Notes under the pieces: generated by a model
Told to the model about the DNA's origin: nothing
The model's input: only the letters and a program-made list of their open reading frames with translations
The model's database searches: none
Source of the DNA: Penicillus capitatus
Lineage: Eukaryota > Plantae > Chlorophyta
Reading direction: 5' to 3'
Assembly (NCBI GenBank): GCA_965649825.1
Contig: OZ287697.1
Coordinates: forward strand, 1,660,351 to 1,724,350
Length of the DNA: 64,000 nt
Shown here: positions 1 through 64,000 of the stretch, piece after piece
Layout: each line of letters starts with the position of its first letter
How positions within the stretch are numbered: the first letter of the stretch is position 1
Translations under genes and position numbers: made by a program

Positions 1-813
1 ATATCTGATGAAAAGTGTGAGAGACATTGCCAACGCGAGCAACTGAATCTGGCAGAGACGAAGCAGGCACTTGCATGGCTCGCCGATTTTCACGTCGCCT
101 TCCTGGGCGTCACCGATCCGCACGTCTGGGATCGCGGCGCCTATTGGTCACTCGAGAAGCGCCAGAAAGAGTGGGAACAGATGCAGGAGGAGTGGTCACG
201 CACCTGTCGCAGTTTCGAGTGCGACTATCCATCGACCTTCAGCCAAGAGAGCGTCCGAGCATTGGCCGGGAACCTGGAAGCGGCAGCCGAGAGACTCCAC
301 GCAGATCTGGAGCCATCGACGACAAAGCTGCAGACAATGGTCCATGGCGATTTCAAAACGGCCAATCTCTTTTTTCTCTCCCAGGGCGTCGCCGTGTGCG
401 ACTTTCAGTGGACGGGACCCGGTCTTGGCGTCCTGGACGTGATCTACCTCCTCTACTCCTCTGTCCAACCGAGTGTCGTTTTTAACAGAGAACAGGATCT
501 GTTGTCCTTTAACTATGAGAGATTTGCAGAGAGAGCGCGTGAGAAGGGACTGGATGTTAAGCGTGTCTATCCCTGGAGTGATTTCAAGCGACACGCAGAG
601 ACAGCTTTTTTGGACTTTGTTCGATTTTCGATCGGATCGATGTGGGGATCCGTTACGCCCAAGAGCCACGAACGTATGAGCTCGACGATCAACCTCGGAA
701 TGCATCGACGCAATCCGGAATTTTTGGTGGGAATGGTGAAGAAGGCCGTGGCGCTGCTGTCGGTGTACACTCAGAAGCAGAGCCCTCGGCGTTTCCTCTC
801 GCCGCATTTCTGA
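1..813 (+). CDS. Ecdysteroid-kinase-like / choline-kinase-like (EcKL/APH superfamily) protein, 5'-truncated by the window edge
   Basis: Frame +1 is open from base 1 (…QALAWLADFH…) through ORF 181..813. It has the Brenner-type motif HGDFKTANLFF and the DFQWTGPG metal-binding motif typical of EcKL/CHK kinases. Confidence 0.8.
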   Translation: MSDEKCERHCQREQLNLAETKQALAWLADFHVAFLGVTDPHVWDRGAYWSLEKRQKEWEQMQEEWSRTCRSFECDYPSTFSQESVRALAGNLEAAAERLHADLEPSTTKLQTMVHGDFKTANLFFLSQGVAVCDFQWTGPGLGVLDVIYLLYSSVQPSVVFNREQDLLSFNYERFAERAREKGLDVKRVYPWSDFKRHAETAFLDFVRFSIGSMWGSVTPKSHERMSSTINLGMHRRNPEFLVGMVKKAVALLSVYTQKQSPRRFLSPHF

Positions 814-862
814 TTTTTTTCGCCTCGGGAGTCGCACCCGAGAAGCCGATCGTATGTGGATG

Positions 863-2487
863 TCACATGTCTTTAAAGATATTGTTGTAAAATCGAAGGC
901 CGCCTGGTCCGTCGTCTCGACACAGAATCCCTCGCCTCTCTGCCAACAGCAGGTGCTCCTGGGCAATGGTGAGCGGCACACGGAGTGAGGTGGCGATGTC
1001 GATGGGGGATAAGGGACGACTCAAGGCACCGGCCGCCGTTTGCACCATGGCGGCGATTCGATCGCAGACGGCCGTTTCGTCATGAGCCGCCGACTGAATG
1101 ACGCGAACGCCACTCGTAAAGGTCCGCACGGAGAGCGGGATCTTGAGCTTGGGAAAGAGACGGGCCGCTTGAAGCAGGTCGTCCGGCGAAACGAGCTCGG
1201 CGGCGCCTCTGGCTCGGTTGTAGAGGGAGTAGATGTCGAGTAGGGTCATCACGCCGCCCTGCTCTTCCAGACGCGACTCGAGAAAATCGGCGAGCTGGCG
1301 GCAGAGCTGATCGTGATACAGATTCCCGGCAGCTTCTTTCGTCACCGGACTGGTAATGCCCATGCTGATGAGTTCACGGATGGTGTCCTGTTCGGCATCG
1401 GCCTCTTCATCGGAGGCGGTATCCCCGTCGCCGCCGAAACTGGCATAAAACCGATCGGCCAGTTTTACCATCTCCTCCGCTTTGGACATCAACGAATTGA
1501 GATCCTGAAAGGCGTCGTCGAGCGCTCTGCAGAAGCTGGCGTTATATGAGGACGTGTAGAAAGGATGGGGGACTTTGTTGTTTGTTTCTGTTTTTCTTCT
1601 TCGCGTTTGAAGATGTCGCCCAGACCGGATTTGATAATCTTGCGCCGGCCTTCGGTGGTTTCGGTCTCGTTCAGTGGGGCGTCGGCCGAAGTGTCGTGCT
1701 GAAAAGCAATCGCCCAGTCCATCGCTTTTGGCACCGATCGATTCGCCGTTGCCATCAGCGCCCGTATCGCGCGATTCCGTCCGAATCCCATTTCGATCAA
1801 TTGCTGGACGTTGTTGGGATCGACGCCTTTTGGCAGATCTTCTGCGACGGCGGCTGGAGTGGCGGCGCTCTTCCATTTCTCCTCTGCCATTGCCTTTGTC
1901 AAATTCTCGGCGAAGATCGGAGGGATGCCGCTGCGAAACGACAGCCCAATGAACGTCATGCGCGCCGCATCAATGCCGCCTGTCACATCATCACCTCTCG
2001 TCTCACACATCATCCATGCCGTCACATCACGCACCTGGGGCTGGCCTTCGGTCCAGCGTCACGAAAACCTGCAGTTTGACCTTCTGACTCTTCAGATTCA
2101 ATCGAGCGGCGACAGAGGATGCGACTTCCCAGGTATTGACAGCGGCGAGTGGGATCCAGCACGAGCATCCTGGCAGGGGAGCCGTCGCAGCGTCGATCCA
2201 TAACACGCGATGCGACGTCAATACCATACTCCCATTCTACATCTCACTCTATCTCACACATTTCGTCATATGACGCAATACAGCGAGCACTTCATATTTT
2301 TCAGCAGGGGCGGATGGGATGCCTCCTTTGCCGCCGTAAAACTTCAAGTCCACCTAAAAGGATGACGATAGGGTATGACGCGCTAAGACTGCGCCGAACG
2401 CACCGGACTCGCGATACAGCGCTCGACTTCATTGTCTAACAGAACGGCTCGGCCACTCGGACGCAGAGACAGAGCCTCGAGCAACAT
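863..2487 (-). CDS. VPS36: ESCRT-II subunit VPS36 (GLUE domain + inserted UBA domain + EAP30/winged-helix C-terminus), multi-exon
   Basis: Exon 1 from ATG 2487 reads MLLEALSLRPSGRAVLLDNEVER; GLUE exon reads NGSMVLTSHRVLWID; C-terminal exon reads LDDAFQDLNSLMSKAEEMV…MGITSPVTK…LYNRARGAAELVSPDDL. A UBA-like segment VDPNNVQQLIEMGFGRNRAIRAL…AMDW lies at about 1698-1824. Confidence 0.9.
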
Positions 2488-2495
2488 TCACAAGG

Positions 2496-5400
2496 ATGAC
2501 GGTAACGATGACAGCATCTTACGCATCCGACCCATCATTTGCGCTCAACATGCGTCACGAGGTTGCTGCTACCCAAGGGACGACACCCAACGCCATTCGC
2601 CGCCTCGCGATCTCGCCGATACGGTAAGGCGCCTCTCCGTGTTCCCACGTCGCAGGCGATGCGCGCAGAGATAGACTGAGAGGGACGCGTCCACGGATGG
2701 TGAAGGTAACCCTAGCACCACGCGCTGTGCCCACTCCTTCCGAGTAACCCCTGAGTAAAAGAGTGAGAATGTGTGACCGTCTGGATGCAGTGTCTTGTCG
2801 TCTATCGTGGATGATGTGGGACGGCAGTTGCCTGGACCGATGATCGATCTGAAAGACATCCTGCCACAAGGTGTGACATTTCCTGAGGAAAAGAGTGAGA
2901 AATGTGTACGTAATACAGAAGTGGCGGATGCGTCGATGTTGGTGACCGATAGGCTGCGTTCTCTGGCTGCGCCGGTACCCGGAGCTGCCGAGGCATTGGG
3001 TCACGGATTCGGTTCCCGCCTGGCCCGGGAGTTTCTCGATGGGTTTACGCATCTCTATGAGAACGGCGAGTTTTCGACGGCGCGTTTGGCCGAGGCTGTG
3101 CGTTCGTTGCAGAAAACGGTCGACATTCTCTTCCCCGATGCGTTCGGCCGAGAGCTGCAGGAATCGATGGGGGAGATCTGGACGATGCTGAGAGTGATCG
3201 GGGAGGTTCTCCACCGTGACGAAGGCAGGATGCTCGCAACGGCGACCTCCAGCTTTGTCGGCGCCTGGCTGGCCGTGCTCTTCCTGACAGCCCTCTTTCG
3301 AAAAGACACTTCGCCGACAGATCTGAACGCAGCAGAATACGAAGTGCCGAAAGAATACAGCCCGGAGGCACTCGATCGATACTTCGCCAATCGTCAGTTT
3401 TTTGTCTGGACACGATGCCTTTCCGTTTTCTCGGCCTTTGGCGGATTCTATCTGGGCATCCAACTCGACCGGGCAACAGGAAAACTCAAAGTGACGACCA
3501 TCAGCGCACGTCACATCACGCAGAGCATCGTGCTGTAGGAGAACGAAGGCATTCGAGCGGTGCAGCTGCGCAATATTATCGAGAAATTGGGCCCGACGTA
3601 CATCAAAGTCGCCCAGTCCATATCGACACGTGTCGATATTCTCTCCGAGAAATACTTTGAAGAGATCGAGCGTTTGCAGGACCGTGTGCCGCCGTTCAGT
3701 TCTGAAGAGGCCTATGGACTGATCGAGCTCGAACTGGGCTGCAAGATCGATGACGTCTTTCAGCGACTCACCCCGACGACCGTCGCCTCGGCGTCGTTGG
3801 GTCAAGTTTACCGTGGCCTCCTGCGCGAGGCATACGGCGGAGGGGAAGTTGCCGTGAAGGTACAGAGACCGAATGTTCTGAGCCAAGTCGCACTGGATCT
3901 CTACGTCGCCCGTTTGCTCGCGATCTACGTCTTTCCCAAAATTCAAAAAGTGCGCCGCCAGGCAAAAGAGTGAGATAAAAAGTGTGATGTAGACCAGGAC
4001 GAATTACTTGGGCTTAGTGGACGAATACGCCGTTCGCTTTTTCCAGGAGATGGATTACGAACAGGAGGCAGCGAACGGCGCGCTCTTCCGTGAACAGATG
4101 GCCTCGATCGACGGCATCGTCGTCCCCCGTTACTACACAAATCTCACCACGCGCAAGATCCTCACCTCCGAATGGATCCAAGGTCGATGGCGGCGCTGGA
4201 TTCGGTTGTCGACCCGTTTGTGTCTGTATAGGTGAGAAATTGAGTGAGAGCAGCGCACCGGATGTACGTGAGCTGTGCAATACATTATTGAATGTCTATT
4301 TGGTTCAGTTGCTGGATACAGGCTTCCTCCACGCCGATCCTCATCCAGGCAATCTCATTCGAACCCCTGAGGGCAAGATCTGCATCATCGATTTCGGACT
4401 GATGACCAACGTCAGCAAAACACAACGCGACAATCTCGTCGAGTACATCGCGAATTTGACGACCATGAACTGGAAAGGCGTCGCCTATTCGCTCAAAGCT
4501 CTGGGCTTCATCGACGCCAACAGTCCAGATCCGGTCGAGATGGGACTGGTCGAGCCACTGGAGGTCATCTTCAGTCAAATCGTCCAAGGCGGCGGCGCCC
4601 AGGCGCTGAAGGAGAGAATCGAACAGAGTCCTCGACTCGATCAGGTCCGCGCCCAGCTGGACGAACTCTCCGCCGACTTTCCCTTCGCCGTGCCTACCTT
4701 CTTCACCCTCATCCTGCGTTCCTTCTCTGTCATCGAAGGCATCGCCCTGGGCGTCGATCCAAGCTACTCCATCGTGATGGAGTGCTTTCCCTACATCTCC
4801 CGTCGGATCCTCACCGACGACGACCCACGTATGCACCAGATTCTGAAGGGCGTGCTCTATGGGAACAAGAAGCATCTGGATATCGACCGGATCGAAAGAG
4901 TGACGAAGGCGCTGAGAGAATTCACCGTTGCCGGATTGCCCGGAAGCCAACCGGCAGCACCCGATGCCAATGGACCCGTCATCAACGCCACCATCCGTGA
5001 AGCGCTGGAGGTGCTCTTTTCCCCAAAGGGATCGTACATTCAGGACTTGCTCATCGAAGAGATGGTCGCTGCGACGGATGCGCTATCACGCGAGGCGCTG
5101 TCGCGATTGGCCGGCGCCTATATGGGCAGCATTCCGGCGACGCTCTCGCTGCGTACCCTCGAAGCGTTGGGACCTTTCCGTACCGTTCTCTTTCCTTTCC
5201 TCACCCCTACCGAGATCGTGGAGCGACTGCAGCCGGCCTTCTCGGTCACACAGGAGGACGAAGAGGCGCTCAATACTGTCCGTGGTATCATGCGTCTCGT
5301 TATGGAGCTCGATGTGCTGTCCACTTCGCTGCAGCAGCAACAGCCCAGTGTCAATGCTGCCCTCTCCCGAGCCGCGACGGAATTGGCCCCTATCATCCCA

Positions 5401-5538
5401 GACCTCCTTCCGGGCGTGGCACGTATTACGGAACTGTTCGTGCGCAAACTGGCCTCCCGTGTGATCACCCGTGTGGCGGACGCTCTGGACGGATCCTCCC
5501 CTTCGGAATACTCCACTTCTATGCAAGCCCTCGAATGA
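2496..5538 (+). CDS. ABC1K: ABC1/UbiB atypical kinase (plastid ABC1K family), multi-exon; start codon uncertain (2496, 2508, 2550 or 2697)
   Basis: Motifs LGPTYIKVAQ, LQDRVPPF, VASASLGQVYRG, VAVKVQRP, EMDYEQEA, GFLHADPHPGNL and IDFGL occur across ORFs 2795..3538, 3560..3973, 4008..4235 and 4090..5538, joined by GT-AG introns. A splice model (45-nt intron near 2625-2669, 47-nt intron 2744-2790) extends the frame to upstream ATGs. Confidence 0.9.
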
Positions 5539-5679
5539 ATTCTTTTGATTGGATGTCGGCGGCGGATTCCTTGCTTAACAGTACTTTATTGGATGATTCT
5601 TTGTACGAAATGATGTGACGTTTGTAGCGTCGTTGGGTTCGTGCATACGATCGTTGCGAGGAGGAAGGTGCCACTCGTG

Positions 5680-7018
5680 ATGCATTCTTTCGCCACACGT
5701 GCGATTTTCGTGACGCCATCGGCTCGCGCCTCGAAGCCGTTTCGTCCCTCGCGTGGCACTTCGCGACACGACCCTCGCAAAAACACCACCAGTTTAACGA
5801 CACGTACCTAACCGACCTCCTTCCACTTCCTCCCTCCCTTCACAGCTACCACAGGAGAGTTGCGACGTCGACATCAGGGGACTTCTGCGTCGCAAGGAGT
5901 GACCGAACTCGAAGAAGGCGGTGGATCGGGTGGAGGCAAAGACGCAGATAAGAAATGGACAGGCGGCGACGGAGAGGACGGTAAGATGGATAAAAGAGTG
6001 AGAGGTGTGACCAATGGTGCCGTCTGGCTTATGTACTAGAGGGTTCTAACCGTAAGATGGATCCCGCCATCACGGCGATCTTGGCCGAAGCGGGACGCTC
6101 CGTCGATTCCTTCCCTGCCGATTTCGCCGCGGCACTGAAGAAGGGAAAAGTGTCGACGACGATTCTGAAGCGGTATATCGCGATGGAGCAGAATTTTCTG
6201 TTGCGTTTGCTCTTTGGCGTGGCGGGATTCCGCGAACGACTGCTCGCCGATCCGGGGTTCCTTTTCAAAGTGTCCGTGGAATGTGGCATCGGTATCTGCA
6301 CCAAAACGGGAGCGGAGTACACCAAAAGGCAGGAGAATTTCTGGAAGGAGCTGGATTTCGTCACGGCGAATGTGATCATGGCCATCTTGGCAGATTTCAT
6401 GCTTGTATGGCTCCCAGCCCCGACGCTCGTCTACAATCGCTCCGTCACCAGCAACGGCGGCTTGCTGCCGTGGTTTCAGAAATGCCCGGACAATGCCTTT
6501 CAGGCAAGACGTCGTGTTTGGTCGTCAAAAGTGTGACCGTGATGTGACAGGTGGTACAGAAAGGCACGCAGCCGTTCTCACTCATGCAGCGTTTTGGATC
6601 TGTCATGCGTAATGGATCGAAGCTCTTTGGCGTGGGCGTCGTGTGCAGTTTCATCGGCGTCGCCAGTACCAACACACTTCTCACTCTTCGATCGAAACTG
6701 GATCCTTCGTTTCATCAGCAGCATCCGCCGCAAGACGTTTGGGCCATGGCTCTTGGATACGGCGCCTATATGGCCTCCTCTTCCAATCTCCGATATCAGA
6801 TCGTCGCTGGCGTCATCGAAGAACGCGGCATCGAAGTGCTCTTCCGTAAACAACGTCAGGTCATCAGCGCCTTGTCTCTTCTCATTCGGACGGGCAATAC
6901 GTTTGTCGGATCGCTCCTCTGGGTCGATTTCTGTCGCCTCACCGGGCTGCAGAAATCGAAACCGCAAGAGGCGGCGCCGCCAGTTGAGACGCCCGTCACA
7001 TCAAAGAAGAAAAGATAA
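5680..7018 (+). CDS. RER: RETICULATA-related plastid envelope protein (DUF3411), multi-exon
   Basis: Transit-peptide-like start MHSFATRAIFVTPSARASKPFRPSR, then a Gly-rich linker GGGSGGGK…GGDGED. Core reads GFRERLLADPGFLFKV…ELDFV…ADFMLVWLPAP and PDNAFQ/VVQKG…SSNLRYQ, all typical of DUF3411. Confidence 0.9.
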
Positions 7019-7052
7019 AAGAGTGAGAAAGGAATGGTTTTTAACAGCGTTT

Positions 7053-7855
7053 TTAGATTTGCGCACCCAATTCTCGCACGTAATTCAAGACCTTCTCCGG
7101 ACGACCCGAACACATGATCTGACCGTCGTCCATGTACGTCACGGTGTCTGCGTATTTGAATTCCTCAAATCTACAACAAGACGGTTAGACATTGGACTTC
7201 TCACTCTTTCTTTAGGACCGACCTATGTGTGACCCAAAGAGCTGTCACATCACGATCGGATGCGACGACATTGCGCACGCTCTGTACGACACGTTCCTGA
7301 TCGGCTTCATCGATGAAGGTCGTCAACTCGTCCAGCAGCAGAAGCTTCGGCTGACTGACTAACGCCCCGGCAATCGCCACGCGTTGCTTCTGACCTGCGA
7401 CTTTGATAGGGCACGCATCCGTCACATCACAGGAGATGACCTCCGGAGAGTGTACTGATCGGAGCGTCGTAGTAATCGATCATATCGACCGATCGCAGCG
7501 CCGAGGCGACGAGATCGCGAACGTCGCTCTCATCGCGTTGACGTCCTCCGAGTGCGAAAGCGACGTCCGCCGCCACCGTGGGCATGATGACTTGGTGATC
7601 GGGATTCTGCAGAACGAATCCGATCGGCGAGACGCTCCGCACGACGCCGCTTTCTGGGCGATGCAATCCGGCGAGCAATTTCAGAAGCGTCGATTTGCCG
7701 CAGCCGTTGGGCCCGGCGAGAAAATGGAGCTGGCGCGGATAGAGATCCATATGAATACGTTTCAACGCGGGCTTCGCCGTACGACCCCGACGAAAGGAAA
7801 GCGAGACGTTGCGAAGCGAGACAGCTGGTCCATCACTGTGCGTCAAAGAATTCAT
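7053..7855 (-). CDS. ABCI10: ABC transporter I-family ATPase (ABCI10/NAP13, EcfA/CbiO-like), 3 exons
   Basis: Walker A GPNGCGKST, Q-loop FVLQNPDHQVIMPTVAADVAF, signature LSGG|QKQRVAIAGAL, Walker B LLLLDELTTFID and H-loop LWVTHR. The last exon ends …ELGAQI* with TAA at 7053-7055. Confidence 0.85.
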
Positions 7856-7864
7856 GAAGTGCCG

Positions 7865-10484
7865 TCAGCGAAACAGCGCCGTGCAAATCTTGCGCGCGCG
7901 TTGGAGTCCAATGCGACGACTTCTGCCGATGATGCGAGTGTCGGCGAGCGTCTGCGTCAAGATCTTCGTTCCGACTTCGGCGTGTTTTCGATAGAGGGAC
8001 TGCGGCGTGGGGAAGTACTTGCAGATAGCGAGGGCGGTATCCGGTCCGATACCTTCAGAATCGCTAACCGTCGTGGTATGGAGGGCACTGGACATGCGCC
8101 TACCTGGAATGCGTGTCAGCATCAGGCCCCATACTTTACGGTGTGTTAGCTGATGTAGACCGACGAGATGCTTTTCTAGAACGCTCATACGCTGGGCGGC
8201 GGTGCCGAGTGCACTGGAGGAACAGAGCGAGTGATGGAGTAAAGTGTGAGATCACACTTTCGCACTTGGCGTATGGATTGTCGAGGCGTTGCTTAAGCGC
8301 GGCAGTGAGATTCGCATAGAACTGCAGCGTCTCTCGGTAGTTCTTCGTCCGGACGACCCGGAATCCATCCAACGCCTCTGTCGCCACCGTTGCCGTGCGT
8401 ACGGCTTGGCCTACGGGACGATGCTCGGCGACCGAGGGTTGGTCACACGGAAGACGTCTTACTGCGTTCGACGGTGCTCGGATCGCCTTCGACTAGGTAG
8501 ACGATGTTGGCGATGCGACATCTTCGCAGCCAGTACTTCTGCTGCTCGTAACGTCGATCGATGATGGACGCCGCCAGATCGTCGACGCGTTTTCGCTCCA
8601 CGATCCAATCCAGAACGTACTCTTCGCCTCTGAAAAGACGTGCAGTACTTAAGGCACGAGAGCGAAGCGTGCGGGTCATGACCCATCGGGAAAGGACGGT
8701 CTCTTGCGGGCGATCCACAGCGCATCGCCGAGCGGAAGCTGTCGAACAGTGACGGTGACGCCGAGATCTCGCAGCAGCGTCATATGCGATTCCAGAGAAT
8801 CTGCGCCACAAAGGCATTGGACGGATTCTGACGGAAGGCACCGGACGTGGTCGTCGTGTACGATCGTTCTGCCCTTGTTGTCTGGCGAACTGTTCCCGGT
8901 GATCGATTACGAGAATGAGCTACAGCACCGTCCATGATTTTGCCGTTTCTACGATCTTGGGCACCCACCTCAAATTCGTCATCGAAATTGGCACACGGAT
9001 CGGTGTAGGGTAGCACCGCCACCGTCGTCTCGCGGATAGCCACGTGCTCATGATGAAAGATCTTCCTAAGCAACAAACGCTCGATCTGGCTGAGCCTATC
9101 GCCAAAGAGACGACCGAATACGCTCCGTGGCCGCTGGATCGACGGTTTCTGCCACCTGGTCGAAATCGACCGAGGTGCCTCCGACAAGGGAACCGGATGG
9201 CGGTATGGTCTGAGGCTCCTCCGCTGCTTCTTTAGGTTTCATCCGCCCGCTCTCAAGCGCGTGTTCCCGTAGACGCTTCGCCAGTTCAATGCCACTGGGA
9301 GTCAGCGTGACCTTCTTCGGCCGGCCAAAGATCTCGACCAGTGGCGGCGTCTGCCTGAGCAATGTCTGCATAGGTCACACATACATCACACATCTCGGTC
9401 GATATCGATGGCCGTCTGTACTGTCGTGCAGCTCCATGCGGTATAGGAGAGCATCTGCTGCGAAACGACGTCGAACTCTTTGCGCCGCCGGGTGACGAGC
9501 GAATCGTTGCCGTAGACGCAGGAATCGCACAGGCCACTCTTTTCCGTCCGAGCCATCAGTTCGTGCTTGGAAATAAACTTCTCGTCGTTTTCCGCCGCCT
9601 AGACGCCGCCAAGAGTGACATCGATGACCGACCGATCGATGGCCAACCTCGAGGAGGACGATCAGAAAGGCATAGTTCGAGGTGCCTGGCGGCGGGACGT
9701 ACTCCTTCTTGGACTTCGCCTTACGTGACGGCTTTCTTTCGCTGCCCGCCCTCGGCTCCTTCGCTGCTCCAGTGGCGGCTGCGTTCGGCTCTTGCTCCTC
9801 CTGATCGCGGCAGCAGACTAAGTCACACATTCAGTGGCGATCCCGTCACCTGCGGAGGCATCTCCGGCGGATGCAGTCTCCACAGATGCTCCACGACGAT
9901 CTTGTTCAGAAACAGGCCAATTCGGATGAGGCGTCGTGCGCAGTGGCGTGTACTTTGCTCAAGAATGGGCCGATGTTTCTGAGGCGGTGTAGATGATCGA
10001 TCGTGAGAACGGGTTCCTTTGCGTTGATGATAGATCTCAGTGCTTTGGAGTAGACATTGTGAGCGCGACCAGTGTTTCCCTGTTGCTCTGTGAGCAGCCT
10101 AGGGTAGGGCAGAGATGGAGGGGTGACGGATAGGAATGGAGTATCAGACCAGAAGAAGACCGCGAGAAGACGGTTGGCGTCGCAGCTCACGTGAAGGCGT
10201 TTCCATTTCTTGTCGCCGGAGGTGAGGGCAGTGAAAGCGTCTTCTGCGAGACGGTCGCTCATCGGAAGGATTTGGTGCGGCCAGATAGATGTCTGCAAGT
10301 GAACGTACAAACAGACCTGACGGTTAAACGCAGGTTGCGTCGCATGTCGCGTCAGAGTACTGAGGTGTTCAGCGCGATCTTGAGTAAGTGGCGGCGCAGA
10401 CCGTTTTCTTTTTCGATAGCTTCGAATCCCTACTCCCTGGTTATTTTCTGAAACGTTGATAACGTCTGGCAGTCGCAGACGCAT
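7865..10484 (-). CDS. MUS81: Crossover-junction endonuclease MUS81, multi-exon; exact start uncertain
   Basis: N-terminal HhH region (YSKALRSI…LRNIGPFLSK), winged-helix region (EYVPPPGTSNYAFLIVL; LTPSGIELAKRL), ERCC4 nuclease motif IVERKRVDDLAASIIDRRYEQQKYWL…YLVEGD and C-terminal tandem HhH (LTRIP|GIGPDTALAI…FPTPQSL…RRIG). Confidence 0.9.
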
Positions 10485-10948
10485 GTATATATGTTTGTTT
10501 CATCGAGATATTCAGAGCAGCTAAGGACATTAAAGCGCAAATGTAACCGACAGAATTTTGTCTTGTTGCCAAGTCTGTAAGTGAGTGATCGGCTTCAATG
10601 TTTGTGTCGTCAGAGGGATTGTCCCGTTAGAGTCTCAGCATGTGCAATGATTCTGTAAGGCTTGTAAGTTTGGTAGCGATCCATGATACCTAGATTCGCA
10701 GTCCGAGTCGTAGATGATCATTTCTTCGATAGCGACGGGAGCAGCACAACATTTTTTGTCAGGTCAAAATAACAACAATTGTCATGCCCGAAGAGTGATA
10801 CTCGATCATCTCTTCACGACAGCCCTCGCAAACAAAGATACAACATAATAACACGGGAAGCTACGAGGATGTAAAGTTCGTTATGAGTGAGAAATGTTTC
10901 CACTCAGCTTGAAATAAAAAGAATGTAGAACGGACAAAAACAAAAAGT

Positions 10949-13900
10949 TTATATGCCGGAACAGATGCTGGAAAGGTCATCAAACTTCGAAAACCCCATG
11001 AACTCAGCCACACTTCGAATCTTGAAGTGCAACCAGATCCTCAGGACATATAACGTTCTAGCATCGGAATCTACGATAATTTCGGTCGCTCTCAAGGAAA
11101 GTCTGACATAGGCAACAAAGTAATTGAAAAGAAACGAAACGAAAATGACAAGAGAAATAATGTTAAGGAGAACACACAGAACTGATATGGCTAAGCGACC
11201 AACGTCAACAGTGAGACTCTCACTCTTCAGCATGGCTGCAAGCAGTGTTGTCAGGAGCGACACGAACAGAGAGAATATGTCGATTCTGTTTAGCTCATCG
11301 AAGCTCTGCCTGTAAGGCATTGCCACAATCTGCGCACCCATGGCGAGGGTCAAAAACACGGCTGCTCCAGAGATGGGCAGTGAGCTGTCAAAACGATGAC
11401 TGCAAAACACCAGGAAGGCGATCCCTGCCTTCCTTGCAACAATCGCAACCTCCCAGTACCTACGATGTCCGTGTCTGTAGCTGCGGTAGAGGAATCCAGT
11501 GCTCTGGTAGATCCAGCTGTCGGTGTCGTCCAGCTGCTCTTCTGAGGATCCGAGGATGACGATGAAGGCGATCAGCAGCCCGCCGTAGACGAGGAAGACG
11601 AACGACGCGATCAGAATCACCAGCATTAGGTGATCCCCTTCGAAGCACCTGAGACTGGTGTCCACGGCCCAGAAGCTGATCATCTCTCCTTCCGTCACAT
11701 CCATGATCTCGGCATCATTCTCCCCAGTCGCATCCAGAGTGTTGTAGGCATCAACGCAGAGGACAGTGCTGAGAGTCGTCTTGATCACCGGAACAGAAGT
11801 GACATACCAGAGAGCCATTAGAGACAGCAGAGATCTCTGCATGACGTAGCGGATCGGCCGATTGATTCGATGGAATAGCAACGCAACTGCCATCCAGAAC
11901 ACCACGAGCAGCAGGAACACAGATGCAGGGACAAGACAGACGCTGACGATAGAAGCCCATACGGTTGGATGCAGTGACTGGTCTTCTCTGTCCAAACACA
12001 CGACAGAACGTCGGATGCTGTCCACTGCGAGTCCTCCGAAGAACTCTGCACAGCACACGGCGATAGAGGGTAGATACAGATCGTCGGTTTCTATGGATGT
12101 GTACCTGCTATCTTTGCCATGACAAGTATAGGGACAGCCCATCCAACATCCAGTGATGCGATCAGCACTGTCATCTGAATGTAGTTTAGCATTATCTGCA
12201 GCAAAGACTGTCAGTTTCACTAAGTCTACAGAATTTCTTCGGACTTTGAATATCTCGACCGCTTTCCACTGTCCCAGGGTCACTTCGGCGACGGTCAGCC
12301 CTACTTGAATATCATCCGTGTCTTGAATCATAAGCGAGTTCTCCTGGGACGCCTGTCTCTCAGACGTCTCTGCCTCGGCTGGAAGCGAAAGCTCTCTGAG
12401 CTGAATACTGCGGGGAACTCTTCGATGGCCGGAAAGCATCGCCCGTCTGTTGCTAAAGGTACTCAGTGTCCCTCTGATCGTAACACCGGACAAGACAAGC
12501 AGGATCACTGCCGCAGAGCAAATCGTCAAAACATTGCCAAATGTCGTCGGGCATTCTTCGCATCTGGAAGACACGGAGGATCCATACGAGGTGTTGCATG
12601 CTCCACAGAGAGGACCGGTGTGGCCCTGAATCCAAGAACACAAAGACTCAGAAGATCAGAAGACCGACTAATCACTCACCTCAGCACACTGTTCTTGTTG
12701 ATACTCTTCAACTGTGGTCGCATTGATGCTGCAGCTCTTCATGTCTCTTGTCAGGTTTGTCAACGTCTCAACGCGGTTGTCGAATTTGCATGCATACGAG
12801 GTCAGGCACCTCGTAATGTTGACTGAGCAGGGCGACGCGTGCCAGTACCCATCATTCGGAATGATCACTCCTGTCGTACAGTTGCCATTCTCGGGACAGG
12901 GCTGACATTCTTCTCCTTCAGGGTCGAAGTTATAGGCAGAGGTGCTGCAGTTGCTGCAGATCTTGGTTTCACCGACAGGTACTTCTCCAATGGTGCAGTT
13001 TCGCACATGGACGGTAATGTTCAGCGAATCGATGACTTCTCTCTCATTGAATTGGCCACGAAAACTGTAACTGTCAATGAATCTAATTGTTATGTTGTAG
13101 ATGCCTGGAAGTCCAAAGCCGATCACGTGAGGAAACTTGGCCGTCTGTCCATCCACAGGCAAAGAAATGTTACCAACTTGAAACCCTTCTGATGTTGACA
13201 GTGTGGCAAGGATATCGGGGTTGCCCATTCTCGCCGGACCCTGCTTCAACTTATCCAAGAATTCCACCGTCACCCTTGGCAGTTGGTTACCACCGACATA
13301 GTCTCGAACTTCGAATCCTTTTCCACTCGAAACTTCTGTCTTCTCTCCCTTATACTCGACAGTCATCTTCGCCGTCGTGGCATCCGTAGCAACAACCTGC
13401 CCGTAGCTGCCGGCAGAATTGTTTCTCCATGCAGGACAGTAGGTCTCATCAATGGTGATACGACGGAAAGAACTCCAGTCCTTCTCTTCAAGAAATGTCA
13501 GATTGTCATTCCTGGATGACGACTTGCATTGGAATCTAATGCCTTGTAGACGGTTTGCAAAGATTGCCCCTCCACCGAAGATCGCACTGTTATTCTCGAA
13601 CTGAGTGTCGATGATTGTCACAGCAATGCATCCGTATTTCTTCTTCCAGCAGTTTCGACCGTAGCTTTCATATAGGAAAAGACCCCCTATAAAGCAAATC
13701 GATAAGGATGCTTCCTCACTGCTGATGTCAGTAGATTCACCTCCGGATTCTGCAGTATTGTTTAGTATTCTGCTCTCTTCTAATTGGGTAATAGACGTTC
13801 CACGTCGGTATCTAGTAATCGAGATGGCGCCTCCGCCTATGGTGCCACTAGACGAGACCGTGGCCGCGTTCGAAGCGAACAGACAGCCCGTGCAGAGAAA

Positions 13901-16264
13901 TTCAGAATGCCGTGCGTTTACTGCTCCGCCTCTCGTGTCTGCTGTGCAATTTGACACACTCAAGTCCTTTGCCTTGAAGATGGAAGCTTCTAAACTGATC
14001 GCTCCACCCTCTGAGCCTGCTGTGCAGCTAGATATATTAAAGTGCCTTGCCTCAAAGGTGGAATCGCTCAAGTAAATCGCTCCGCCATATCCCGCAGATC
14101 CATTTATCATCGTTGCATGTTTTACGAAAACTGAGCTCTTGCCAACCGCGTAGAGAAAGCCGCCTTCATATGGGAGATAACTTTGAGGACCAGCTCCATC
14201 CCTAAATCTGGAGTGATGAATAATCAGCGTCGAGCTGTTCGTAGAGATGGATCCTCCTGCGTCATGCGCCAAATTGTTCACAAATGTCACACTGAAGAAC
14301 CTTCCCACAGAGTTCTCACTCTGTTCAACGGCTCCTCCGCTATAACCGAAGCCATTCTTGAATACTGAGTCGCTCACGGTAAGGTTGGAATCCGAAGTGA
14401 TCAATATACTGCCGCCACCTCCGATTTCTGCACGATTTCCATCGGCAGTCAGTTCATTCCCTATGATGTGAGAGTCGACCGAACGGATTCCTCCTCCATG
14501 TTTTTCAGCACGGTTCGATAGAAATCTCGAGCTGTCGATTACTACTGACGCATTTCTGAAATACAGAGCGCCGCCTGAACGAGCTCCGTTTCCTTTTAGG
14601 ACAGAGTCGGTCATCTTCACTAAACGGGACCCATCCACGTGCAGACACCCTCCCTTCAAAGTAGCCTTGTTCTCGACACAGGTCATGTGTGTGACATTGA
14701 GTTCGGAATTCTGCGCATAGATTGCTCCACCAGACTTCTCAGCTCTGTTCCACGAAAAACGACAGGAGCTGATTGTCAAAGAACTTCTATTCCGGAGAGA
14801 GATGGTCCCGTCCATCTCAGCAGCATTGCCACGGAATTCACAATCCTCGAGAGTGATGTGCGACTCTTGTGCGTTGATGGCCACTCCGTAACTTGCTTCA
14901 TTCCTCTCGAAACTGCAATTGCGGATGAAAGCGGTTGCTTCTTTGAGATGGACGCAGGCACTGTTGGAATCGTCTCCTTCAACCGAATTCTTCGTGAAGT
15001 TGCCGTTTGACAGATTGAAAGAACCGCCTTCCATCTGCAAGATAGGGAAACTGTTCTCGGAAGCCTTGATCCCGTCAGCAGATGTCGAGGACTGAGCAGG
15101 CATCCAAACGATTGCCGAACGGGAAGATATAGATAACATTGGTCGATTCTGTCTAATGGTGATATTATGGAGTGTGTTCTGTTTTGCCAGAAGAAGACCA
15201 CAGACTCCATTGCAGGTGTTCCTCTGAAAGTCGAAGTCTTCAATCTCCAGTTTTGAGCAGGATGAAGCATTTGCTTGGATGGCCACTGCTCCGCCAAAGA
15301 AACGATTCTCTCTGAACCCGATGTGATGCAGTCGGATGGTTCCGATGGCGTGTTCAGAGGCACACTTCTCGACGCTGATGATGGACTCCAATGCACCAGA
15401 CACGACGAATAGACATCCTTTCACAACAAGGTCTGTCAGAGTGACATTAGTGGTACTAAAAACAGATGCGTTTAACGTCATCAAGCCAGGTGGAGTATGC
15501 ACTTACCGTAGAGAAAACAGTCCTTCGTTCATCTGCGGACAGGTGAGGATGGTTCGCTTTTCAGAGGCTGAAATCTCGACGTTGTCCTGCTCTCCTCCCG
15601 GGACGTAGCCGTGTATCGTCAGTGGCCATGGGATGACAGTGCGAGAGGGTGGACGGATAGTTTTTGAAGTGTCGAGCAGCAGAACATCTCCCGGTCGAGA
15701 ACAGTTGACGACGAGCTGAAGGTCGTCCTCTATCTCTTCGAGTACTGCCGAGTTGAGCAGCCACTCTCGCGTGGCAGCATTCAGATAACGGCGACGCTGC
15801 GCCGTTGAAAGACGACAGGAGGCCCCTGTCCAAAACACGACAACACAGTCATTGACATGACGTGACGTGGCTGCGAATGGGACGAACCTGCTGTCGCCTC
15901 AGCGTCTAGGTTCACCTGGCGAAGGGTGCGCACATCGCTTCTTCCCTAGGCGCCGAAAGACGACCCTCTCCGCGCTGCTTGTGCCGAGAGGTGGACATAC
16001 CGGAAGCGGTAGGGCTGTCTTGAATGGTACAGATTTGGTACTTGGAACGGGCATAACAGGCTTGTCATCCACTTCTGCGAAGCCAATAGCGAAGCACTGT
16101 GTTGCCAACAAAGCAGTAGTAATTAAAGCCATGATCTTGCCGGCAGGCGCTGTTGTCAGTGCATGCCTTGTCTGTGTTAACCCTGGGTCCGTTGATGCGC
16201 TTTCGGCGACAACGCCGGAGTTCATACTCATAACCGAAAGAACTGGTTCTGTCTTCGCTTTCAT
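10949..16264 (-). CDS. Receptor-like paralogue A: signal peptide + Pmp-like beta-helix repeats + stalk + Cys-rich region + multi-pass TM domain
   Basis: Many GGA[ILV]…FxxN repeats in ORF 12668..15502; CxxC/CP..G.C…GYW Cys-rich stalk; about 8 hydrophobic segments with a YWEVAIVARK motif in 10949..12643. A consistent GT/GC-AG splice model gives an uninterrupted frame. Confidence 0.8.
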
Positions 16265-16789
16265 GTTGTTTGAGATGCAGTGGCTGCGACTTCTGCAGTG
16301 TACTCGGTCGATGCGAAACGAATGGCTGTTGCAAAGTGCAGATTTCTCTTGACACGACTGGACCATCGGCATCGGCACAATAGCGACAGCACATGACGGT
16401 ATCTGTACCTAGTGCGTTGTAGCATTTCATCGCTGTCCACATGCTATTCAACGCGCTGAGATCACGTCCACCTCCTGTTCTGTGGCCAAACCGAAACTGG
16501 GGTAAACGGTAGCGGCGCAGGCGACGTAGACAGGCGAACCCAGTTTTGAGCATACGCCCGTCTGGTGTCGACAGTCGGTAGCAACAATGGTCGCCTCGAC
16601 CGTCATCTAACTGAAAGCCTTGTCCCTCGTCTGATGGTGACCTTTCTGTCTCGACACACGCACTCGGTTAGAGGTCTATTTCTCTGAAGCACGGCCCGAC
16701 GATTTAGCATCGAATTTTTCACACGCTTCGTGCTGTTGTCCCCAACAGTACCGAAGATACTCCATGGCGTACTGGGATCGGGTCGAGTC

Positions 16790-17899
16790 GTGAACCTGGA
16801 TCCCGCTGACAGAACTTCGCGGCCTCTGCGAAGTCAGTCTTCCTGGATCGCTGTTGAAAAACGGGAGCAATCAGATCATGTTTCCCTCGACGTCGGTGAC
16901 CAAGCTGATAGTGGACGACTCGGGTCCGAGATGCGCATCAGTGGTCGATGTGAGATACCCTTCGCAGCCAGCTCCACTTTCGCTGACCGCTCTTCTGTCT
17001 TCAGGATACTTCTTGCTATGCCGCCACCGTCCGGTCTTTGAGTCGCATCTGGAGCAGTTCTTGCTGCTTGAGACAATGTGGGCGTCGCTGCAGACGTTTG
17101 GCCAACTGAAGGCGCTCAGGTTGTTGTTTGTCGGTGCATAGGATGCAGTCACGACAGTCTATTCTCCGCAGCACTTCCGTCGTCAAATTCATCGTCAGTT
17201 TGCAAGATCTCGGTCTGGAGATCAGTGGCCGCGGCAGCGAACTGAGAATCGGCGACAAGTCCTTCCGTTCCCTAACAAACCTGCAAGCGCTTTATCTGAT
17301 CATTACCCCATTCTTTGAGTTCAGGACTGCTTCTGTTTGCGTCTCGCACTTGACGCGCCTGACTTCGCTGGCCCTAGCTGGAGTATCGATCAGAGGAGGC
17401 ATCGATACTCTCGACGAACTGGTGTATCTTTCCCTCAGACGTCTGCCACAGCCGTTCAAGGATCTGAACAAGGCACTCATGCAGACGACTAAACTGACGG
17501 AGTAGTAGTTTATCATCAAGACTATGCCGAACTGTGTTCTCAGTCGCTTGAAGAATCTGAGACGGCTGACGCTGGTGACGGAAACCGAGGTGGATCGTAG
17601 ACTCTGCCAATCCCTCGCGACGTTGCCTGAGCTGACAAACTTCTTTTCTGGAGCATGTCGAAACGAAACAAACCGAACGATTTCCGAATGCAGTTCGTCC
17701 TGCTGACGCAGCTCCAGGAACTCAGACTTCGCTGCGGCCCAGACATCAGACCAGACTTCGATATCCTCGGTCTCTTCGGGTACGGGACATCCCTCGGCTC
17801 AGGCATCTGGCGATAAGATCGCCGACGCTGCCAGACGGAGAAGAACAAGTTTTGTTTAGCAGATTTCCGTGTTTGCGAACCTACAAAGCAATGCGATAG
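16790..17899 (+). pseudogene. 5'-truncated, frameshifted copy of the F-box-like/LRR gene at 30974..32609
   Basis: Long near-identical stretches with 31500..32609. The F-box-like N-terminus is absent. There is a 1-nt loss at ttgagtcgcatc (vs ttgagtctgcatc, about 17045) and in-frame TAG TAG at about 17503 where the intact copy reads ELQFMEQ. Confidence 0.8.
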
Positions 17900-20299
17900 G
17901 TCCGCTTCAAGAACAGAGACCATCATGACGCTGTTCCTTTCTTGGTCTCTATCAATGAGATATCCTGTACATTTGGCAAGGTTATCAGCCTCTCGAGTAT
18001 CAACTACTGGACAGTATTTATATGTTGTGTCCTGTTTGACAGTCAGCAAAGAGTGCTAAGCTTTGTTGATCTAACAGAGCAAGATGCGTTCTTTTTTGTC
18101 CTTTGACTATTCCATTCTGTGACACCGCTCGCGTTCAGTGAAGTCATTATGCCTCCCTGACGACACAATGTAGTTAGTTATTGATCGAGGCACAGGTGAT
18201 GAGGGAAGTGCACCTGCAAGGACACCGAGCACCACTCCTTTCGCACGAGTCGAAGAGAAAGGAGGCATTCGTTTGACTGCGCGATAGAATGGCTCTTTGC
18301 CACGGCAGCTAATAGTGGCCGTTCTGCAGCACCAGTGTCAACGAGCAAAACAAGACGGAAACTAGAACTCTGAGATGCTCGCAATTGAATCCGTGACATC
18401 GAATGCCATCACGCGTCTTCTCTGCTGGGGCAGGTCACAGAACGCCTGAGACGCGAGCAGAGTCCTTTATTGATGCTCTGAACGAAGATGCTCAATGTTC
18501 TGCAAAATGGAGATGTTCAAGAACGAAGGTGCCCTGTCATCGCTTAATTGCTATCGGATCCGCCGACAACTCTATTTGCTTCGAGATCAAAGAACAGGCG
18601 AACGGAGACACGAGATCGGGAGTACCTTTGCAAACGGATCCATTTAAGCGAAGAAGTCTTCCGCTTAGTATACCATACATACGACGGATGCCTCGGAGCC
18701 AGCAAAAATACATGCAGCAGATATCAATCATATTTCGGGCAGAATCTGTCTAAAACAAAAGAAAAGAGTGCAACTGCTGTTATCAGTCAGTCGCTGGCGA
18801 TTCTGCGATTGCGAGAGGATATCTATTCGACATGTGCACGCAATGTGCACGCAAGGTGTTGAGTTACCAGTTGCTCTGCGCTGATGCTCGAACTGCAAGC
18901 CATTCAGTGCGCCTTGTTGAAATGCAATGTGCGTTTAAGGAGAAACGACCGGCGACACTCCAGTGAGTAGACGAGCATTTCAGCAGTGGCGGACAATCTG
19001 CACAGCTTCATCTTCGATTCTGTTCACGCGTTTCTTGGTCTGTCCTTGGGGGATCAACACGTGTGCACGCGTCGCGCCCACCAGTCATCGCTCGTGTTGA
19101 CGACACGACTGCAGTGCCGAAGAGACAAGCAAGCTGGCTGTCTCTTCGATGTCGAGCGCCGGAGGTATAATGCCGAAGACGAGAGGCTCCGTATTGATAT
19201 CTCGTCTATGCTCACAGGCTTGAACACACGTCGACGGCCATCTCGAAGGCGGGCGTCTCCCTCCCTGCACGCGCCTTACGTAACGACGCCGTTTGCCGAA
19301 TTCATCGGTTTGTCACGAACAAGTCGTTCTGCGGCTGCTTGCATATTCTTGACGAGGACTAAGATCTCCGTCGCCGAACTTCGGCAGCGGCGTTTGGACG
19401 ACGCAGACGGTAGCCATGGTATAGGCGTGGTTCACCGATAGACGTTCTTCATCACTCATGAACGCAAGGCTGACAAGACGCGTATGTCTAATGGACTGCG
19501 CATACAAAGGGAGATACAAACGTTCCGTCATCGCGTTTGACGAAAGTCGGCGCGCTCGCAAGTGGGATCCCCATCAAAACGTAAATCGCCTTTCCAGCCG
19601 ACAGCCCATTCGCCGGCCGATTTCGACTTTCTTCGTATTCACCTTTCGAGCTTCGCCGACGCGTTTCGCGGAAATCGTTGAAAAATGCTTTGTGTGAGAC
19701 TAGCTTTTCTGGCGGCCCTGCTGCTCGTCTTCGTCCACCAGGTGAGCATCATACTTATTAGAGCAAAAGCTATCGACGGACCGGCCGACACCGTTTTGTT
19801 CGCAGGGAAGCGCTTATCGTCCTTCTCCTGACTCGCGCGAGACAAATCCTTGTTTCGCGAAGAACGCGGCAAAGAATTCGGATTATTACTTCCCGGTTTG
19901 TCGAACGCAGCCAATGCCGAGCTCCATAATTACTCTGCCAAAGAACCTCGCTTACGAACAACCCTCCGTCAAAGAATCCGACGGTAAGCAACGTTTCCGA
20001 CGCGGTGACGTTGTATTGCGTCACGCTGTAGCCGCCAATGATGAAGGCGAAACAGTCGACGTCGATACGAAGACCTGACGCGACATACGTCGTTCAGTAG
20101 TCATGCAGCTGGGCCATAGGTGCGTGTTCTCGCTTCTGTCAGTTCTCAGGTGACAGTGCTTCTCCAGGCTGTTGCTGCACGCACAAACACTTTTCACTTT
20201 CTCTGCCGTGCCAGTCCTTTAAGATGACTGGCGTCCTCTGTCGTACATTTTTACGTTTTTAATGAGTTCGACTGAACCGGACGGGGCCTGTGGGAGTGA

Positions 20300-23100
20300 T
20301 GTTTACTGGTTGCCGTCTAAACGATGAAGCATGATTCGTCAAGGATTTGTACGATCGTTCTTTCTCGAATCCATCTACCACTGTCTATTTATCAAATACA
20401 GCTCCGCTCTTCTGTTTGAGGTCGAATCTAAATGTGCGCGTCGACCCGAAACTCTCTTACAGAGAACGACTCATTGTATACTAGACATTCACATTCACCA
20501 AAGGAGTGTCCAGTCTCCTTGATCCGCAGACATCTTTTGAGAGAATACCGTACAGTGCATTCATTCCGAACGTGCGTTTGGAAGATTCTCTTCCGGACTA
20601 TACGCGGCAAATATCACTAAAATGTGTTCCGTAGGAATCCGCAGCGAGGGTGGTGTTTTACCGTCGGTCGCTTTGGGCATCGGATTGCTGTCGAACGCGT
20701 TTCGCTCTCGACGTGTCGTCATTCTTGGCCTTGATAAAAGTGCGAGCCTAGGAGACGAGTACAGGAGTGAGGTTTTCGCTCTGGTGTGTTTTCAGCTTCC
20801 GTCTTAAGCGCCCGAATTCACAAAACTCCGTGTGTTCTTGATCCACAGGAATCGTGCGCTCGCTAGTCAAGAAGCCAAAGACATCGAATTTGAAAACATC
20901 GCATCAGAAGGTAGACCACTTTCTCAGCATTTGCTGGCGGTTGAAATATTTTACCTTGCATAGTTGTTCGTCAGTGAGTCGTTTAGGCAATGCTTCAGTG
21001 AGCGGGGAAATCGTTTTTTAATAGAGTCGTCGCCGAATACCCAGTCTTTAACGTCGTCTTGCTACACTACAGACAATCCCAGGAGAATTTGTTGGTGTGA
21101 GGAATCGAGGTTGGCATTTAAGAATATCTGCGGTGGTCAACGATGGCGGAAACACTCAAGGACCTCAGAGATGGTCACGGAGCGACCGAAGGGGCATGCA
21201 CTAATCGACCCCTGCTATCTCAATTGTAGAGTGTGACCTTGACAACTCGAGCAACCTATTCCGAATGCCGCAACGTGATATACAGACAACCTGGAAATGG
21301 CCGTCAGTGTGCAGAGTGACAACGACGAAGTGAGGTACTAGTTGAATCATTCTGCCTATTGCGCTATGAGCTGCTTTGCGCGAAGGTAAGGCGACCGAGC
21401 TATTGCGGTTTCTTTTGCATCGAACGAGTCGAGACCAGTCCGTGGCTACTATGTAAGAGGTGCCGACACTCATGAAGATCGAGCTCACTTGAACCCATAA
21501 AAGACGATACGGATTGGAAAAGTGTATCACATAAATGAGATCTGCCTTTTCATACTTTTGACTTGCCACCATTGTCGCAGCTACATTCGACGAAGACTTT
21601 CTTCGAATGCGCTTCGAGGTAGAACGTTAAAAAGTTGTAGAGTTGACGGATGTCCTGACTTCCAATGCCGCCTGTTGGGACCGTGTAATCGCTTCAGAGA
21701 AACTCGGAGTCGAGAGACGCGCGAACGACGTCGCAAACGATCTCAAATGATAGCACAGGAATACGAGAATGTTTACGAGAGGGATGTCAATCTTAAATAC
21801 CCACGGTGGTTGTGAGTTTCCTGACCTTACCATCCAACAGTCGAGAACCTCAAGGCATGTTCAAAAACCATCTCCCTATTGCTATGAGGAAGTTGACTCG
21901 AAGGCCAGCGCCCGTCGCGGATGATGGTCAGCGCGCCGAGGTGGTTACCATGACACCGAACCGCTTCCGACGGCTACGAACAACGGATTGGACATTTCCA
22001 ACACCGCTCATGTTTTACTCCATTCGTCCGTCCAACTTGTAGCAATGTGTGGAAGTTGCAATAACGCAATGTGACAGGTCAGTGAAGCAGTGCAAGATGG
22101 GTGCTTTGGGTAAAATCTAGCCTGTCACGCGAAGGTTCCTTCTACTTTGTCCTTCTACCTCTAAACTCCTCTGAAAACGGTGTAACGGTGCTGTTCTAAC
22201 ACAGTGCTGAACCTGCGCGTTTACTAGAGTATTCGTTTAGCCGTTGTAATGATCGAGCGATCTCCGGTAGTCCAGAATCAAGTGGAAGCACGTTTGTGTT
22301 GTTAAGCGATTCTTAACAGTACGTCAACGTGGCAAGATAGTAAAAAAGGGTAGGCAAGACAAGATATTTATAGGAGGCCAGATATACGAACCGATAGAGA
22401 GCAAGCATCGCGACTGCGTCGGACCGAATAACCACCAAGGCGCCTACAAGCCTTCGAGAGCGACTGGTTGATGACATTCTCGCAACTTCCGGATTACGGT
22501 AGGGCTGTTGCTTGAGAATTCGTGGTGCATCCCGACGGATAGAAACCAAGGTTACGATTCCATGACCACGTGGAGTATTTAAGGGCATCATTCCCTTGAT
22601 AACATATCTCATGTCTTTGCGTTGCAGTCGACTGCGTTCTCTTGCCGTTCTTTACGTTGCTTTCGATCCGACTTTCTTTAAGTTGTTTAAACGGTCCCAA
22701 CGGTATTAGTGTCCAGCTCCGCTTCATTAAGGACCTCTCATGCAGCAAGCAGCACTTCACGTGTACTGCGAACCTCAAATGAGGATACCTGTTAAGTATA
22801 ATCTTCTGAATGCCTTCAACACTGACAGAGAGCCTTAAGCGCAACCATTGTTGTGATATTCCGCATTATAAAGGGAGGATTTGGATGACATAATTGTAAT
22901 TGCGGTTCACGGCATTGTAGCGAACGTCGAAAACGCACGTCGCTACTCAACGAATGGTCCTCAGGGAGGTTTTAACGTTAACGTTGCACCATCCATCATC
23001 AAACAAAAATTCAGAGGTAGCAAAGTTGTGTCGGAGATGAAGAGGCGACTACCTCGCTTCCTCGAGTTCCGTGCATAGTTGTGCAACAACTTGTAAGTAA
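20300..23100 (-). mobile_element. Highly degenerate Ty3/gypsy-like LTR-retrotransposon pol relic (PR-RT-RH-INT order); LTRs not found
   Basis: Interrupted minus-strand peptides occur in gypsy order. Protease-like WTLIPLGPFKQL; RT-start ILKQQPYRNPE; TAPLHRFQRSLE (cf. NAPATFQR); VFLCYHLRSFATSFARLSTP (cf. FLGL..YYRRFI..FA..A.PL); RNase H YIVATDW (cf. F.V.TDH); integrase AAYSPEEN…SE*M (cf. TAYHPQ.NG..ER) and DQGDW…YNES. Matches were judged by eye. Confidence 0.55.
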
Positions 23101-24555
23101 GCGTAACTTTCCAAAGTCTCTTCTTGATTCATACCTGACGGGGGGGAGCTGAACGGTTTCTGGCCAGCGGACCAGACACGTCACAGCTTCGTGAAGCGAC
23201 GTGAGGCCGCGGGTCACCTCGGGGATATAAGTGACGTGTACGCCAGACCTGCAGTCTTTGTATTGAGCCAAGTTTCGTTTCTCCGTCCGTCGTTGCGCGT
23301 CAGCGCGACCGTGACGCGGACTTTCTAGTCGATTCCTACAATATCTCCACTGAATCCTTGAGTAAGAAAGCCTATACAAAAGAAAGCGATCTAGCATTCC
23401 TTCAAATCAAATTGATCACTTGAACGCATTACTATCAGAAGAACATGGTCGTCACGATGTGACGTGTCTTGTTATCCAAAGGTTCTGTCTCCGAAGGGGG
23501 GTGCTTACACGACGTGTCATGTCACCTGTGACACACAAAGACATGAACGTGGACCCACGTGAACCTTTGATCTGTAATACGTTAAGCCTTCTCTTGACCA
23601 CTACTCAGGAGAACAATGCAAACAGCGTCGGAAAGAAATCATGCAGATCGACGATGGATGTGTTGGTCCATGAAGCGACATTATCGATCGACGTGACCAG
23701 TGCCTATAAAGGTGGGCATCACTGTCGCCGATGTAATAATACCGTCCGACTCTCTTCACTTTACAGGCTTCTCGACGCGCTTAGACCATGCGGTCAGACC
23801 CTCGGCCTGATTGTCAACGTAGAAGATGACGACGACATGAACAGGTTTTCTGGTTTTTGTGGAAGCAGTTAAGAGCTGATCCCCATACTGTCCTTATTCT
23901 TGTTGCAGGCCGACAGCATGTTTTTGGCCTCACTTGGCTAAAATCAAACGTTCTCCATGTTGTGCACGATAACGAAAGCGACCAACGTCTTCTCCATTTG
24001 CGATTTTATTCTCCCTGATCGCTCTCTAAACAACATTTTCCTGCTCCCGCTAGCAGAGAAAGATGAATGTTGCGTTCGCCACCGGCTGAGAAGATGCCAT
24101 TGAATTGCGATTGCAGTTAGCATGCTCTCTCCCTGTTCGAAAGCCCTGGATCGAGTTGTCGGCTATAATGCGAGCGCCATTCGACGGATCGTCTTTGTGC
24201 AGTCTCGGTTATGGAACTAACTCTGTCAATTATCTCGGATTGTCGACGACACATGTTGGACACTTTCGTGGTCTCAGCATTCGCACTCTTCGCTTGTATA
24301 GTCTTCAGAGCTCTGTTCGTTCGATAGCGACGAGTTTGGCGCGCAAACAGCTTCTTTTCGTCAAGTCAAATCAAAACAATTGTCATGCCCCGAAGAATGA
24401 CACTCGGGCACATATTCGAGACAGGCCCGCTCACTTAAATTAAACATGATAGCATGAAGAGCTGTGGGGATGTAAAGTCCGTCATGAGTGAGAAAACTTC
24501 CTACTCAGCTTGAAAGAAAAAGAGTGTAGAACGAAAAGACAAAAAGAATGATCGA

Positions 24556-27500
24556 TCATATGCCGGAAGAGATACTCGAAAGATCATCGGAATTGGAGAA
24601 TCCAACGAAATCAGCCACACTTCGAATCTTGAAGTGCAACCAGATCCTCAGGACATGTAACGTTCTGGTACTGGGATCCACGATGGTTCCGGTCTCTTTC
24701 AGGGAGAGCTTGACGTAGTCAACGAAGTAACAAAAAAGAAAAGAAACAAGAACGATGAGGGCCGTGATGTTAAGGAGAACACACAGAACTGAAATGGCCA
24801 AACGACCAGCATCGACGGTAAGACTCTCATTCTTCAGCATGGTTGCAAGAAGTGTTGTCAGGAGTGACACGAACAGAGAGAATATGTCGATTCTGTTCAG
24901 CTCATCGAAGCTCTGCCTGTAAGGCATCGCCACAATCTGCGCACTCACGGCAAGCGTCAAGAACACGGCAGCTCCAGAGATGGGAAGCAAGCTGTCGAAG
25001 CGATGGCTGCAGAACACTAAAAAGGCGATCCCAGCCTTCCTTGCAACAATAGCAACCTCCCAGTACCGACGCCTCCCGTCTCTGTAGCTGCGGTAGAGGA
25101 ATCCAGTGGTCTGGTAGATCCAGCTGTCGGTGTCGTCCAGCTGCTCTTCTGAGGACCCGAGGATGACGATGAAGGCGATCAGCAGCCCTCCGTAGACGAG
25201 GAAGACGAACGACACGATCAGAATCACCAGCATTAGGTGATCCCCTTCGAAGCACCTGAGACTGGTGTCCACGGCCCAGTAGCTGATCATCTCTCCTTCC
25301 GCAGCATCCATGACCTCGCCACCATTCTTCCCGGTCGCATCCAGAGTGTTGTAGGCGTCGGCACAGAGGACAGTACTGAGAGTCGTCTTGATCACCGGAA
25401 CTGACGTGACGTACCAGAGAGCCATCAGAGACAGCAGAGATCTCTGCATAACGTAGCGGATCGGCCGACGGATTCGATGGAAGAGCAGATCGACTGCCAT
25501 CCAGAACACCACGAGCAGCAGGAACACAGATGCTGGGACAAGACAGACGCTCACGATCGAGGCCCATACGGTTGGATGCAGTGACTGGTCCTCTCCGTCC
25601 AAACACACCACAGAACGTCGGATGCTGTCCACCGCGAGTCCTCCGAAGAACTCTGTACAGCACACGGAGATGGGGGTAGATACAGATCAACAGCTTTCTC
25701 AGAGATGGACCTGCTATCTTCGCCATGACAAGAATAGGGACAGCCCATCCAACATCCAGTGATGCGATCAGCACTGTCATCTGAATGTAGTTTAGCATGA
25801 TCTGCAACAAAGACTGTCAGTTTCACGAATGCCACAGAACTTCATACTTTGAACATCTCGACCGCTTTCCACTGTCCCAGGGTCACTTCGTTGACGATCA
25901 GGCCTACTTGTATATCATTCGTGTCTTGAATCGCAAGCGAGTCTTCCTGGGACGCCTGTATCTCAGACGTCTCTGCCTCGGCTGGAAGCGAAAGGTCTTC
26001 AAGCGGGATGCTGCGGGGAATTCTTCGATGGCCGGAAAGCATCGCCAGTCTGCTGCTAGCGGTACTCAGTGTCCCTCTGATCGTAACACTGCACAAGACA
26101 AGCAGGATCACTGCCGCAGAGCAAATCGTCAGAACATTGCCGAATGTCGTCGGGCATTCTTCGCATCTGGAAGACACGGAGGATCCATACGAGGTGTTGC
26201 ATGCTCCACAGAGAGGACCGGTGTGTTCCTGAATCCAAGAACACAAAGACTCAGAAGATCAGGAGATTGACTAATTACTCACCTCAGCACACTGTTCTTG
26301 TTGATACTCTTCAACTGTGGTAGCGTTGATGCTGCAGCTCTTCATGTCTCTTGTCAGGTTCGTCAACGTCTCAACGCGGTCGTCGAATTTGCATGCATAC
26401 GAGGTCAGGCACCTCGTAATGTTGACTGAGCAGGGTGACGCATGCCAGTACCCATCATTCGGAATGATCACTCTTGTCGTGCAGTTGCCATTCTCAGGGC
26501 AGGGCTGACATTCTTCTCCTTCAGGGTCGAAGTTATAGGAAGAGGTGCTGCAGTTGCTGCAGATCTTGGTTTCGCCGACAGGCACCTCGCCAATAGTGCA
26601 GTTCCGCACATGGACGGTAATGTTCAGCGAATCGACGACTTCTCTCTCGTTGTATTGATTGCTAAAAGTGTAAATGTCAACGAATCTGATGTTTATGTTG
26701 TAGATGCCTGGCAATCCAAAGCCGATCATGTGAGGAAACTTGGCCGTCTGTCCATTCACAGGCAGAGAAATGTTACCAACTTGAAACCCTTCTGATGTTG
26801 ATAGTGTGGCAAGGATATCGCCGATACCCATTCTCGCCGGACCCTGCTTCAACTTATCCAAGAATTCCACCGTCACCCTTGGCAGTTGGTTACCACCGAC
26901 ATAGTCTCGAACTTCGAATCCTTTTCCACTCGAAACTTCTGTCTTCTCTCCCTTATACTCGACAGTCATCTTCGCCATCGTGGCTTCCGTAGCAACAACC
27001 TGCCCGTAGGTGTCAGCAGAATTGTTTCTCCATGCAGCGCAGACAGTTTTGTCGGATGTAATACGACGCAAAGAACTCCAGTCCTTCTCTTCAAGGAACG
27101 TCAGTTTGTCATTCCTGGATGACGAGTTGCATTGGAATCTGATGCCTTGTAGACGGTTTGCAAAGATTGCCCCTCCACCAAATATCGCACTGTTATTCTC
27201 GAACTGAGTGTCAATGATTGTCACAGCAATGCATCCGTATTTCTTCTTCCAGCAGTTTCGACCGTAGCTTTCATATAGGAAAAGACCCCCTACAAAGCAA
27301 ACTAATAAGGATGCTTCCTTGCTGCTGATGTCAGTAGATTCACCTCCGGATTCTGCAGTATTGTTTAGTATTCTGCACTCTTGTAATTGGGTAACAGACG
27401 TTCGGCGTCGGTATCTAGTAATCGAGATGGCTCCTCCGCCTATGGTGCCACTAGAAGAGACCGTGGCCGCGTTCGAAGCAAACAGACAGCCCGTGCAGAG

Positions 27501-29875
27501 GAATTCGGAACCCACTGCGTTTACTGCTCCACCACCCGAGCCTGCTGTGCAATTCGACACGTTCAAGTCCTTTGCCTTGAAGATGGAATCTTCTAAAGTG
27601 ATCGCTCCACCCTCTGAGTCTGTTGTGCAGCTAGATATATTAAAATGCCTTGCCTCAAAGGTGGACTTCTCCACATTGATCGCCGCGCCAGATCCCGCAG
27701 ATCCATTTATCATCGTTGCATGTTTTACGAAAACTGAGCTCTTGCCAACCGCGCAGAGAAAGCCGCCTTCATATGGGAGATAGCTTTTAGGACCAGCTCC
27801 ACCCCTAAATCTGGAGTGATGAATAATCAGCGTCGAGCTGTTCGCAGAGATGGATCCTCCTGCCTCATGCGCCAAATTGTTCACAAAGGTCACGTTGAAG
27901 AACCTTCCCACAGAGTTCTCACTCTGTTCAACGGCTCCTCCGCTATAACCGAAGCCATTCTTGAATACTGAGTCGCTCACGGTAAGGTTGGAATCCGAAG
28001 TGATCGATATACTGCCGCCACCTCCGATTTCTGCACGATTTCCATCGGCAGTCAGTTCATTCCCTATGATGTGAGAGTCGACCGAACGGATTCCTCCTCC
28101 ATGTTTTTCAGCACGGTTCGATAGAAATCTCGAGCTGTCGATTACTACTGACGCATTTCTGAAATACAGAGCGCCGCCTGAACGAGCTCCGTTTCCTTTT
28201 AGGACAGAGTCGGTCATCTTCACTAAACGGGACCCATAAACGTGTAGACACCCTCCCTTCAAAGTAGCCTTGTTCTGGACACAGGTCAAGTGTGTGATAT
28301 TGAGTTCGGTATTCTCTGCATAGATTGCTCCACCAGACTTCTCAGCTCTGTTCCACAAAAAACGACAGGAGTCGATCGTCAAGGAACTTCCATTCCGGAG
28401 AGAGATGGTCCCGTCCATCTCAGCAACATTGCCACGGAATGCACAATCCTCGAGAGTGATATGCGACCCTTGTGCGTTGATGGCCACTCCGTGACTTGCT
28501 TCGTTTTTCTCAAAACTGCAATTGCGGATCGAAGCAGTTGCGTCTTTGAGCTGGACGCAGGCACTGATGGGATCATCTTCCGCGGCGGATGCCGAATTCT
28601 TCGTGAAGTTGCTGTTTGACAGATTGAAAGAACCTCTTTTAACGTTGAAGGTCGGAAAACTGTTCTCGGAAGCCTTGATCCCGTTAGCAGATGTCGAGGA
28701 CTGAGGAGGTATCCAGATGATTGCCGATCTAGAAGAGGATGATGATATCGGTTTATTGTTTTCGATAATAACGTTCTGGAGACTGTTTTCTTTGCTCAGA
28801 AGAAGACCACAGACCCCATTGCAGGTGTTCATCTGGAAGTCGAGGTCTTCGATCTCCAGTTTTGAGCAGGATGAAGCATTTGCTTGGATGGTCAGTGCTT
28901 CACCGAAGAAACGATTCTCTCTGAACCCGATGCGCTGCAGTCGGATGGTTCCGATGGTGTGTTCAGAGTTACACGCCTCGATGCCGATGATGGTCTTTAA
29001 CACACTAGAAACTTCGAACAGGCATCCTTTCACAACAAGGTCTGTCAGAGTGACATTAGTGGTACTAAAAACAGATGCGTTTAACGTCATCAAGCCAGGT
29101 GGAGTATGCACTTACCGTAGAGAAAACAGTCCTTCGTTCATCTGCGGACAGGTGAGGATGGTTCGCTTTTCAGAGGCTGAAATCTCGACGTCGTCGTTCT
29201 CACCTTTCCTGATATAGCCGCTGATCGTCAGCGGCCATGGGACGACAGTGCGAGAGGGAGGCCGGATTGTCTTCGCGGTGTCGAGCAGCAGCACGTCTCC
29301 CGGTCGAGAACAGTTGACGACGAGCTGGAAATCGTCTTCTATCTCTTCGAGAACTGCCGAGTTAAGCAGCCACTCTCGCGTGGTGGCATTCCGATAACGG
29401 CGACGCTGCGCCGTTGACAGACGACAGGTGGCCTCTGTCCAAAACACGACAACACAGTCATTGATGTGACGCGACGTGGCAGCGAATGGAACGAACCTGC
29501 TGTCCCCTCAGCGTCTAGGTTCACTTGGAGAAGAGTGCGCACATCGCTTCTTTCCTAGGCGTCGAAAGAGGACCCTCACTGCGGTGCTTATGTGGAAAGG
29601 TAGACGTACCGGAAGCAACGGGGCTGTCTTGAATGATACAGAGTTGGTATTTGGAACGGACATGGCAGGCTTGTCGCCCACTTCTGCAAATCCAAAACAA
29701 AGCACTGTGCTGCCGACAGCAGTAGTAAGGCCATGCTCTTACCAGCAGGCGCTGTTGTCATTGCATGACTTGTGGGCGTTAACCTTAGGTCCGTTAACGC
29801 GATTCCGGCGACAACGCCGGAGATAACACTCACAAGCGAAAGGACGGAAAAAACTTGCTCGGTCTTCGCTGGCAT
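24556..29875 (-). CDS. Receptor-like paralogue B (closest to A): Pmp-like repeats + Cys-rich region + multi-pass TM
   Basis: ORFs 26271..29111, 25842..26246 and 24556..25665 are colinear with A. Signal-like start MPAKTEQVFSVLSLVSVISGVVAGIAL. The apparent exon-1 frameshift disappears if the 59-nt GT-AG intron 29684..29742 is spliced. Confidence 0.8.
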
Positions 29876-30973
29876 GTTGATGTCAACACAGTGGCTGTGA
29901 CTTTTGAAATGTGCTCAGTCGATACAAGAAACGGGCTTTTATACGCAGCAGATTCCTTTTGATACGACTGCGGTTATTAGCGTTGGGCCACCGCAACTGC
30001 ACATGACGTGTCTGATGCTGAACGCGTTCTGGGATTACATCATCATTATGCTATCCAATGCGTCGTGATCATATCTACTTCTTGTTTTGGTTGCTTAACT
30101 GAGACTCGGGTAAACGGGAGCTACGCAGACGAGGTAGACAGGCGAACCTAGTCTTGAGCATTCGCCCGTCTGGTGTCGACAGTGGGGACACACTGGGCGT
30201 GCGTCGACGGTGGCTAACGACAATGGTCGCCTCGACCGTCATCTAACTGAAAACCTTGTCCCTCGTCTGATGGTGACCTTTCTGTCTGTCTCGACGACGC
30301 GCTAAGGGTTAGAGGTCTTTTTTCTGAAGCGCTGCCTGTTTTGTCAGAATCGAGTTCTTCTTACGCATCAGTGGACGAACGTTTAGAGGATGTCTATTGG
30401 TGCAGCCGAGCATCCAGTTCGGAGAGTCGTATTTGAGAAGTTGTTGGACACTGACGTTGACTGGGAGCTTTCTGATCTCGCGTCCTGCCCTTTGTATCTC
30501 TTGTCCTGTTCGCATACTTTCGTTTAAGGCGAACCTGTCGAAGGCGCCCGATGCCACTGTCGCTGCTAGTACAAATCTCGCCATCTTTGGACGTACTGAA
30601 CGTGTCAAGTGAGTCTTCGTGCAACCTACACAGCGATCCAATGAATCGGTCCTGTTCACTCGACGAGCTTGGCTATGAGAACAACCAGGTCTGCAGTTGG
30701 AATGTGCTTGTGTGGCAGCCATCGCCCTGTGCCGCAAAGACCGATGTCAAGACATGCTTCTGTCGAGTCAGTCTCCTGTCATGACAGATGAGTCAGCACT
30801 CGAGGCGCAGACGTCGATGACGCGACGGCATCATTCGGCGACCTCCGTTTTCGCACCACCTTTTGGCGCGCAACGGCGCGTTCGCATGCAAGAGGCGCCG
30901 TCGAACAGCCCACCGACACTTAAAGCAACGACAACCACGTCTCAGACAATCTACCAAGCCGGCGACGCACCTC

Positions 30974-32609
30974 ATGGCAAAACGTGATGTTTCCGGCGAA
31001 AGGCGACCGCAGTCCAGTCACTGGAATTGCATTGGCCTCTTGCTGGACGAGGATTGGTTCCTTCATAAAGTACTCGGCTGTCTTCTCGACGACGGTCTTC
31101 AAGAGTACCGCCGCGTGTGTCGACAATGGGACGCAGTTTGCAAGTCTCTGCCCGTCAAGCTTCGACAGGTGCCTCCTGAACACGTCTCTGACGTGCTGAC
31201 CGCTTTTCCAAACGCCGTCGAGCTCTCTTGTTCAACCAGTTTTCCGTCCGAAGATCTCGACGTTGCCCGGCGGCTCGCCGGTCTGACCTCAATGACGCGG
31301 CTGGAGCGACTGGACTACTTCGGCGACGGGACAGACGGCGATCTTCAGCTCATTCATTCAGAAACGTACTCTCGGCTGCATTCTCTCGGTGTGCATCTGG
31401 GGACTGCTGAATCGTACGAGGGCTTCCGCAGTGTGCTGTTGTCCCTGACAGGACTGAAGAGACTTGATGTCAGTCTGAGATCGGACGTCGAGTCGTCGTC
31501 ATGGACCCCGCTGACAGAGCTCGATGGCCTCTGCGAAGTCAGTCTTTCTGGCTCCTTGCTGAGAAACGGAAGCAATCAGATCATGTTTCCTTCGACGATG
31601 CTGACCAAGCTGACAGTTAACGACTCTGGTCTGCGATGCGCATCAGTGATCGACGTGAGCTGCCCTTCGCAGCCGGCTCCGCTTTCGCTGACCGCTCTTC
31701 TGTCTTCAGGATGCTTCCCGCTACGCTGGCACTGTCCGGACTTTGAGTCTGCATCTGAAGCAGCTCTTTCTTCCCGAGACAACGTGGGCGCCGCTGCAGC
31801 GCTTCGGTCACCTGGAGGTGCTCAGGCTGTCGGTGCCTAGGATGCAGTCGCAAGAGTCTGTTCGCCGCATCACTTCCGTCGTCGAATTCATCGTCAGTTT
31901 GCAAGATCTCGGTCTGGAGATCAGTGGCTACGGCAGGGAACTGAGAATCGGCGACACGTCCTTCCGTTCCCTAACAAACCTGCGAGCGCTTTATCTGATC
32001 ATTACCCCATTCTTTGAGTTCAGGACTGCTTCTGTTTGCGTCTCGCACCTGACGCGCCTGACTTCGCTGGCTCTCGCTGGAGTATCGATCAGAGGAGGCA
32101 TCAGTACTCTCGACGAACTGGTGTATCTTTCCCTCAGACGTCTGCCACAGCCGTTCAAGGATCTGAACAAGAGGCTCGTGCAGATGACCAAACTGACAGA
32201 GTTGCAGTTTATGGAACAAGACCTGCGCATTCCTCCGAACTGTGTTCTCAGTCGCTTGAAGAATCTGAGACGGCTGACGCTGGTGACGGAAACCGAGGTG
32301 GATCGTCGACTCTGCCAAACCCTCGCGACGTTGCCCGAGCTGACAAGCCTCTTTTTCTGGAGCATGTCGAAACGAAACAAGCCGAACGATTTCCGAATGC
32401 AGTTCGTCCTGCTGACGCAGCTCCAGGAACTCAGACTTCGCTGCGGCCCAGACATCAGACCAGACTTCGATATCCTCGGCCTCTTCGGGTACGGGACATT
32501 TCCTCGACTCAGACATCTGGCGATTGGATCGCCGACGCTGCCAGACGGAGAAGAACGAGTGTTGTTTAGCAGATTTCCGTGTCTGCGAAGCTACGAAGCA
32601 ATGCGATAG
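30974..32609 (+). CDS. F-box-like N-terminus + leucine-rich-repeat protein, one intron (about 31656-31710)
   Basis: N-terminus LLLDEDWFLHKVLGCLLDDGLQEYRRVCRQWDAVCKSL is F-box-like (R.VCR.W). Repeated LxxLxxLxL units follow (LTGLKRLDV, LTNLRALYL, LTRLTSLAL, LKNLRRLTL, LTQLQELRL). Confidence 0.75.
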
Positions 32610-35152
32610 GTGCACTTCAAGAAGAGAGACCATCATGACGCTGTTCCTTTCTTGGTCTCTATCAACGAATGATTCTACACATTTGGAGAGCTTTGCAGTC
32701 TCTCGAGTATCAAGTACTGGACAACCGTATCCAGATGTTGTGTCCTGTTCGACAGTCGATTAAGACTGCGTTAAAGCCTAATCTGCCTAACTGAGCAACG
32801 CGCGGTCCTTTCTGTTCTTCGACGAATCCATTCTGCGACACCGCTTTGGTTCAGGGACGTCACATCATGCCTCTCGGACGACACACTTGCTGCATTCAAT
32901 CGTCCAGTAGGGCGCGAGTGATGAGGGAAACACTCCCCTGCTAAGAACACCAGTCAGTTCGTCTTTTGCACGAGACAAAGAGAACGCAGGCATCTGTTTA
33001 ACTGCGAGATGGAATGCTCTGTTCGCCGTAGCGAATGATGGCCGTTGTCCAGAGCAGCGTGCATTTACCGAAGCGAGACGGAAGCTGGAATGAACAGTGA
33101 GATGCTCGCGATTGAGTCCGCGACATCGAATACCGTCACGCACGCGTCTCCGCTGCTGACGCAGATCAAAGAAGGAATGCCTGGGGTGTACCATCTCAAG
33201 AGCCAAGAAGCGGTGCGCGTGACAAGAGTCGACTACTCTGTGTTGATGCTCTAAACAAAGGTGCTCAGTGTCTTGCATAAATGTGAGATGTCTATGAACG
33301 AAGATGCGCACCGATGCATGTCCTCACTTCAACTGCATTACGCATTCAATGAGCAATCGACTATGCTACACGTCAGCAACGTCGGACAGTGTTCTGCGCA
33401 CCTTCAACTTCGTTCTTGGACACGCCGACGTCCTCCGGATGCCGCGTTTCTGCTGAGCGCGGATACCTCGACGGTTCGAGTTCCACGTGGCAGCCACCTC
33501 GGACTTCGCAGGCGACTTCCGCCATCCCTCGTTCTCCCTCTGAATCCTTTGCTATCTTCGGACACCTCCGTCCGCTGGTAGAAGACGCGGTTCTTCAAGA
33601 TGGCCTTCTTCGACCGACACCGAGACGACTTCGCCCTTCGTGCGCTTCTTCCCTCAGCCTTCGCCGAACGCTTTGTTATGGTGTTCAGGGTTTGTCTCTT
33701 GGGCAGTCAGTCGTCTGGTCGACGCGATTTCGATCGATGCAGCGACGAACAATCGAAGGCGTTTCAAGTTTCTTCGCGTCTTGTTGCTACGGTCTTCGGC
33801 TGCGGCGGCGGAAAGAATCCCTCCACGCCCGGGTACGCTGAGCTATCCAACGCAGTCTGCGATGTTCGCGTCCTTCGTCGCCACAAGTGACAGACGCACT
33901 ACATGTGCCACGCGTTGTCTACTCTCCACTCTGCTTCTGCAGAAGGCGTTCTGCTAGGCCCACCGTGACCGAGCACTCGAGACTGTGACAGAGCGAGAGC
34001 TCGTCGCTCGGACAGTTGGACGGAGTGCCATCGCTTCCTGCGTCGCCTGTGCAAAGCCGTCGCGCAACTGTCTCCGTCTTTAGCTCGGGCATCGTATATT
34101 GTCTCTCAGTCCTAAGTGTCGGATCCGTAGAAACATCCTGTCACGTCTTCCTTGGTTTGTATCTTCCAATCGTGCTTCTCTAGCCTACAACCTCGCTTGC
34201 GCTGTACGCAGACTGTCGCTACGCTGCTGTATACATTTCATCTTCCGGGGAGCGCAGGCAACGTTCAAACGCCACGAGTCGTTTCTTCGCAGAACCATCC
34301 GCTCTTCGTAATAAATGTCTGCGAATGCAGCAGCGTGGCTTGTGCGGACACGGGTTCCACAAACAAATGTTCCTTGTCCTGGTCACCTTGCTAACGTTAC
34401 CTCTCGTCAAGTCTAAGGACCTTCCAATGCAAGATGTCGGGGTGACTGATCTGGTGCAGCTGGGATGTCTTGCGACATCCATCTAAAGCTCTACCATCCT
34501 TCACACTTAACTGTAAGGAATCGTCAAGCACCCTTGTGCCAATGCACGAGCGAATAATCAACGGCCGTCAATTGTTGCCGACCTGATACCTAATGTCTAT
34601 AACTGCCGTCGAGAACTCGAATTGCCAACGCCCTTGCGAGGATCCGGCTCTTAATGGATCAGAATTTTCAATAACCTCATCTTCACATCGACCCTTGCTT
34701 CGCCTCCAAGGGCGCGCCGTGCTGAAAGACAGCCAATTCGTAATCTTTATCCAACATCTCGACGAATAAGCCTTCTCATCCGCTTCCGAGTAAAGTTCTC
34801 CACAACGATGCCGTTGCTAAAGAGCTCTAGCTTCCTCGGCGAGGAGCTGGCGTCCCTCCCTTTTTCTGTCTGCTTTCATATCCCCGCAACGAGCTCAACA
34901 TCCGCGCTGTGCATGTCTATCTCTCGATCCTTGAGGAAGTCCTTAAACCAGTACATCTCTCTTCATGGATTAAGAGGGGCTATCTATCTAACACTGGTCC
35001 GTCGTCTTCGCGTGCTTCCAGCTGCTCTGCAATGATCGACCTGTCCATCGAATGCTCCGCGCTCATGGTCTTCTTCGGCTGTCGTCCTCGTGCGCGTCCA
35101 GCTCGTTTGCAATGATCGGTATGTTTGTTGAATGCTCCGCACTTATGGTCTT

Positions 35153-35308
35153 CTTCTCGGCCTTGTCGTCTAACCCAGTATCCTATCCTGTCCTCCTTTC
35201 CCCAATCGGCCTCTTGCTGCCGGTCCTTCTCGGCCTTGTCGTCTAACCCAGTATCCTATCCTGTCCTCCTTTCCCCAATCACCCTCTTGCTGCCGGTCCT
35301 TCTCGGCC
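35153..35308. repeat. Tandem direct repeat, 2 x 73 bp, preceded by a more diverged 80-bp-period duplication (about 35030-35155)
   Basis: The unit ccttgtcgtctaacccagtatcc…ggtccttctcgg starts at 35161 and 35234, with 2 mismatches (ggc vs acc). aatgatcg…aatgctccgc recurs at 35031/35111 and 35051/35131. Confidence 0.9.
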
Positions 35309-35736
35309 CGAGCCTTCCATGCACTTCAAACGTTGCAAGGAATCCGGCCGCAACAATGACCATTAAATGTCTGCCTCTCGCAAAGGGTCGAACTGAACCT
35401 GCCTGGCCAGCCACACAGATTAATACTCAAGGGGGCGAACATGTTATGCCTTAAGATGTAAAGACATAAGATGACGAATTTGCACATAGAAACAGGCCAA
35501 ACGCATCGCCGATTTCGCGATTCCGCAAGGAGATCTCGTCACGGACTCGAAGAGCGCGGACATCGCATCCGACATCGAAAGGCGTAAAGGAGTGACTGCT
35601 CTTTCAAAAAACGTCTCGACACATCTCGGAGATCGTCGTCATCCGTAGAGTCAAAACAATGGCCTTCGCTGGAGTTCACGTGCCCGCGCCGCCGTCATGT
35701 CGCAACACGGGCGTCAACGCAAGCACCTTCCGCACG

Positions 35737-37065
35737 TCACAGATCCTCGTCGATTTCTGCGTCCCTCAGGTGCAGGTCGTTCAGAGCCTTGAGGCGAACA
35801 AGGACGCTTCTGGGGAGGACCATCTCGCAGCTCTCGCTGAATCCGAGGTGGAGTTTCTGGAGACGGGTCATCTGTTCCAGACTGTCCTCGAGCTTGCGGA
35901 TGTTCTCCGCTTCGTTGCGGATCTCCAGGTTCACCAGATTCGTCAACCCCCGAAGCGACAGCCGCATCGGCGCCCGGGACATGCACAGACGGGTCAGCTG
36001 GGTCAGCGCCGAGAATCCTGGAGGGGCGAGTTGCGGTCCCCGGGCGCCGACGCCGTAGACATGCGTGCACGACAGACGCTTCAGAGACGTCAGGTGCGTG
36101 ACCGCCTGAAGAACAGACGCGATGGAGCACGCCTTCAGATCGAAGTCCAGATGCGTCAACTGGCTCATGCGCTCGAGGACCGACAGAAAATTCGTCGCAC
36201 TGTGGAGAACGGCGTTGTTGAAGTGAGAGTACACGCGCAGCTGCTTGAGTTTGGCGAAGGACGTCAAGCAGACCATGTCGTGGAACAGGTCCTGGTTCGT
36301 CGGAAAGGCAAACGCCAGAGACGGCAACGCGTGCCGATACTCGAGGACAAACTACGACGGCAGATCCAGGCAGGAGAAAGGTCGACGAGGGGCTGTCACC
36401 TCAAGAGTCTTCCAGGCGCCGGTGTGACTCCATCGCTCGATGTTGACGTCGAGATGGGTGATGTGCGTCAGGGGCGGCAGCGAGATCTCCTCGTCGGGTT
36501 CCAAGCGGATGCTCAGATGCAGTCGGAGTTCCTTGAGCCGCTGTAGGTCGCGGAGGAAATCGAAGGCGTCCGTCTCCTCTATCGACGACCGGATCTGCAG
36601 CGACGTGAGATTGGTGAAACAGTTGAGGGATGTGTAGACGGTGGGGCATCCGTCTTCGTTCCACCAACTCAGCGACAGCTGACGCAGGTGGGTCAGCTCA
36701 GGAAAGTACGCCGTCGCCGCCGGGACGTCGATCCACGGATGGAAGGACTTGACCGACAGGCGTTGAAGGTTCTCGGCCGCGACGAGCTCGGCGAAGACGT
36801 CTGCCGGGAACTCGTCGTCGGCGATCTTGACCGACATCGCCATGGCACCGGGGAAGCTGCGCGTGATCTCTCGGATGTTGCGATCCCGAGAGGTCGGCAG
36901 GGAAAGCGGAAGGGATTTGAAGGCGTCGCGCCATCCGCGGCAGACGAGTCGGCAGCGGCGGAGGTCTTCGGCGTCCAGCAGCGGCATTAGGCGTTCGAAG
37001 AGAAACGCCCTCTCGAACAGCGAACGCATCCGACCCTCGTCCTTCGGCCCCTCGTCCTCCGCCAT
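35737..37065 (-). CDS. Second, divergent F-box-like/LRR protein; 3' end uncertain
   Basis: LFERAFLFERLMPLLDAEDLRRCRLVCRGWRDAFKSLPLSL aligns with the N-terminus of 30974..32609. LRR units (LTHLRQLSL, FTNLTSLQI, LQRLKELRL, LTNLVNLEI) span ORFs 36352..37074 and 35737..36327, joined by a GT-AG intron. Confidence 0.75.
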
Positions 37066-37518
37066 GACGTCCAATCGTCCAAGACGCGACGGAGATACGC
37101 CGGACGGCGAGTCGTTGACCGCGACGCGGTGGAAGACACCAAAGCGGAGGAGCGAACGGGCAGACGGTCAACGCAGACTAACCGCCATGAAAGAAGGCGA
37201 TTAGCGACACGTCTGTGGAGGTCTCGCCGACCAGATGAAGTGACGTCGTGCGGTGTGCAGAGATGACGATCTCTCGGCGACGATCCCGTCGCAGCGACGC
37301 GCCCTTTGCCCTTCGCCCGTTAACAAAATCGAATTCTCGACGCCTCGGACTCGCCTAGTGTTCAAAATCGAAGGTGCAAACGTTTCGAAAAGAAAAGAAC
37401 GATCGTTCGATGGATGACACACATGCAACTGACACATGCAACTGAGCTTCGTTTTCGCAACCGCGTCCGTCCGTCCGTCTTTCGTTATTCGCCTTCAAGA
37501 GATCTCCGTCTGCAGCAA

Positions 37519-38391
37519 CTAGACACCACACCGGGTAGGACGCATGGGCAGATCGACGCAGGAGCACACGTTTTCCATCTCGTGGACCAGATGTGCCACA
37601 TCGGGCCGTCCTTTCTTCTCCGGAGGCGCCGACGGCACAGTGGCTGTTCCAGTCTCCGCCTTCGCGACGGAGTGGTTTTCTTCGCGCTGAGGCAGCAGCG
37701 CGGGATCGAACAAAGCGCTGGGAGCTTTCGCATCGACTGGGGGAGGAACATCGCAGTCCATGACGTAATCCATCGCGTCTGTCCCGATGGATGACGGGGA
37801 TGTCGATCTGCGTCGGTTCTGGATCTCCGGTGACGCGCAGCCACCTTGGCTTCTTCGCAGCTTCGTCGATTTCTTTCGCACCCCACCGGAGGACAGCGTC
37901 TCGGTCTTCCTCCTCTGCGCCCTCTCGCGACGGGTCTCATGCCTGTGCCGCATCCACCTGGCCGACCACGACGGCTGCCATCCAGCCTCGTAGAAGAGCC
38001 TCTGCAGTTTCGCGACCTGTCTCTCGGACAGGGCGTAAGTGAACCGCGTCTTCGAGAAGTAGTTCCTGCGGATGGCTTCGGAGAAAACGTCGGCGACGAG
38101 ACATTCGCCCTTGTGCGGGTAGATCCCGATTCCGCGCACTCGGATCTGGGCCGGAAATCTGCCGCTCCACGCTATCGGATCCAGTTCCCACCCTCCCTTG
38201 CACTTCGACTCGAATACCCCGTGCAGAACGCGAGCTTCGTAGTTGTAGAGAAACACGGGCGTCCCCGGAGGAATCTTGGAAACGGCGTGGATGTGACGCG
38301 GGGGCAGTCCAAAGAGCTTCTTCGCCCGACACTCCGCTTCCGTCGCGTTCGTGCAGCCGAAGATGAACCCGCTCGGAGCGTCCGACCCCAT
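37519..38391 (-). CDS. DCD (Development and Cell Death, B2-like) domain protein
   Basis: From ATG 38391: SGFIFGCTNATEAECRAKKLFGLP…IPPGTPVFLYNYEARVLHGVFE…WELDPIAW…FPAQIRV, the DCD signature. A low-complexity tail follows. Confidence 0.85.
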   Translation of the reverse strand: MGSDAPSGFIFGCTNATEAECRAKKLFGLPPRHIHAVSKIPPGTPVFLYNYEARVLHGVFESKCKGGWELDPIAWSGRFPAQIRVRGIGIYPHKGECLVADVFSEAIRRNYFSKTRFTYALSERQVAKLQRLFYEAGWQPSWSARWMRHRHETRRERAQRRKTETLSSGGVRKKSTKLRRSQGGCASPEIQNRRRSTSPSSIGTDAMDYVMDCDVPPPVDAKAPSALFDPALLPQREENHSVAKAETGTATVPSAPPEKKGRPDVAHLVHEMENVCSCVDLPMRPTRCGV

Positions 38392-38425
38392 TCCTGATTC
38401 CCGAAACGAAACGACACAACGCGTA

Positions 38426-39564
38426 ATGCAATTGATCGGGCACGGGTATCTAACCGATATCCCTGAGGTCGTGCCTCCGTCCGCGACACTCCTCCTCGGC
38501 GGATGGGGGATCAGCGGCGCCGTCCTCGATGGCGGAGAACTGCGGTTGTGGGGGGCGTCGTCCGAGAAACACGAAGACGTGGTCGTCGGATGTCTCGGAT
38601 GGCAGACGCTCTGCTTAACGAGACGCGGCGACCGTCGCCTCCACGTCCTGCCGACCACTCCGTGCGACACGTCCCATCCCGTCCTCTTGAAGCTTCCTCG
38701 CTGGACGAACGTCTGTCGAATCGCAGCAGGTGAAGGCATCACCCTTTCGAGCGGGGCAGGTGGCAGGAGGTTTAGGTGAGGGTCACGTGCTGTGCGCGAT
38801 GGAGGATGGCTCCGTCTGGTCTTGGGGCGAGAATCGCAACGGCTGTCTGGGCATCGGCAGGCGTGATGTGACAGCGGCATCCCTGCAGTGTGTTCTGGGA
38901 CCGGGTTGCGACGAGGGAGATCTGATGGCCACGGAGCCCGTGCGTTGGGTGGCCTGCGGCATGGTGCACAGCTGTGCCGTCACGCAGACAGGAGACGTGT
39001 TCTGCTGGGGATGCAATCTGCACGGAGAATGCGGACAGATCTCCAAGGAAGACATCCCGGAGCCGCGGCACGTGAAGGAGATGGGAGGTGTGGAAGTGCA
39101 GTCCGTCTCGGCCGGACTGCATCACACCATGGCGCTATCAGGTCCCGCAGAACTCTCTCCCTGCACCGGATCGCACGCTCGGTGTGTCTAGCGAGCGGCG
39201 ACGTGTACGGATGGGGGTCCAATGCCGACGGACAGTTGGGCGTGGCGGAACAGGTGCTGCATCCTCTGCCTGCCCTCGTCGACGCGCCTCTGTTGGAACA
39301 CGCGGATATCGTCAAAGTGCGAGAGTGGAGCAACGGCGGTGCGGAAGGGGTGGTTGGGTTCAGGTGTGCTGCGGGGCGCGTCACACGATGGCGCTGTCGA
39401 AAGGGGGCGTCGTCTATGGGTGGGGATGGAATGCCTTTCAACAAGTGTCACGCGATCTCGCATCGTCCTGCATCTCTGAGCCAGTCGTTGTCGATTCGGA
39501 CTGCAGAGACATCGCCACAGGCCACTGGCATTCCATCTTGCTCAAAGGGCGGCGGCGTTCATGA
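38426..39564 (+). CDS. RCC1/BLIP-II beta-propeller repeat protein, multi-exon
   Basis: RCC1 repeats IAAG|EGHVL…GSVWSWGEN.NGCLG, VACGMVHSCAV…GDVFCWGCN.HGECG, VSAGLHHTMAL|…GDVYGWGSN.DGQLG, VCCGARHTMAL…GVVYGWGWN and IATGHWHS. Confidence 0.85.
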
Positions 39565-40541
39565 TGTGACGGGCGGCATCTCCAGGAGCCGCTTCAGAAG
39601 GGATGTGGCACGTCGCTCCGCTTTCTGTAACCGCCAGTGGTGCTCGTACTGTCGATGGCGCCGTTTAGACAGCGAGGACGTCCAATACGATGCTTACCAG
39701 TTCCAGTTGGTCCTTTTCGTTTGCAAAGGCCTTCTGCGTATCTCCTCCCGGTCCCATGTTGGACATGGGGTTCATCTGACGCCTCATGAGCTGCGTGTCG
39801 TCGATCGTGTCTTCGCGGAAGAACAGCGAAAAGACGCCGCGCATTCCGAAGAGCAGCAGGATGTAGTAGGACAGTCCGGTGAAGTAAGACACGTCCAACG
39901 CCTGCATGTCCATGCCCCTCTGCACAGCAGCACCTCCAAAGAGCGCCGGAGAATGCGCCTCACCTGCAGCATCGGGCGAAAGCGGGGACTCAGCGAAAAG
40001 GGCACCCGGCCCAAGACGAATCCAGCAAAGAAGTAGTTCACCCAGGCGCCCATCATGATCTGCACCGAACGCAAGGATCGCACGACAGATGGGGCGCCTG
40101 TCGGTCTGTCGTTGCCTGAGGAATGAGTCCCGTCAGCTGCGATTTCAGCATGTTGACCATCATGGATGGATCCGTGGCAAAGGTCTCCTGCAGCGATCTG
40201 GATTCGACCTTCTGGCAGAGGATCCCACTGTCCTGAGAACAGAGCTGCGTTCTGCGCTTCACGAAGGCGCCGTGTGGGATCCATGCGCCCTGGTCGCGGA
40301 GCTTCTGGCTTTTGGCGACGGCCTGAGCTTCGCGTATCTCTCTGAGATCCTGTTTGCGCCCTTCGTTGCCGAGGGATATCAGCTGTCGGCACGCGCGGCG
40401 TCGGATTGGGAGCGGCGAAGACAGGCGACGCACTTTACTGACGTACTGTCGCAGGAGCATCATCAGCACGACGGCGCAGGTGAGCGGAATGAACACCCAT
40501 AGCAGCACGTGTCGGTCCAGTACAAGGTCGTGGTATCCCAT
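39559..40541 (-). CDS. EMC3: ER membrane protein complex subunit 3, 5 exons
   Basis: DLVLDRHVLLWVFIPL…LLRQY, MMVNMLK…IPQ|IMMGAWVNYFFAGFVLGRVPFSLSPRFRPMLQ|RG…LDVSYFTGLSYYILLLFG are classic EMC3 motifs. The last exon reads YEHHWRLQKAE…PVTS*. Confidence 0.92.
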
Positions 40542-40836
40542 CCGCTCAACAGCTAAGGAAGAATCAATTGCCCTGCTAATGATTCTGATGGTTCCCTTAG
40601 ATGACGAACAACGCGGGGCAAGACACAGGGGATGCAGGCGAGGCGATCATCGACGTCGCTTTTGCGGATGCTTCTTGTTCGGCGCTGCTGTCGTGGTCAC
40701 TGCCGTGAGGCGTTCTGTAGGTCCGAGCACGCGTTGCGGGTTTTGAGCTGACGGTTACTCTTGATTGACCTCTTTTGCGACTTAATCCCCATGACACGAG
40801 AATTCGCCCGCAATTTGTCTTTTGACTTTTTGACCA

Positions 40837-43800
40837 ATGCGACGCGACTACGACTCATTACGGAGGAGTCCGGTGCACACGGCGCTGTGCTTCCTGTTGC
40901 TTGCTCAAGGGTTGGAGGCGTCGTCTCTCGCCGCCGCGAAGTCAGGTAGCTATTTTCATTAACCTCCCGTCAGCTTCCGTCTTGGGCGCAGCTTCGCCCT
41001 TAAACGAAGAACGTGCGCGAGACGTGCTGCTGTTTAGGGAATGCCTTGGTGGACATCCGCCCCCAGCGAAACGAGCGTTTCGAAGAACAGCACTTCAAAG
41101 TGCGACATTCGCCTTCGATCCATCTCACTCTAACTTCCCATCTCTTCGCCAGAACCCACCGCCCCAGAGGAAACTGCACCAGCTGTTGGACTTCTTCGGC
41201 GGAGATTTCGGTACGGCAGCAGAAGAAGTTTCGCCGGCGTGAGGTGTGTCGTCTGCAGAGTGCGATCTGTCGGAAAGAGTGATCGACCGTGCGTTGGATG
41301 GCGGTTCGAGAACGTGGCGCATCGACGATGAGCTTTGGGAAGACATCGACGAAGATCTGCAGGAGATCGTGAACTGCTCCGAGGAGGGAGACACTCTTCT
41401 CTTCGACGTCTCCGACACACTTCGGCCTTCTGGCCAGATCACTCTTCCTTGGTCACTCACACTGACTGCCGACACTCCGGACACCGACCTCGTCGAGGGC
41501 GTCTTCCCAGAGACTCGACGGAAGACGACGTTCACGTGTCAGCCCGATGTCCAAAGCCTGTTCCTCGTGAGGTAAGCGGCATTCCTTATGGCCGACCGAT
41601 TCCGATGATGTCTCGGAGTTCAGGTCTCCGGACGTACTGTTTGCGAATCTCGCCTTCGCGGAATGCGCCCTGAACGCTGACGAGTCGACCGCCATCATCG
41701 ACGTCGGGGCATGCGACGACGACGACCGCGGCACCATCAAGCTGCATCACGTGGTGTTCCGTCGGAATCATCTCGACGGCACCGTCGCCGTGCTCCTGAA
41801 CGAGGGGTCATGCTCCTCAGTCGAGATGGTCGACGTCCTCTTCGAGGGCAACACATGCTCTGGACGCTGCGCCGCCGTGCTCTCGAACCAGAACGAACTG
41901 ACGAACGTTCGGATCCGTGACAACAGGCAGATCGATGCGCCTGGCGTTCCGGCCATCCTCTACGCCCCTCCAGAATCCAGCACGACGCTTCGAAGCATCG
42001 TAGCATCGGAGAACGACGGTCCCATTGTGCACGTGCATCGCGGAGAGGTGCAGATGAGGGACTCGATCTTCCGTCGGAACAGAGAGATCGACAACACAGA
42101 AGGCGAAGCGCACGGTGCCGGCGTCTACCTCACTGGCGGCGAAGCCGACATCCGCCGATGCAGCTTCGAAGACGGCAATGCGCTGCTGGGTGCAGGTCTC
42201 TTCGCCGACCGGTCCAGCATCTCCCTCCGAGATTCGAACTTCGAACGGAACAGAGGATCGGTCGGCGGGACAGCCGTTCACCTCTTCCGCTGCCTCACCG
42301 TCGACGTCCGAAACTGCACATTCTCCGAGAACCTCGTTCCAGCGCTCGCCGGAGCAGGCATCCTCTCGAACGCCACAGATACGTTGAAGATCCGACAAAG
42401 CACTTTCGTTCAGAACACTGCTGACGATGGGGGAGCAATTTGCATCGTGGGCGGCGGCGAAGTGGAAGTGGTCGATTCCGAATTCGAGAGGAATGGCGCA
42501 GACATCAGTGGTGGTGCGATTTACGTGGAAGAGACAACGTTGTCGATCGAGAGAACCGTCTTCCGCAGCAACACGGCATCGAGTAACGGAGGAGCTGTCG
42601 ACATCCGCGACTCCTCTCCAGCCGCTTTTCGAAATCTGACATGTCAATTCAACTCGGCAGCCGTCGGTGGCTGTCTCCATCTCCGGAAGACTTCGATTGC
42701 GATGAACGACTCCCTCATTCAGGAAAATTTGGCAACAGAAGACGGCGGAGGGATTTCGGTGGCGTCGACCAACTTTGCGAATATCGCTAGATGTCGTTTC
42801 CTCGGCAACAACGCTACAGGCCATGGCGGTGGTGGCAAGTTCGGCAAAGTCGATCTGCAGATCGAAGACACGGTTGTTTCTCGCAACCAAGCGACATCTG
42901 GGGCAGGTTTTCTTTTGCAAGAAGGAGAGATCACCATTGTCGACTGCACATTCGAGGCTAATGCTGCCGAGAGCTACGGAGGTGGCATGACTTGCGGAAC
43001 AGACGGTCGTCTCACTGTCCGAAGATCCACATTTCGACAGAACAGAGCCGAGAAAGGAGGTGGAGGCAGCAGTGTGATTGCAAACTGTTTGGCGAGCTTC
43101 GCCAATGTGACATGGACATTGAACAAGGCAGCCACAGAGTGTGGAGGAGGCGCCCTCGTCGAAGGAGCATACGCAGCATTTCGGGACTCCATTTTCCAAG
43201 GGAACACTGGACAGAGAGGCGGGGGTAGTTGTATGAGAGGCTCCTCTGCTCAGTTCATCCGCGTTGTCTTCCGTGTCAATTCTGCTGTAACCTCAACCGG
43301 AGGACTCCTTGCCGAAAACAGCACTGCAAGCGTCAGTGACTGTCAGTTCGAGGCCAACTCTGCAGATGTTGCCGGCGGCGTGTCTGCCAGAGAGACGTCT
43401 CGAGTGACATTAGATCAATCCCGTGTCATTCGGAACATCGCCAGAAATCAAGGCGGAGGACTGAGCATAAATGAATTTTCCGATCTGCTGGTAACCAATT
43501 CGATCATCGCTTCGAACTCGGCCACAGGATCAGGAGGTTGTGTGTTTGTACATAATGCAACCGTGACGTTTGTCAACGTCACGACATCTCTGTGCTCAAC
43601 GGATGGTGCTGGAGGCGGTATTTTGATCATTGAAGCGCGTGTTAATTTCACAGATTCGAGATTCAGTTATTCGAAAGCTTTTTTTGGCGGCGGGATCTCG
43701 GTGCACTCTGGCATCCTCTACTTGACGAACTCTGTCGTGAATGCATGCAAAACTAACTTCTCAGGAGGCGCTCTTGCTTTGAGCGAATCCGCCGCAACGA

Positions 43801-46800
43801 TTCAATCCACTAATTTTTCGAACAACTTCGCAGAAAATGGAGGAGGCATCCAGCTGATAACATCTCGCTTGTTATCCAATAATGTGACATTCTTCAAGAA
43901 TACTGCTGGTAACTTTGGCGGCGGACTTGTGGCAGGAGAAGCAAGTTCTTTCCGATTGACGAATGTCTCTTTGATTCAAAATACCTCGCCATATGGCGGA
44001 GGCGTGGTCTTGATGCAAAATTCTGATGGGTACATGGACGAGTGTTTTGCGCATAGCAACTCCGCCCTTATACACGGAGGGATGGCCAACGTAGACAACA
44101 GCAAACTGACAGTTCAGGGAGGAACATTTCTGGAAAACGAAGCGACTGGTGGGGCAACGTTTGTCGTAGTCGATGGCCGACTGAGCCTTGATGGTGTTGA
44201 TGTCATCAACGGATCCAGCACCCACTGGGGTGGCGGCCTGTATGCAATAGCTGGCAGTTTTGTGACGATTTCCCGTTCCAGTTTCGTCTCCAATCGTGCC
44301 GAGTTTGGAGGAGCAATAAATCTGCGCGAGTCTTATCTCTGGGCTGACGAAGTGCGCTTTGTCAGATGCCGGGCGTCCATTGACGGGGGAGCGATCCATG
44401 CCAACGTCTCATCGTCCATGCTGTGCACGAACTGTGCGTTCGATAACAACTTCGCCGTCGGAAAGGGAGGTGCTGTCAACATTGAATCAGAAAAGACGCA
44501 GCTCCTCGCCTATCAGTGCGACAACTGCACCTTCTCGGACAATCGCGCGGTTCTCGGAGGTAATCGATCAGCCCTCATCTCTTCCGTCGTCGTTACTGTG
44601 TTCAACAGGGGCCATTCATCTGGTAACGGCAGACGGGGCGAAGGACTGCACGGCACACAACGCCAACTGCACCTTCCTCGCTCTGCGAAGCGCACATTTC
44701 ACTGGAAACCAAGCATCATCGGCAGGCGGCGCCATTCTCTCGAGCGATCTCAATGCCATCCGTGTCCGCTGCTCCAACAGATCGCGCCCTTATTCTCATC
44801 GCTACGTGACGAGGAAGGAATTCGAATCTCTGGGCATCCTCAACTCCTTTGACCGCATCTGCGCCAAGTGGAAGGGAAACGAAGCGGACGTTTATGGGGA
44901 TACTCTGGCCTCTTACGCTCGCCGTGTCAAAAAAGTGATCCGTTATGAAGATCGGGATTTCGAAGAGGAAGTCAAAGGCAATCGATACTTTGTGCGAAAC
45001 CATGTCAGTGGAACGCAGATCCCCAGTCTATACGTCGAGGCGGTGGATGCTCTGGGACAGGGACCCGCCAGCGGCGCCGGAAATGCCACGGTTTTGGCGA
45101 CCATGGTATCTCCCGAAAAACTCTTCTCTGGATCCATCGGCGTGCGACTGGACGAAGGGGTAGGGAACTTCTCAGGAGTGGCCGGATACCGCGAAGCTGG
45201 ATTCTATAACGTCCGCGTGAACTTCAGTGAGGAGAGCATTCCGCCCTTCACCATTGTCGTCGAGATCCGAGGATGTTTGATCGGCGAGGTCGTGGCGGCC
45301 AACGGGACCATCTGTCAGCCTTGCAACGGCAACAACTACAACTTCTTCCCAGATCGTGCCGATCCAGGATGCCAGTCGTGCCCAGACAACGCCGACTGTG
45401 ACACGGCCGTCATTCTCCCGGATGCTGGGTACTGGCATCGAACTCCATGCTCAGACCACATACAGGAGTGTCTGACCAAAGACGCCTGTGACGAAAAGAA
45501 CAGAACGAAAGATCTCCGCGAACATGCAGCGATCGTCGAGAATTGCCAGTTTTCCGAGCCCTTTATTCTGAGCTATGCCGACGTCCAATGTCGCGAGGTA
45601 CGTATCCCGCATCATCCATGGAGTCCTGATGGTTATATGACGCCTCTGTTGCTCGATAGGGTTACAGAGGTCCTCTGTGTGGTTCTTGCGAGGCTTCTTA
45701 TGGGCGCATACAATCCTTACGTTGTGGACCCTGTGGTTTTCGGTTCGTCAGTTTCATTCTGGTGCTCTTCATCATCATCGCTCTTCTCGTCCACAGCGCC
45801 ATAACTATCACAGGCAGTCTTCCTCAAAAGAAGACGCTCGTCAGAGATATGAATCAACACCAAGGGACTTCATCAACTCTGCCAATAGAATCCATGTCCC
45901 CTCCACGTGCTCCTGGAGAGAAACGAGAGTCGCCCAATGCAGTCCCTCATGCTCGTAAAATGCAATCCGTCGAGATGCCGCGTAGGAGGCACGATCCTTC
46001 CGAGAGCCTCGGGTTGTCTAGGCTTCAACCAACTCCACCACCAACAACTCCACCGCAAGCTTCGGCGCCAGAAGAGCCCGAGCAGCCGAAAAAAGACACC
46101 GTGCAGCTTGCCAAATGGAATGGCACCGAAATTATCAAGGTAACAATACCACTCTCACTCTTCTCGTTCATTTTGTCTCGTCTAGATAGCGAACAACTAT
46201 TTTCAAGTGATTGAGATTGCTATGTCGATCAATGTGAATTGGACAACGGCACTCACCGGCGTCTTTAAAGCAGCCCGTAAGATCTCAACGTATTCTCATT
46301 TGCGTCTGATGCACGATGGAATTGTCATTGCAGAGTTCTTGAGCGCTACGGTGTCGGAAGCAGTGGCCGGTTCCGTAGAATGTCTCATCCCAGAGAATTT
46401 TGCCATTCCTCGATCGGCTATGCCCACCGTGTTCAACATCATGGTGCCGATGCTGGTGTCAAGCTTGTATTATATTTTCTGGTTCATCGTCTTCCAATAC
46501 ACCAAGGAGACCATCAGCTTTTTGGCCAAGCGCTGCATCCTCAGCTTCATGGTAGTGTCCTACCTCTCCTACATCACCATCACCGAGACCGCCATCAACG
46601 TCCTGTCCTGCATCGATGTCTACGATTCACTGGAGCTCGGTTCGAATGCGACGCATGCCTACTGGGCAGTGGACACATCTCTGCGATGCTATGAAGGTTC
46701 CCATGCCGTGCTTGTTGCCCTCATTGGATGGCCCGTCCTCGTCTTCTTCTCTTTCGGTTTTCCCGCTGGCCTCGCTGCACTGCTGGTGCTCGAGAGAAAG

Positions 46801-47394
46801 AGACACAGCATGGAGAATGAGTGGCTGTTCGAGGCAACCGGTTTCATGTACCGTGCCTACAAGACGGAATACGTCTACTGGGAATGGGTCATCATACTGC
46901 GTAAGGCGATCTTAGCAGTGGTGGCTGTTTTCTCTTACGAACTCGGTGGCAATTTGCAGGGTGTCTTGGGCGTCTCCGTCCTGGTATTTTCCCTTTACTT
47001 TCAGACTATCTGCCAACCCTACGATAACGATTTTGCAGTGCTCAACCAATACGAAGGCCTTTCATTGCTCATTTGCTCGCTGACGTTTGTCTCTGGCCTT
47101 TTTTTCAACGACGAGCGTACCTCTGATACTGCCCGAATCATTCTCACGATTGTCCTGTTTTCTGCACATTTGGGGATGTTTGTTTTTTTCTTCGTTGTCT
47201 TAATCAAAGCTGCCGCAGAATTTTCTAAAGCTGTTTTGGAGGCTGAATTAATTGACTATAACTCAGAGAAAGGATGGTTTCATGTGATCCTGGTGTTTCT
47301 GCGATCGCGCTGCCCGATATGGCTGGTTCTGCTTTTCAAGCGTATGATGGGACATCCTGTCCTGACAGTCCCAGGCAATACTGAACATGCCTAA
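40837..47394 (+). CDS. Receptor-like paralogue E (most divergent, longest repeat array)
   Basis: Signal-like exon MRRDYDSLRRSPVHTALCFLLLAQGLEA. ORF 41751..44852 is about 1000 aa of GGA/GGG-FxxN repeats, followed by a Cys-rich stalk (CQPC…CQSCPDNADC…GYW) and a TM domain with YWAVDTSLRCYEG and YWEWVIILRK. Confidence 0.8.
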
Positions 47395-50300
47395 ATTCAT
47401 CATCCCTCCCGACATGTCTGTCATGTACAGAGCATAAGTCTGGTCCATTTGTCCACCGTATGATTGGTTTTTGTTGTGATTTCATTTAGTTGCTATCCAT
47501 TTCTGCTTGCCTATTGTTAGGTTTTATTTGTTAGGCGACGCTCTCCCTGTGATGTCAACGCACTAAAAAGCTCATTATACAATCGAACGTTACCATTGTA
47601 ATTCTTCTGCAAGAGCTCTTGGCTCTTCGCATCCTTCCCTTTATTGCATGGTTTTGGAGCGTTGAACGCTCCATTGTTTGTTCTGTTTTCGCCATGTGCC
47701 TACGACTTCATCGCTTTGTGCGTTTCGCGTCCTCTTCTTTGTGCTTCGTCTAAACTTTTACGTTCGTGTTTTGAGAGAATTTACAAGTAATCATCTTTGA
47801 AATGCAGAGACGCACACAGGGACGAAGAGAGCATGGTCAACACCGATGCTAGAGACCACGATATATGGAATCGTCAAATCTTATATTCGGTTTTAAGACT
47901 TCATGTTGTCGAAGCCGTCGAAAATCAACTTGATGCTGTGAAGAAAGGTTGCCGACACCCTCTTGCGCTACCTCACACTCAGATGTCGTCGGAATGGACA
48001 CGGATCTCTCCCTCGTCTGCACGTCAAGCGAGGACTTCTAGGGGAAGAGGAGCAGAGGAGTCTTTCTCGTTCGCGTTGACTCATTTCCCAAGCCAGCGGA
48101 AGCCTTAAGGTGAGATTAAGTTAGGTGAGAATGGATAGCGAAGACCAAACTAAAGGTGCAGTTAACAGACAGCTTGTTACAGCAGGTGACAACAGATTGT
48201 TTTGACAACTGAATGTGTGCAGCAGACAAACACAAGAAGAGACACTAAAGTGAATCGAAAGATGTTCTATGTGTCCAGTCCTCGCTTTTGTACGCTTCTA
48301 GTGATGGGACCGATGGGAGAAGGCAAGAATATTCTAGGAAGTTGCGAGAGTAAGTTGCCCGGTAAGTTCGCAACGAGACTGAAAAAGTTCACTACTGTCA
48401 TTCGGTCGAGCGCGTTTGGCATCGGCCATGGGTGCCGCGTAGTAAATATTTTAAAAGCCGAAACGTTTCTTACACCTAACTCATCATGAGTCTCTATCTA
48501 ATGCTTTCGATCGCAACATCCCATCAGTTCTGTCTGTCGCATCGGACTGTCATCTTCCCGATCCCTCGTCACCAATGTGACATCATGGTTCCGTACCATG
48601 AGGAGTTCACACTACGAAATTCTAGAAGTTTCCTAAAACTTCAACATGAAATCTACAAGGGGTTCACAGTCTTTGTCGCCATGACCTCTTTATAGCAGTT
48701 GAGCGTAACGGCGGTTACGTCGTGCGGCTTTAGGCGCAAGAATGGCAAATGACAAAACAACGTTTCGCTAATTACAGAGACGTCCCATTGGCACTTAATC
48801 AAAATCACACCATTGTCACGCGGGGGTCGCCGCGCCAAACGATCAAACACAGCGAAAGGCTTTTCGTTTACAGAGCAAAAGTTCACACGTGTTTACGTTC
48901 ATGTCTTTGTATACCACAGGTGATATAAACGTCGCATAAGCGTCCCTTCGGAGACAGAACCCTCGAATATCTAGACAGTCACAATGTGACAGCCAGATCC
49001 TTCCGACAACCATTCTTTCACAGATGACTACATTTTGTACTAACAGATGCACCTGAAATCCAATTTACTCTCTTTCCGGTGTCAGCGTCCGATACTCTTC
49101 AAGACGCTATTGTCGACATGAAAAATCACACGCATAAGTTAGGGGGATCAAGGTGTGAACGTCGACCCGATGGCCGAGTCCGGACCGGATGGCGAGTCGC
49201 ACAGGGAAACTCCGTCGGCAATGTAGTAATTACATAGCTAGACGGATACAGCGTCTCAGTTCTCGCTTAAGTACCCTAGAGAAAGGTACGTCACATCATC
49301 ACGTAAGTGTCTTCTCATGCCTCCGTCACGCATATTCCAATGACCCTCCGCTGGCGTGTTGCCACAGGGACGGTTGCCCCGACGGCAGCGTCCTTTGCCA
49401 GAAGACCCGAGGCGATGGCGGGCGCACCGTCACACAAGGCACAACGGAGCTCTATCAAACAAAAGGATATCGACCTTTGACGACTAAAAAACCGAAAATA
49501 AACATCTAAACAAGGACGTAGAAGGCATATCGCCGGAACTTTCATTGTTAGAATCCACCAACGAAGAAGGCAAACAGATTTTATTACGACAAAAGCGCCT
49601 GTTATAAGTTTGCAATCGCTGAAGTGTGAAGTCGGTGATATTAAAGAAGAAACTTTTTAAAAAGAGGAAGGTGAAGGAGAGGAGAATACCCAATCGACAC
49701 AAGCAGTCAACATGACGTCCCATGACGTAAGCATGCGTCATGAGAATGGAAGTATAAAACCAGGGCTTTGGACTGAAAGACACCATCTTTAAAAATCGCT
49801 CTTTGTTTTACGCACGTTCGTCTGTGTACACAACATTCCCGTGACAATACGTTATAAGCCAACCAGCTAAGCATTAAACAATTCGAAAGTGACAATGTGA
49901 AAGCTAAAAAGCAACTTGATACATAGAGAAGTATACCAAGACGTTAGCACGACCGAAACGTCTCCTTCATGACATTAAGCGCATGTCACGGAAGAATCTG
50001 AATGGGAAGCATACAGTAAAGCATAAGATGTGACAGCGACAGATGCCATGACAAAGCACTCTTTGTTATAGGTGTCACTAAAGAGACATGTGGCGCGCAA
50101 ATGTCCAAAAGCGAAACAGTCTGATAATGTGACTTTTTCGTATTGTCAAGCTCCTGTAGTGTCGAGACCGACAAAAACCAGAGCCTTTTGTGTAAGCAGT
50201 AAACTCGACAGAAAGCACTATTCCTTGACTCGGGAAGAGCTTGAGCAATACTGCGCGTATTCTCAGATATTCCCCGATGCATTCGTTGACGTTATTAATA

Positions 50301-51105
50301 GGAATTTGATCCTTTGTGCCAAGCCAATCGTTTCTAATATACTGGATCACTACGACTCGGAAGATGGCAGAAGTTTTCAACTTTACGAGGTCGTTTATAG
50401 TTATCCAACGAAGTTAGATGGCCCATGTTTTGTTTTATCTGTTGGGCGACGTCATGCCCGTTATGAAAAACGTTATAATGCTCGTCTTTAGCTGAACGAC
50501 ACGATTGTAATTCTTCTGCAAAAGCTTTCGGCTCTTGGCGTCCTCTTTCCTTCATCACACCTGTTGTCTTCTTCGTCAACTGTGGAATTCTTTTCACTGA
50601 TTCTTTTCTGAAACGTCGGTAACGCCCAGCAGTCGCGGACACCTGTGCATATGTCTGTTTCATCGTGACATTCTTAGTAACGAAAGACATCGAAGCTCGA
50701 ATGTCGCTGCCAGGATTTTGTCTGGTATCCAACTCCAGAAATCTGTGATCGCCTTCAATGTGCTCGTCGTCGGAGGGATTCTCTCTTTGTAGTCTCAACA
50801 CCTGCATTGATTCTGTCAAGCGTTTGACTTTGCTAGCGATCTATCATAGTCAAATTCGCAGTTCGAGGCGTAGATGATCAATTCGCCGATGGCGACGAGA
50901 GCAGCGTAAGCACAACATCTTTTCGTCAAGTCAATTCAACAACAATCGTCATGTCACGAAGAGAGACATGCGACCATCTCTTCACGACAGCCCTCATAAA
51001 CTAACATGATAGCACGCAAAGCTAGGAGGATGTAAAGTCCGTCATGAGTAAGAAAACTTCCTACTCAGCTTGAAATAAGAAGAATGTAGAACGGACAAAA
51101 AAAGT

Positions 51106-54100
51106 TTATATGCCGGAACAGATACTTGAAAGGTCATCAAACTTCGAAAACCCAAGAAACTCAGCCACACTTCGAATCTTAAAGAGCAACCAGATTCTCA
51201 GCACATGTAACGTTCTGGCATCGGAATCCACGATGGTTTCGCTCTCGCTCAAGGAGAGCCTAACATAGGCAACAAAGTAACAAAAAAGAAACGATAGCAG
51301 AACGGTGAGAGTCGTGATGTTGAGGAAAACACACAGAACTGAGATAGCTAACCGACCAGCGTCAATGGTGAGACTCTCACTCTTCAGCGTGGTTGCAAGC
51401 AGTGTCGTCAGGAGCGACACGAACAGAGAGAATATGTCGATTCTGTTCAGCTCATCGAAACTTTGCTGATAAGGCATTGCCACCGTCTGCGCACCCATGG
51501 CAAGCGCCAGGAATAAGGCAGCTCCGATGATAGGCAGCGAGCTGTCGAAGCGATGACTGCAAAACACCAGAAAAGCGATCCCTGCCTTCCTCGCGACAAT
51601 AGCAACCTCCCAGTACCGACGACGTCCATCTCTGTAGCTGCGGTAGAGGAACCCCATGGTCTGATAGATCCAGTCATCTGTGTCCTTGAGCTGTTCTTCT
51701 GAGAATCCGAGGATGACGATGAAGGCGATCAGCAACCCACCGTAGACAATACCAACAAACGTGATAATCAAAATCACCAGCATCATGTGGTCCCCTTCGA
51801 AACACTTCAAACTGGTATCAACGGCCCAGTAGCTAACCATCACCCCTTCCGTAGCATTTACGATCTCGCCACTATTCTCCCCAGTCGCATCCAGGGTGTT
51901 GTAGGCATTGATACAGAGGACAATGCTGAGAGTTGTTTTGATCACAGGAACTGATGTGACGTACCAGAGAGCCACTAGAGACAACAGAGATCTCTGCACG
52001 ATGTAATGGATCGGCCGGCGGATTTGATGAAAGAGTGCAATTGTGATCCAGAACATCATGAACAGCAGGAACACAGATGCAGGAACAAGACAGACGCTCA
52101 CGATAGAGGCCCATACAGTTGGATGCAGTGACTGATCCTCTCCGCCCAGACAAACCACAGAACGTCGGATGCTATCCACTGCGAGTCCTCCAAGGAACTC
52201 TGCACAGCACACAACGATGGAGGGTGGAAACGTGTTGTCAGCTTTCGCAGATGCGGACCTGATATCTCTGCCATGACAAGTATAGGAACTGCCCATCCGA
52301 CATCCAGTGATGCGATCAATACTGTCATCTGAACGTAGTTCAACATTATCTGCAACGAAGACTGTCAGTTTCACGAAGGCGACGGAGCTTCGCACCTTAA
52401 ACATTTCGACCGCCTTCCAGTGTGCCATGGTCATTTCAGTAACGGTCAGCCGTTCGTGCAATTCATTCGTATCCTGGGCTTTTGGTGACTCCTGAAACAA
52501 CTGCCTTTCTGATGCTTCTACCTCGCATGGAAGTGGAAGGTTATCAAGTTGAATGCTGCGAGGATTTTTTCTTTCGCCGGAGAGCATCGTCAATCTTTTG
52601 CTTACCGTACTAATTGTCCCTCTGATTGTAACGGCAGACAAGATAAATAAGATCACTGCCGCAGAGCAAATCGTCATGAAGTTGCCCGATGCTGTCGGGC
52701 ATTCTTCACATCTGGAAAACACGGAGGATCCATAAGAGGTGTTGCATGCTCCACAGAGAGGACCAGCGTGACCCTGGATCAGAAAACATAACTATAGTTC
52801 AGAAGATAGGATGAGCGACGAACTAATCACTCGCCTCAGCACACTGCTCTTGCTGATACTTCTCAATTGTGGTCTCGTTGATGTCGCAGCTCTTCACGTT
52901 CCTCGTCAGATTTGTCAATCTCTCAACCCGGTCGTCGAATTTGCATGCATAGGAGGTCAGGCACCTCGTGATGTTGACTGAACAGGGTGACGCGTGCCAG
53001 TACCCATCATTCGGAATGACCACTCTTGTCGTACAGTTTCCATTCTCGGGACAGGGCTGACATTCTTCTCCTTCCGGATCGAAGTTATAGGTAGAGCTGC
53101 TGCAATTGTTGCAGATCTTGGTTTCACCAACAGGCACCTCTCCAATGGTGCAGTCGCGAACGTGAACGATGATGGTGAATGAATCGATGACTTCTCTTTT
53201 GTCAGCATCTTCAAGATCTGTTTTATGGAACTGTTCACGAAAAGAGTAACTGTCAGCGAATCTAATTGTCATGTTGTAGATGCCTGGAAGTCCAAAGCCG
53301 ATCACGTGAGGAAATTTGGCAGTCTGTCCTTCCACGGACAGAGAAGAACTACCAACTTGAAACCCTTCTGATGTTGACAATTCGGCGATGATTCTCTGAT
53401 TGAAAAAGTCGATGGTCGCCGGACCCTGTTTCAGTTCATCCAGCAATTCCACTGACAGCCTTGGAAGCTGGTTGCCACCGACATAGTCTGGAATTTCGAA
53501 TCCTTCTCCAGTCACGACTTCTGTTTTCTCTCCTTTGTACTCGACAGTCATCTTGGCCATCGTGGCCAACGTAGCAACAACCTGCCCGTAGATGCCAGCA
53601 GAATTGTTTTTCCATGTAGGACAGAGAGCCGTGTCGGGTGTAATACGGTTCAAAGAACTCAGGTCCTTCTCTCCAAGGAATGTCAGATTGGCATTTTCAG
53701 ATGACGAGTTGCACTGAAATCTGGTGTTCTCCAAACAGTTTGCAAAGATTGCTCCTCCAGCATGAGTGGCATTGTTTCCTTCGAATTGAGTGTCAATGAT
53801 TGCTGCAGCAGTACATTCATATCCGTTCTCCAACGATCGTGGATAGTATACCTCGTCTAAATAAAGACCCCCTACAAAACAAACCAATAAAGATGCTCCG
53901 TTGGTGCATGTTTTAGTAGATTCACCGCCGAATTCCGCACTATTGTTTATTATTCTGCTCTCCTGTATTTGCATAACAGATCTGCGGCGTCCGTATCTAG
54001 CGATCGAAATGGCACCTCCGCTACCAAGCAAGGCCTTGTTCGAAACAAGAAGGCAGTTTGTGCACAGGAATTCAGAATCTTCTGCTTCTACTGCTCCTCC

Positions 54101-56230
54101 ACTTAAGCTTGCTGTGCAGTTTGACACGTTCAAGTCCTTTGCCTTTAAGATAGAATCGTTCAAGTAGATCGCTCCGCCCAGTTCTGCGGATCCATTTGTC
54201 ATCGTTGTATATGTCACCAAAACTGAGCTGTGATGCGTCGCGGATAGAAAGCCACCACTGTACTCGTCATAGGGCCCAGTACCAGATCCAACACCTCTGA
54301 ATCTTGCGTTATGAATAATCAATGTTGCATTATTCGCAAAGATGGCGCATCCTTCCTCATCAACCAAATTGTTCACAAAGGTCACATTGAAGAACCTTCC
54401 CACAGAGTTCTCACTCTGTTCGACTGCTCCTCCCCTAAGACTGGCGCCGTTCTTGAATACTGAGTTGTGTACGGTAAGGTTGGATTCTGAAGTGATCGAT
54501 ACACTGCCACCACCTCCGCGATTTGCACGATTTCCGTCAGCAGTCAGTTCATACGCAATGACGTGTGAGTCGACCGAATAGATTGCTCCGCCAGACTTTT
54601 TAGCTCTGTTCGACAAAAAGCGACAGGAGTCGATCGTCAAGGAACTTTTATTCCGTAGACAGATGGCACCATTCATCCCAGCTTTGTTGCTCTGGAACGT
54701 GCAATTTGTGAGAGTGGCGTTCGATATTCGAGCGTTGATCGCCACACCATAACTTGCTTCGTTCTCTTCGAAACTGCAGTCACGGATGAAAGCAGATGTG
54801 TCTTTCATCTTGATACAGGCACTGATGGAGTCGTCTTCCTCACCACTTGCCGAATTCTTCGTAAAGTTACTGCTTGACAGATCGAAGGAACCTCCTTCGA
54901 CTTCGAATATGGTACAACTATTCTCGAGAGCACTGATGTTGTCGGCAGATGTCGAAGATCGAGGAGGTGCCCAAATGATCGCCGACCGGGAAGATAAGGA
55001 AGGTATCGATCGATAATGTTCCACGGAAAGGTTCTGAAGTCCATTCTCTTCGGTCAGAAGCAGATCGTTGACTCCATTGAGCGATGATATTCGTCGATTC
55101 TGTCTGATAGTGATGTTCTGGAGCCTGTTCTCTTTGCTCAGAAGAAGACCGCAGACTCCATTGCAGATATTCCTTTGGAAGTCGAAATCTTCAATCTCCA
55201 GTTTTGAGCAGGATAACGCGTTTGCTTGGATGGCAACTGCTCCACCAAGAAAACGATTTTCTCTGAAACCGATGCGATGCAACCGAACGGTTCCGATGTC
55301 TTGTTCAGAGTCGCACTTCTCGAAGCCGATGACAGATTCCAATGCGCCAGAAACGACGAACAAGCATCCTTCTACGACAAGGTCTGTCATAGTGACATTA
55401 GTGGTACTAAAAACAGATGCGTTTAACGTCATCAAGACAGGTGGAGTATGCACTTACCGTAGAGAAAACAGTCCTTCGTTCATCTGCGGACAGGTGAGGA
55501 TGGTTCGCTTTTCAGAGGCAGAAATCTCGACGTCGTCCTGCTCTCCTCCCCTGATGTAGCCGTTGATCGTCAGCGGCCATGGAATGACGGTGCGAGAGGG
55601 AGGCCGGATCGTCTTCGCGGTGTCGAGCAGAAGCACGTCTCCCGGTCGAGAACAGTTAACGACGACCTGGAGATCGTTTTCGATCTCGTCGAGGACTGTC
55701 GAGTTGAGCAACCACTCTCTTGTCTTGGCCTTCAGATAACGGCGACGCCTCTCCTTCGATAGATGACAGGCGGTTTCTATAGAAAACGTTACAGTACAGT
55801 CATCGATGCGATGCGACGTGACTGCGAAAGGAATGGACCTGCTGTCGTCTCGGAGTCTGGGTTGATGTTCACTTGGCGAAGGGTGCGCGCATCTCTTCTT
55901 CCCTAGGCGCCGGAAAAGGATCCTCTCCACGCTCCTTTTGCGAAAAAGTAGACGTACCGAAAGCGCCAGGGTCTTCTTCAATGATACAGACTTGGTATTT
56001 GAAACGTGCACGTCAGGCTTTTCGTTTGCTTCTGCGAAGTCGATGACGAAGCACTGTGTTGCCAACAAAACAGTAGTAATTAAAGCCATAATCTTGCCGA
56101 CAGTCGCTGTTGTCATTGCATGCCTTGTATACGTTAACCCTCGGTGCACCAACGCGCTTTCGGCGATAACGCCGAAAGCAATACTCACAACCGAGAGGAC
56201 CGAAAAACCCGGTTCGGTCTTCGCTGGCAT
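51106..56230 (-). CDS. Receptor-like paralogue C (A/B subfamily, fewer repeats)
   Basis: ORFs 55454..56230, 52823..55453 and 51106..52722 are colinear with A/B. The model needs GC donors at 56097 and 52834. Confidence 0.8.
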
Positions 56231-57148
56231 GTTGTTTCCGGTGCAGTGACTACGACTTGTGCAGTGTACTCGGCCGATGCGAAACGAATAGCTGCTGTAC
56301 AGTACATGCAGATTTCCTTTGACACGGTTGGGGCGACTGGTGGTAACCTTTGTAGCATTATCTTAAGTCTGGCCGAAGTGACAGGCATTTAAGATGGATC
56401 ACTTTTTACCTAGCGTCCGCGTGATAAGACGACTCAATTTCGAAGGATTTCCATAAATCACGTTTTAAAGTAGATTGCAAACTGTCTGTTTAGATTAAAC
56501 TTGCGTCCGCTCCTTTCTTCGAAGCTACATCTCAAGCGCGCATCGGCTCGATTTTTCGATATCTCACAAGTCCGGATATCAACCGTTGGATAGGTATTGA
56601 ACAGTACTGTACAAAAAAACTACAGACAGAGTTTGAAATCTCTGTCTGTGTAGTGCTCTTTTCGCATTTCACTTTCCAGTGTGGCTTCCTTCCTCTGGCG
56701 TTTCAAGAACGGATTTCAGCGCTTCGGTTTAGAGAAGTCCACGAAAATGATTCACGTACTGTGTGGCTCGGGAAAACAAAGACTGCGAAGCGACATCCAG
56801 GATCGATGTCCTCGTATACCACTCGCGTTAGTATTACCCGTACGCACGCCGTTTCTCGCCTCGGATTATCCAATTTTCTCATCGAGTTTTCGAAGGACAC
56901 GTCGCTGTCACCTCGACGCGAGCATCGCTTGCTGGAAGGCAAAGTCGATTGCGGGTTCGATGGCGGAAGCGCGAGAGAACGTATCGGTGAGACCCCTTCG
57001 TCAAGTCACGTTCACAGTTTGGTTTGATGCCAGAAAGACCTGTTGCATCTTCCCTGATCCACACGCGTGTGTCTTACACGCCAAATGTCAAAAGCGAAGC
57101 ATTTGAGCTCTGCTTGACAAGAAGAAAACGGTGCTAGCAAGACAGTAC

Positions 57149-60100
57149 TTATGTACCAAAAGAGTGAGAGGGATGTTTGTCACACTTGAGAAATCCTAGA
57201 AAGCCAATGACACGCTTAAGGTCAGAGCGCAACCAGATTCTATAGACTCTCAAGGTTCCGGCGTCCGAATCAGAGAGTGTTCCTTTATCCCTGAGGACGA
57301 CCTTCAAGTATTCGGCAGCATAGACCAAAAGAAAGGAACCAAGAACAACAAACGTGATGACGTTGATCAAACCGCACAAGAGTGAGATGGTCAGTCGGGC
57401 CCAGTCGTTGACGAAACTGTCACTTTTCAACATCGAAGCAAGAAGTGTGGTCAAGAGTGACACGAAAAGTGAGAATGCGTCGATCCTGTTCAGTGCATCA
57501 AACCTCTTTCTGTAGGGCGATGCCACGATCTGCACTCCGATGGCCAGGGAGAAGAAGAGCGCCGCTCCGATAACGGGTAATGGATTGTCGAAGCGATGGG
57601 CGCAGAAGACCAGAAAAGCGATCCCGGCCTTCCTTGCTACGATAACAACCTCCCAGTACCGACGCTTCCCATGCCGGTAGCTCCGATAAAGGAACCCCAT
57701 GGACTGGTAGATCCAGCCATCGGTATCGTTCAGCCGCTCTTCCGAGGACCCAAGGATGGCGATGAAGGCGATCAGCAGCCCGCCATAGACGATGCCGACG
57801 AACGACAGGATGAGGATGGCCAGCATTAAGTGATCCCCTTCGAAGCACTTCAAACTGGTATCAACGGCCCAGTAGCTTATCTCTTTCTCTCCGTCTGTCG
57901 CATCCAGGACGTTGTGGGCGTTGACGCACAGGACGGTGCTGAGTGCTGTCTTGATGACTGGCACAGAAGTGATGTACCAGAGGACCATGATGGTCAGGAG
58001 CATTCTCTTGGCAAGGTAACGGAACGGTTTTTCGACACCGCAACGAATAGCTGCCGCTATCCAGAAGAGTGCGAGCAGCAGCAAGACGAAGGCCGGAACA
58101 ATACAGACACTCACGATGGACGCCCACACTGTCTTATGCAAACGTGCGTCTTCGCTGGCCAAGCAGATCGCAGAATGCTGAATACTGTCTATGGCGAGTC
58201 CACCGAAGAACTCTGTATCGAACGACAGAGACTTGGATCAGAAACGATGCGACACAAGCATGTGTACCTGCGGTTTCTGCCATGATGAGGACAGAAATCT
58301 CCCATCCAACGTCCAGAGAGGCGAGAAGCACCGTCAAGCTCAGGAAGTTCAGTGTGATCTGCCAAACAGTTTGTCAGGATCAAGCGCTCGGCAGAGTGTC
58401 GCACCTTGAACATCTCCACTGTCTTCCACAGTGCCAGCGTTTTTTCTGTGGCAGGTAGCCCTTCTGCCTGTTCGTTTTTTGCAGAGTCGTCTCGCCTGTC
58501 CACAGGGGAACGTGCTTTCCGTCTCCTGCTCTTTCTGTTCGATGAAGCGACGGGAGACATTTCGATGCAGTGGGCGGTACTGTCCTTGCTGGAGAGCGTG
58601 GTCTGTTTCTCCTTTGCCACAGTCAAGTTCCCTCTGATCGTTACGCACGACAATGCCGCAAGAACCAACACCGAAACACAAATCACTGCCACATCGCCGA
58701 CAACGGGTCGACACTTCCTGCACCTGGAGGAGAGGGAGCTACCGTACGAGCTCACACACGATCCGCACAATGGGCCACAGTGTCCCTGGAGAAAACAAGC
58801 CCTTGTCAACCACATCCCAGATGATCATACAGATCTCTCACTCTAGTGCACTGCACCTCTTGGTACTCTTTGATCAACCCATGGCTCACATCGCAGTTCT
58901 CGATGTCCCCTGTCACGTTCCTCAGTTTTTCGGAACGCCCTTTGAAGTTGCAGGCATGGGAAGTGAGACATCGCTTGATGTGCACGGAACAGGGGGTAGC
59001 TAGCCAGTAGCCATCTTCCGGTAGGATCGCACTCGTCTCGCAGTCGCCGTTCTCGGGACAGGGACGACACTTGCCTGCTTTCGGATCGAAATTGTACATG
59101 GAGCTGCTGCACGGTGTGCAGAGCTTTATTTCCCCCACTGCCATTTCGCCAATCGTACAGTTTCGCACCACCACAGTCATCGTCAGTTCTCTGATGGCCT
59201 TTTCACTGAACGCAACTGTCATGTTATAGACATCTGGAGGTCCAAAGCCGACCATCGGAGGGAAGGTGATGTTGCCTTGCGGCATTCGCACAGAGATATT
59301 GCTGACCCCGAATGTATCTGGGGTGGAGAGCTTGGCAACAACCACCCGATGACCAATCGCAGGTGTCTGTTGGAGTGAATCGATCAACATCACGTTGAGC
59401 GTTGGCAATAGACTGCCGCCAAGGTAGTTCTCCAATACGTGCACTTCGCCACTCGCAATCTCTGCTCTCTTGTCCTTAGAATCGATGGCCATTCTCGCTT
59501 TGACGGCGAAGGATGCAACAGTCCGTCCGTAAAGCCCAGCCTGATTGCCTTTCCATGTTGCACAGAAATCGCGTTCGGATGCAAGGATGCGTGCCTGACT
59601 CAAGTCCGTTTCTTGGAGGAGTGTAACATCATCGTTCTCCAGAACGGGTGTGCAGCTGACTCGGATGGCCTCCAAACGGTCCACAAAAATCGCTCCTCCA
59701 GCAGATTTTGCAGAGTTTCCCTCGAAACGAGTGTCCGTGATCACTGCAAAGGAACATCTTTCGGCGTCATTCGGGCAATCTTCACCATTGAAACCACTCT
59801 GCCAGTAAAGTCCACCTAACAGGGCAGACTCAGTTAGTTGACTGCCTGGTTCTCTGGTAAAACACACCTCCTTTACGTGCTGTGTTGCGTGCCATCACAT
59901 TTCCTTGCAGCAGGAGAGCGAGTTTCTGCTTCCCATTGGACCTGAAGGCGATGCCACCGCCCTCTGTCATTGCTTCGTTTTCTCTGAAGCGGCAGTCGAT
60001 GCACTGGACGGTCGATCGCTTTGCTTTGATGCCTCCTCCCATCTTCGCTTCGCAGCGGAACACATCCAAACCCTTTGCTTCGAATGTTGTGTCGTTCAAA

Positions 60101-62862
60101 GCGATCGCTCCTCCATTGACAGCCCTTCCGCTTGTCATGGAAACGTTCTCCACGATCAGTGAACCATTTTGACTGACAACGATGAATCCGCCATGACGAA
60201 GAGCAAATCCATTGCTGAAGTGTGATTCTTGAATCTTCGCTGTCGCGTTACCAATAAATAAAGAACCACCGCTTTTATTAACGAAATTGCCTTTGAAAAT
60301 CACACGTGTCAAGCTTACCACGGAGCCGGATGCTATGTCTACTGCTCCTCCGAATAAAGCATTGTTGTTCTCAAACATCGAATCGTGAATAGTAAGATGA
60401 GACTCCCAATCGACAGAGACTCCTCCACCATACTCGCCAGCTTCATTTTTCGCCATTACGAGGCCCATCGCAGTGACATGGGATTTCAACAGACAGATAC
60501 CACCACCGGTGCCATCCACACGGCTTGATAGAACACTGGAATTGACCATCTTTGCAGACGCGTACAAGAGATCAGCTGCTCCGCCGTTGCCAAGACTCGA
60601 GCAATTGTGAAGAGTGGTCGATTCCAGCAGAAGATGCGCGTTCCTGAAGGCCAAACACCCACCATCATCCTTGACATGTCCATTGTCGAGTGTCGAGTAG
60701 TGCATGCGGACAAACGAATCTTCCACTGAGTGCACGAATCCTCCCTCCTCAGATGCTTCTCCATTTTTGAATGTGCATGATGTGAAGGACACAGCTGAAC
60801 CGGAAATGAAAACAGAACCACCGTAGGATTCTGCAGTGTTGTTGACAAAGGTGACGTGTGCAAAGCTTCCTGCCGCATCGACCCATCCACATCCGTTTGC
60901 TTCGTTCTTTTCTTCAAGGACTGGAACGGTGCATTTCTTGTTTCGGTGTCGATCTTGAACAAAAAGGCAATCCTGGACGACCAAAGCGCTACCGTTGGTG
61001 GCTGAGTTGTTGTCAAATTTGCAGTTGGCAATGGAAAAGACGGAGTGCTGTATCCACACAGCACCACCTCGGACAGCTGAATTCTTGATAAACGTGCTAT
61101 TGGCAATGAAAAGATCTGAGGCTTCGGTAAACACAGCGCCTCGTTCACCGCTCTTTTGTCGATTGTTGTTGTTCTTCAAGGCGGAATGTGATACTCTCAA
61201 TGACGAGGACCTGCCCACGTGCAGACAGCCACCAGTTAAACCAGCGTTGTTCTGGATACAGGTCAAGCGTCGTATACTGAGTTCGGATTTCTTTGCATCG
61301 ATTGCCCCTCCAGACTTTACGGCCCAATTGGAAAAGAAGAGAGAGGAGTGGAGAGTCAAGAAACTTCCATTCCGTAGAAGCACGGTCCCTTTAATCTTGG
61401 CCGCGTTGCTCCGGAACGTGCACTCCTTCAGAGTGATGTTCGATGCCTGTGCATTGATCGCTGCGCCGTAACTTGCTTTGTTTTCTTCAAAAGTGGAGTC
61501 TTGAATCAGGGCAGATGCGTCTTCGAGCTTGATGCAGGCGCTGGCGAAACGGTCTTTCACGACAGTTTCCGAATTCTTTGTGAAACTGCCGTTCGACAAA
61601 CGGAGAGAAGCTCCTTCTATCTCGAAGATCGGACAACTGTTGGCGAAAGCTCTGATCCGATCGACGGTTGCTGCGGATCGAGGAGGAGCTCGAACAATCA
61701 CGGATCCAGAGTTCGAAGACAGAATTGGTTCATTCTGTTCGATGGTGACGTTCCGAATCGTGTTTTCTTTGGCCAGAAGAAGACCGCAGACCCCGTTGCA
61801 GAAGTTTCCTCGGAAGTCGAAATCGTGTACCTCCACCGCTGAGCACGACGTGGCGTCTGCCTTGATGGCGGCGGCGCCATTGAGTCGATTGTCCCTGAAT
61901 TCGATGCGATGCAATCGAATGGTTCCTCTTGCGCGATCCGCGGTGCACTCCTCGACATCGACGATGGATTTTGCTGTGCCAGAAACGTCGTACAGGCATC
62001 CTTCGATGACAAAGTCTGTCAAGGTCACGTCGACGGCCCTACGTGTGAACGGTGCTGACATCGGTGCGACCGATGGAGCCAGCGCTTACCGAAATGTAAA
62101 CAGTCCCTCGTTCTTCTGAGGACAGGTGAGCACGGTTCGCTTGTCAGAGATAGAAACGTTGACGTCGTCGTGCTCCCCTCGCCGGACGTAGCCGTTCATC
62201 GTCAGTGGCCATGGAATAACGGTGCGCGAGGGAGGCCGGATCGTCTTCGTTATGTCGAGCAGCAGCAGCACGTCTCCTGGCCGAGAACAGTTGACGACGA
62301 GCTGAAGGTCGTTCTCTATGTCGTTGAGAACTTCCGAGTTCAATAACCACTCTCCAGAAGCGGCGTTCCGGTAACGGCGACGCTGCTCCGCTGACAGATG
62401 ACAGGCGACATCTGCGCAACGAAGATGGAACGTTTCAGTCGAGTCAGGAGGGCGCAGATCGAATGACGTTACCTGCCGTTTCCAGAGTCGTGAAAGATTC
62501 TTGGAGCAACGTACGATGACGCTCCCGTACCTACGCAAAAAATAAGCAGCTGTTATTACACCATTTCAGTCAACGGATGGCAGAACTCACGAAGTGTGTC
62601 AGCGTTTCGGTCTGGACTGCAGTGTCCAGTGGTAGAAGTTGGTCAGAACCTGTCCCATCTTCTGCGATAACACGAACAAAGAGTTTTGCTACAGGAAAAG
62701 TGTCTTCTTGCCAGAGAGCGACGCTGTCTGTGTCAACTGCAGCTGCGTCGACTCAGGGACGCCCAAGTCATCCGCGAGTACGCAGAGGATGATACTCATC
62801 ACTGACAGGCCGCAGAAGACAAGAGCACGTTTCTGACATAAGGGTGAAGAGAAAACCGCCAT
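57149..62862 (-). CDS. Receptor-like paralogue D (divergent); first exon(s) uncertain
   Basis: ORFs 62086..62538, 59830..62061, 58806..59867, 58189..58815 and 57149..58162 give the same domain order, with YWAVDTSLKCFEGDH and YWEVVIVARK. Signal-like start MAVFSSPLCQKRALVFCGLSVM at 62862. Confidence 0.75.
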
Positions 62863-64000
62863 GTAGCCTCGCGTAAAGGGTTTCTTGCTGAACTCGATCA
62901 GACGCTGCAACGGTCGAATAAACAGTCGTTGTATCAACAAACTCAAGATCAGAATGAGGAAGTTTATACAGAAGATGCGCATCTGCCAAATCGTGCATTA
63001 GAGGATCAATTTTTCCGATTCCACTTCTCGAGAAGAAAGCGTTGCCCGCGCCATTAGAGCAGAGATTGAATCTAAAGCAATCATTCGATGATTTTTAGCC
63101 TTCGATATTTCGCGCAGTTCCACGTCGCGATGCAGGAAAACAAGAAAGTGGTTCCACAAATGCGTTCTGTCAATGTGACGACTACGAGAGATCTACGGTA
63201 ATGACCCCCAACGAAACGGTTTTGCAATTCGCAGCCTTTCGACTATGATAATCTGAAACAGCCAAAGGCAAACACGGAGGACGTTCGTCTTCTTGAATTC
63301 TATTGTGTGAAAGGACAGAACGCTGTTCTATAACAGATCAGACGTTCCCTTTGTTCAATTAGTCTTGTCGAAAAGGCACCTCCACTTAAACTGAAACGCA
63401 ACTCGCCCTTATTTTTAGAATGCCTCCGGGGCAGGTAGACATTAATGCGACCAATAGGATGACATAATCAACTGTCCACACAGCACTTGCGCACATCGCG
63501 GACGTGGATATAGGTAACTGGCGACACACTGCCAGATTGAAGGCCTATCCATCCGTTGCCCCAGCAAACCACCCATAGGAGACAAGCTAGATCTGAACTT
63601 CGAATTAGCACCATCAAGCCACACTGTGGTCGGAGCAGCACACTACCAGCGCCGCCGGACTGAACGATACAAGGGACGCATACTGGTATGACCATTCCCT
63701 GATCATCGCTCCCAGTGCGAATCAGTCATTGTAAGTTTCAATAAGCGCTCTGTCACTCCCTTGTATGCTGCTTTACCTACCTACGTTATCAAGCAGCCAC
63801 ATTCAAGCACGAAAGTAAAAAGACTGGAAGCTTTCACTACGTTGGTCAGTTCGCAACGCACGTAAACTCGTGCGCTGCACAAAGGATAGATGATATTGCA
63901 CGTGAGGAGGCTCCGTCTTCAGGGGCAAGTCAACCCTCGGGAAGGAAGTTGTGACGATGTCCCCTTCGTCTTCCTCACGCAAGAAAGTTCGCGTTCCCAT

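What the first reader, a model, noticed from the sequence alone, without database searches (positions are those of the whole stretch)
7853..7867. MUS81 stop is followed 9 nt later, in frame, by the ABCI10 ATG (TGA-CGG-CAC-TTC-ATG)
Seen: on the minus strand MUS81 ends …CTG TTT CGC TGA (7867-7865), then CGG CAC TTC, then the ABCI10 ATG (7855) in the same frame. There is no room for a poly(A) signal plus promoter, and this ABCI10 start shows no obvious transit peptide. Established: UGA followed by CGG is a known leaky-stop context in RNA viruses, and green algae have bicistronic mRNAs. Inference: either a bicistronic MUS81-ABCI10 mRNA (reinitiation) or programmed readthrough giving a nuclease-ABC ATPase fusion.
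Basis: partly seen in the sequence, partly recalled or inferred. Interest (0 to 1): 0.7.

Follow-up and report, generated by a model that had tools for sequence, protein, structure and literature searches.

The report
MUS81 and ABCI10 genes nine bases apart
In this siphonous green alga (a relative of Caulerpa and Bryopsis) two intact, unrelated genes, the DNA-repair nuclease MUS81 and the plastid-type ABC ATPase ABCI10, lie only 9 bases apart on one strand, but a sister species shows the shared reading frame is chance, so this is tight gene packing and not a fusion protein made by reading through the stop codon.

Summary
The letters are exactly as reported. On the minus strand, MUS81 ends at TGA 7867-7865, followed by CGGCACTTC and then the ABCI10 ATG at 7855-7853, in frame.

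**Both genes are real and complete.**
- MUS81 has 13 exons and 586 aa. Its C-terminal domain profile ends 5 residues before the TGA.
- ABCI10 has 3 exons and 234 aa.

**A related species separates the two readings.** Loci L001 and L002 share 86.7% DNA identity with the window and hold the same intact gene pair.
- The spacer there is 11 nt, not 9, so the ATG is out of frame.
- The stop context is UGA-GAC, not UGA-CGG.
- An in-frame TGA follows after four codons.
- The spacer is the least conserved stretch of the locus (4 of 9 bases).
- No RNA structure follows the stop.

Programmed readthrough is therefore not supported.

**Other readings tested.**
- The 'cacag' acceptor proposed at 7836 is not conserved, so an upstream transit-peptide exon is not supported either.
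- Leaky scanning, the known green-algal bicistron mechanism, is excluded. MUS81 carries 20 ATG triplets against 21.6 expected.

**What remains.**
- ABCI10 may have its own transcription start inside the MUS81 3' end. I favour this, because the last two MUS81 introns are unusually conserved.
- Alternatively, a bicistronic mRNA may be translated by termination-reinitiation.

Only transcript data can decide between these two.

The parts
7865..10262 (-). MUS81 gene. The CDS has 13 exons: 10262-10150, 10098-9954, 9900-9850, 9800-9648, 9598-9422, 9365-9115, 9065-8969, 8919-8862, 8800-8683, 8629-8463, 8410-8256, 8191-8104 and 8052-7865. The 12 introns are GT-AG and 49-64 nt long. The protein is 586 aa.
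   Evidence: The model was built. Pfam finds HHH_8, MUS81 winged helix, ERCC4 and EME1/MUS81_C. The same 12 introns and an intact 587-aa ORF are present in L001. pN/pS is 0.070/0.328.
7865..7867 (-). MUS81 stop codon TGA, the natural C-terminus of the protein.
   Evidence: Seen. The C-terminal domain profile is complete 5 residues before it. The C-terminus ...ARKICTALFR* is identical in L001.
7856..7864 (-). Inter-ORF spacer CGGCACTTC, 9 nt. It is non-coding and unconstrained.
   Evidence: The relative has 11 nt here (GACTACCCTCT). Identity is 44%, with a 2-nt indel.
7053..7855 (-). ABCI10 gene. The CDS has 3 exons: 7855-7441, 7394-7223 and 7170-7053. The introns are 46 and 52 nt. The protein is 234 aa. 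The start ATG is at 7855-7853 and the stop TAA at 7055-7053.
   Evidence: L001 has an intact 234-aa orthologue with dN/dS 0.09. The N-terminus aligns with Caulerpa, Bryopsis and Ostreobium.
8192..8255 (-). MUS81 intron 11, unusually conserved (57 of 64 bases, no gaps). It may be part of an embedded ABCI10 promoter or leader region. That role is an inference.
8053..8103 (-). MUS81 intron 12, unusually conserved (44 of 50 bases, one gap). Its role is inferred as for intron 11. The 1-nt indel in L001 shows it is a true intron.
7019..7052 (.). 34-nt spacer between the convergent stop codons of ABCI10 (-) and the RETICULATA-like gene (+). It is almost invariant between the two species and contains TGTTAA on the minus strand.
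6057..7018 (+). Neighbouring RETICULATA-like gene, convergent with ABCI10. It is listed only as context.
   Evidence: PF11891, two halves.

Best explanation
MUS81 and ABCI10 are two separate, intact genes, and each makes its own protein. In one lineage of bryopsidalean green algae they have come to lie head to tail with almost no intergenic DNA: 9 nt here and 11 nt in a sister species.

The shared reading frame and the UGA-CGG context in this window are coincidences of this species. They are not a programmed readthrough signal. ABCI10 translation starts at the ATG at 7855, and no upstream exon is spliced on.

The whole 5' leader of the ABCI10 mRNA must therefore consist of MUS81 3' sequence. 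I think ABCI10 is most likely transcribed from its own start site inside the last roughly 200-450 nt of MUS81. MUS81 transcripts would in turn run into or through ABCI10 before they are polyadenylated. These would be overlapping transcription units of the kind seen in compact eukaryotic genomes.

**Shown:** both gene models, their integrity and selection, the non-conserved frame and spacer, and the absence of ATG depletion, RNA structure and a conserved acceptor.

**Inferred:** the position of the transcription start and the overlap of the transcripts.
For: **The genes**
- Both are complete and under purifying selection in two species.

**The spacer**
- It is 9 nt in the window and 11 nt in the relative, with 44% identity. 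Flanking exons are about 90-92% identical.
- No Rfam element matches the region.

**No upstream exon**
- No AG acceptor is conserved between the stop codon and the ABC core.
- ABCI10 N-termini are equally short in Caulerpa, Bryopsis and Ostreobium.

**A possible embedded regulatory region**
- The two MUS81 introns nearest ABCI10 are 88.6% identical, against 78.7% for the other 12 introns. Fisher p = 0.015 for substitutions and 0.0003 with gap columns. This fits regulatory sequence 200-400 nt upstream of the ABCI10 ATG.
- The last exon and the spacer hold no ATG in either species, about 197 nt in each.

**Transcript overlap elsewhere in this genome**
- Convergent stop codons lie 34 and 49 nt apart.
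- Transcripts that start in upstream genes or end in downstream genes are documented in compact eukaryotic genomes (PMC3629993, citing Williams et al. 2005).
Against: - No transcript data exist for this organism or its relative in the collections searched, so the transcription start is not observed.
- The intron-conservation signal rests on 114 aligned bases.
- Synonymous divergence in the last MUS81 exon is not significantly lower than elsewhere (pS 0.235 against 0.340).
- Other 5' intergenic regions nearby are 500-700 nt, so a promoter buried in coding DNA would be an exception in this genome.
- In chlorophyte algae, colinear ORFs spaced this closely are typically co-transcribed (PMC7896298, PMC11291117).
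- No recognisable poly(A) signal for MUS81 was found downstream of its stop.
Confidence: 0.5

Rival explanations
1. One MUS81-ABCI10 bicistronic mRNA is made. After terminating at the MUS81 UGA, some 40S subunits stay on the mRNA and reinitiate at the ABCI10 AUG 9-11 nt downstream (termination-reinitiation).
For: - The stop-to-start distance is very short in both species, 9 and 11 nt, and the ABCI10 AUG is the first AUG after the stop.
- The junction is less structured than shuffled sequence (z = +0.9 to +1.3).
- No room is left for a conventional promoter.
- Polycistronic nuclear mRNAs are widespread in green algae (PMC7896298).
- Synthetic Chlamydomonas constructs with a 6-10 bp spacer after a sizeable first ORF do express the second ORF (work described in PMC11291117).
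- No poly(A)-like motif was seen between the MUS81 stop and the end of ABCI10.
Against: - Reinitiation efficiency falls steeply with the length of the first ORF. MUS81 is 586 codons long.
- No UGGGA (TURBS motif 1) lies on the minus strand anywhere within the MUS81 gene. The identity of that motif is from my own knowledge.
- The experimental green-algal evidence points to leaky scanning, not reinitiation.
- A housekeeping plastid ATPase would be tied to the low, repair-linked expression of MUS81.
- The conserved last introns of MUS81 are not explained.
- The pairing is absent from Bryopsis-like genomes.
Confidence: 0.3
2. Programmed UGA readthrough produces a functional MUS81-X-RHF-ABCI10 fusion protein.
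For: In this window the ORFs are in frame and the stop context is UGA-CGG. That is the type II readthrough context of several RNA viruses (PMC3159437). UGA followed by C is a generally leaky context, so trace readthrough on any transcript spanning both ORFs cannot be excluded.
Against: - In the sister species the spacer is 11 nt, so the frame is shifted.
- The context there is UGA-GAC, and an in-frame TGA follows four codons later.
- Spacer identity is 44%, with a 2-nt indel.
- No stem-loop lies 3' of the stop.
- MUS81 is domain-complete at the stop.
- No ERCC4 plus ABC_tran architecture was found: none of the 34 distinct MUS81 homologues (36 hits over the two searches) carries ABC_tran, and none of the 10 long ABCI10-like representatives checked, out of the best 150, has ERCC4.
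Confidence: 0.03
3. ABCI10 has a further upstream exon, for example one encoding a transit peptide. That exon would be spliced to an acceptor near 7836, so the ATG at 7855 would not be the real start.
For: - ABCI10 is a chloroplast protein in land plants, and only 10 residues precede the ABC core here.
- A pyrimidine-rich 'ttctttgacgcacag' is present in the window.
Against: - That AG is absent in L001 and L002 ('ctgatgcaacg').
- No AG between the MUS81 stop and the conserved core is shared by the two species.
- In the ABCI10 frame, the MUS81 TGA lies 4 codons upstream of the ATG.
- The orthologues from Caulerpa (233 aa), Bryopsis (239 aa) and Ostreobium (259 aa), and a 906-nt contig encoding 261 aa, have similarly short N-termini.
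- In Bryopsis the gene has an ordinary 420-nt divergent upstream region.
Confidence: 0.03
4. A bicistronic mRNA is translated by leaky scanning, as in the described green-algal polycistronic loci.
For: The short inter-ORF spacer resembles those loci. Their median spacer is 40 nt in Auxenochlorella and 183 nt in Chlamydomonas.
Against: - The first ORF is 1761 nt, against medians of 291-357 nt in those loci.
- It holds 20 ATG triplets, against 21.6 expected from base composition. Seven of them are in-frame internal ATGs (eight in-frame counting the start codon).
- A scanning 40S subunit could not reach the ABCI10 AUG.
Confidence: 0.01

Closest known systems
Polycistronic (bicistronic) nuclear loci of green algae (Gallaher et al. 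2021, PMC7896298; leaky-scanning study, PMC11291117)
   Same: - Two unrelated ORFs lie on one strand of a chlorophyte nuclear genome, each with its own start and stop codon.
- They are separated by a very short spacer.
- Frame is irrelevant: about one third of the known loci are in frame by chance.
- The pair is conserved in a related species.
   Different: - The first ORF here is long (1761 nt, 13 exons) and not ATG-depleted, so the demonstrated mechanism cannot work.
- Co-transcription is not shown.
- The pair is absent from Bryopsis.
Overlapping transcription units in compact eukaryotic genomes (microsporidia and nucleomorphs; Williams et al. 2005, cited in PMC3629993)
   Same: - The intergenic DNA is too short to hold UTRs and a promoter, so transcripts must start in or run into neighbouring genes.
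- Convergent neighbours here are only 34-49 nt apart.
   Different: This genome is only locally compact. Other 5' intergenic regions are 500-700 nt, and the window holds gene-poor stretches several kb long. No transcript maps are available.
Type II stop-codon readthrough signals (UGA-CGG or UGA-CUA) of alphaviruses, tobraviruses, furoviruses and coltiviruses (PMC3159437)
   Same: UGA followed by CGG, with a downstream ORF in frame, in this one species.
   Different: - No 3' stem-loop is present.
- The extended motif is not met.
- Neither the context nor the frame is conserved in the sister species.
- The sequence between the ORFs is not under coding constraint.
Termination-reinitiation (TURBS-type) of caliciviruses and influenza B, and synthetic stop-6-10 nt-start constructs in Chlamydomonas (described in PMC11291117)
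   Same: The stop and start codons lie within about 10 nt, and the junction is unstructured.
   Different: - No UGGGA motif lies upstream.
- The first ORF is cellular and long.
- There is no evidence that both ORFs share one mRNA.

Membership tests
Green-algal polycistronic loci (leaky-scanning type) | One mature mRNA spans both ORFs, with a single transcription start and a single poly(A) site. | not testable with these tools
   The protein collections hold no transcript-derived sequence of this species or of L001/L002. One search found only the genomic exon-1 ORF P0005.
Green-algal polycistronic loci (leaky-scanning type) | The inter-ORF spacer is short, from tens to a few hundred nt, and sometimes the ORFs overlap. 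| tested here: met
   The spacer is 9 nt in the window and 11 nt in L001/L002. Published medians are 40-183 nt.
Green-algal polycistronic loci (leaky-scanning type) | The first ORF is short and start codons are depleted upstream of the second ORF. | tested here: not met
   The MUS81 CDS is 1761 nt and holds 20 ATG triplets, against 21.6 expected.
Green-algal polycistronic loci (leaky-scanning type) | The gene pair is conserved across species. | tested here: inconclusive
   The pair is conserved in one related species, represented by L001 and L002. It is absent from Bryopsis and three Bryopsis-like contigs. Caulerpa could not be checked.
Programmed stop-codon readthrough (type II, UGA-CGG) | The leaky stop context is conserved among relatives. 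| tested here: not met
   The context is UGA-CGG in the window and UGA-GAC in L001/L002.
Programmed stop-codon readthrough (type II, UGA-CGG) | The downstream ORF is in frame, and the extension is under coding constraint. | tested here: not met
   The spacer is 9 nt against 11 nt, with 44% identity. An in-frame TGA follows four codons after the stop in the relative.
Programmed stop-codon readthrough (type II, UGA-CGG) | A stimulatory stem-loop begins about 8 nt 3' of the stop. | tested here: not met
   Fold z-scores are +0.90 for the window and +1.13 for L001, both less stable than shuffled sequence.
Termination-reinitiation (TURBS type) | The restart AUG overlaps the stop or lies within a few nt of it. 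| tested here: met
   The distance is 9 and 11 nt, and the ABCI10 AUG is the first AUG after the stop.
Termination-reinitiation (TURBS type) | An upstream motif complementary to 18S rRNA (UGGGA) lies within about 100 nt of the stop. | tested here: not met
   No TGGGA lies on the minus strand between 6416 and 11451. The identity of the motif is from my own knowledge.
Overlapping transcription units of compact genomes | The intergenic distance is shorter than the UTRs and promoter that must fit there. | tested here: met
   The tandem gap is 9 nt. Convergent stop-to-stop gaps are 34 and 49 nt.
Overlapping transcription units of compact genomes | Mapped transcripts start inside the upstream gene or end inside the downstream gene. 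| not testable with these tools
   No RNA data are available. The only indirect hint is that the last two MUS81 introns are unusually conserved.
MUS81 crossover-junction endonuclease | The domain order is HhH, winged helix, ERCC4 nuclease with the ERK motif, then a C-terminal HhH2 (EME1/MUS81_C). | tested here: met
   Pfam finds HHH_8 at 40-92, the winged helix at 145-245, ERCC4 at 334-478 (1.7e-26) and EME1-MUS81_C at 515-581. The motif 'IVERKRVDDL' is present.
ABCI10 (NAP13, EcfA-like soluble ABC ATPase of plastids) | It is a single ABC ATPase domain whose best matches are to plant and algal ABCI10. | tested here: met
   ABC_tran matches at 2e-26. Walker A (GPNGCGKS), the signature (LSGGQKQR) and the H-loop (VTHR) are present. 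The top hits are ulvophyte and land-plant ABCI10.
ABCI10 (NAP13, EcfA-like soluble ABC ATPase of plastids) | It carries an N-terminal chloroplast transit peptide. | tested here: inconclusive
   Only 10 residues precede the core. Other Bryopsidales models are similarly short, at 12-21 residues, against 34-60 elsewhere. No targeting predictor was available.

The most novel reading that the evidence does not exclude
MUS81 and ABCI10 are expressed from one bicistronic mRNA. The second cistron would be translated by termination-reinitiation after a 586-codon first ORF, across a 9-11 nt spacer. That would be a natural green-algal polycistron working by a mechanism different from the leaky scanning shown for Chlamydomonas and Auxenochlorella. 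It would also tie a plastid transporter ATPase to a DNA-repair nuclease.
Probability: 0.3. Interest if true: 0.6.

Novelty: new member of a known kind. Interest (0 to 1): 0.3.

Why it matters
**If ABCI10 is transcribed from inside MUS81.** The locus is one more case of overlapping transcription units. It shows that bryopsidalean nuclear genomes tolerate promoters inside coding DNA. Gene-model pipelines for these algae should know this, because such pairs are easily fused or truncated.

**If the pair is bicistronic.** It would be a natural test case for reinitiation after a long ORF in green algae. It could also offer a compact spacer for two-gene expression constructs.

**In both cases.** The comparison shows that an in-frame stop-to-ATG junction with a 'leaky' UGA-CGG context can arise by chance. 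Such a junction should not be read as programmed readthrough without conservation of frame.

Tried and rejected
- **Fewest-introns path through MUS81.** It gave an open but wrong model. I replaced it with a model curated by homology and conservation and checked that model against L001.
- **Codon-usage log-odds gene finder for the whole window.** Antisense frames scored as well as true ones, so I used it only to pick ORFs for Pfam. A full census of intergenic distances was not achieved.
- **UBA ORF next to an EAP30 ORF at 863-2227 (-).** It looked like a second tight tandem pair. On reading, it is one VPS36-like gene with a 47-nt intron.
- **Metagenome scan for further relatives of ABCI10.** It returned only distant homologues, at most 56% identical. 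None has MUS81 nearby.
- **Search for Caulerpa MUS81.** A third protein search, with a MUS81 profile, aimed to find the Caulerpa gene and test adjacency through gene numbering. It did not retrieve it.
- **Search for poly(A) signals.** I looked for TGTAA, TGTTAA and AATAAA downstream of seven stop codons. No consistent motif emerged, so MUS81 3'-end formation could not be placed.
- **Synonymous-site constraint in the last MUS81 exon.** pS was 0.235 against 0.340, which is within the spread of the other bins.
- **Rfam scan of 6900-8600.** No match.
- **Exhaustive HMMER search with ABCI10 exon 1 for nuclease-ABC fusions.** The long hits are bacterial EcfA-EcfA-EcfT fusions. None has ERCC4.
Full report
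**Observation**

On the minus strand the window reads ...CTG TTT CGC TGA CGG CAC TTC ATG AAT..., with the TGA at 7867-7865 and the ATG at 7855-7853.

**The two genes**

The region is eukaryotic, with very short GT-AG introns.

*ABCI10*
- Exons are 7855-7441, 7394-7223 and 7170-7053. Introns are 46 and 52 nt.
- The 234-aa protein has Walker A, the LSGGQKQR signature and the VTHR H-loop.
- Pfam gives ABC_tran at 2e-26.
- Its best relatives are ABCI10 proteins of Viridiplantae. The closest named ones are Caulerpa lentillifera (64%), Bryopsis sp. KO-2023 (59%) and Ostreobium quekettii (58%).
- The window therefore comes from a bryopsidalean, or closely allied, ulvophyte.

*MUS81*
- I built a 13-exon model, 10262-7865, with 12 introns of 49-64 nt and a 586-aa product.
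- It has the full MUS81 architecture: HHH_8, MUS81 winged helix, ERCC4 (profile 1-140 of 140, 1.7e-26) and EME1/MUS81_C (profile 1-74 of 74, residues 515-581 of 586).
- The protein is therefore domain-complete 5 residues before the TGA. The stop is its natural end.

**A related species**

Exon 1 of ABCI10 hit a 92%-identical ORF (P0005) on two long contigs of an ENA metagenome assembly, 4.08 Mb and 0.5 Mb.
- These loci, L001 and L002, are 96.9% identical to each other. L001 is 86.7% identical to the window over 10.7 kb.
- Gene order is the same: ABC1 kinase, RETICULATA-like, ABCI10, MUS81.
- L001 encodes an intact 587-aa MUS81 with the same 12 intron positions and the identical C-terminus ...ARKICTALFR*.
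- It also encodes an intact 234-aa ABCI10.
- Selection is purifying on both. For MUS81, pN/pS is 0.070/0.328. For ABCI10, dN/dS is 0.09.
- In the alignment, exons carry no frame-breaking gaps, while introns are 71-89% identical and carry indels. One apparent 4-column gap in exon 4 was an alignment artefact.
- Both genes are thus functional, and the adjacency is real, old enough to predate a speciation, and not an assembly error.

**The junction in the relative**

In L001 and L002 the junction is ...CTC TTT CGC TGA gactaccctct ATG AAT....
- The spacer is 11 nt, so the ATG is out of frame with MUS81.
- The base after the stop is G, giving UGA-GAC.
- Reading on in the MUS81 frame meets TGA after four codons (GAC TAC CCT CTA TGA).
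- Only 4 of the 9 window spacer bases are matched, and there is a 2-nt indel. The flanking exons are 90% and 92% identical.
- The spacer is therefore the least constrained stretch of the locus, and neither frame nor stop context is conserved.

**Readthrough**

UGA-CGG is the type II readthrough context of alphaviruses, tobraviruses, furoviruses and coltiviruses (PMC3159437).
- The same paper shows that these sites normally carry an extended stem-loop starting about 8 nt downstream. [quoted passage not shown]
- Here the sequence is CGC-UGA-CGG-CAC-UUC, which does not fit that motif.
- The 108 nt from the stop onward fold no better than shuffles: z = +0.90 in the window and +1.13 in L001.
- Rfam finds nothing in 6900-8600.
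- None of the 15 and 21 MUS81 homologues retrieved carries an ABC domain.
- In an exhaustive HMMER search of 1.84 billion representatives with ABCI10 exon 1, the long hits are EcfA-EcfA-EcfT fusions without ERCC4.
- Programmed readthrough is therefore not supported. At most, incidental low-level readthrough could occur in this one species if a transcript spans both ORFs.

**An upstream exon**

- The acceptor proposed at about 7836 (ttctttgacgcacag) is not conserved. The relative has ctgatgcaacg at that place.
- No AG dinucleotide between the MUS81 stop and the first conserved strand of the ABC domain is shared by the two species.
- In the window, the ABCI10 frame is closed by the MUS81 TGA 4 codons upstream of the ATG.
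- The short N-terminus is a feature of the lineage. Before the conserved core there are 10 residues here, 12 in Caulerpa, 16 in Bryopsis and about 21 in Ostreobium. Acetabularia, chlorophyceans and a land plant have 34-60.
- In Bryopsis the gene has an ordinary 420-nt divergent upstream region and no MUS81 neighbour.
- Three further Bryopsis-like contigs also lack MUS81 beside ABCI10.
- The ATG at 7855 is therefore the start, and the juxtaposition is specific to this lineage.

**How is ABCI10 expressed?**

The ABCI10 mRNA leader must consist of MUS81 sequence. Two models remain.

*(a) Own transcription start inside the MUS81 3' end (overlapping transcription units)*
- The two MUS81 introns closest to ABCI10 (8255-8192 and 8103-8053) are 101 of 114 bases identical, with one gap column. 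The other 12 introns of the two genes are 478 of 607 identical, with 55 gap columns. Fisher p = 0.015 for substitutions and 0.0003 with gaps.
- The last MUS81 exon plus the spacer, about 197 nt, holds no ATG in either species.
- This genome clearly lets transcripts overlap neighbours. The convergent stops of ABCI10 and RETICULATA-like are 34 nt apart, and those of EcKL and VPS36 are 49 nt apart.
- Precedents exist in compact eukaryotic genomes (PMC3629993).
- Against it, synonymous divergence in the last exon is not significantly reduced, and other 5' intergenic regions nearby are 500-700 nt.

*(b) A bicistronic mRNA*
- Green algae have hundreds of such loci (PMC7896298).
- The mechanism demonstrated for them, leaky scanning, needs a short, ATG-poor first ORF with a median of 291-357 nt (PMC11291117).
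- The MUS81 CDS is 1761 nt with 20 ATG triplets against 21.6 expected. Leaky scanning is therefore excluded.
- What is left is termination-reinitiation. The 9-11 nt distance and the unstructured junction fit it. So do the synthetic Chlamydomonas constructs with 6-10 bp spacers.
- It is disfavoured by the 586-codon first ORF and by the absence of a UGGGA motif anywhere in MUS81.

I rate (a) at about 0.5 and (b) at about 0.3. Only transcript and ribosome data can decide between them.

**Verdict**

The exciting reading, a readthrough fusion, is not supported. What is there is a lineage-specific, unusually tight tandem pair of two ordinary, separately translated genes. It is of modest interest, mainly as a candidate for an atypical long-first-ORF bicistron or for a promoter embedded in coding sequence.

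Noticed in passing
window 7019-7052 (between the ABCI10 stop at 7053-7055 and the RETICULATA-like stop at 7016-7018); also 814-862: Convergent genes end only 34 nt and 49 nt apart. The 34-nt spacer is almost invariant between the window and L001 (one mismatch) and contains TGTTAA. It may be a shared, bidirectional 3'-end signal. This contrasts with the poorly conserved 9-nt MUS81-ABCI10 spacer.
   Followed up: partly
window 8192-8255 and 8053-8103 (-): The last two MUS81 introns are much more conserved against L001 (88.6%, one gap column) than the other 12 introns of MUS81 and ABCI10 (78.7%, 55 gap columns). Fisher p is 0.015 for substitutions and 0.0003 with gaps.
   Followed up: partly
window 863-2227 (-): A VPS36-like ESCRT-II gene carries a UBA domain between the GLUE/PH-like N-terminal exon and the EAP30 domain. 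A prokaryote-style gene caller split it into two abutting ORFs in L001 and L002. It is one gene with a 47-nt intron.
   Followed up: partly
window 7825-7855 (-), and proteins P0001-P0004, P0007, P0018: ABCI10 orthologues of Bryopsidales have very short N-terminal extensions, 10-21 residues before the ABC core. Acetabularia, chlorophyceans and land plants have 34-60. How these proteins reach the plastid, or whether they do, is unclear.
   Followed up: partly
window 7053-10262 (-): All 14 introns of the two genes are 46-64 nt long with GT-AG ends. The 5' splice sites are weakly conserved (GTCATC, GTCGGT, GTAGGC, GTACAC and others).
   Followed up: no
window 41595-44603 (+), 59848-62037 (-); L002 2547-4274: Very long ORFs carry Chlam_PMP (polymorphic membrane protein) repeats and are flanked by further long ORFs with no Pfam match. 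They are probably large secreted or surface proteins.
   Followed up: no
window above 10596, against L001 below 7237: Synteny with the relative breaks just upstream of the MUS81 promoter. Only a 1.1-kb stretch (window 15979-14880, L001 2046-3151, 79% identity) matches further on. This indicates a rearrangement or indel next to the gene pair.
   Followed up: no
whole window: G+C varies from 46% to 61% in 2-kb bins. Apparently gene-poor, lower-G+C stretches lie at about 17.8-24.5 kb and 47.4-51.1 kb. The genome is therefore only locally compact.
   Followed up: no
L003 8001-10197, L004, L085, L086: In Bryopsis and three Bryopsis-like Logan contigs, ABCI10 is followed by a convergent thioredoxin gene. 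That neighbourhood differs from the one in the window, so the locus has been rearranged within Bryopsidales.
   Followed up: partly

Follow-up and report, generated by a model that had tools for sequence, protein, structure and literature searches.

A tandem cluster of five beta-helix surface proteins with a putative Pkd2/Flc-like membrane module in the green alga Penicillus capitatus

Here we describe a tandem locus of Penicillus capitatus, contained in a window of 64,000 nucleotides of DNA, in which five intact paralogous genes, A to E, encode proteins with one and the same domain order: a hydrophobic leader, a beta-helix, a beta-sandwich stalk, a Cys-rich module and nine transmembrane (TM) helices. 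From the match of its family consensus to a Pfam profile, the TM module appears to be homologous to, though diverged from, the PF06011 'TRP-like' domain known from S. pombe Pkd2 and yeast Flc, and the products are predicted to be type-I-like surface proteins with a glycosylatable, Cys-rich ectodomain and a cytosolic C-terminus. The family has grown by tandem duplication, its ectodomains have been reshuffled as repeats were gained and lost and as paralogues and alleles exchanged sequence by gene conversion, and the membrane module has stayed constant.

The initial annotation had listed five intact-looking paralogues, and all five gave open spliced models (1556-2065 aa, one terminal stop each) whose ATG-to-stop limits are exactly the coordinates given there. 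Each gene has eight introns (seven in E) of 45-66 nt with GT/GC-AG borders, at positions which are conserved; several of these introns are in frame and free of stops, so that they are absent from any list of open reading frames. Gene A (10949..16264, minus strand, 1621 aa) consists of exons 16264-16141, 16074-16001, 15945-15888, 15825-15507, 15455-13741, 13686-12680, 12625-12245, 12195-12105 and 12045-10949, and its splice junctions match the consensus of the homologues. The model of gene B (24556..29875, minus strand, 1626 aa) was mapped from A, with exons 29875-29743, 29683-29610, 29554-29497, 29434-29116, 29064-27344, 27289-26283, 26228-25848, 25801-25711 and 25652-24556. These two genes lie in a duplication block, 10725-16729 being 87.6% identical to 24320-30369. 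Gene C (51106..56230, minus strand, 1556 aa), with the shortest repeat array, has exons 56230-56098, 56031-55958, 55902-55839, 55776-55458, 55406-53926, 53871-52835, 52773-52396, 52349-52259 and 52199-51106, and gene D (57149..62862, minus strand, 1760 aa) has exons 62862-62712, 62661-62591, 62530-62473, 62411-62090, 62038-59868, 59815-58842, 58785-58405, 58358-58268 and 58212-57149; the change of frame between the two long open reading frames of D is due to its 52-nt intron 59867-59816. Gene E (40837..47394, plus strand, 2065 aa), an old paralogue with the longest repeat array, is built from exons 40837-40945, 40992-41210, 41259-41571, 41624-44559, 44609-45597, 45660-46139, 46186-46276 and 46334-47394. 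When pieces of A were used in tblastn, the amino acid identity was 87% for B, 60-77% for C, 40-64% for D and 27% for E.

Several other readings of these genes were tried and rejected. An alternative genetic code with TAA and TAG as sense codons is excluded, as the apparent in-frame stops sit in short GT-AG introns, where TGA is found too. B is not a pseudogene with a frameshifted 'MALLLL' leader and a lost acceptor: translation from the upstream ATG leaves all four of A-D open, and this reading was dropped because the 'MALITT...' reading frame lies within intron 1 and D has no such frame. A model of A with a 45-nt intron at 15915-15871 has been superseded by a 5' structure with three introns, which D supports.

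Modelling of the ectodomain with AlphaFold, which the initial annotation had proposed, was run on A and gave a confident beta-helix followed by a beta-sandwich. In this model the three-stranded rungs of the helix extend over approximately residues 45-730 (pLDDT 86), and the strands of the stalk, at model residues 783-906, are followed by the Cys-rich tail. Most of the right-handed helix, with its degenerate GGx[ILV]/FxxN repeats, is encoded by exon 5 of A (13741..15455, minus strand), while exon 6 (12680..13686, minus strand) supplies the last rungs, the stalk and the Cys-rich module. In each protein the predicted ectodomain begins with a cap, continues as a rigid right-handed beta-helix (approximately 25-45 rungs) and the beta-sandwich stalk, and ends in a Cys module of TNFR/ephrin-like type. 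Each ectodomain contains 22-30 N-glycosylation sequons and 37-51 Cys. The cysteines of the Cys-rich module are invariant across 26 homologues, and the CxxC-rich linkers noted earlier are seen in the five-way alignment as CSNCS...CQPCPENGNC and GPLCG[AS]C...C..C. A signal peptide had been ascribed to all five proteins; B, C and D have a clear hydrophobic leader, but that of E is short and that of A weak. The repeat array likewise stands for A-E at the level of motifs (9-21 GGx[ILV] motifs per copy), and copies differ by the gain or loss of whole repeats in the five-way alignment, as its description as variable implied. However, the Pfam domain Chlam_PMP (PF02415) exceeds its threshold of 20.6 bits only in C (22.9 bits), D (24.4) and E (40.3), and A (15.7) and B (7.7) remain below it despite their GGx[ILV]/FxxN motifs. 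In their GGA[ILV]/FxxN repeats, their right-handed beta-helix and their organization as polymorphic multigene families, A-E resemble the chlamydial Pmps and autotransporters such as Ag43 and Hbp. In contrast to these, A-E have no C-terminal beta-barrel translocator (no match to the Pfam Autotransporter domain), but an all-helical C-terminus with nine TM segments, and unlike the Pmps they are eukaryotic and intron-bearing, with repeats too degenerate in A and B for the Pfam threshold.

The membrane module had been described as having about eight helices. AlphaFold helices and hydropathy agree with a core of eight, but an additional TM1 brings the total to nine. In A, the last Cys motif and TM1 come from exon 7 (12245..12625, minus strand), as does the cytosolic loop behind them, which is predicted to be disordered (a modelled helix 38-76, then a stretch with pLDDT <50). 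The rest of the module, TM2-TM9 with the C-terminal tail, is the PF06011-like core and is read from exons 8-9 (10949..12195, minus strand). Within the core lie a hairpin loop with YWAVDTSL.C.EG.H and the motif GFLYRSY...YWE..RK; the YWAVDTSL and YWE motifs were correctly recognized as conserved and read [YF]WAVDTSL[RK]C[FY]EG[DS]H and GF[LM]YR[SA]Y...YWE..I..RK in the five-way alignment. The TM model of A has a pLDDT of 83.7 and a pTM of 0.83, and the predicted topology places the Arg/Lys-rich loops and the C-tail in the cytosol, with the N-terminal domain and the Cys-bearing, glycosylatable parts outside.

Whether the module is GPCR-like or TRP/PF06011-like had been left undecided. The family consensus favours PF06011: the consensus of 72 non-redundant modules matched this profile with 44.6 bits (E 1.2e-11) over positions 163-399 of 426. 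Nine of 26 full-length relatives also matched it, in constant register and with a best E-value of 4.3e-8, although single relatives score 15-26 bits, below the gathering cut-off of 28.5 bits. In a direct Pfam scan of their TM exons the window copies gave no match to PF06011 even at E<=10, so the relationship is supported at the level of the family profile. Neither an adhesion GPCR nor a canonical six-TM PKD/TRP channel is indicated. A search of the PDB with the TM model (Foldseek) found no solved structure that resembles it, and no TRP, PKD or GPCR fold (best E 0.28, TM-score <=0.2), a sequence profile search of the PDB returned only noise, and copies and relatives gave no match to Pfam 7tm, 7tm_2, GAIN, PKD_channel or Ion_trans. 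With polycystins, TRP channels and adhesion GPCRs, A-E share only the design of a large adhesive or sensory ectodomain on a polytopic signalling module; they have no similarity to them in sequence or fold, and nine helices instead of six or seven. Members of PF06011 (S. pombe Pkd2, S. cerevisiae Flc1-3 and Yor365c, A. nidulans TrpR, C. neoformans Flc1) have the same layout and what appears to be a homologous TM core. They differ in that Pkd2 and Flc have a small ML-like lipid-binding domain where A-E have 1000-1500 aa of beta-helix, stalk and Cys-rich module (no copy or relative matched an ML or TRP_N domain), in that A-E carry the extra TM1 and a long cytosolic loop ahead of the core, and in that A-E belong to a large tandem family whereas Pkd2 and Flc are encoded by one to a few genes. 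A solved structure exists neither for the A-E module (Foldseek against the PDB) nor for Pkd2 (PMC9727806).

The family, of which a genome-wide count had also been proposed initially, has dozens of copies in P. capitatus, and it is found in Caulerpa, Ostreobium, Bryopsis and Chlamydomonadales as well. Homologues with the same stalk, Cys-rich and TM architecture (E-values 1e-57 to 1e-210) come from Caulerpa lentillifera, Ostreobium quekettii, Bryopsis sp. KO-2023, Chlamydomonas reinhardtii (XP_001700074.1) and Gonium pectorale, and the Caulerpa members are also clustered by gene number (g3760-g3785). In the tree, A-D fall into a large lineage-specific clade, an expansion separate from these homologues, and E into a separate, older clade; together with the tandem array this fits the birth-and-death family suggested before, which we would call birth-and-death-like. 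The ectodomain differs between members. In Chlamydomonas and Gonium the TM module is joined to a Kelch and beta-helix ectodomain, so that these Chlamydomonadales members add Kelch repeats, and possibly a C-terminal EF-hand (a weak match), to what is seen in A-E, and in P0238 the same module bears an LRR ectodomain. The family is uncharacterized rather than unseen, as the public Caulerpa, Ostreobium, Bryopsis and Chlamydomonas proteins are labelled 'hypothetical' or 'adhesin-like'. Like the earlier remark on green algae, we found no functional description in the literature searched, and the Bryopsis and Ostreobium genome papers do not mention the family.

All domains are under purifying selection. 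Omega (dN/dS) was lowest in the Cys-rich part (0.08-0.14) and the TM core (0.16-0.19) and reached 0.3-0.57 in the beta-helix and 0.3-0.8 over the region of A exon 7 (TM1 and loop), and we found no domain-wide positive selection, since omega was <1 in every domain, both between paralogues and between haplotypes. Diversifying selection is therefore not demonstrated. The contrast drawn earlier between a conserved TM module and diversifying ectodomains is nevertheless visible in the higher omega of the beta-helix and in the varying number of repeats. A second haplotype is syntenic with the locus, and its A allele, on contig L004, is open with its splice sites kept; these 'haplotypes' come from one metagenome-style assembly, as two of its contigs, and could represent two individuals. 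Between them the flanks are about 99% identical (97.5-100%), the TM core about 96-98% and the A ectodomain only 84-88%, which makes the ectodomain about ten times more diverged than the flanks. The alleles differ at 21% of beta-helix residues. Excess variation of the ectodomain over the TM region, one of the points set beforehand, is present in omega, repeat number and haplotype divergence. Such variation between copies and between haplotypes is what a recognition or sensing receptor would be expected to show. Among A, B and the allele the informative sites form a mosaic, falling into 260 runs against 518 +/- 13 expected. Synonymous divergence is also high in the ectodomain (dS 0.25 versus 0.10), a pattern that suggests gene conversion or alleles of great age more than adaptive change.

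What could such proteins do? The most likely function that we can infer, and one to which we give an even chance, is that of adhesion or strain sensors at the cell surface, linked to a Pkd2-like module permeable to cations. The beta-helix would extend into the wall or the extracellular matrix, or to some other surface, where it would bind something; the pull or the binding would be relayed by the stalk and the Cys module, and the Pkd2-like module would then admit cations (Ca2+). Even for PF06011 the term 'channel' is insecure, because yeast Flc1-3, which belong to this family, have been called flavin carriers or ER proteins. S. pombe Pkd2 is composed of a signal peptide, an extracellular domain, a TRP-like TM domain and a cytosolic tail (PMC6727746), and reconstituted Pkd2 passes Ca2+ under membrane stretch (PMC9727806).

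Could A-E instead be membrane-anchored adhesins or wall-membrane tethers which do not signal, with the nine TM helices as a mere anchor or as a Flc-type transporter unrelated to the ectodomain? This is possible, but we consider it rather unlikely. The repeats are Pmp- and autotransporter-like, the Foldseek matches of the ectodomain include the self-associating Ag43 and Hbp, UniRef names an Ostreobium member 'Adhesin-like protein', and the yeast Flc proteins of PF06011 are described as flavin carriers or calcium-homeostasis factors and not as proven channels (PMC9600462). However, a single helix would suffice as an anchor, only the Cys-rich module is under stronger constraint than the nine-TM core, and this core has been kept across Kelch, LRR and beta-helix ectodomains. 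Such constraint and retention under unlike ectodomains argue for a function of the core itself, coupled to the ectodomain. That A-E are receptor-channels by which a giant single-celled alga recognizes self and non-self or microbes, hypervariable in the ectodomain through gene conversion and long-lived alleles and with binding read out directly as Ca2+ entry through the Pkd2-like module, seems doubtful to us; immunity, allorecognition and wound sensing as roles of these proteins are speculation. If the recognition reading were true, A-E would represent a class of immune- or allorecognition-type receptors without counterpart in plants or animals.

It is somewhat less probable still that the proteins are membrane-bound polysaccharide lyases or epimerases which remodel the cell wall with a catalytic beta-helix. 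The best Foldseek matches of the ectodomain were indeed PL6 alginate lyases (E 2e-4), chondroitinase B and alginate epimerases, and a relative in Chlamydomonas eustigma is named 'Probable pectate lyase C' in UniRef. But identities in these matches were 7-13% (8-10% for PL6) with low TM-scores, and phage tailspikes and autotransporter adhesins were mixed among them, so that they reflect the generic beta-helix fold. Moreover, Pfam gave no lyase match but only Chlam_PMP and the generic Beta_helix, and a 21% allelic difference and a variable repeat number would be unusual for a conserved catalytic groove. Decaying or transposon-carried copies without function, an idea which the tandem array with its segmental duplication and the very many genomic copies might suggest, are most improbable and already disfavoured, since the five models and the L004 allele have retained their splice sites and run open for 1556-2065 codons, omega stays well under 1, and no reverse-transcriptase, integrase or transposase domain occurs in the intergenic reading frames.

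Because haplotype divergence peaks sharply over the ectodomain, where the paralogues also form a mosaic, this cluster is a concrete, testable candidate for an algal recognition locus. In coenocytic seaweeds survival hinges on wound sealing, and if the sensor mechanism holds, the family would supply candidate sensors of wall integrity, wounds or partners in these organisms. RNAi is reported to be available now in Bryopsis (PMC12961179), so the orthologues there are open to testing. The fungal Pkd2 field would, under the same mechanism, gain a large natural set of variants for comparison, and green algae would be using the poorly understood Pkd2/Flc 'TRP-like' module as a general output device for interchangeable beta-helix, Kelch and LRR ectodomains.

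The five paralogous genes of this window belong to a family that is intact, constrained and tandemly expanding, in which a PF06011-like nine-TM module is conserved and the beta-helix ectodomain is reshuffled. A tblastn search with the two long ORFs of gene A (10949-16264, minus strand) revealed four more copies in the window, B (24556-29875, minus), E (40837-47394, plus), C (51106-56230, minus) and D (57149-62862, minus). ORF lists are misleading for these genes, as a number of their introns keep the frame and contain no stop codon, and the spliced models were derived from conserved splice sites and comparison of the paralogues. The five reading frames run uninterrupted from ATG to stop (A 1621, B 1626, C 1556, D 1760 and E 2065 aa), and the intact paralogues proposed in the initial annotation were thus recovered with exactly matching coordinates. 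The splice junctions restore the consensus of annotated homologues (e.g. ...AESG|GGLF, QCAE|GHTGPLCG and EIFK|IMLNYIQ), and intron positions are kept even in E, despite its identity to A of only 27%. A suspected frameshift in B was rejected; the suspicion stemmed from a wrong 5' model, and the 'MALITT...' leader ORF sits within intron 1. An in-frame ATG lies within intron 1 of A (16132-16075) and C (56089-56032); if transcription began there, a textbook signal peptide would be predicted (MALITTALLATQCFAIGFA|EVDD), and it may represent an alternative first exon. In B this leader ORF has a frameshift, and D lacks it. Introns in the window are very short (45-66 nt, GT/GC-AG), and some have GC-AG instead of GT-AG borders (A 16140-16075; C 56097-56032 and 52834-52774; D 62711-62662; donors GCAAGA and GCGAGT), while the B donor at the first intron position is GTAAGA.

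A signal peptide and Pmp-like repeats had been attributed to all five proteins. B, C and D have a distinct hydrophobic N-terminal leader, E a short one and A a weak one; C, D and E exceed the threshold of Pfam Chlam_PMP, whereas A and B fall under it. The proposed right-handed beta-helix was borne out by the AlphaFold model of the A ectodomain (1046 residues, 26-sequence alignment; pLDDT 86, pTM 0.75), which consists of a three-stranded right-handed beta-helix at residues ~45-730, a beta-sandwich at 783-906 and then a Cys-rich tail. Each of the ectodomains carries 22-30 N-glycosylation sequons and 37-51 cysteines. Could A-E be pure adhesins or tethers, rather than proteins whose TM module has an activity of its own? 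This is one rival reading. Another is that they are membrane-bound lyases, and a Foldseek search with the A ectodomain did retrieve PL6 lyases and chondroitinase B; however, it found generic beta-helices only, at 7-13% identity and including phage tail proteins, Ag43 and Hbp, and the resemblance is at the level of the fold alone.

The TM module of A was modelled from 532 residues and 47 sequences (pLDDT 83.7, pTM 0.83) as TM1, a disordered basic loop and eight further helices. The multi-pass module with its conserved motifs therefore stands, but the count is TM1 plus eight rather than about eight. YWAVDTSL.C.EG.H is borne on a beta-hairpin loop and GFLYRSY...YWE..RK is located at the cytosolic face; the N-terminus would lie outside and the C-terminus inside. 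Neither a Pfam search with the modules of the window copies nor a PDB sequence search gave a match, and a PDB structure search with the confident model returned nothing similar (best E 0.28), which excludes GPCR-like and canonical TRP/PKD folds. Between the GPCR-like and TRP/PF06011-like alternatives raised earlier, the evidence points to PF06011: this profile is matched by nine of the 26 full-length relatives, always at positions ~160-400, and by the consensus of 72 non-redundant modules (44.6 bits, E 1.2e-11, cut-off 28.5). In S. pombe, PF06011 forms the TM domain of Pkd2, a protein built from a signal peptide, an ML-like ectodomain, the TRP-like domain and a tail in the cytosol (PMC6727746). 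Reconstituted Pkd2, whose structure is unsolved, lets Ca2+ through upon membrane stretch (PMC9727806).

Nei-Gojobori omega values for pairs among A-D were 0.31-0.57 for the beta-helix, 0.31-0.42 for the stalk, 0.08-0.14 for the Cys-rich module, 0.16-0.19 for the TM core and 0.3-0.8 for TM1 with the cytosolic loop, and no domain exceeded 1. The genes are thus constrained, the ectodomain evolves at 2-3 times the rate of the TM core, and the reading of A-E as non-functional copies is disfavoured. L004, another contig from the sample (313,748 bp), shares synteny with window 953-22015 and carries an intact allele of A. DNA identity per kb is 97.5-100% in the flanks, 84-88% at 13-17 kb (ectodomain and 5' end) and 96% at 11-12 kb (TM core). 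The expected excess of ectodomain variation is evident, since 21% of residues differ in the beta-helix and 3% in the TM core; synonymous divergence is 0.25 in the ectodomain and 0.10 in the TM core. The kinship of A, B and the allele changes along the gene: sites shared by A and B prevail at 14.5-13.75 kb, those shared by B and the allele at 15.25-15.0 kb and those shared by A and the allele at the 3' end, and informative sites fall into 260 runs against 518 +/- 13 expected. The pattern is a mark of gene conversion or recombination, focused on the ectodomain, between paralogues and alleles.

The DNA of the window is nuclear and from a green alga. The genes next to the family are eukaryotic (Vps36/EAP30, ABC1 kinase, F-box/LRR proteins, a plant-type DCD-domain protein and RCC1), and the best named-organism matches of the Vps36 fragment are Bryopsis sp. 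KO-2023 (58%) and EukProt protein g3979.t1 (59%), named in the style of Caulerpa gene models, followed by trebouxiophytes and land plants at ~50%. The DCD (development and cell death) domain gene (E 5e-34) and the RCC1-repeat gene, at 37519-38880 (minus) and 38888-40036 (plus), lie directly upstream of E. G+C is 0.46-0.53 across the A-D copies and spacers (10001-30000, 46001-64000) and 0.55-0.61 across the housekeeping genes nearby and the 5' portion of E (1-10000, 30001-42000), and self-comparison revealed a short tandem duplication of ~80 bp (75% identity) at 35001-35308. F-box plus LRR genes (F-box 24.5 bits, LRR_14) are interspersed among the family genes at 30863-32609 (plus), 35737-37074 (minus) and 16730-18442. 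The last block lies upstream of A and matches 31433-33173, upstream of B, at 83%, but its ORFs are all short; a receptor gene together with an F-box/LRR gene thus seems to have been duplicated as one unit. This pairing recurs at another place, in L003, on a contig that likewise measures 576,620 bp (see below).

Searched with a family profile, 1.84 billion representatives gave 6061 matches at E<=1e-3 and 421 at E<=1e-30; as the profile also covers the stalk and the Cys-rich module, the low-scoring end is unspecific. The named members belong to Caulerpa lentillifera (several with adjacent gene numbers), Ostreobium quekettii (database names 'Adhesin-like' and 'Polymorphic outer membrane protein'), Bryopsis sp. 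KO-2023, Chlamydomonas reinhardtii, C. eustigma and Gonium. ENA assemblies contain ~90 distinct terminal-exon ORFs with 42-96% identity to A, a count inflated by haplotigs and the use of two assemblies; at least six are recorded on a 576,620-bp contig, and the four whose origin was checked all fall within ERZ25074695 and ERZ26696514. Contig ctg340394 of ERZ25074695 has this length and bears related copies. A third set of long contigs (P0246 on a 4,082,648-bp contig; P0163, P0184 and P0190) carries more family copies and a Vps36 93% identical to that of the window; within the same public data, this set represents a related strain or species, or else a homeologous subgenome. A tree built from 134 modules places A-D inside a large lineage-specific clade and E in an older one, near a Caulerpa gene. 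In Chlamydomonadales a weak EF-hand accompanies the same TM module, and Kelch repeats plus a beta-helix make up the ectodomain in front of it. LRR domains precede it in P0238, a 1365-aa protein from a Logan assembly (E 4e-26 against the module HMM), whose richness in Asn, Lys and Ile suggests a non-green, AT-rich protist and thus reuse of the module with other ectodomains beyond green algae.

The initial annotation knew of no functional description of such a family in green algae, and our literature search likewise found none, nor any earlier account of the architecture, the family size in siphonous algae or the haplotype and mosaic pattern. The component parts are known, and their combination is already present in databases. 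We infer that the proteins are placed at the cell surface, where the ectodomain would bind wall or foreign ligands and, by analogy with Pkd2, the nine-TM module may conduct cations.
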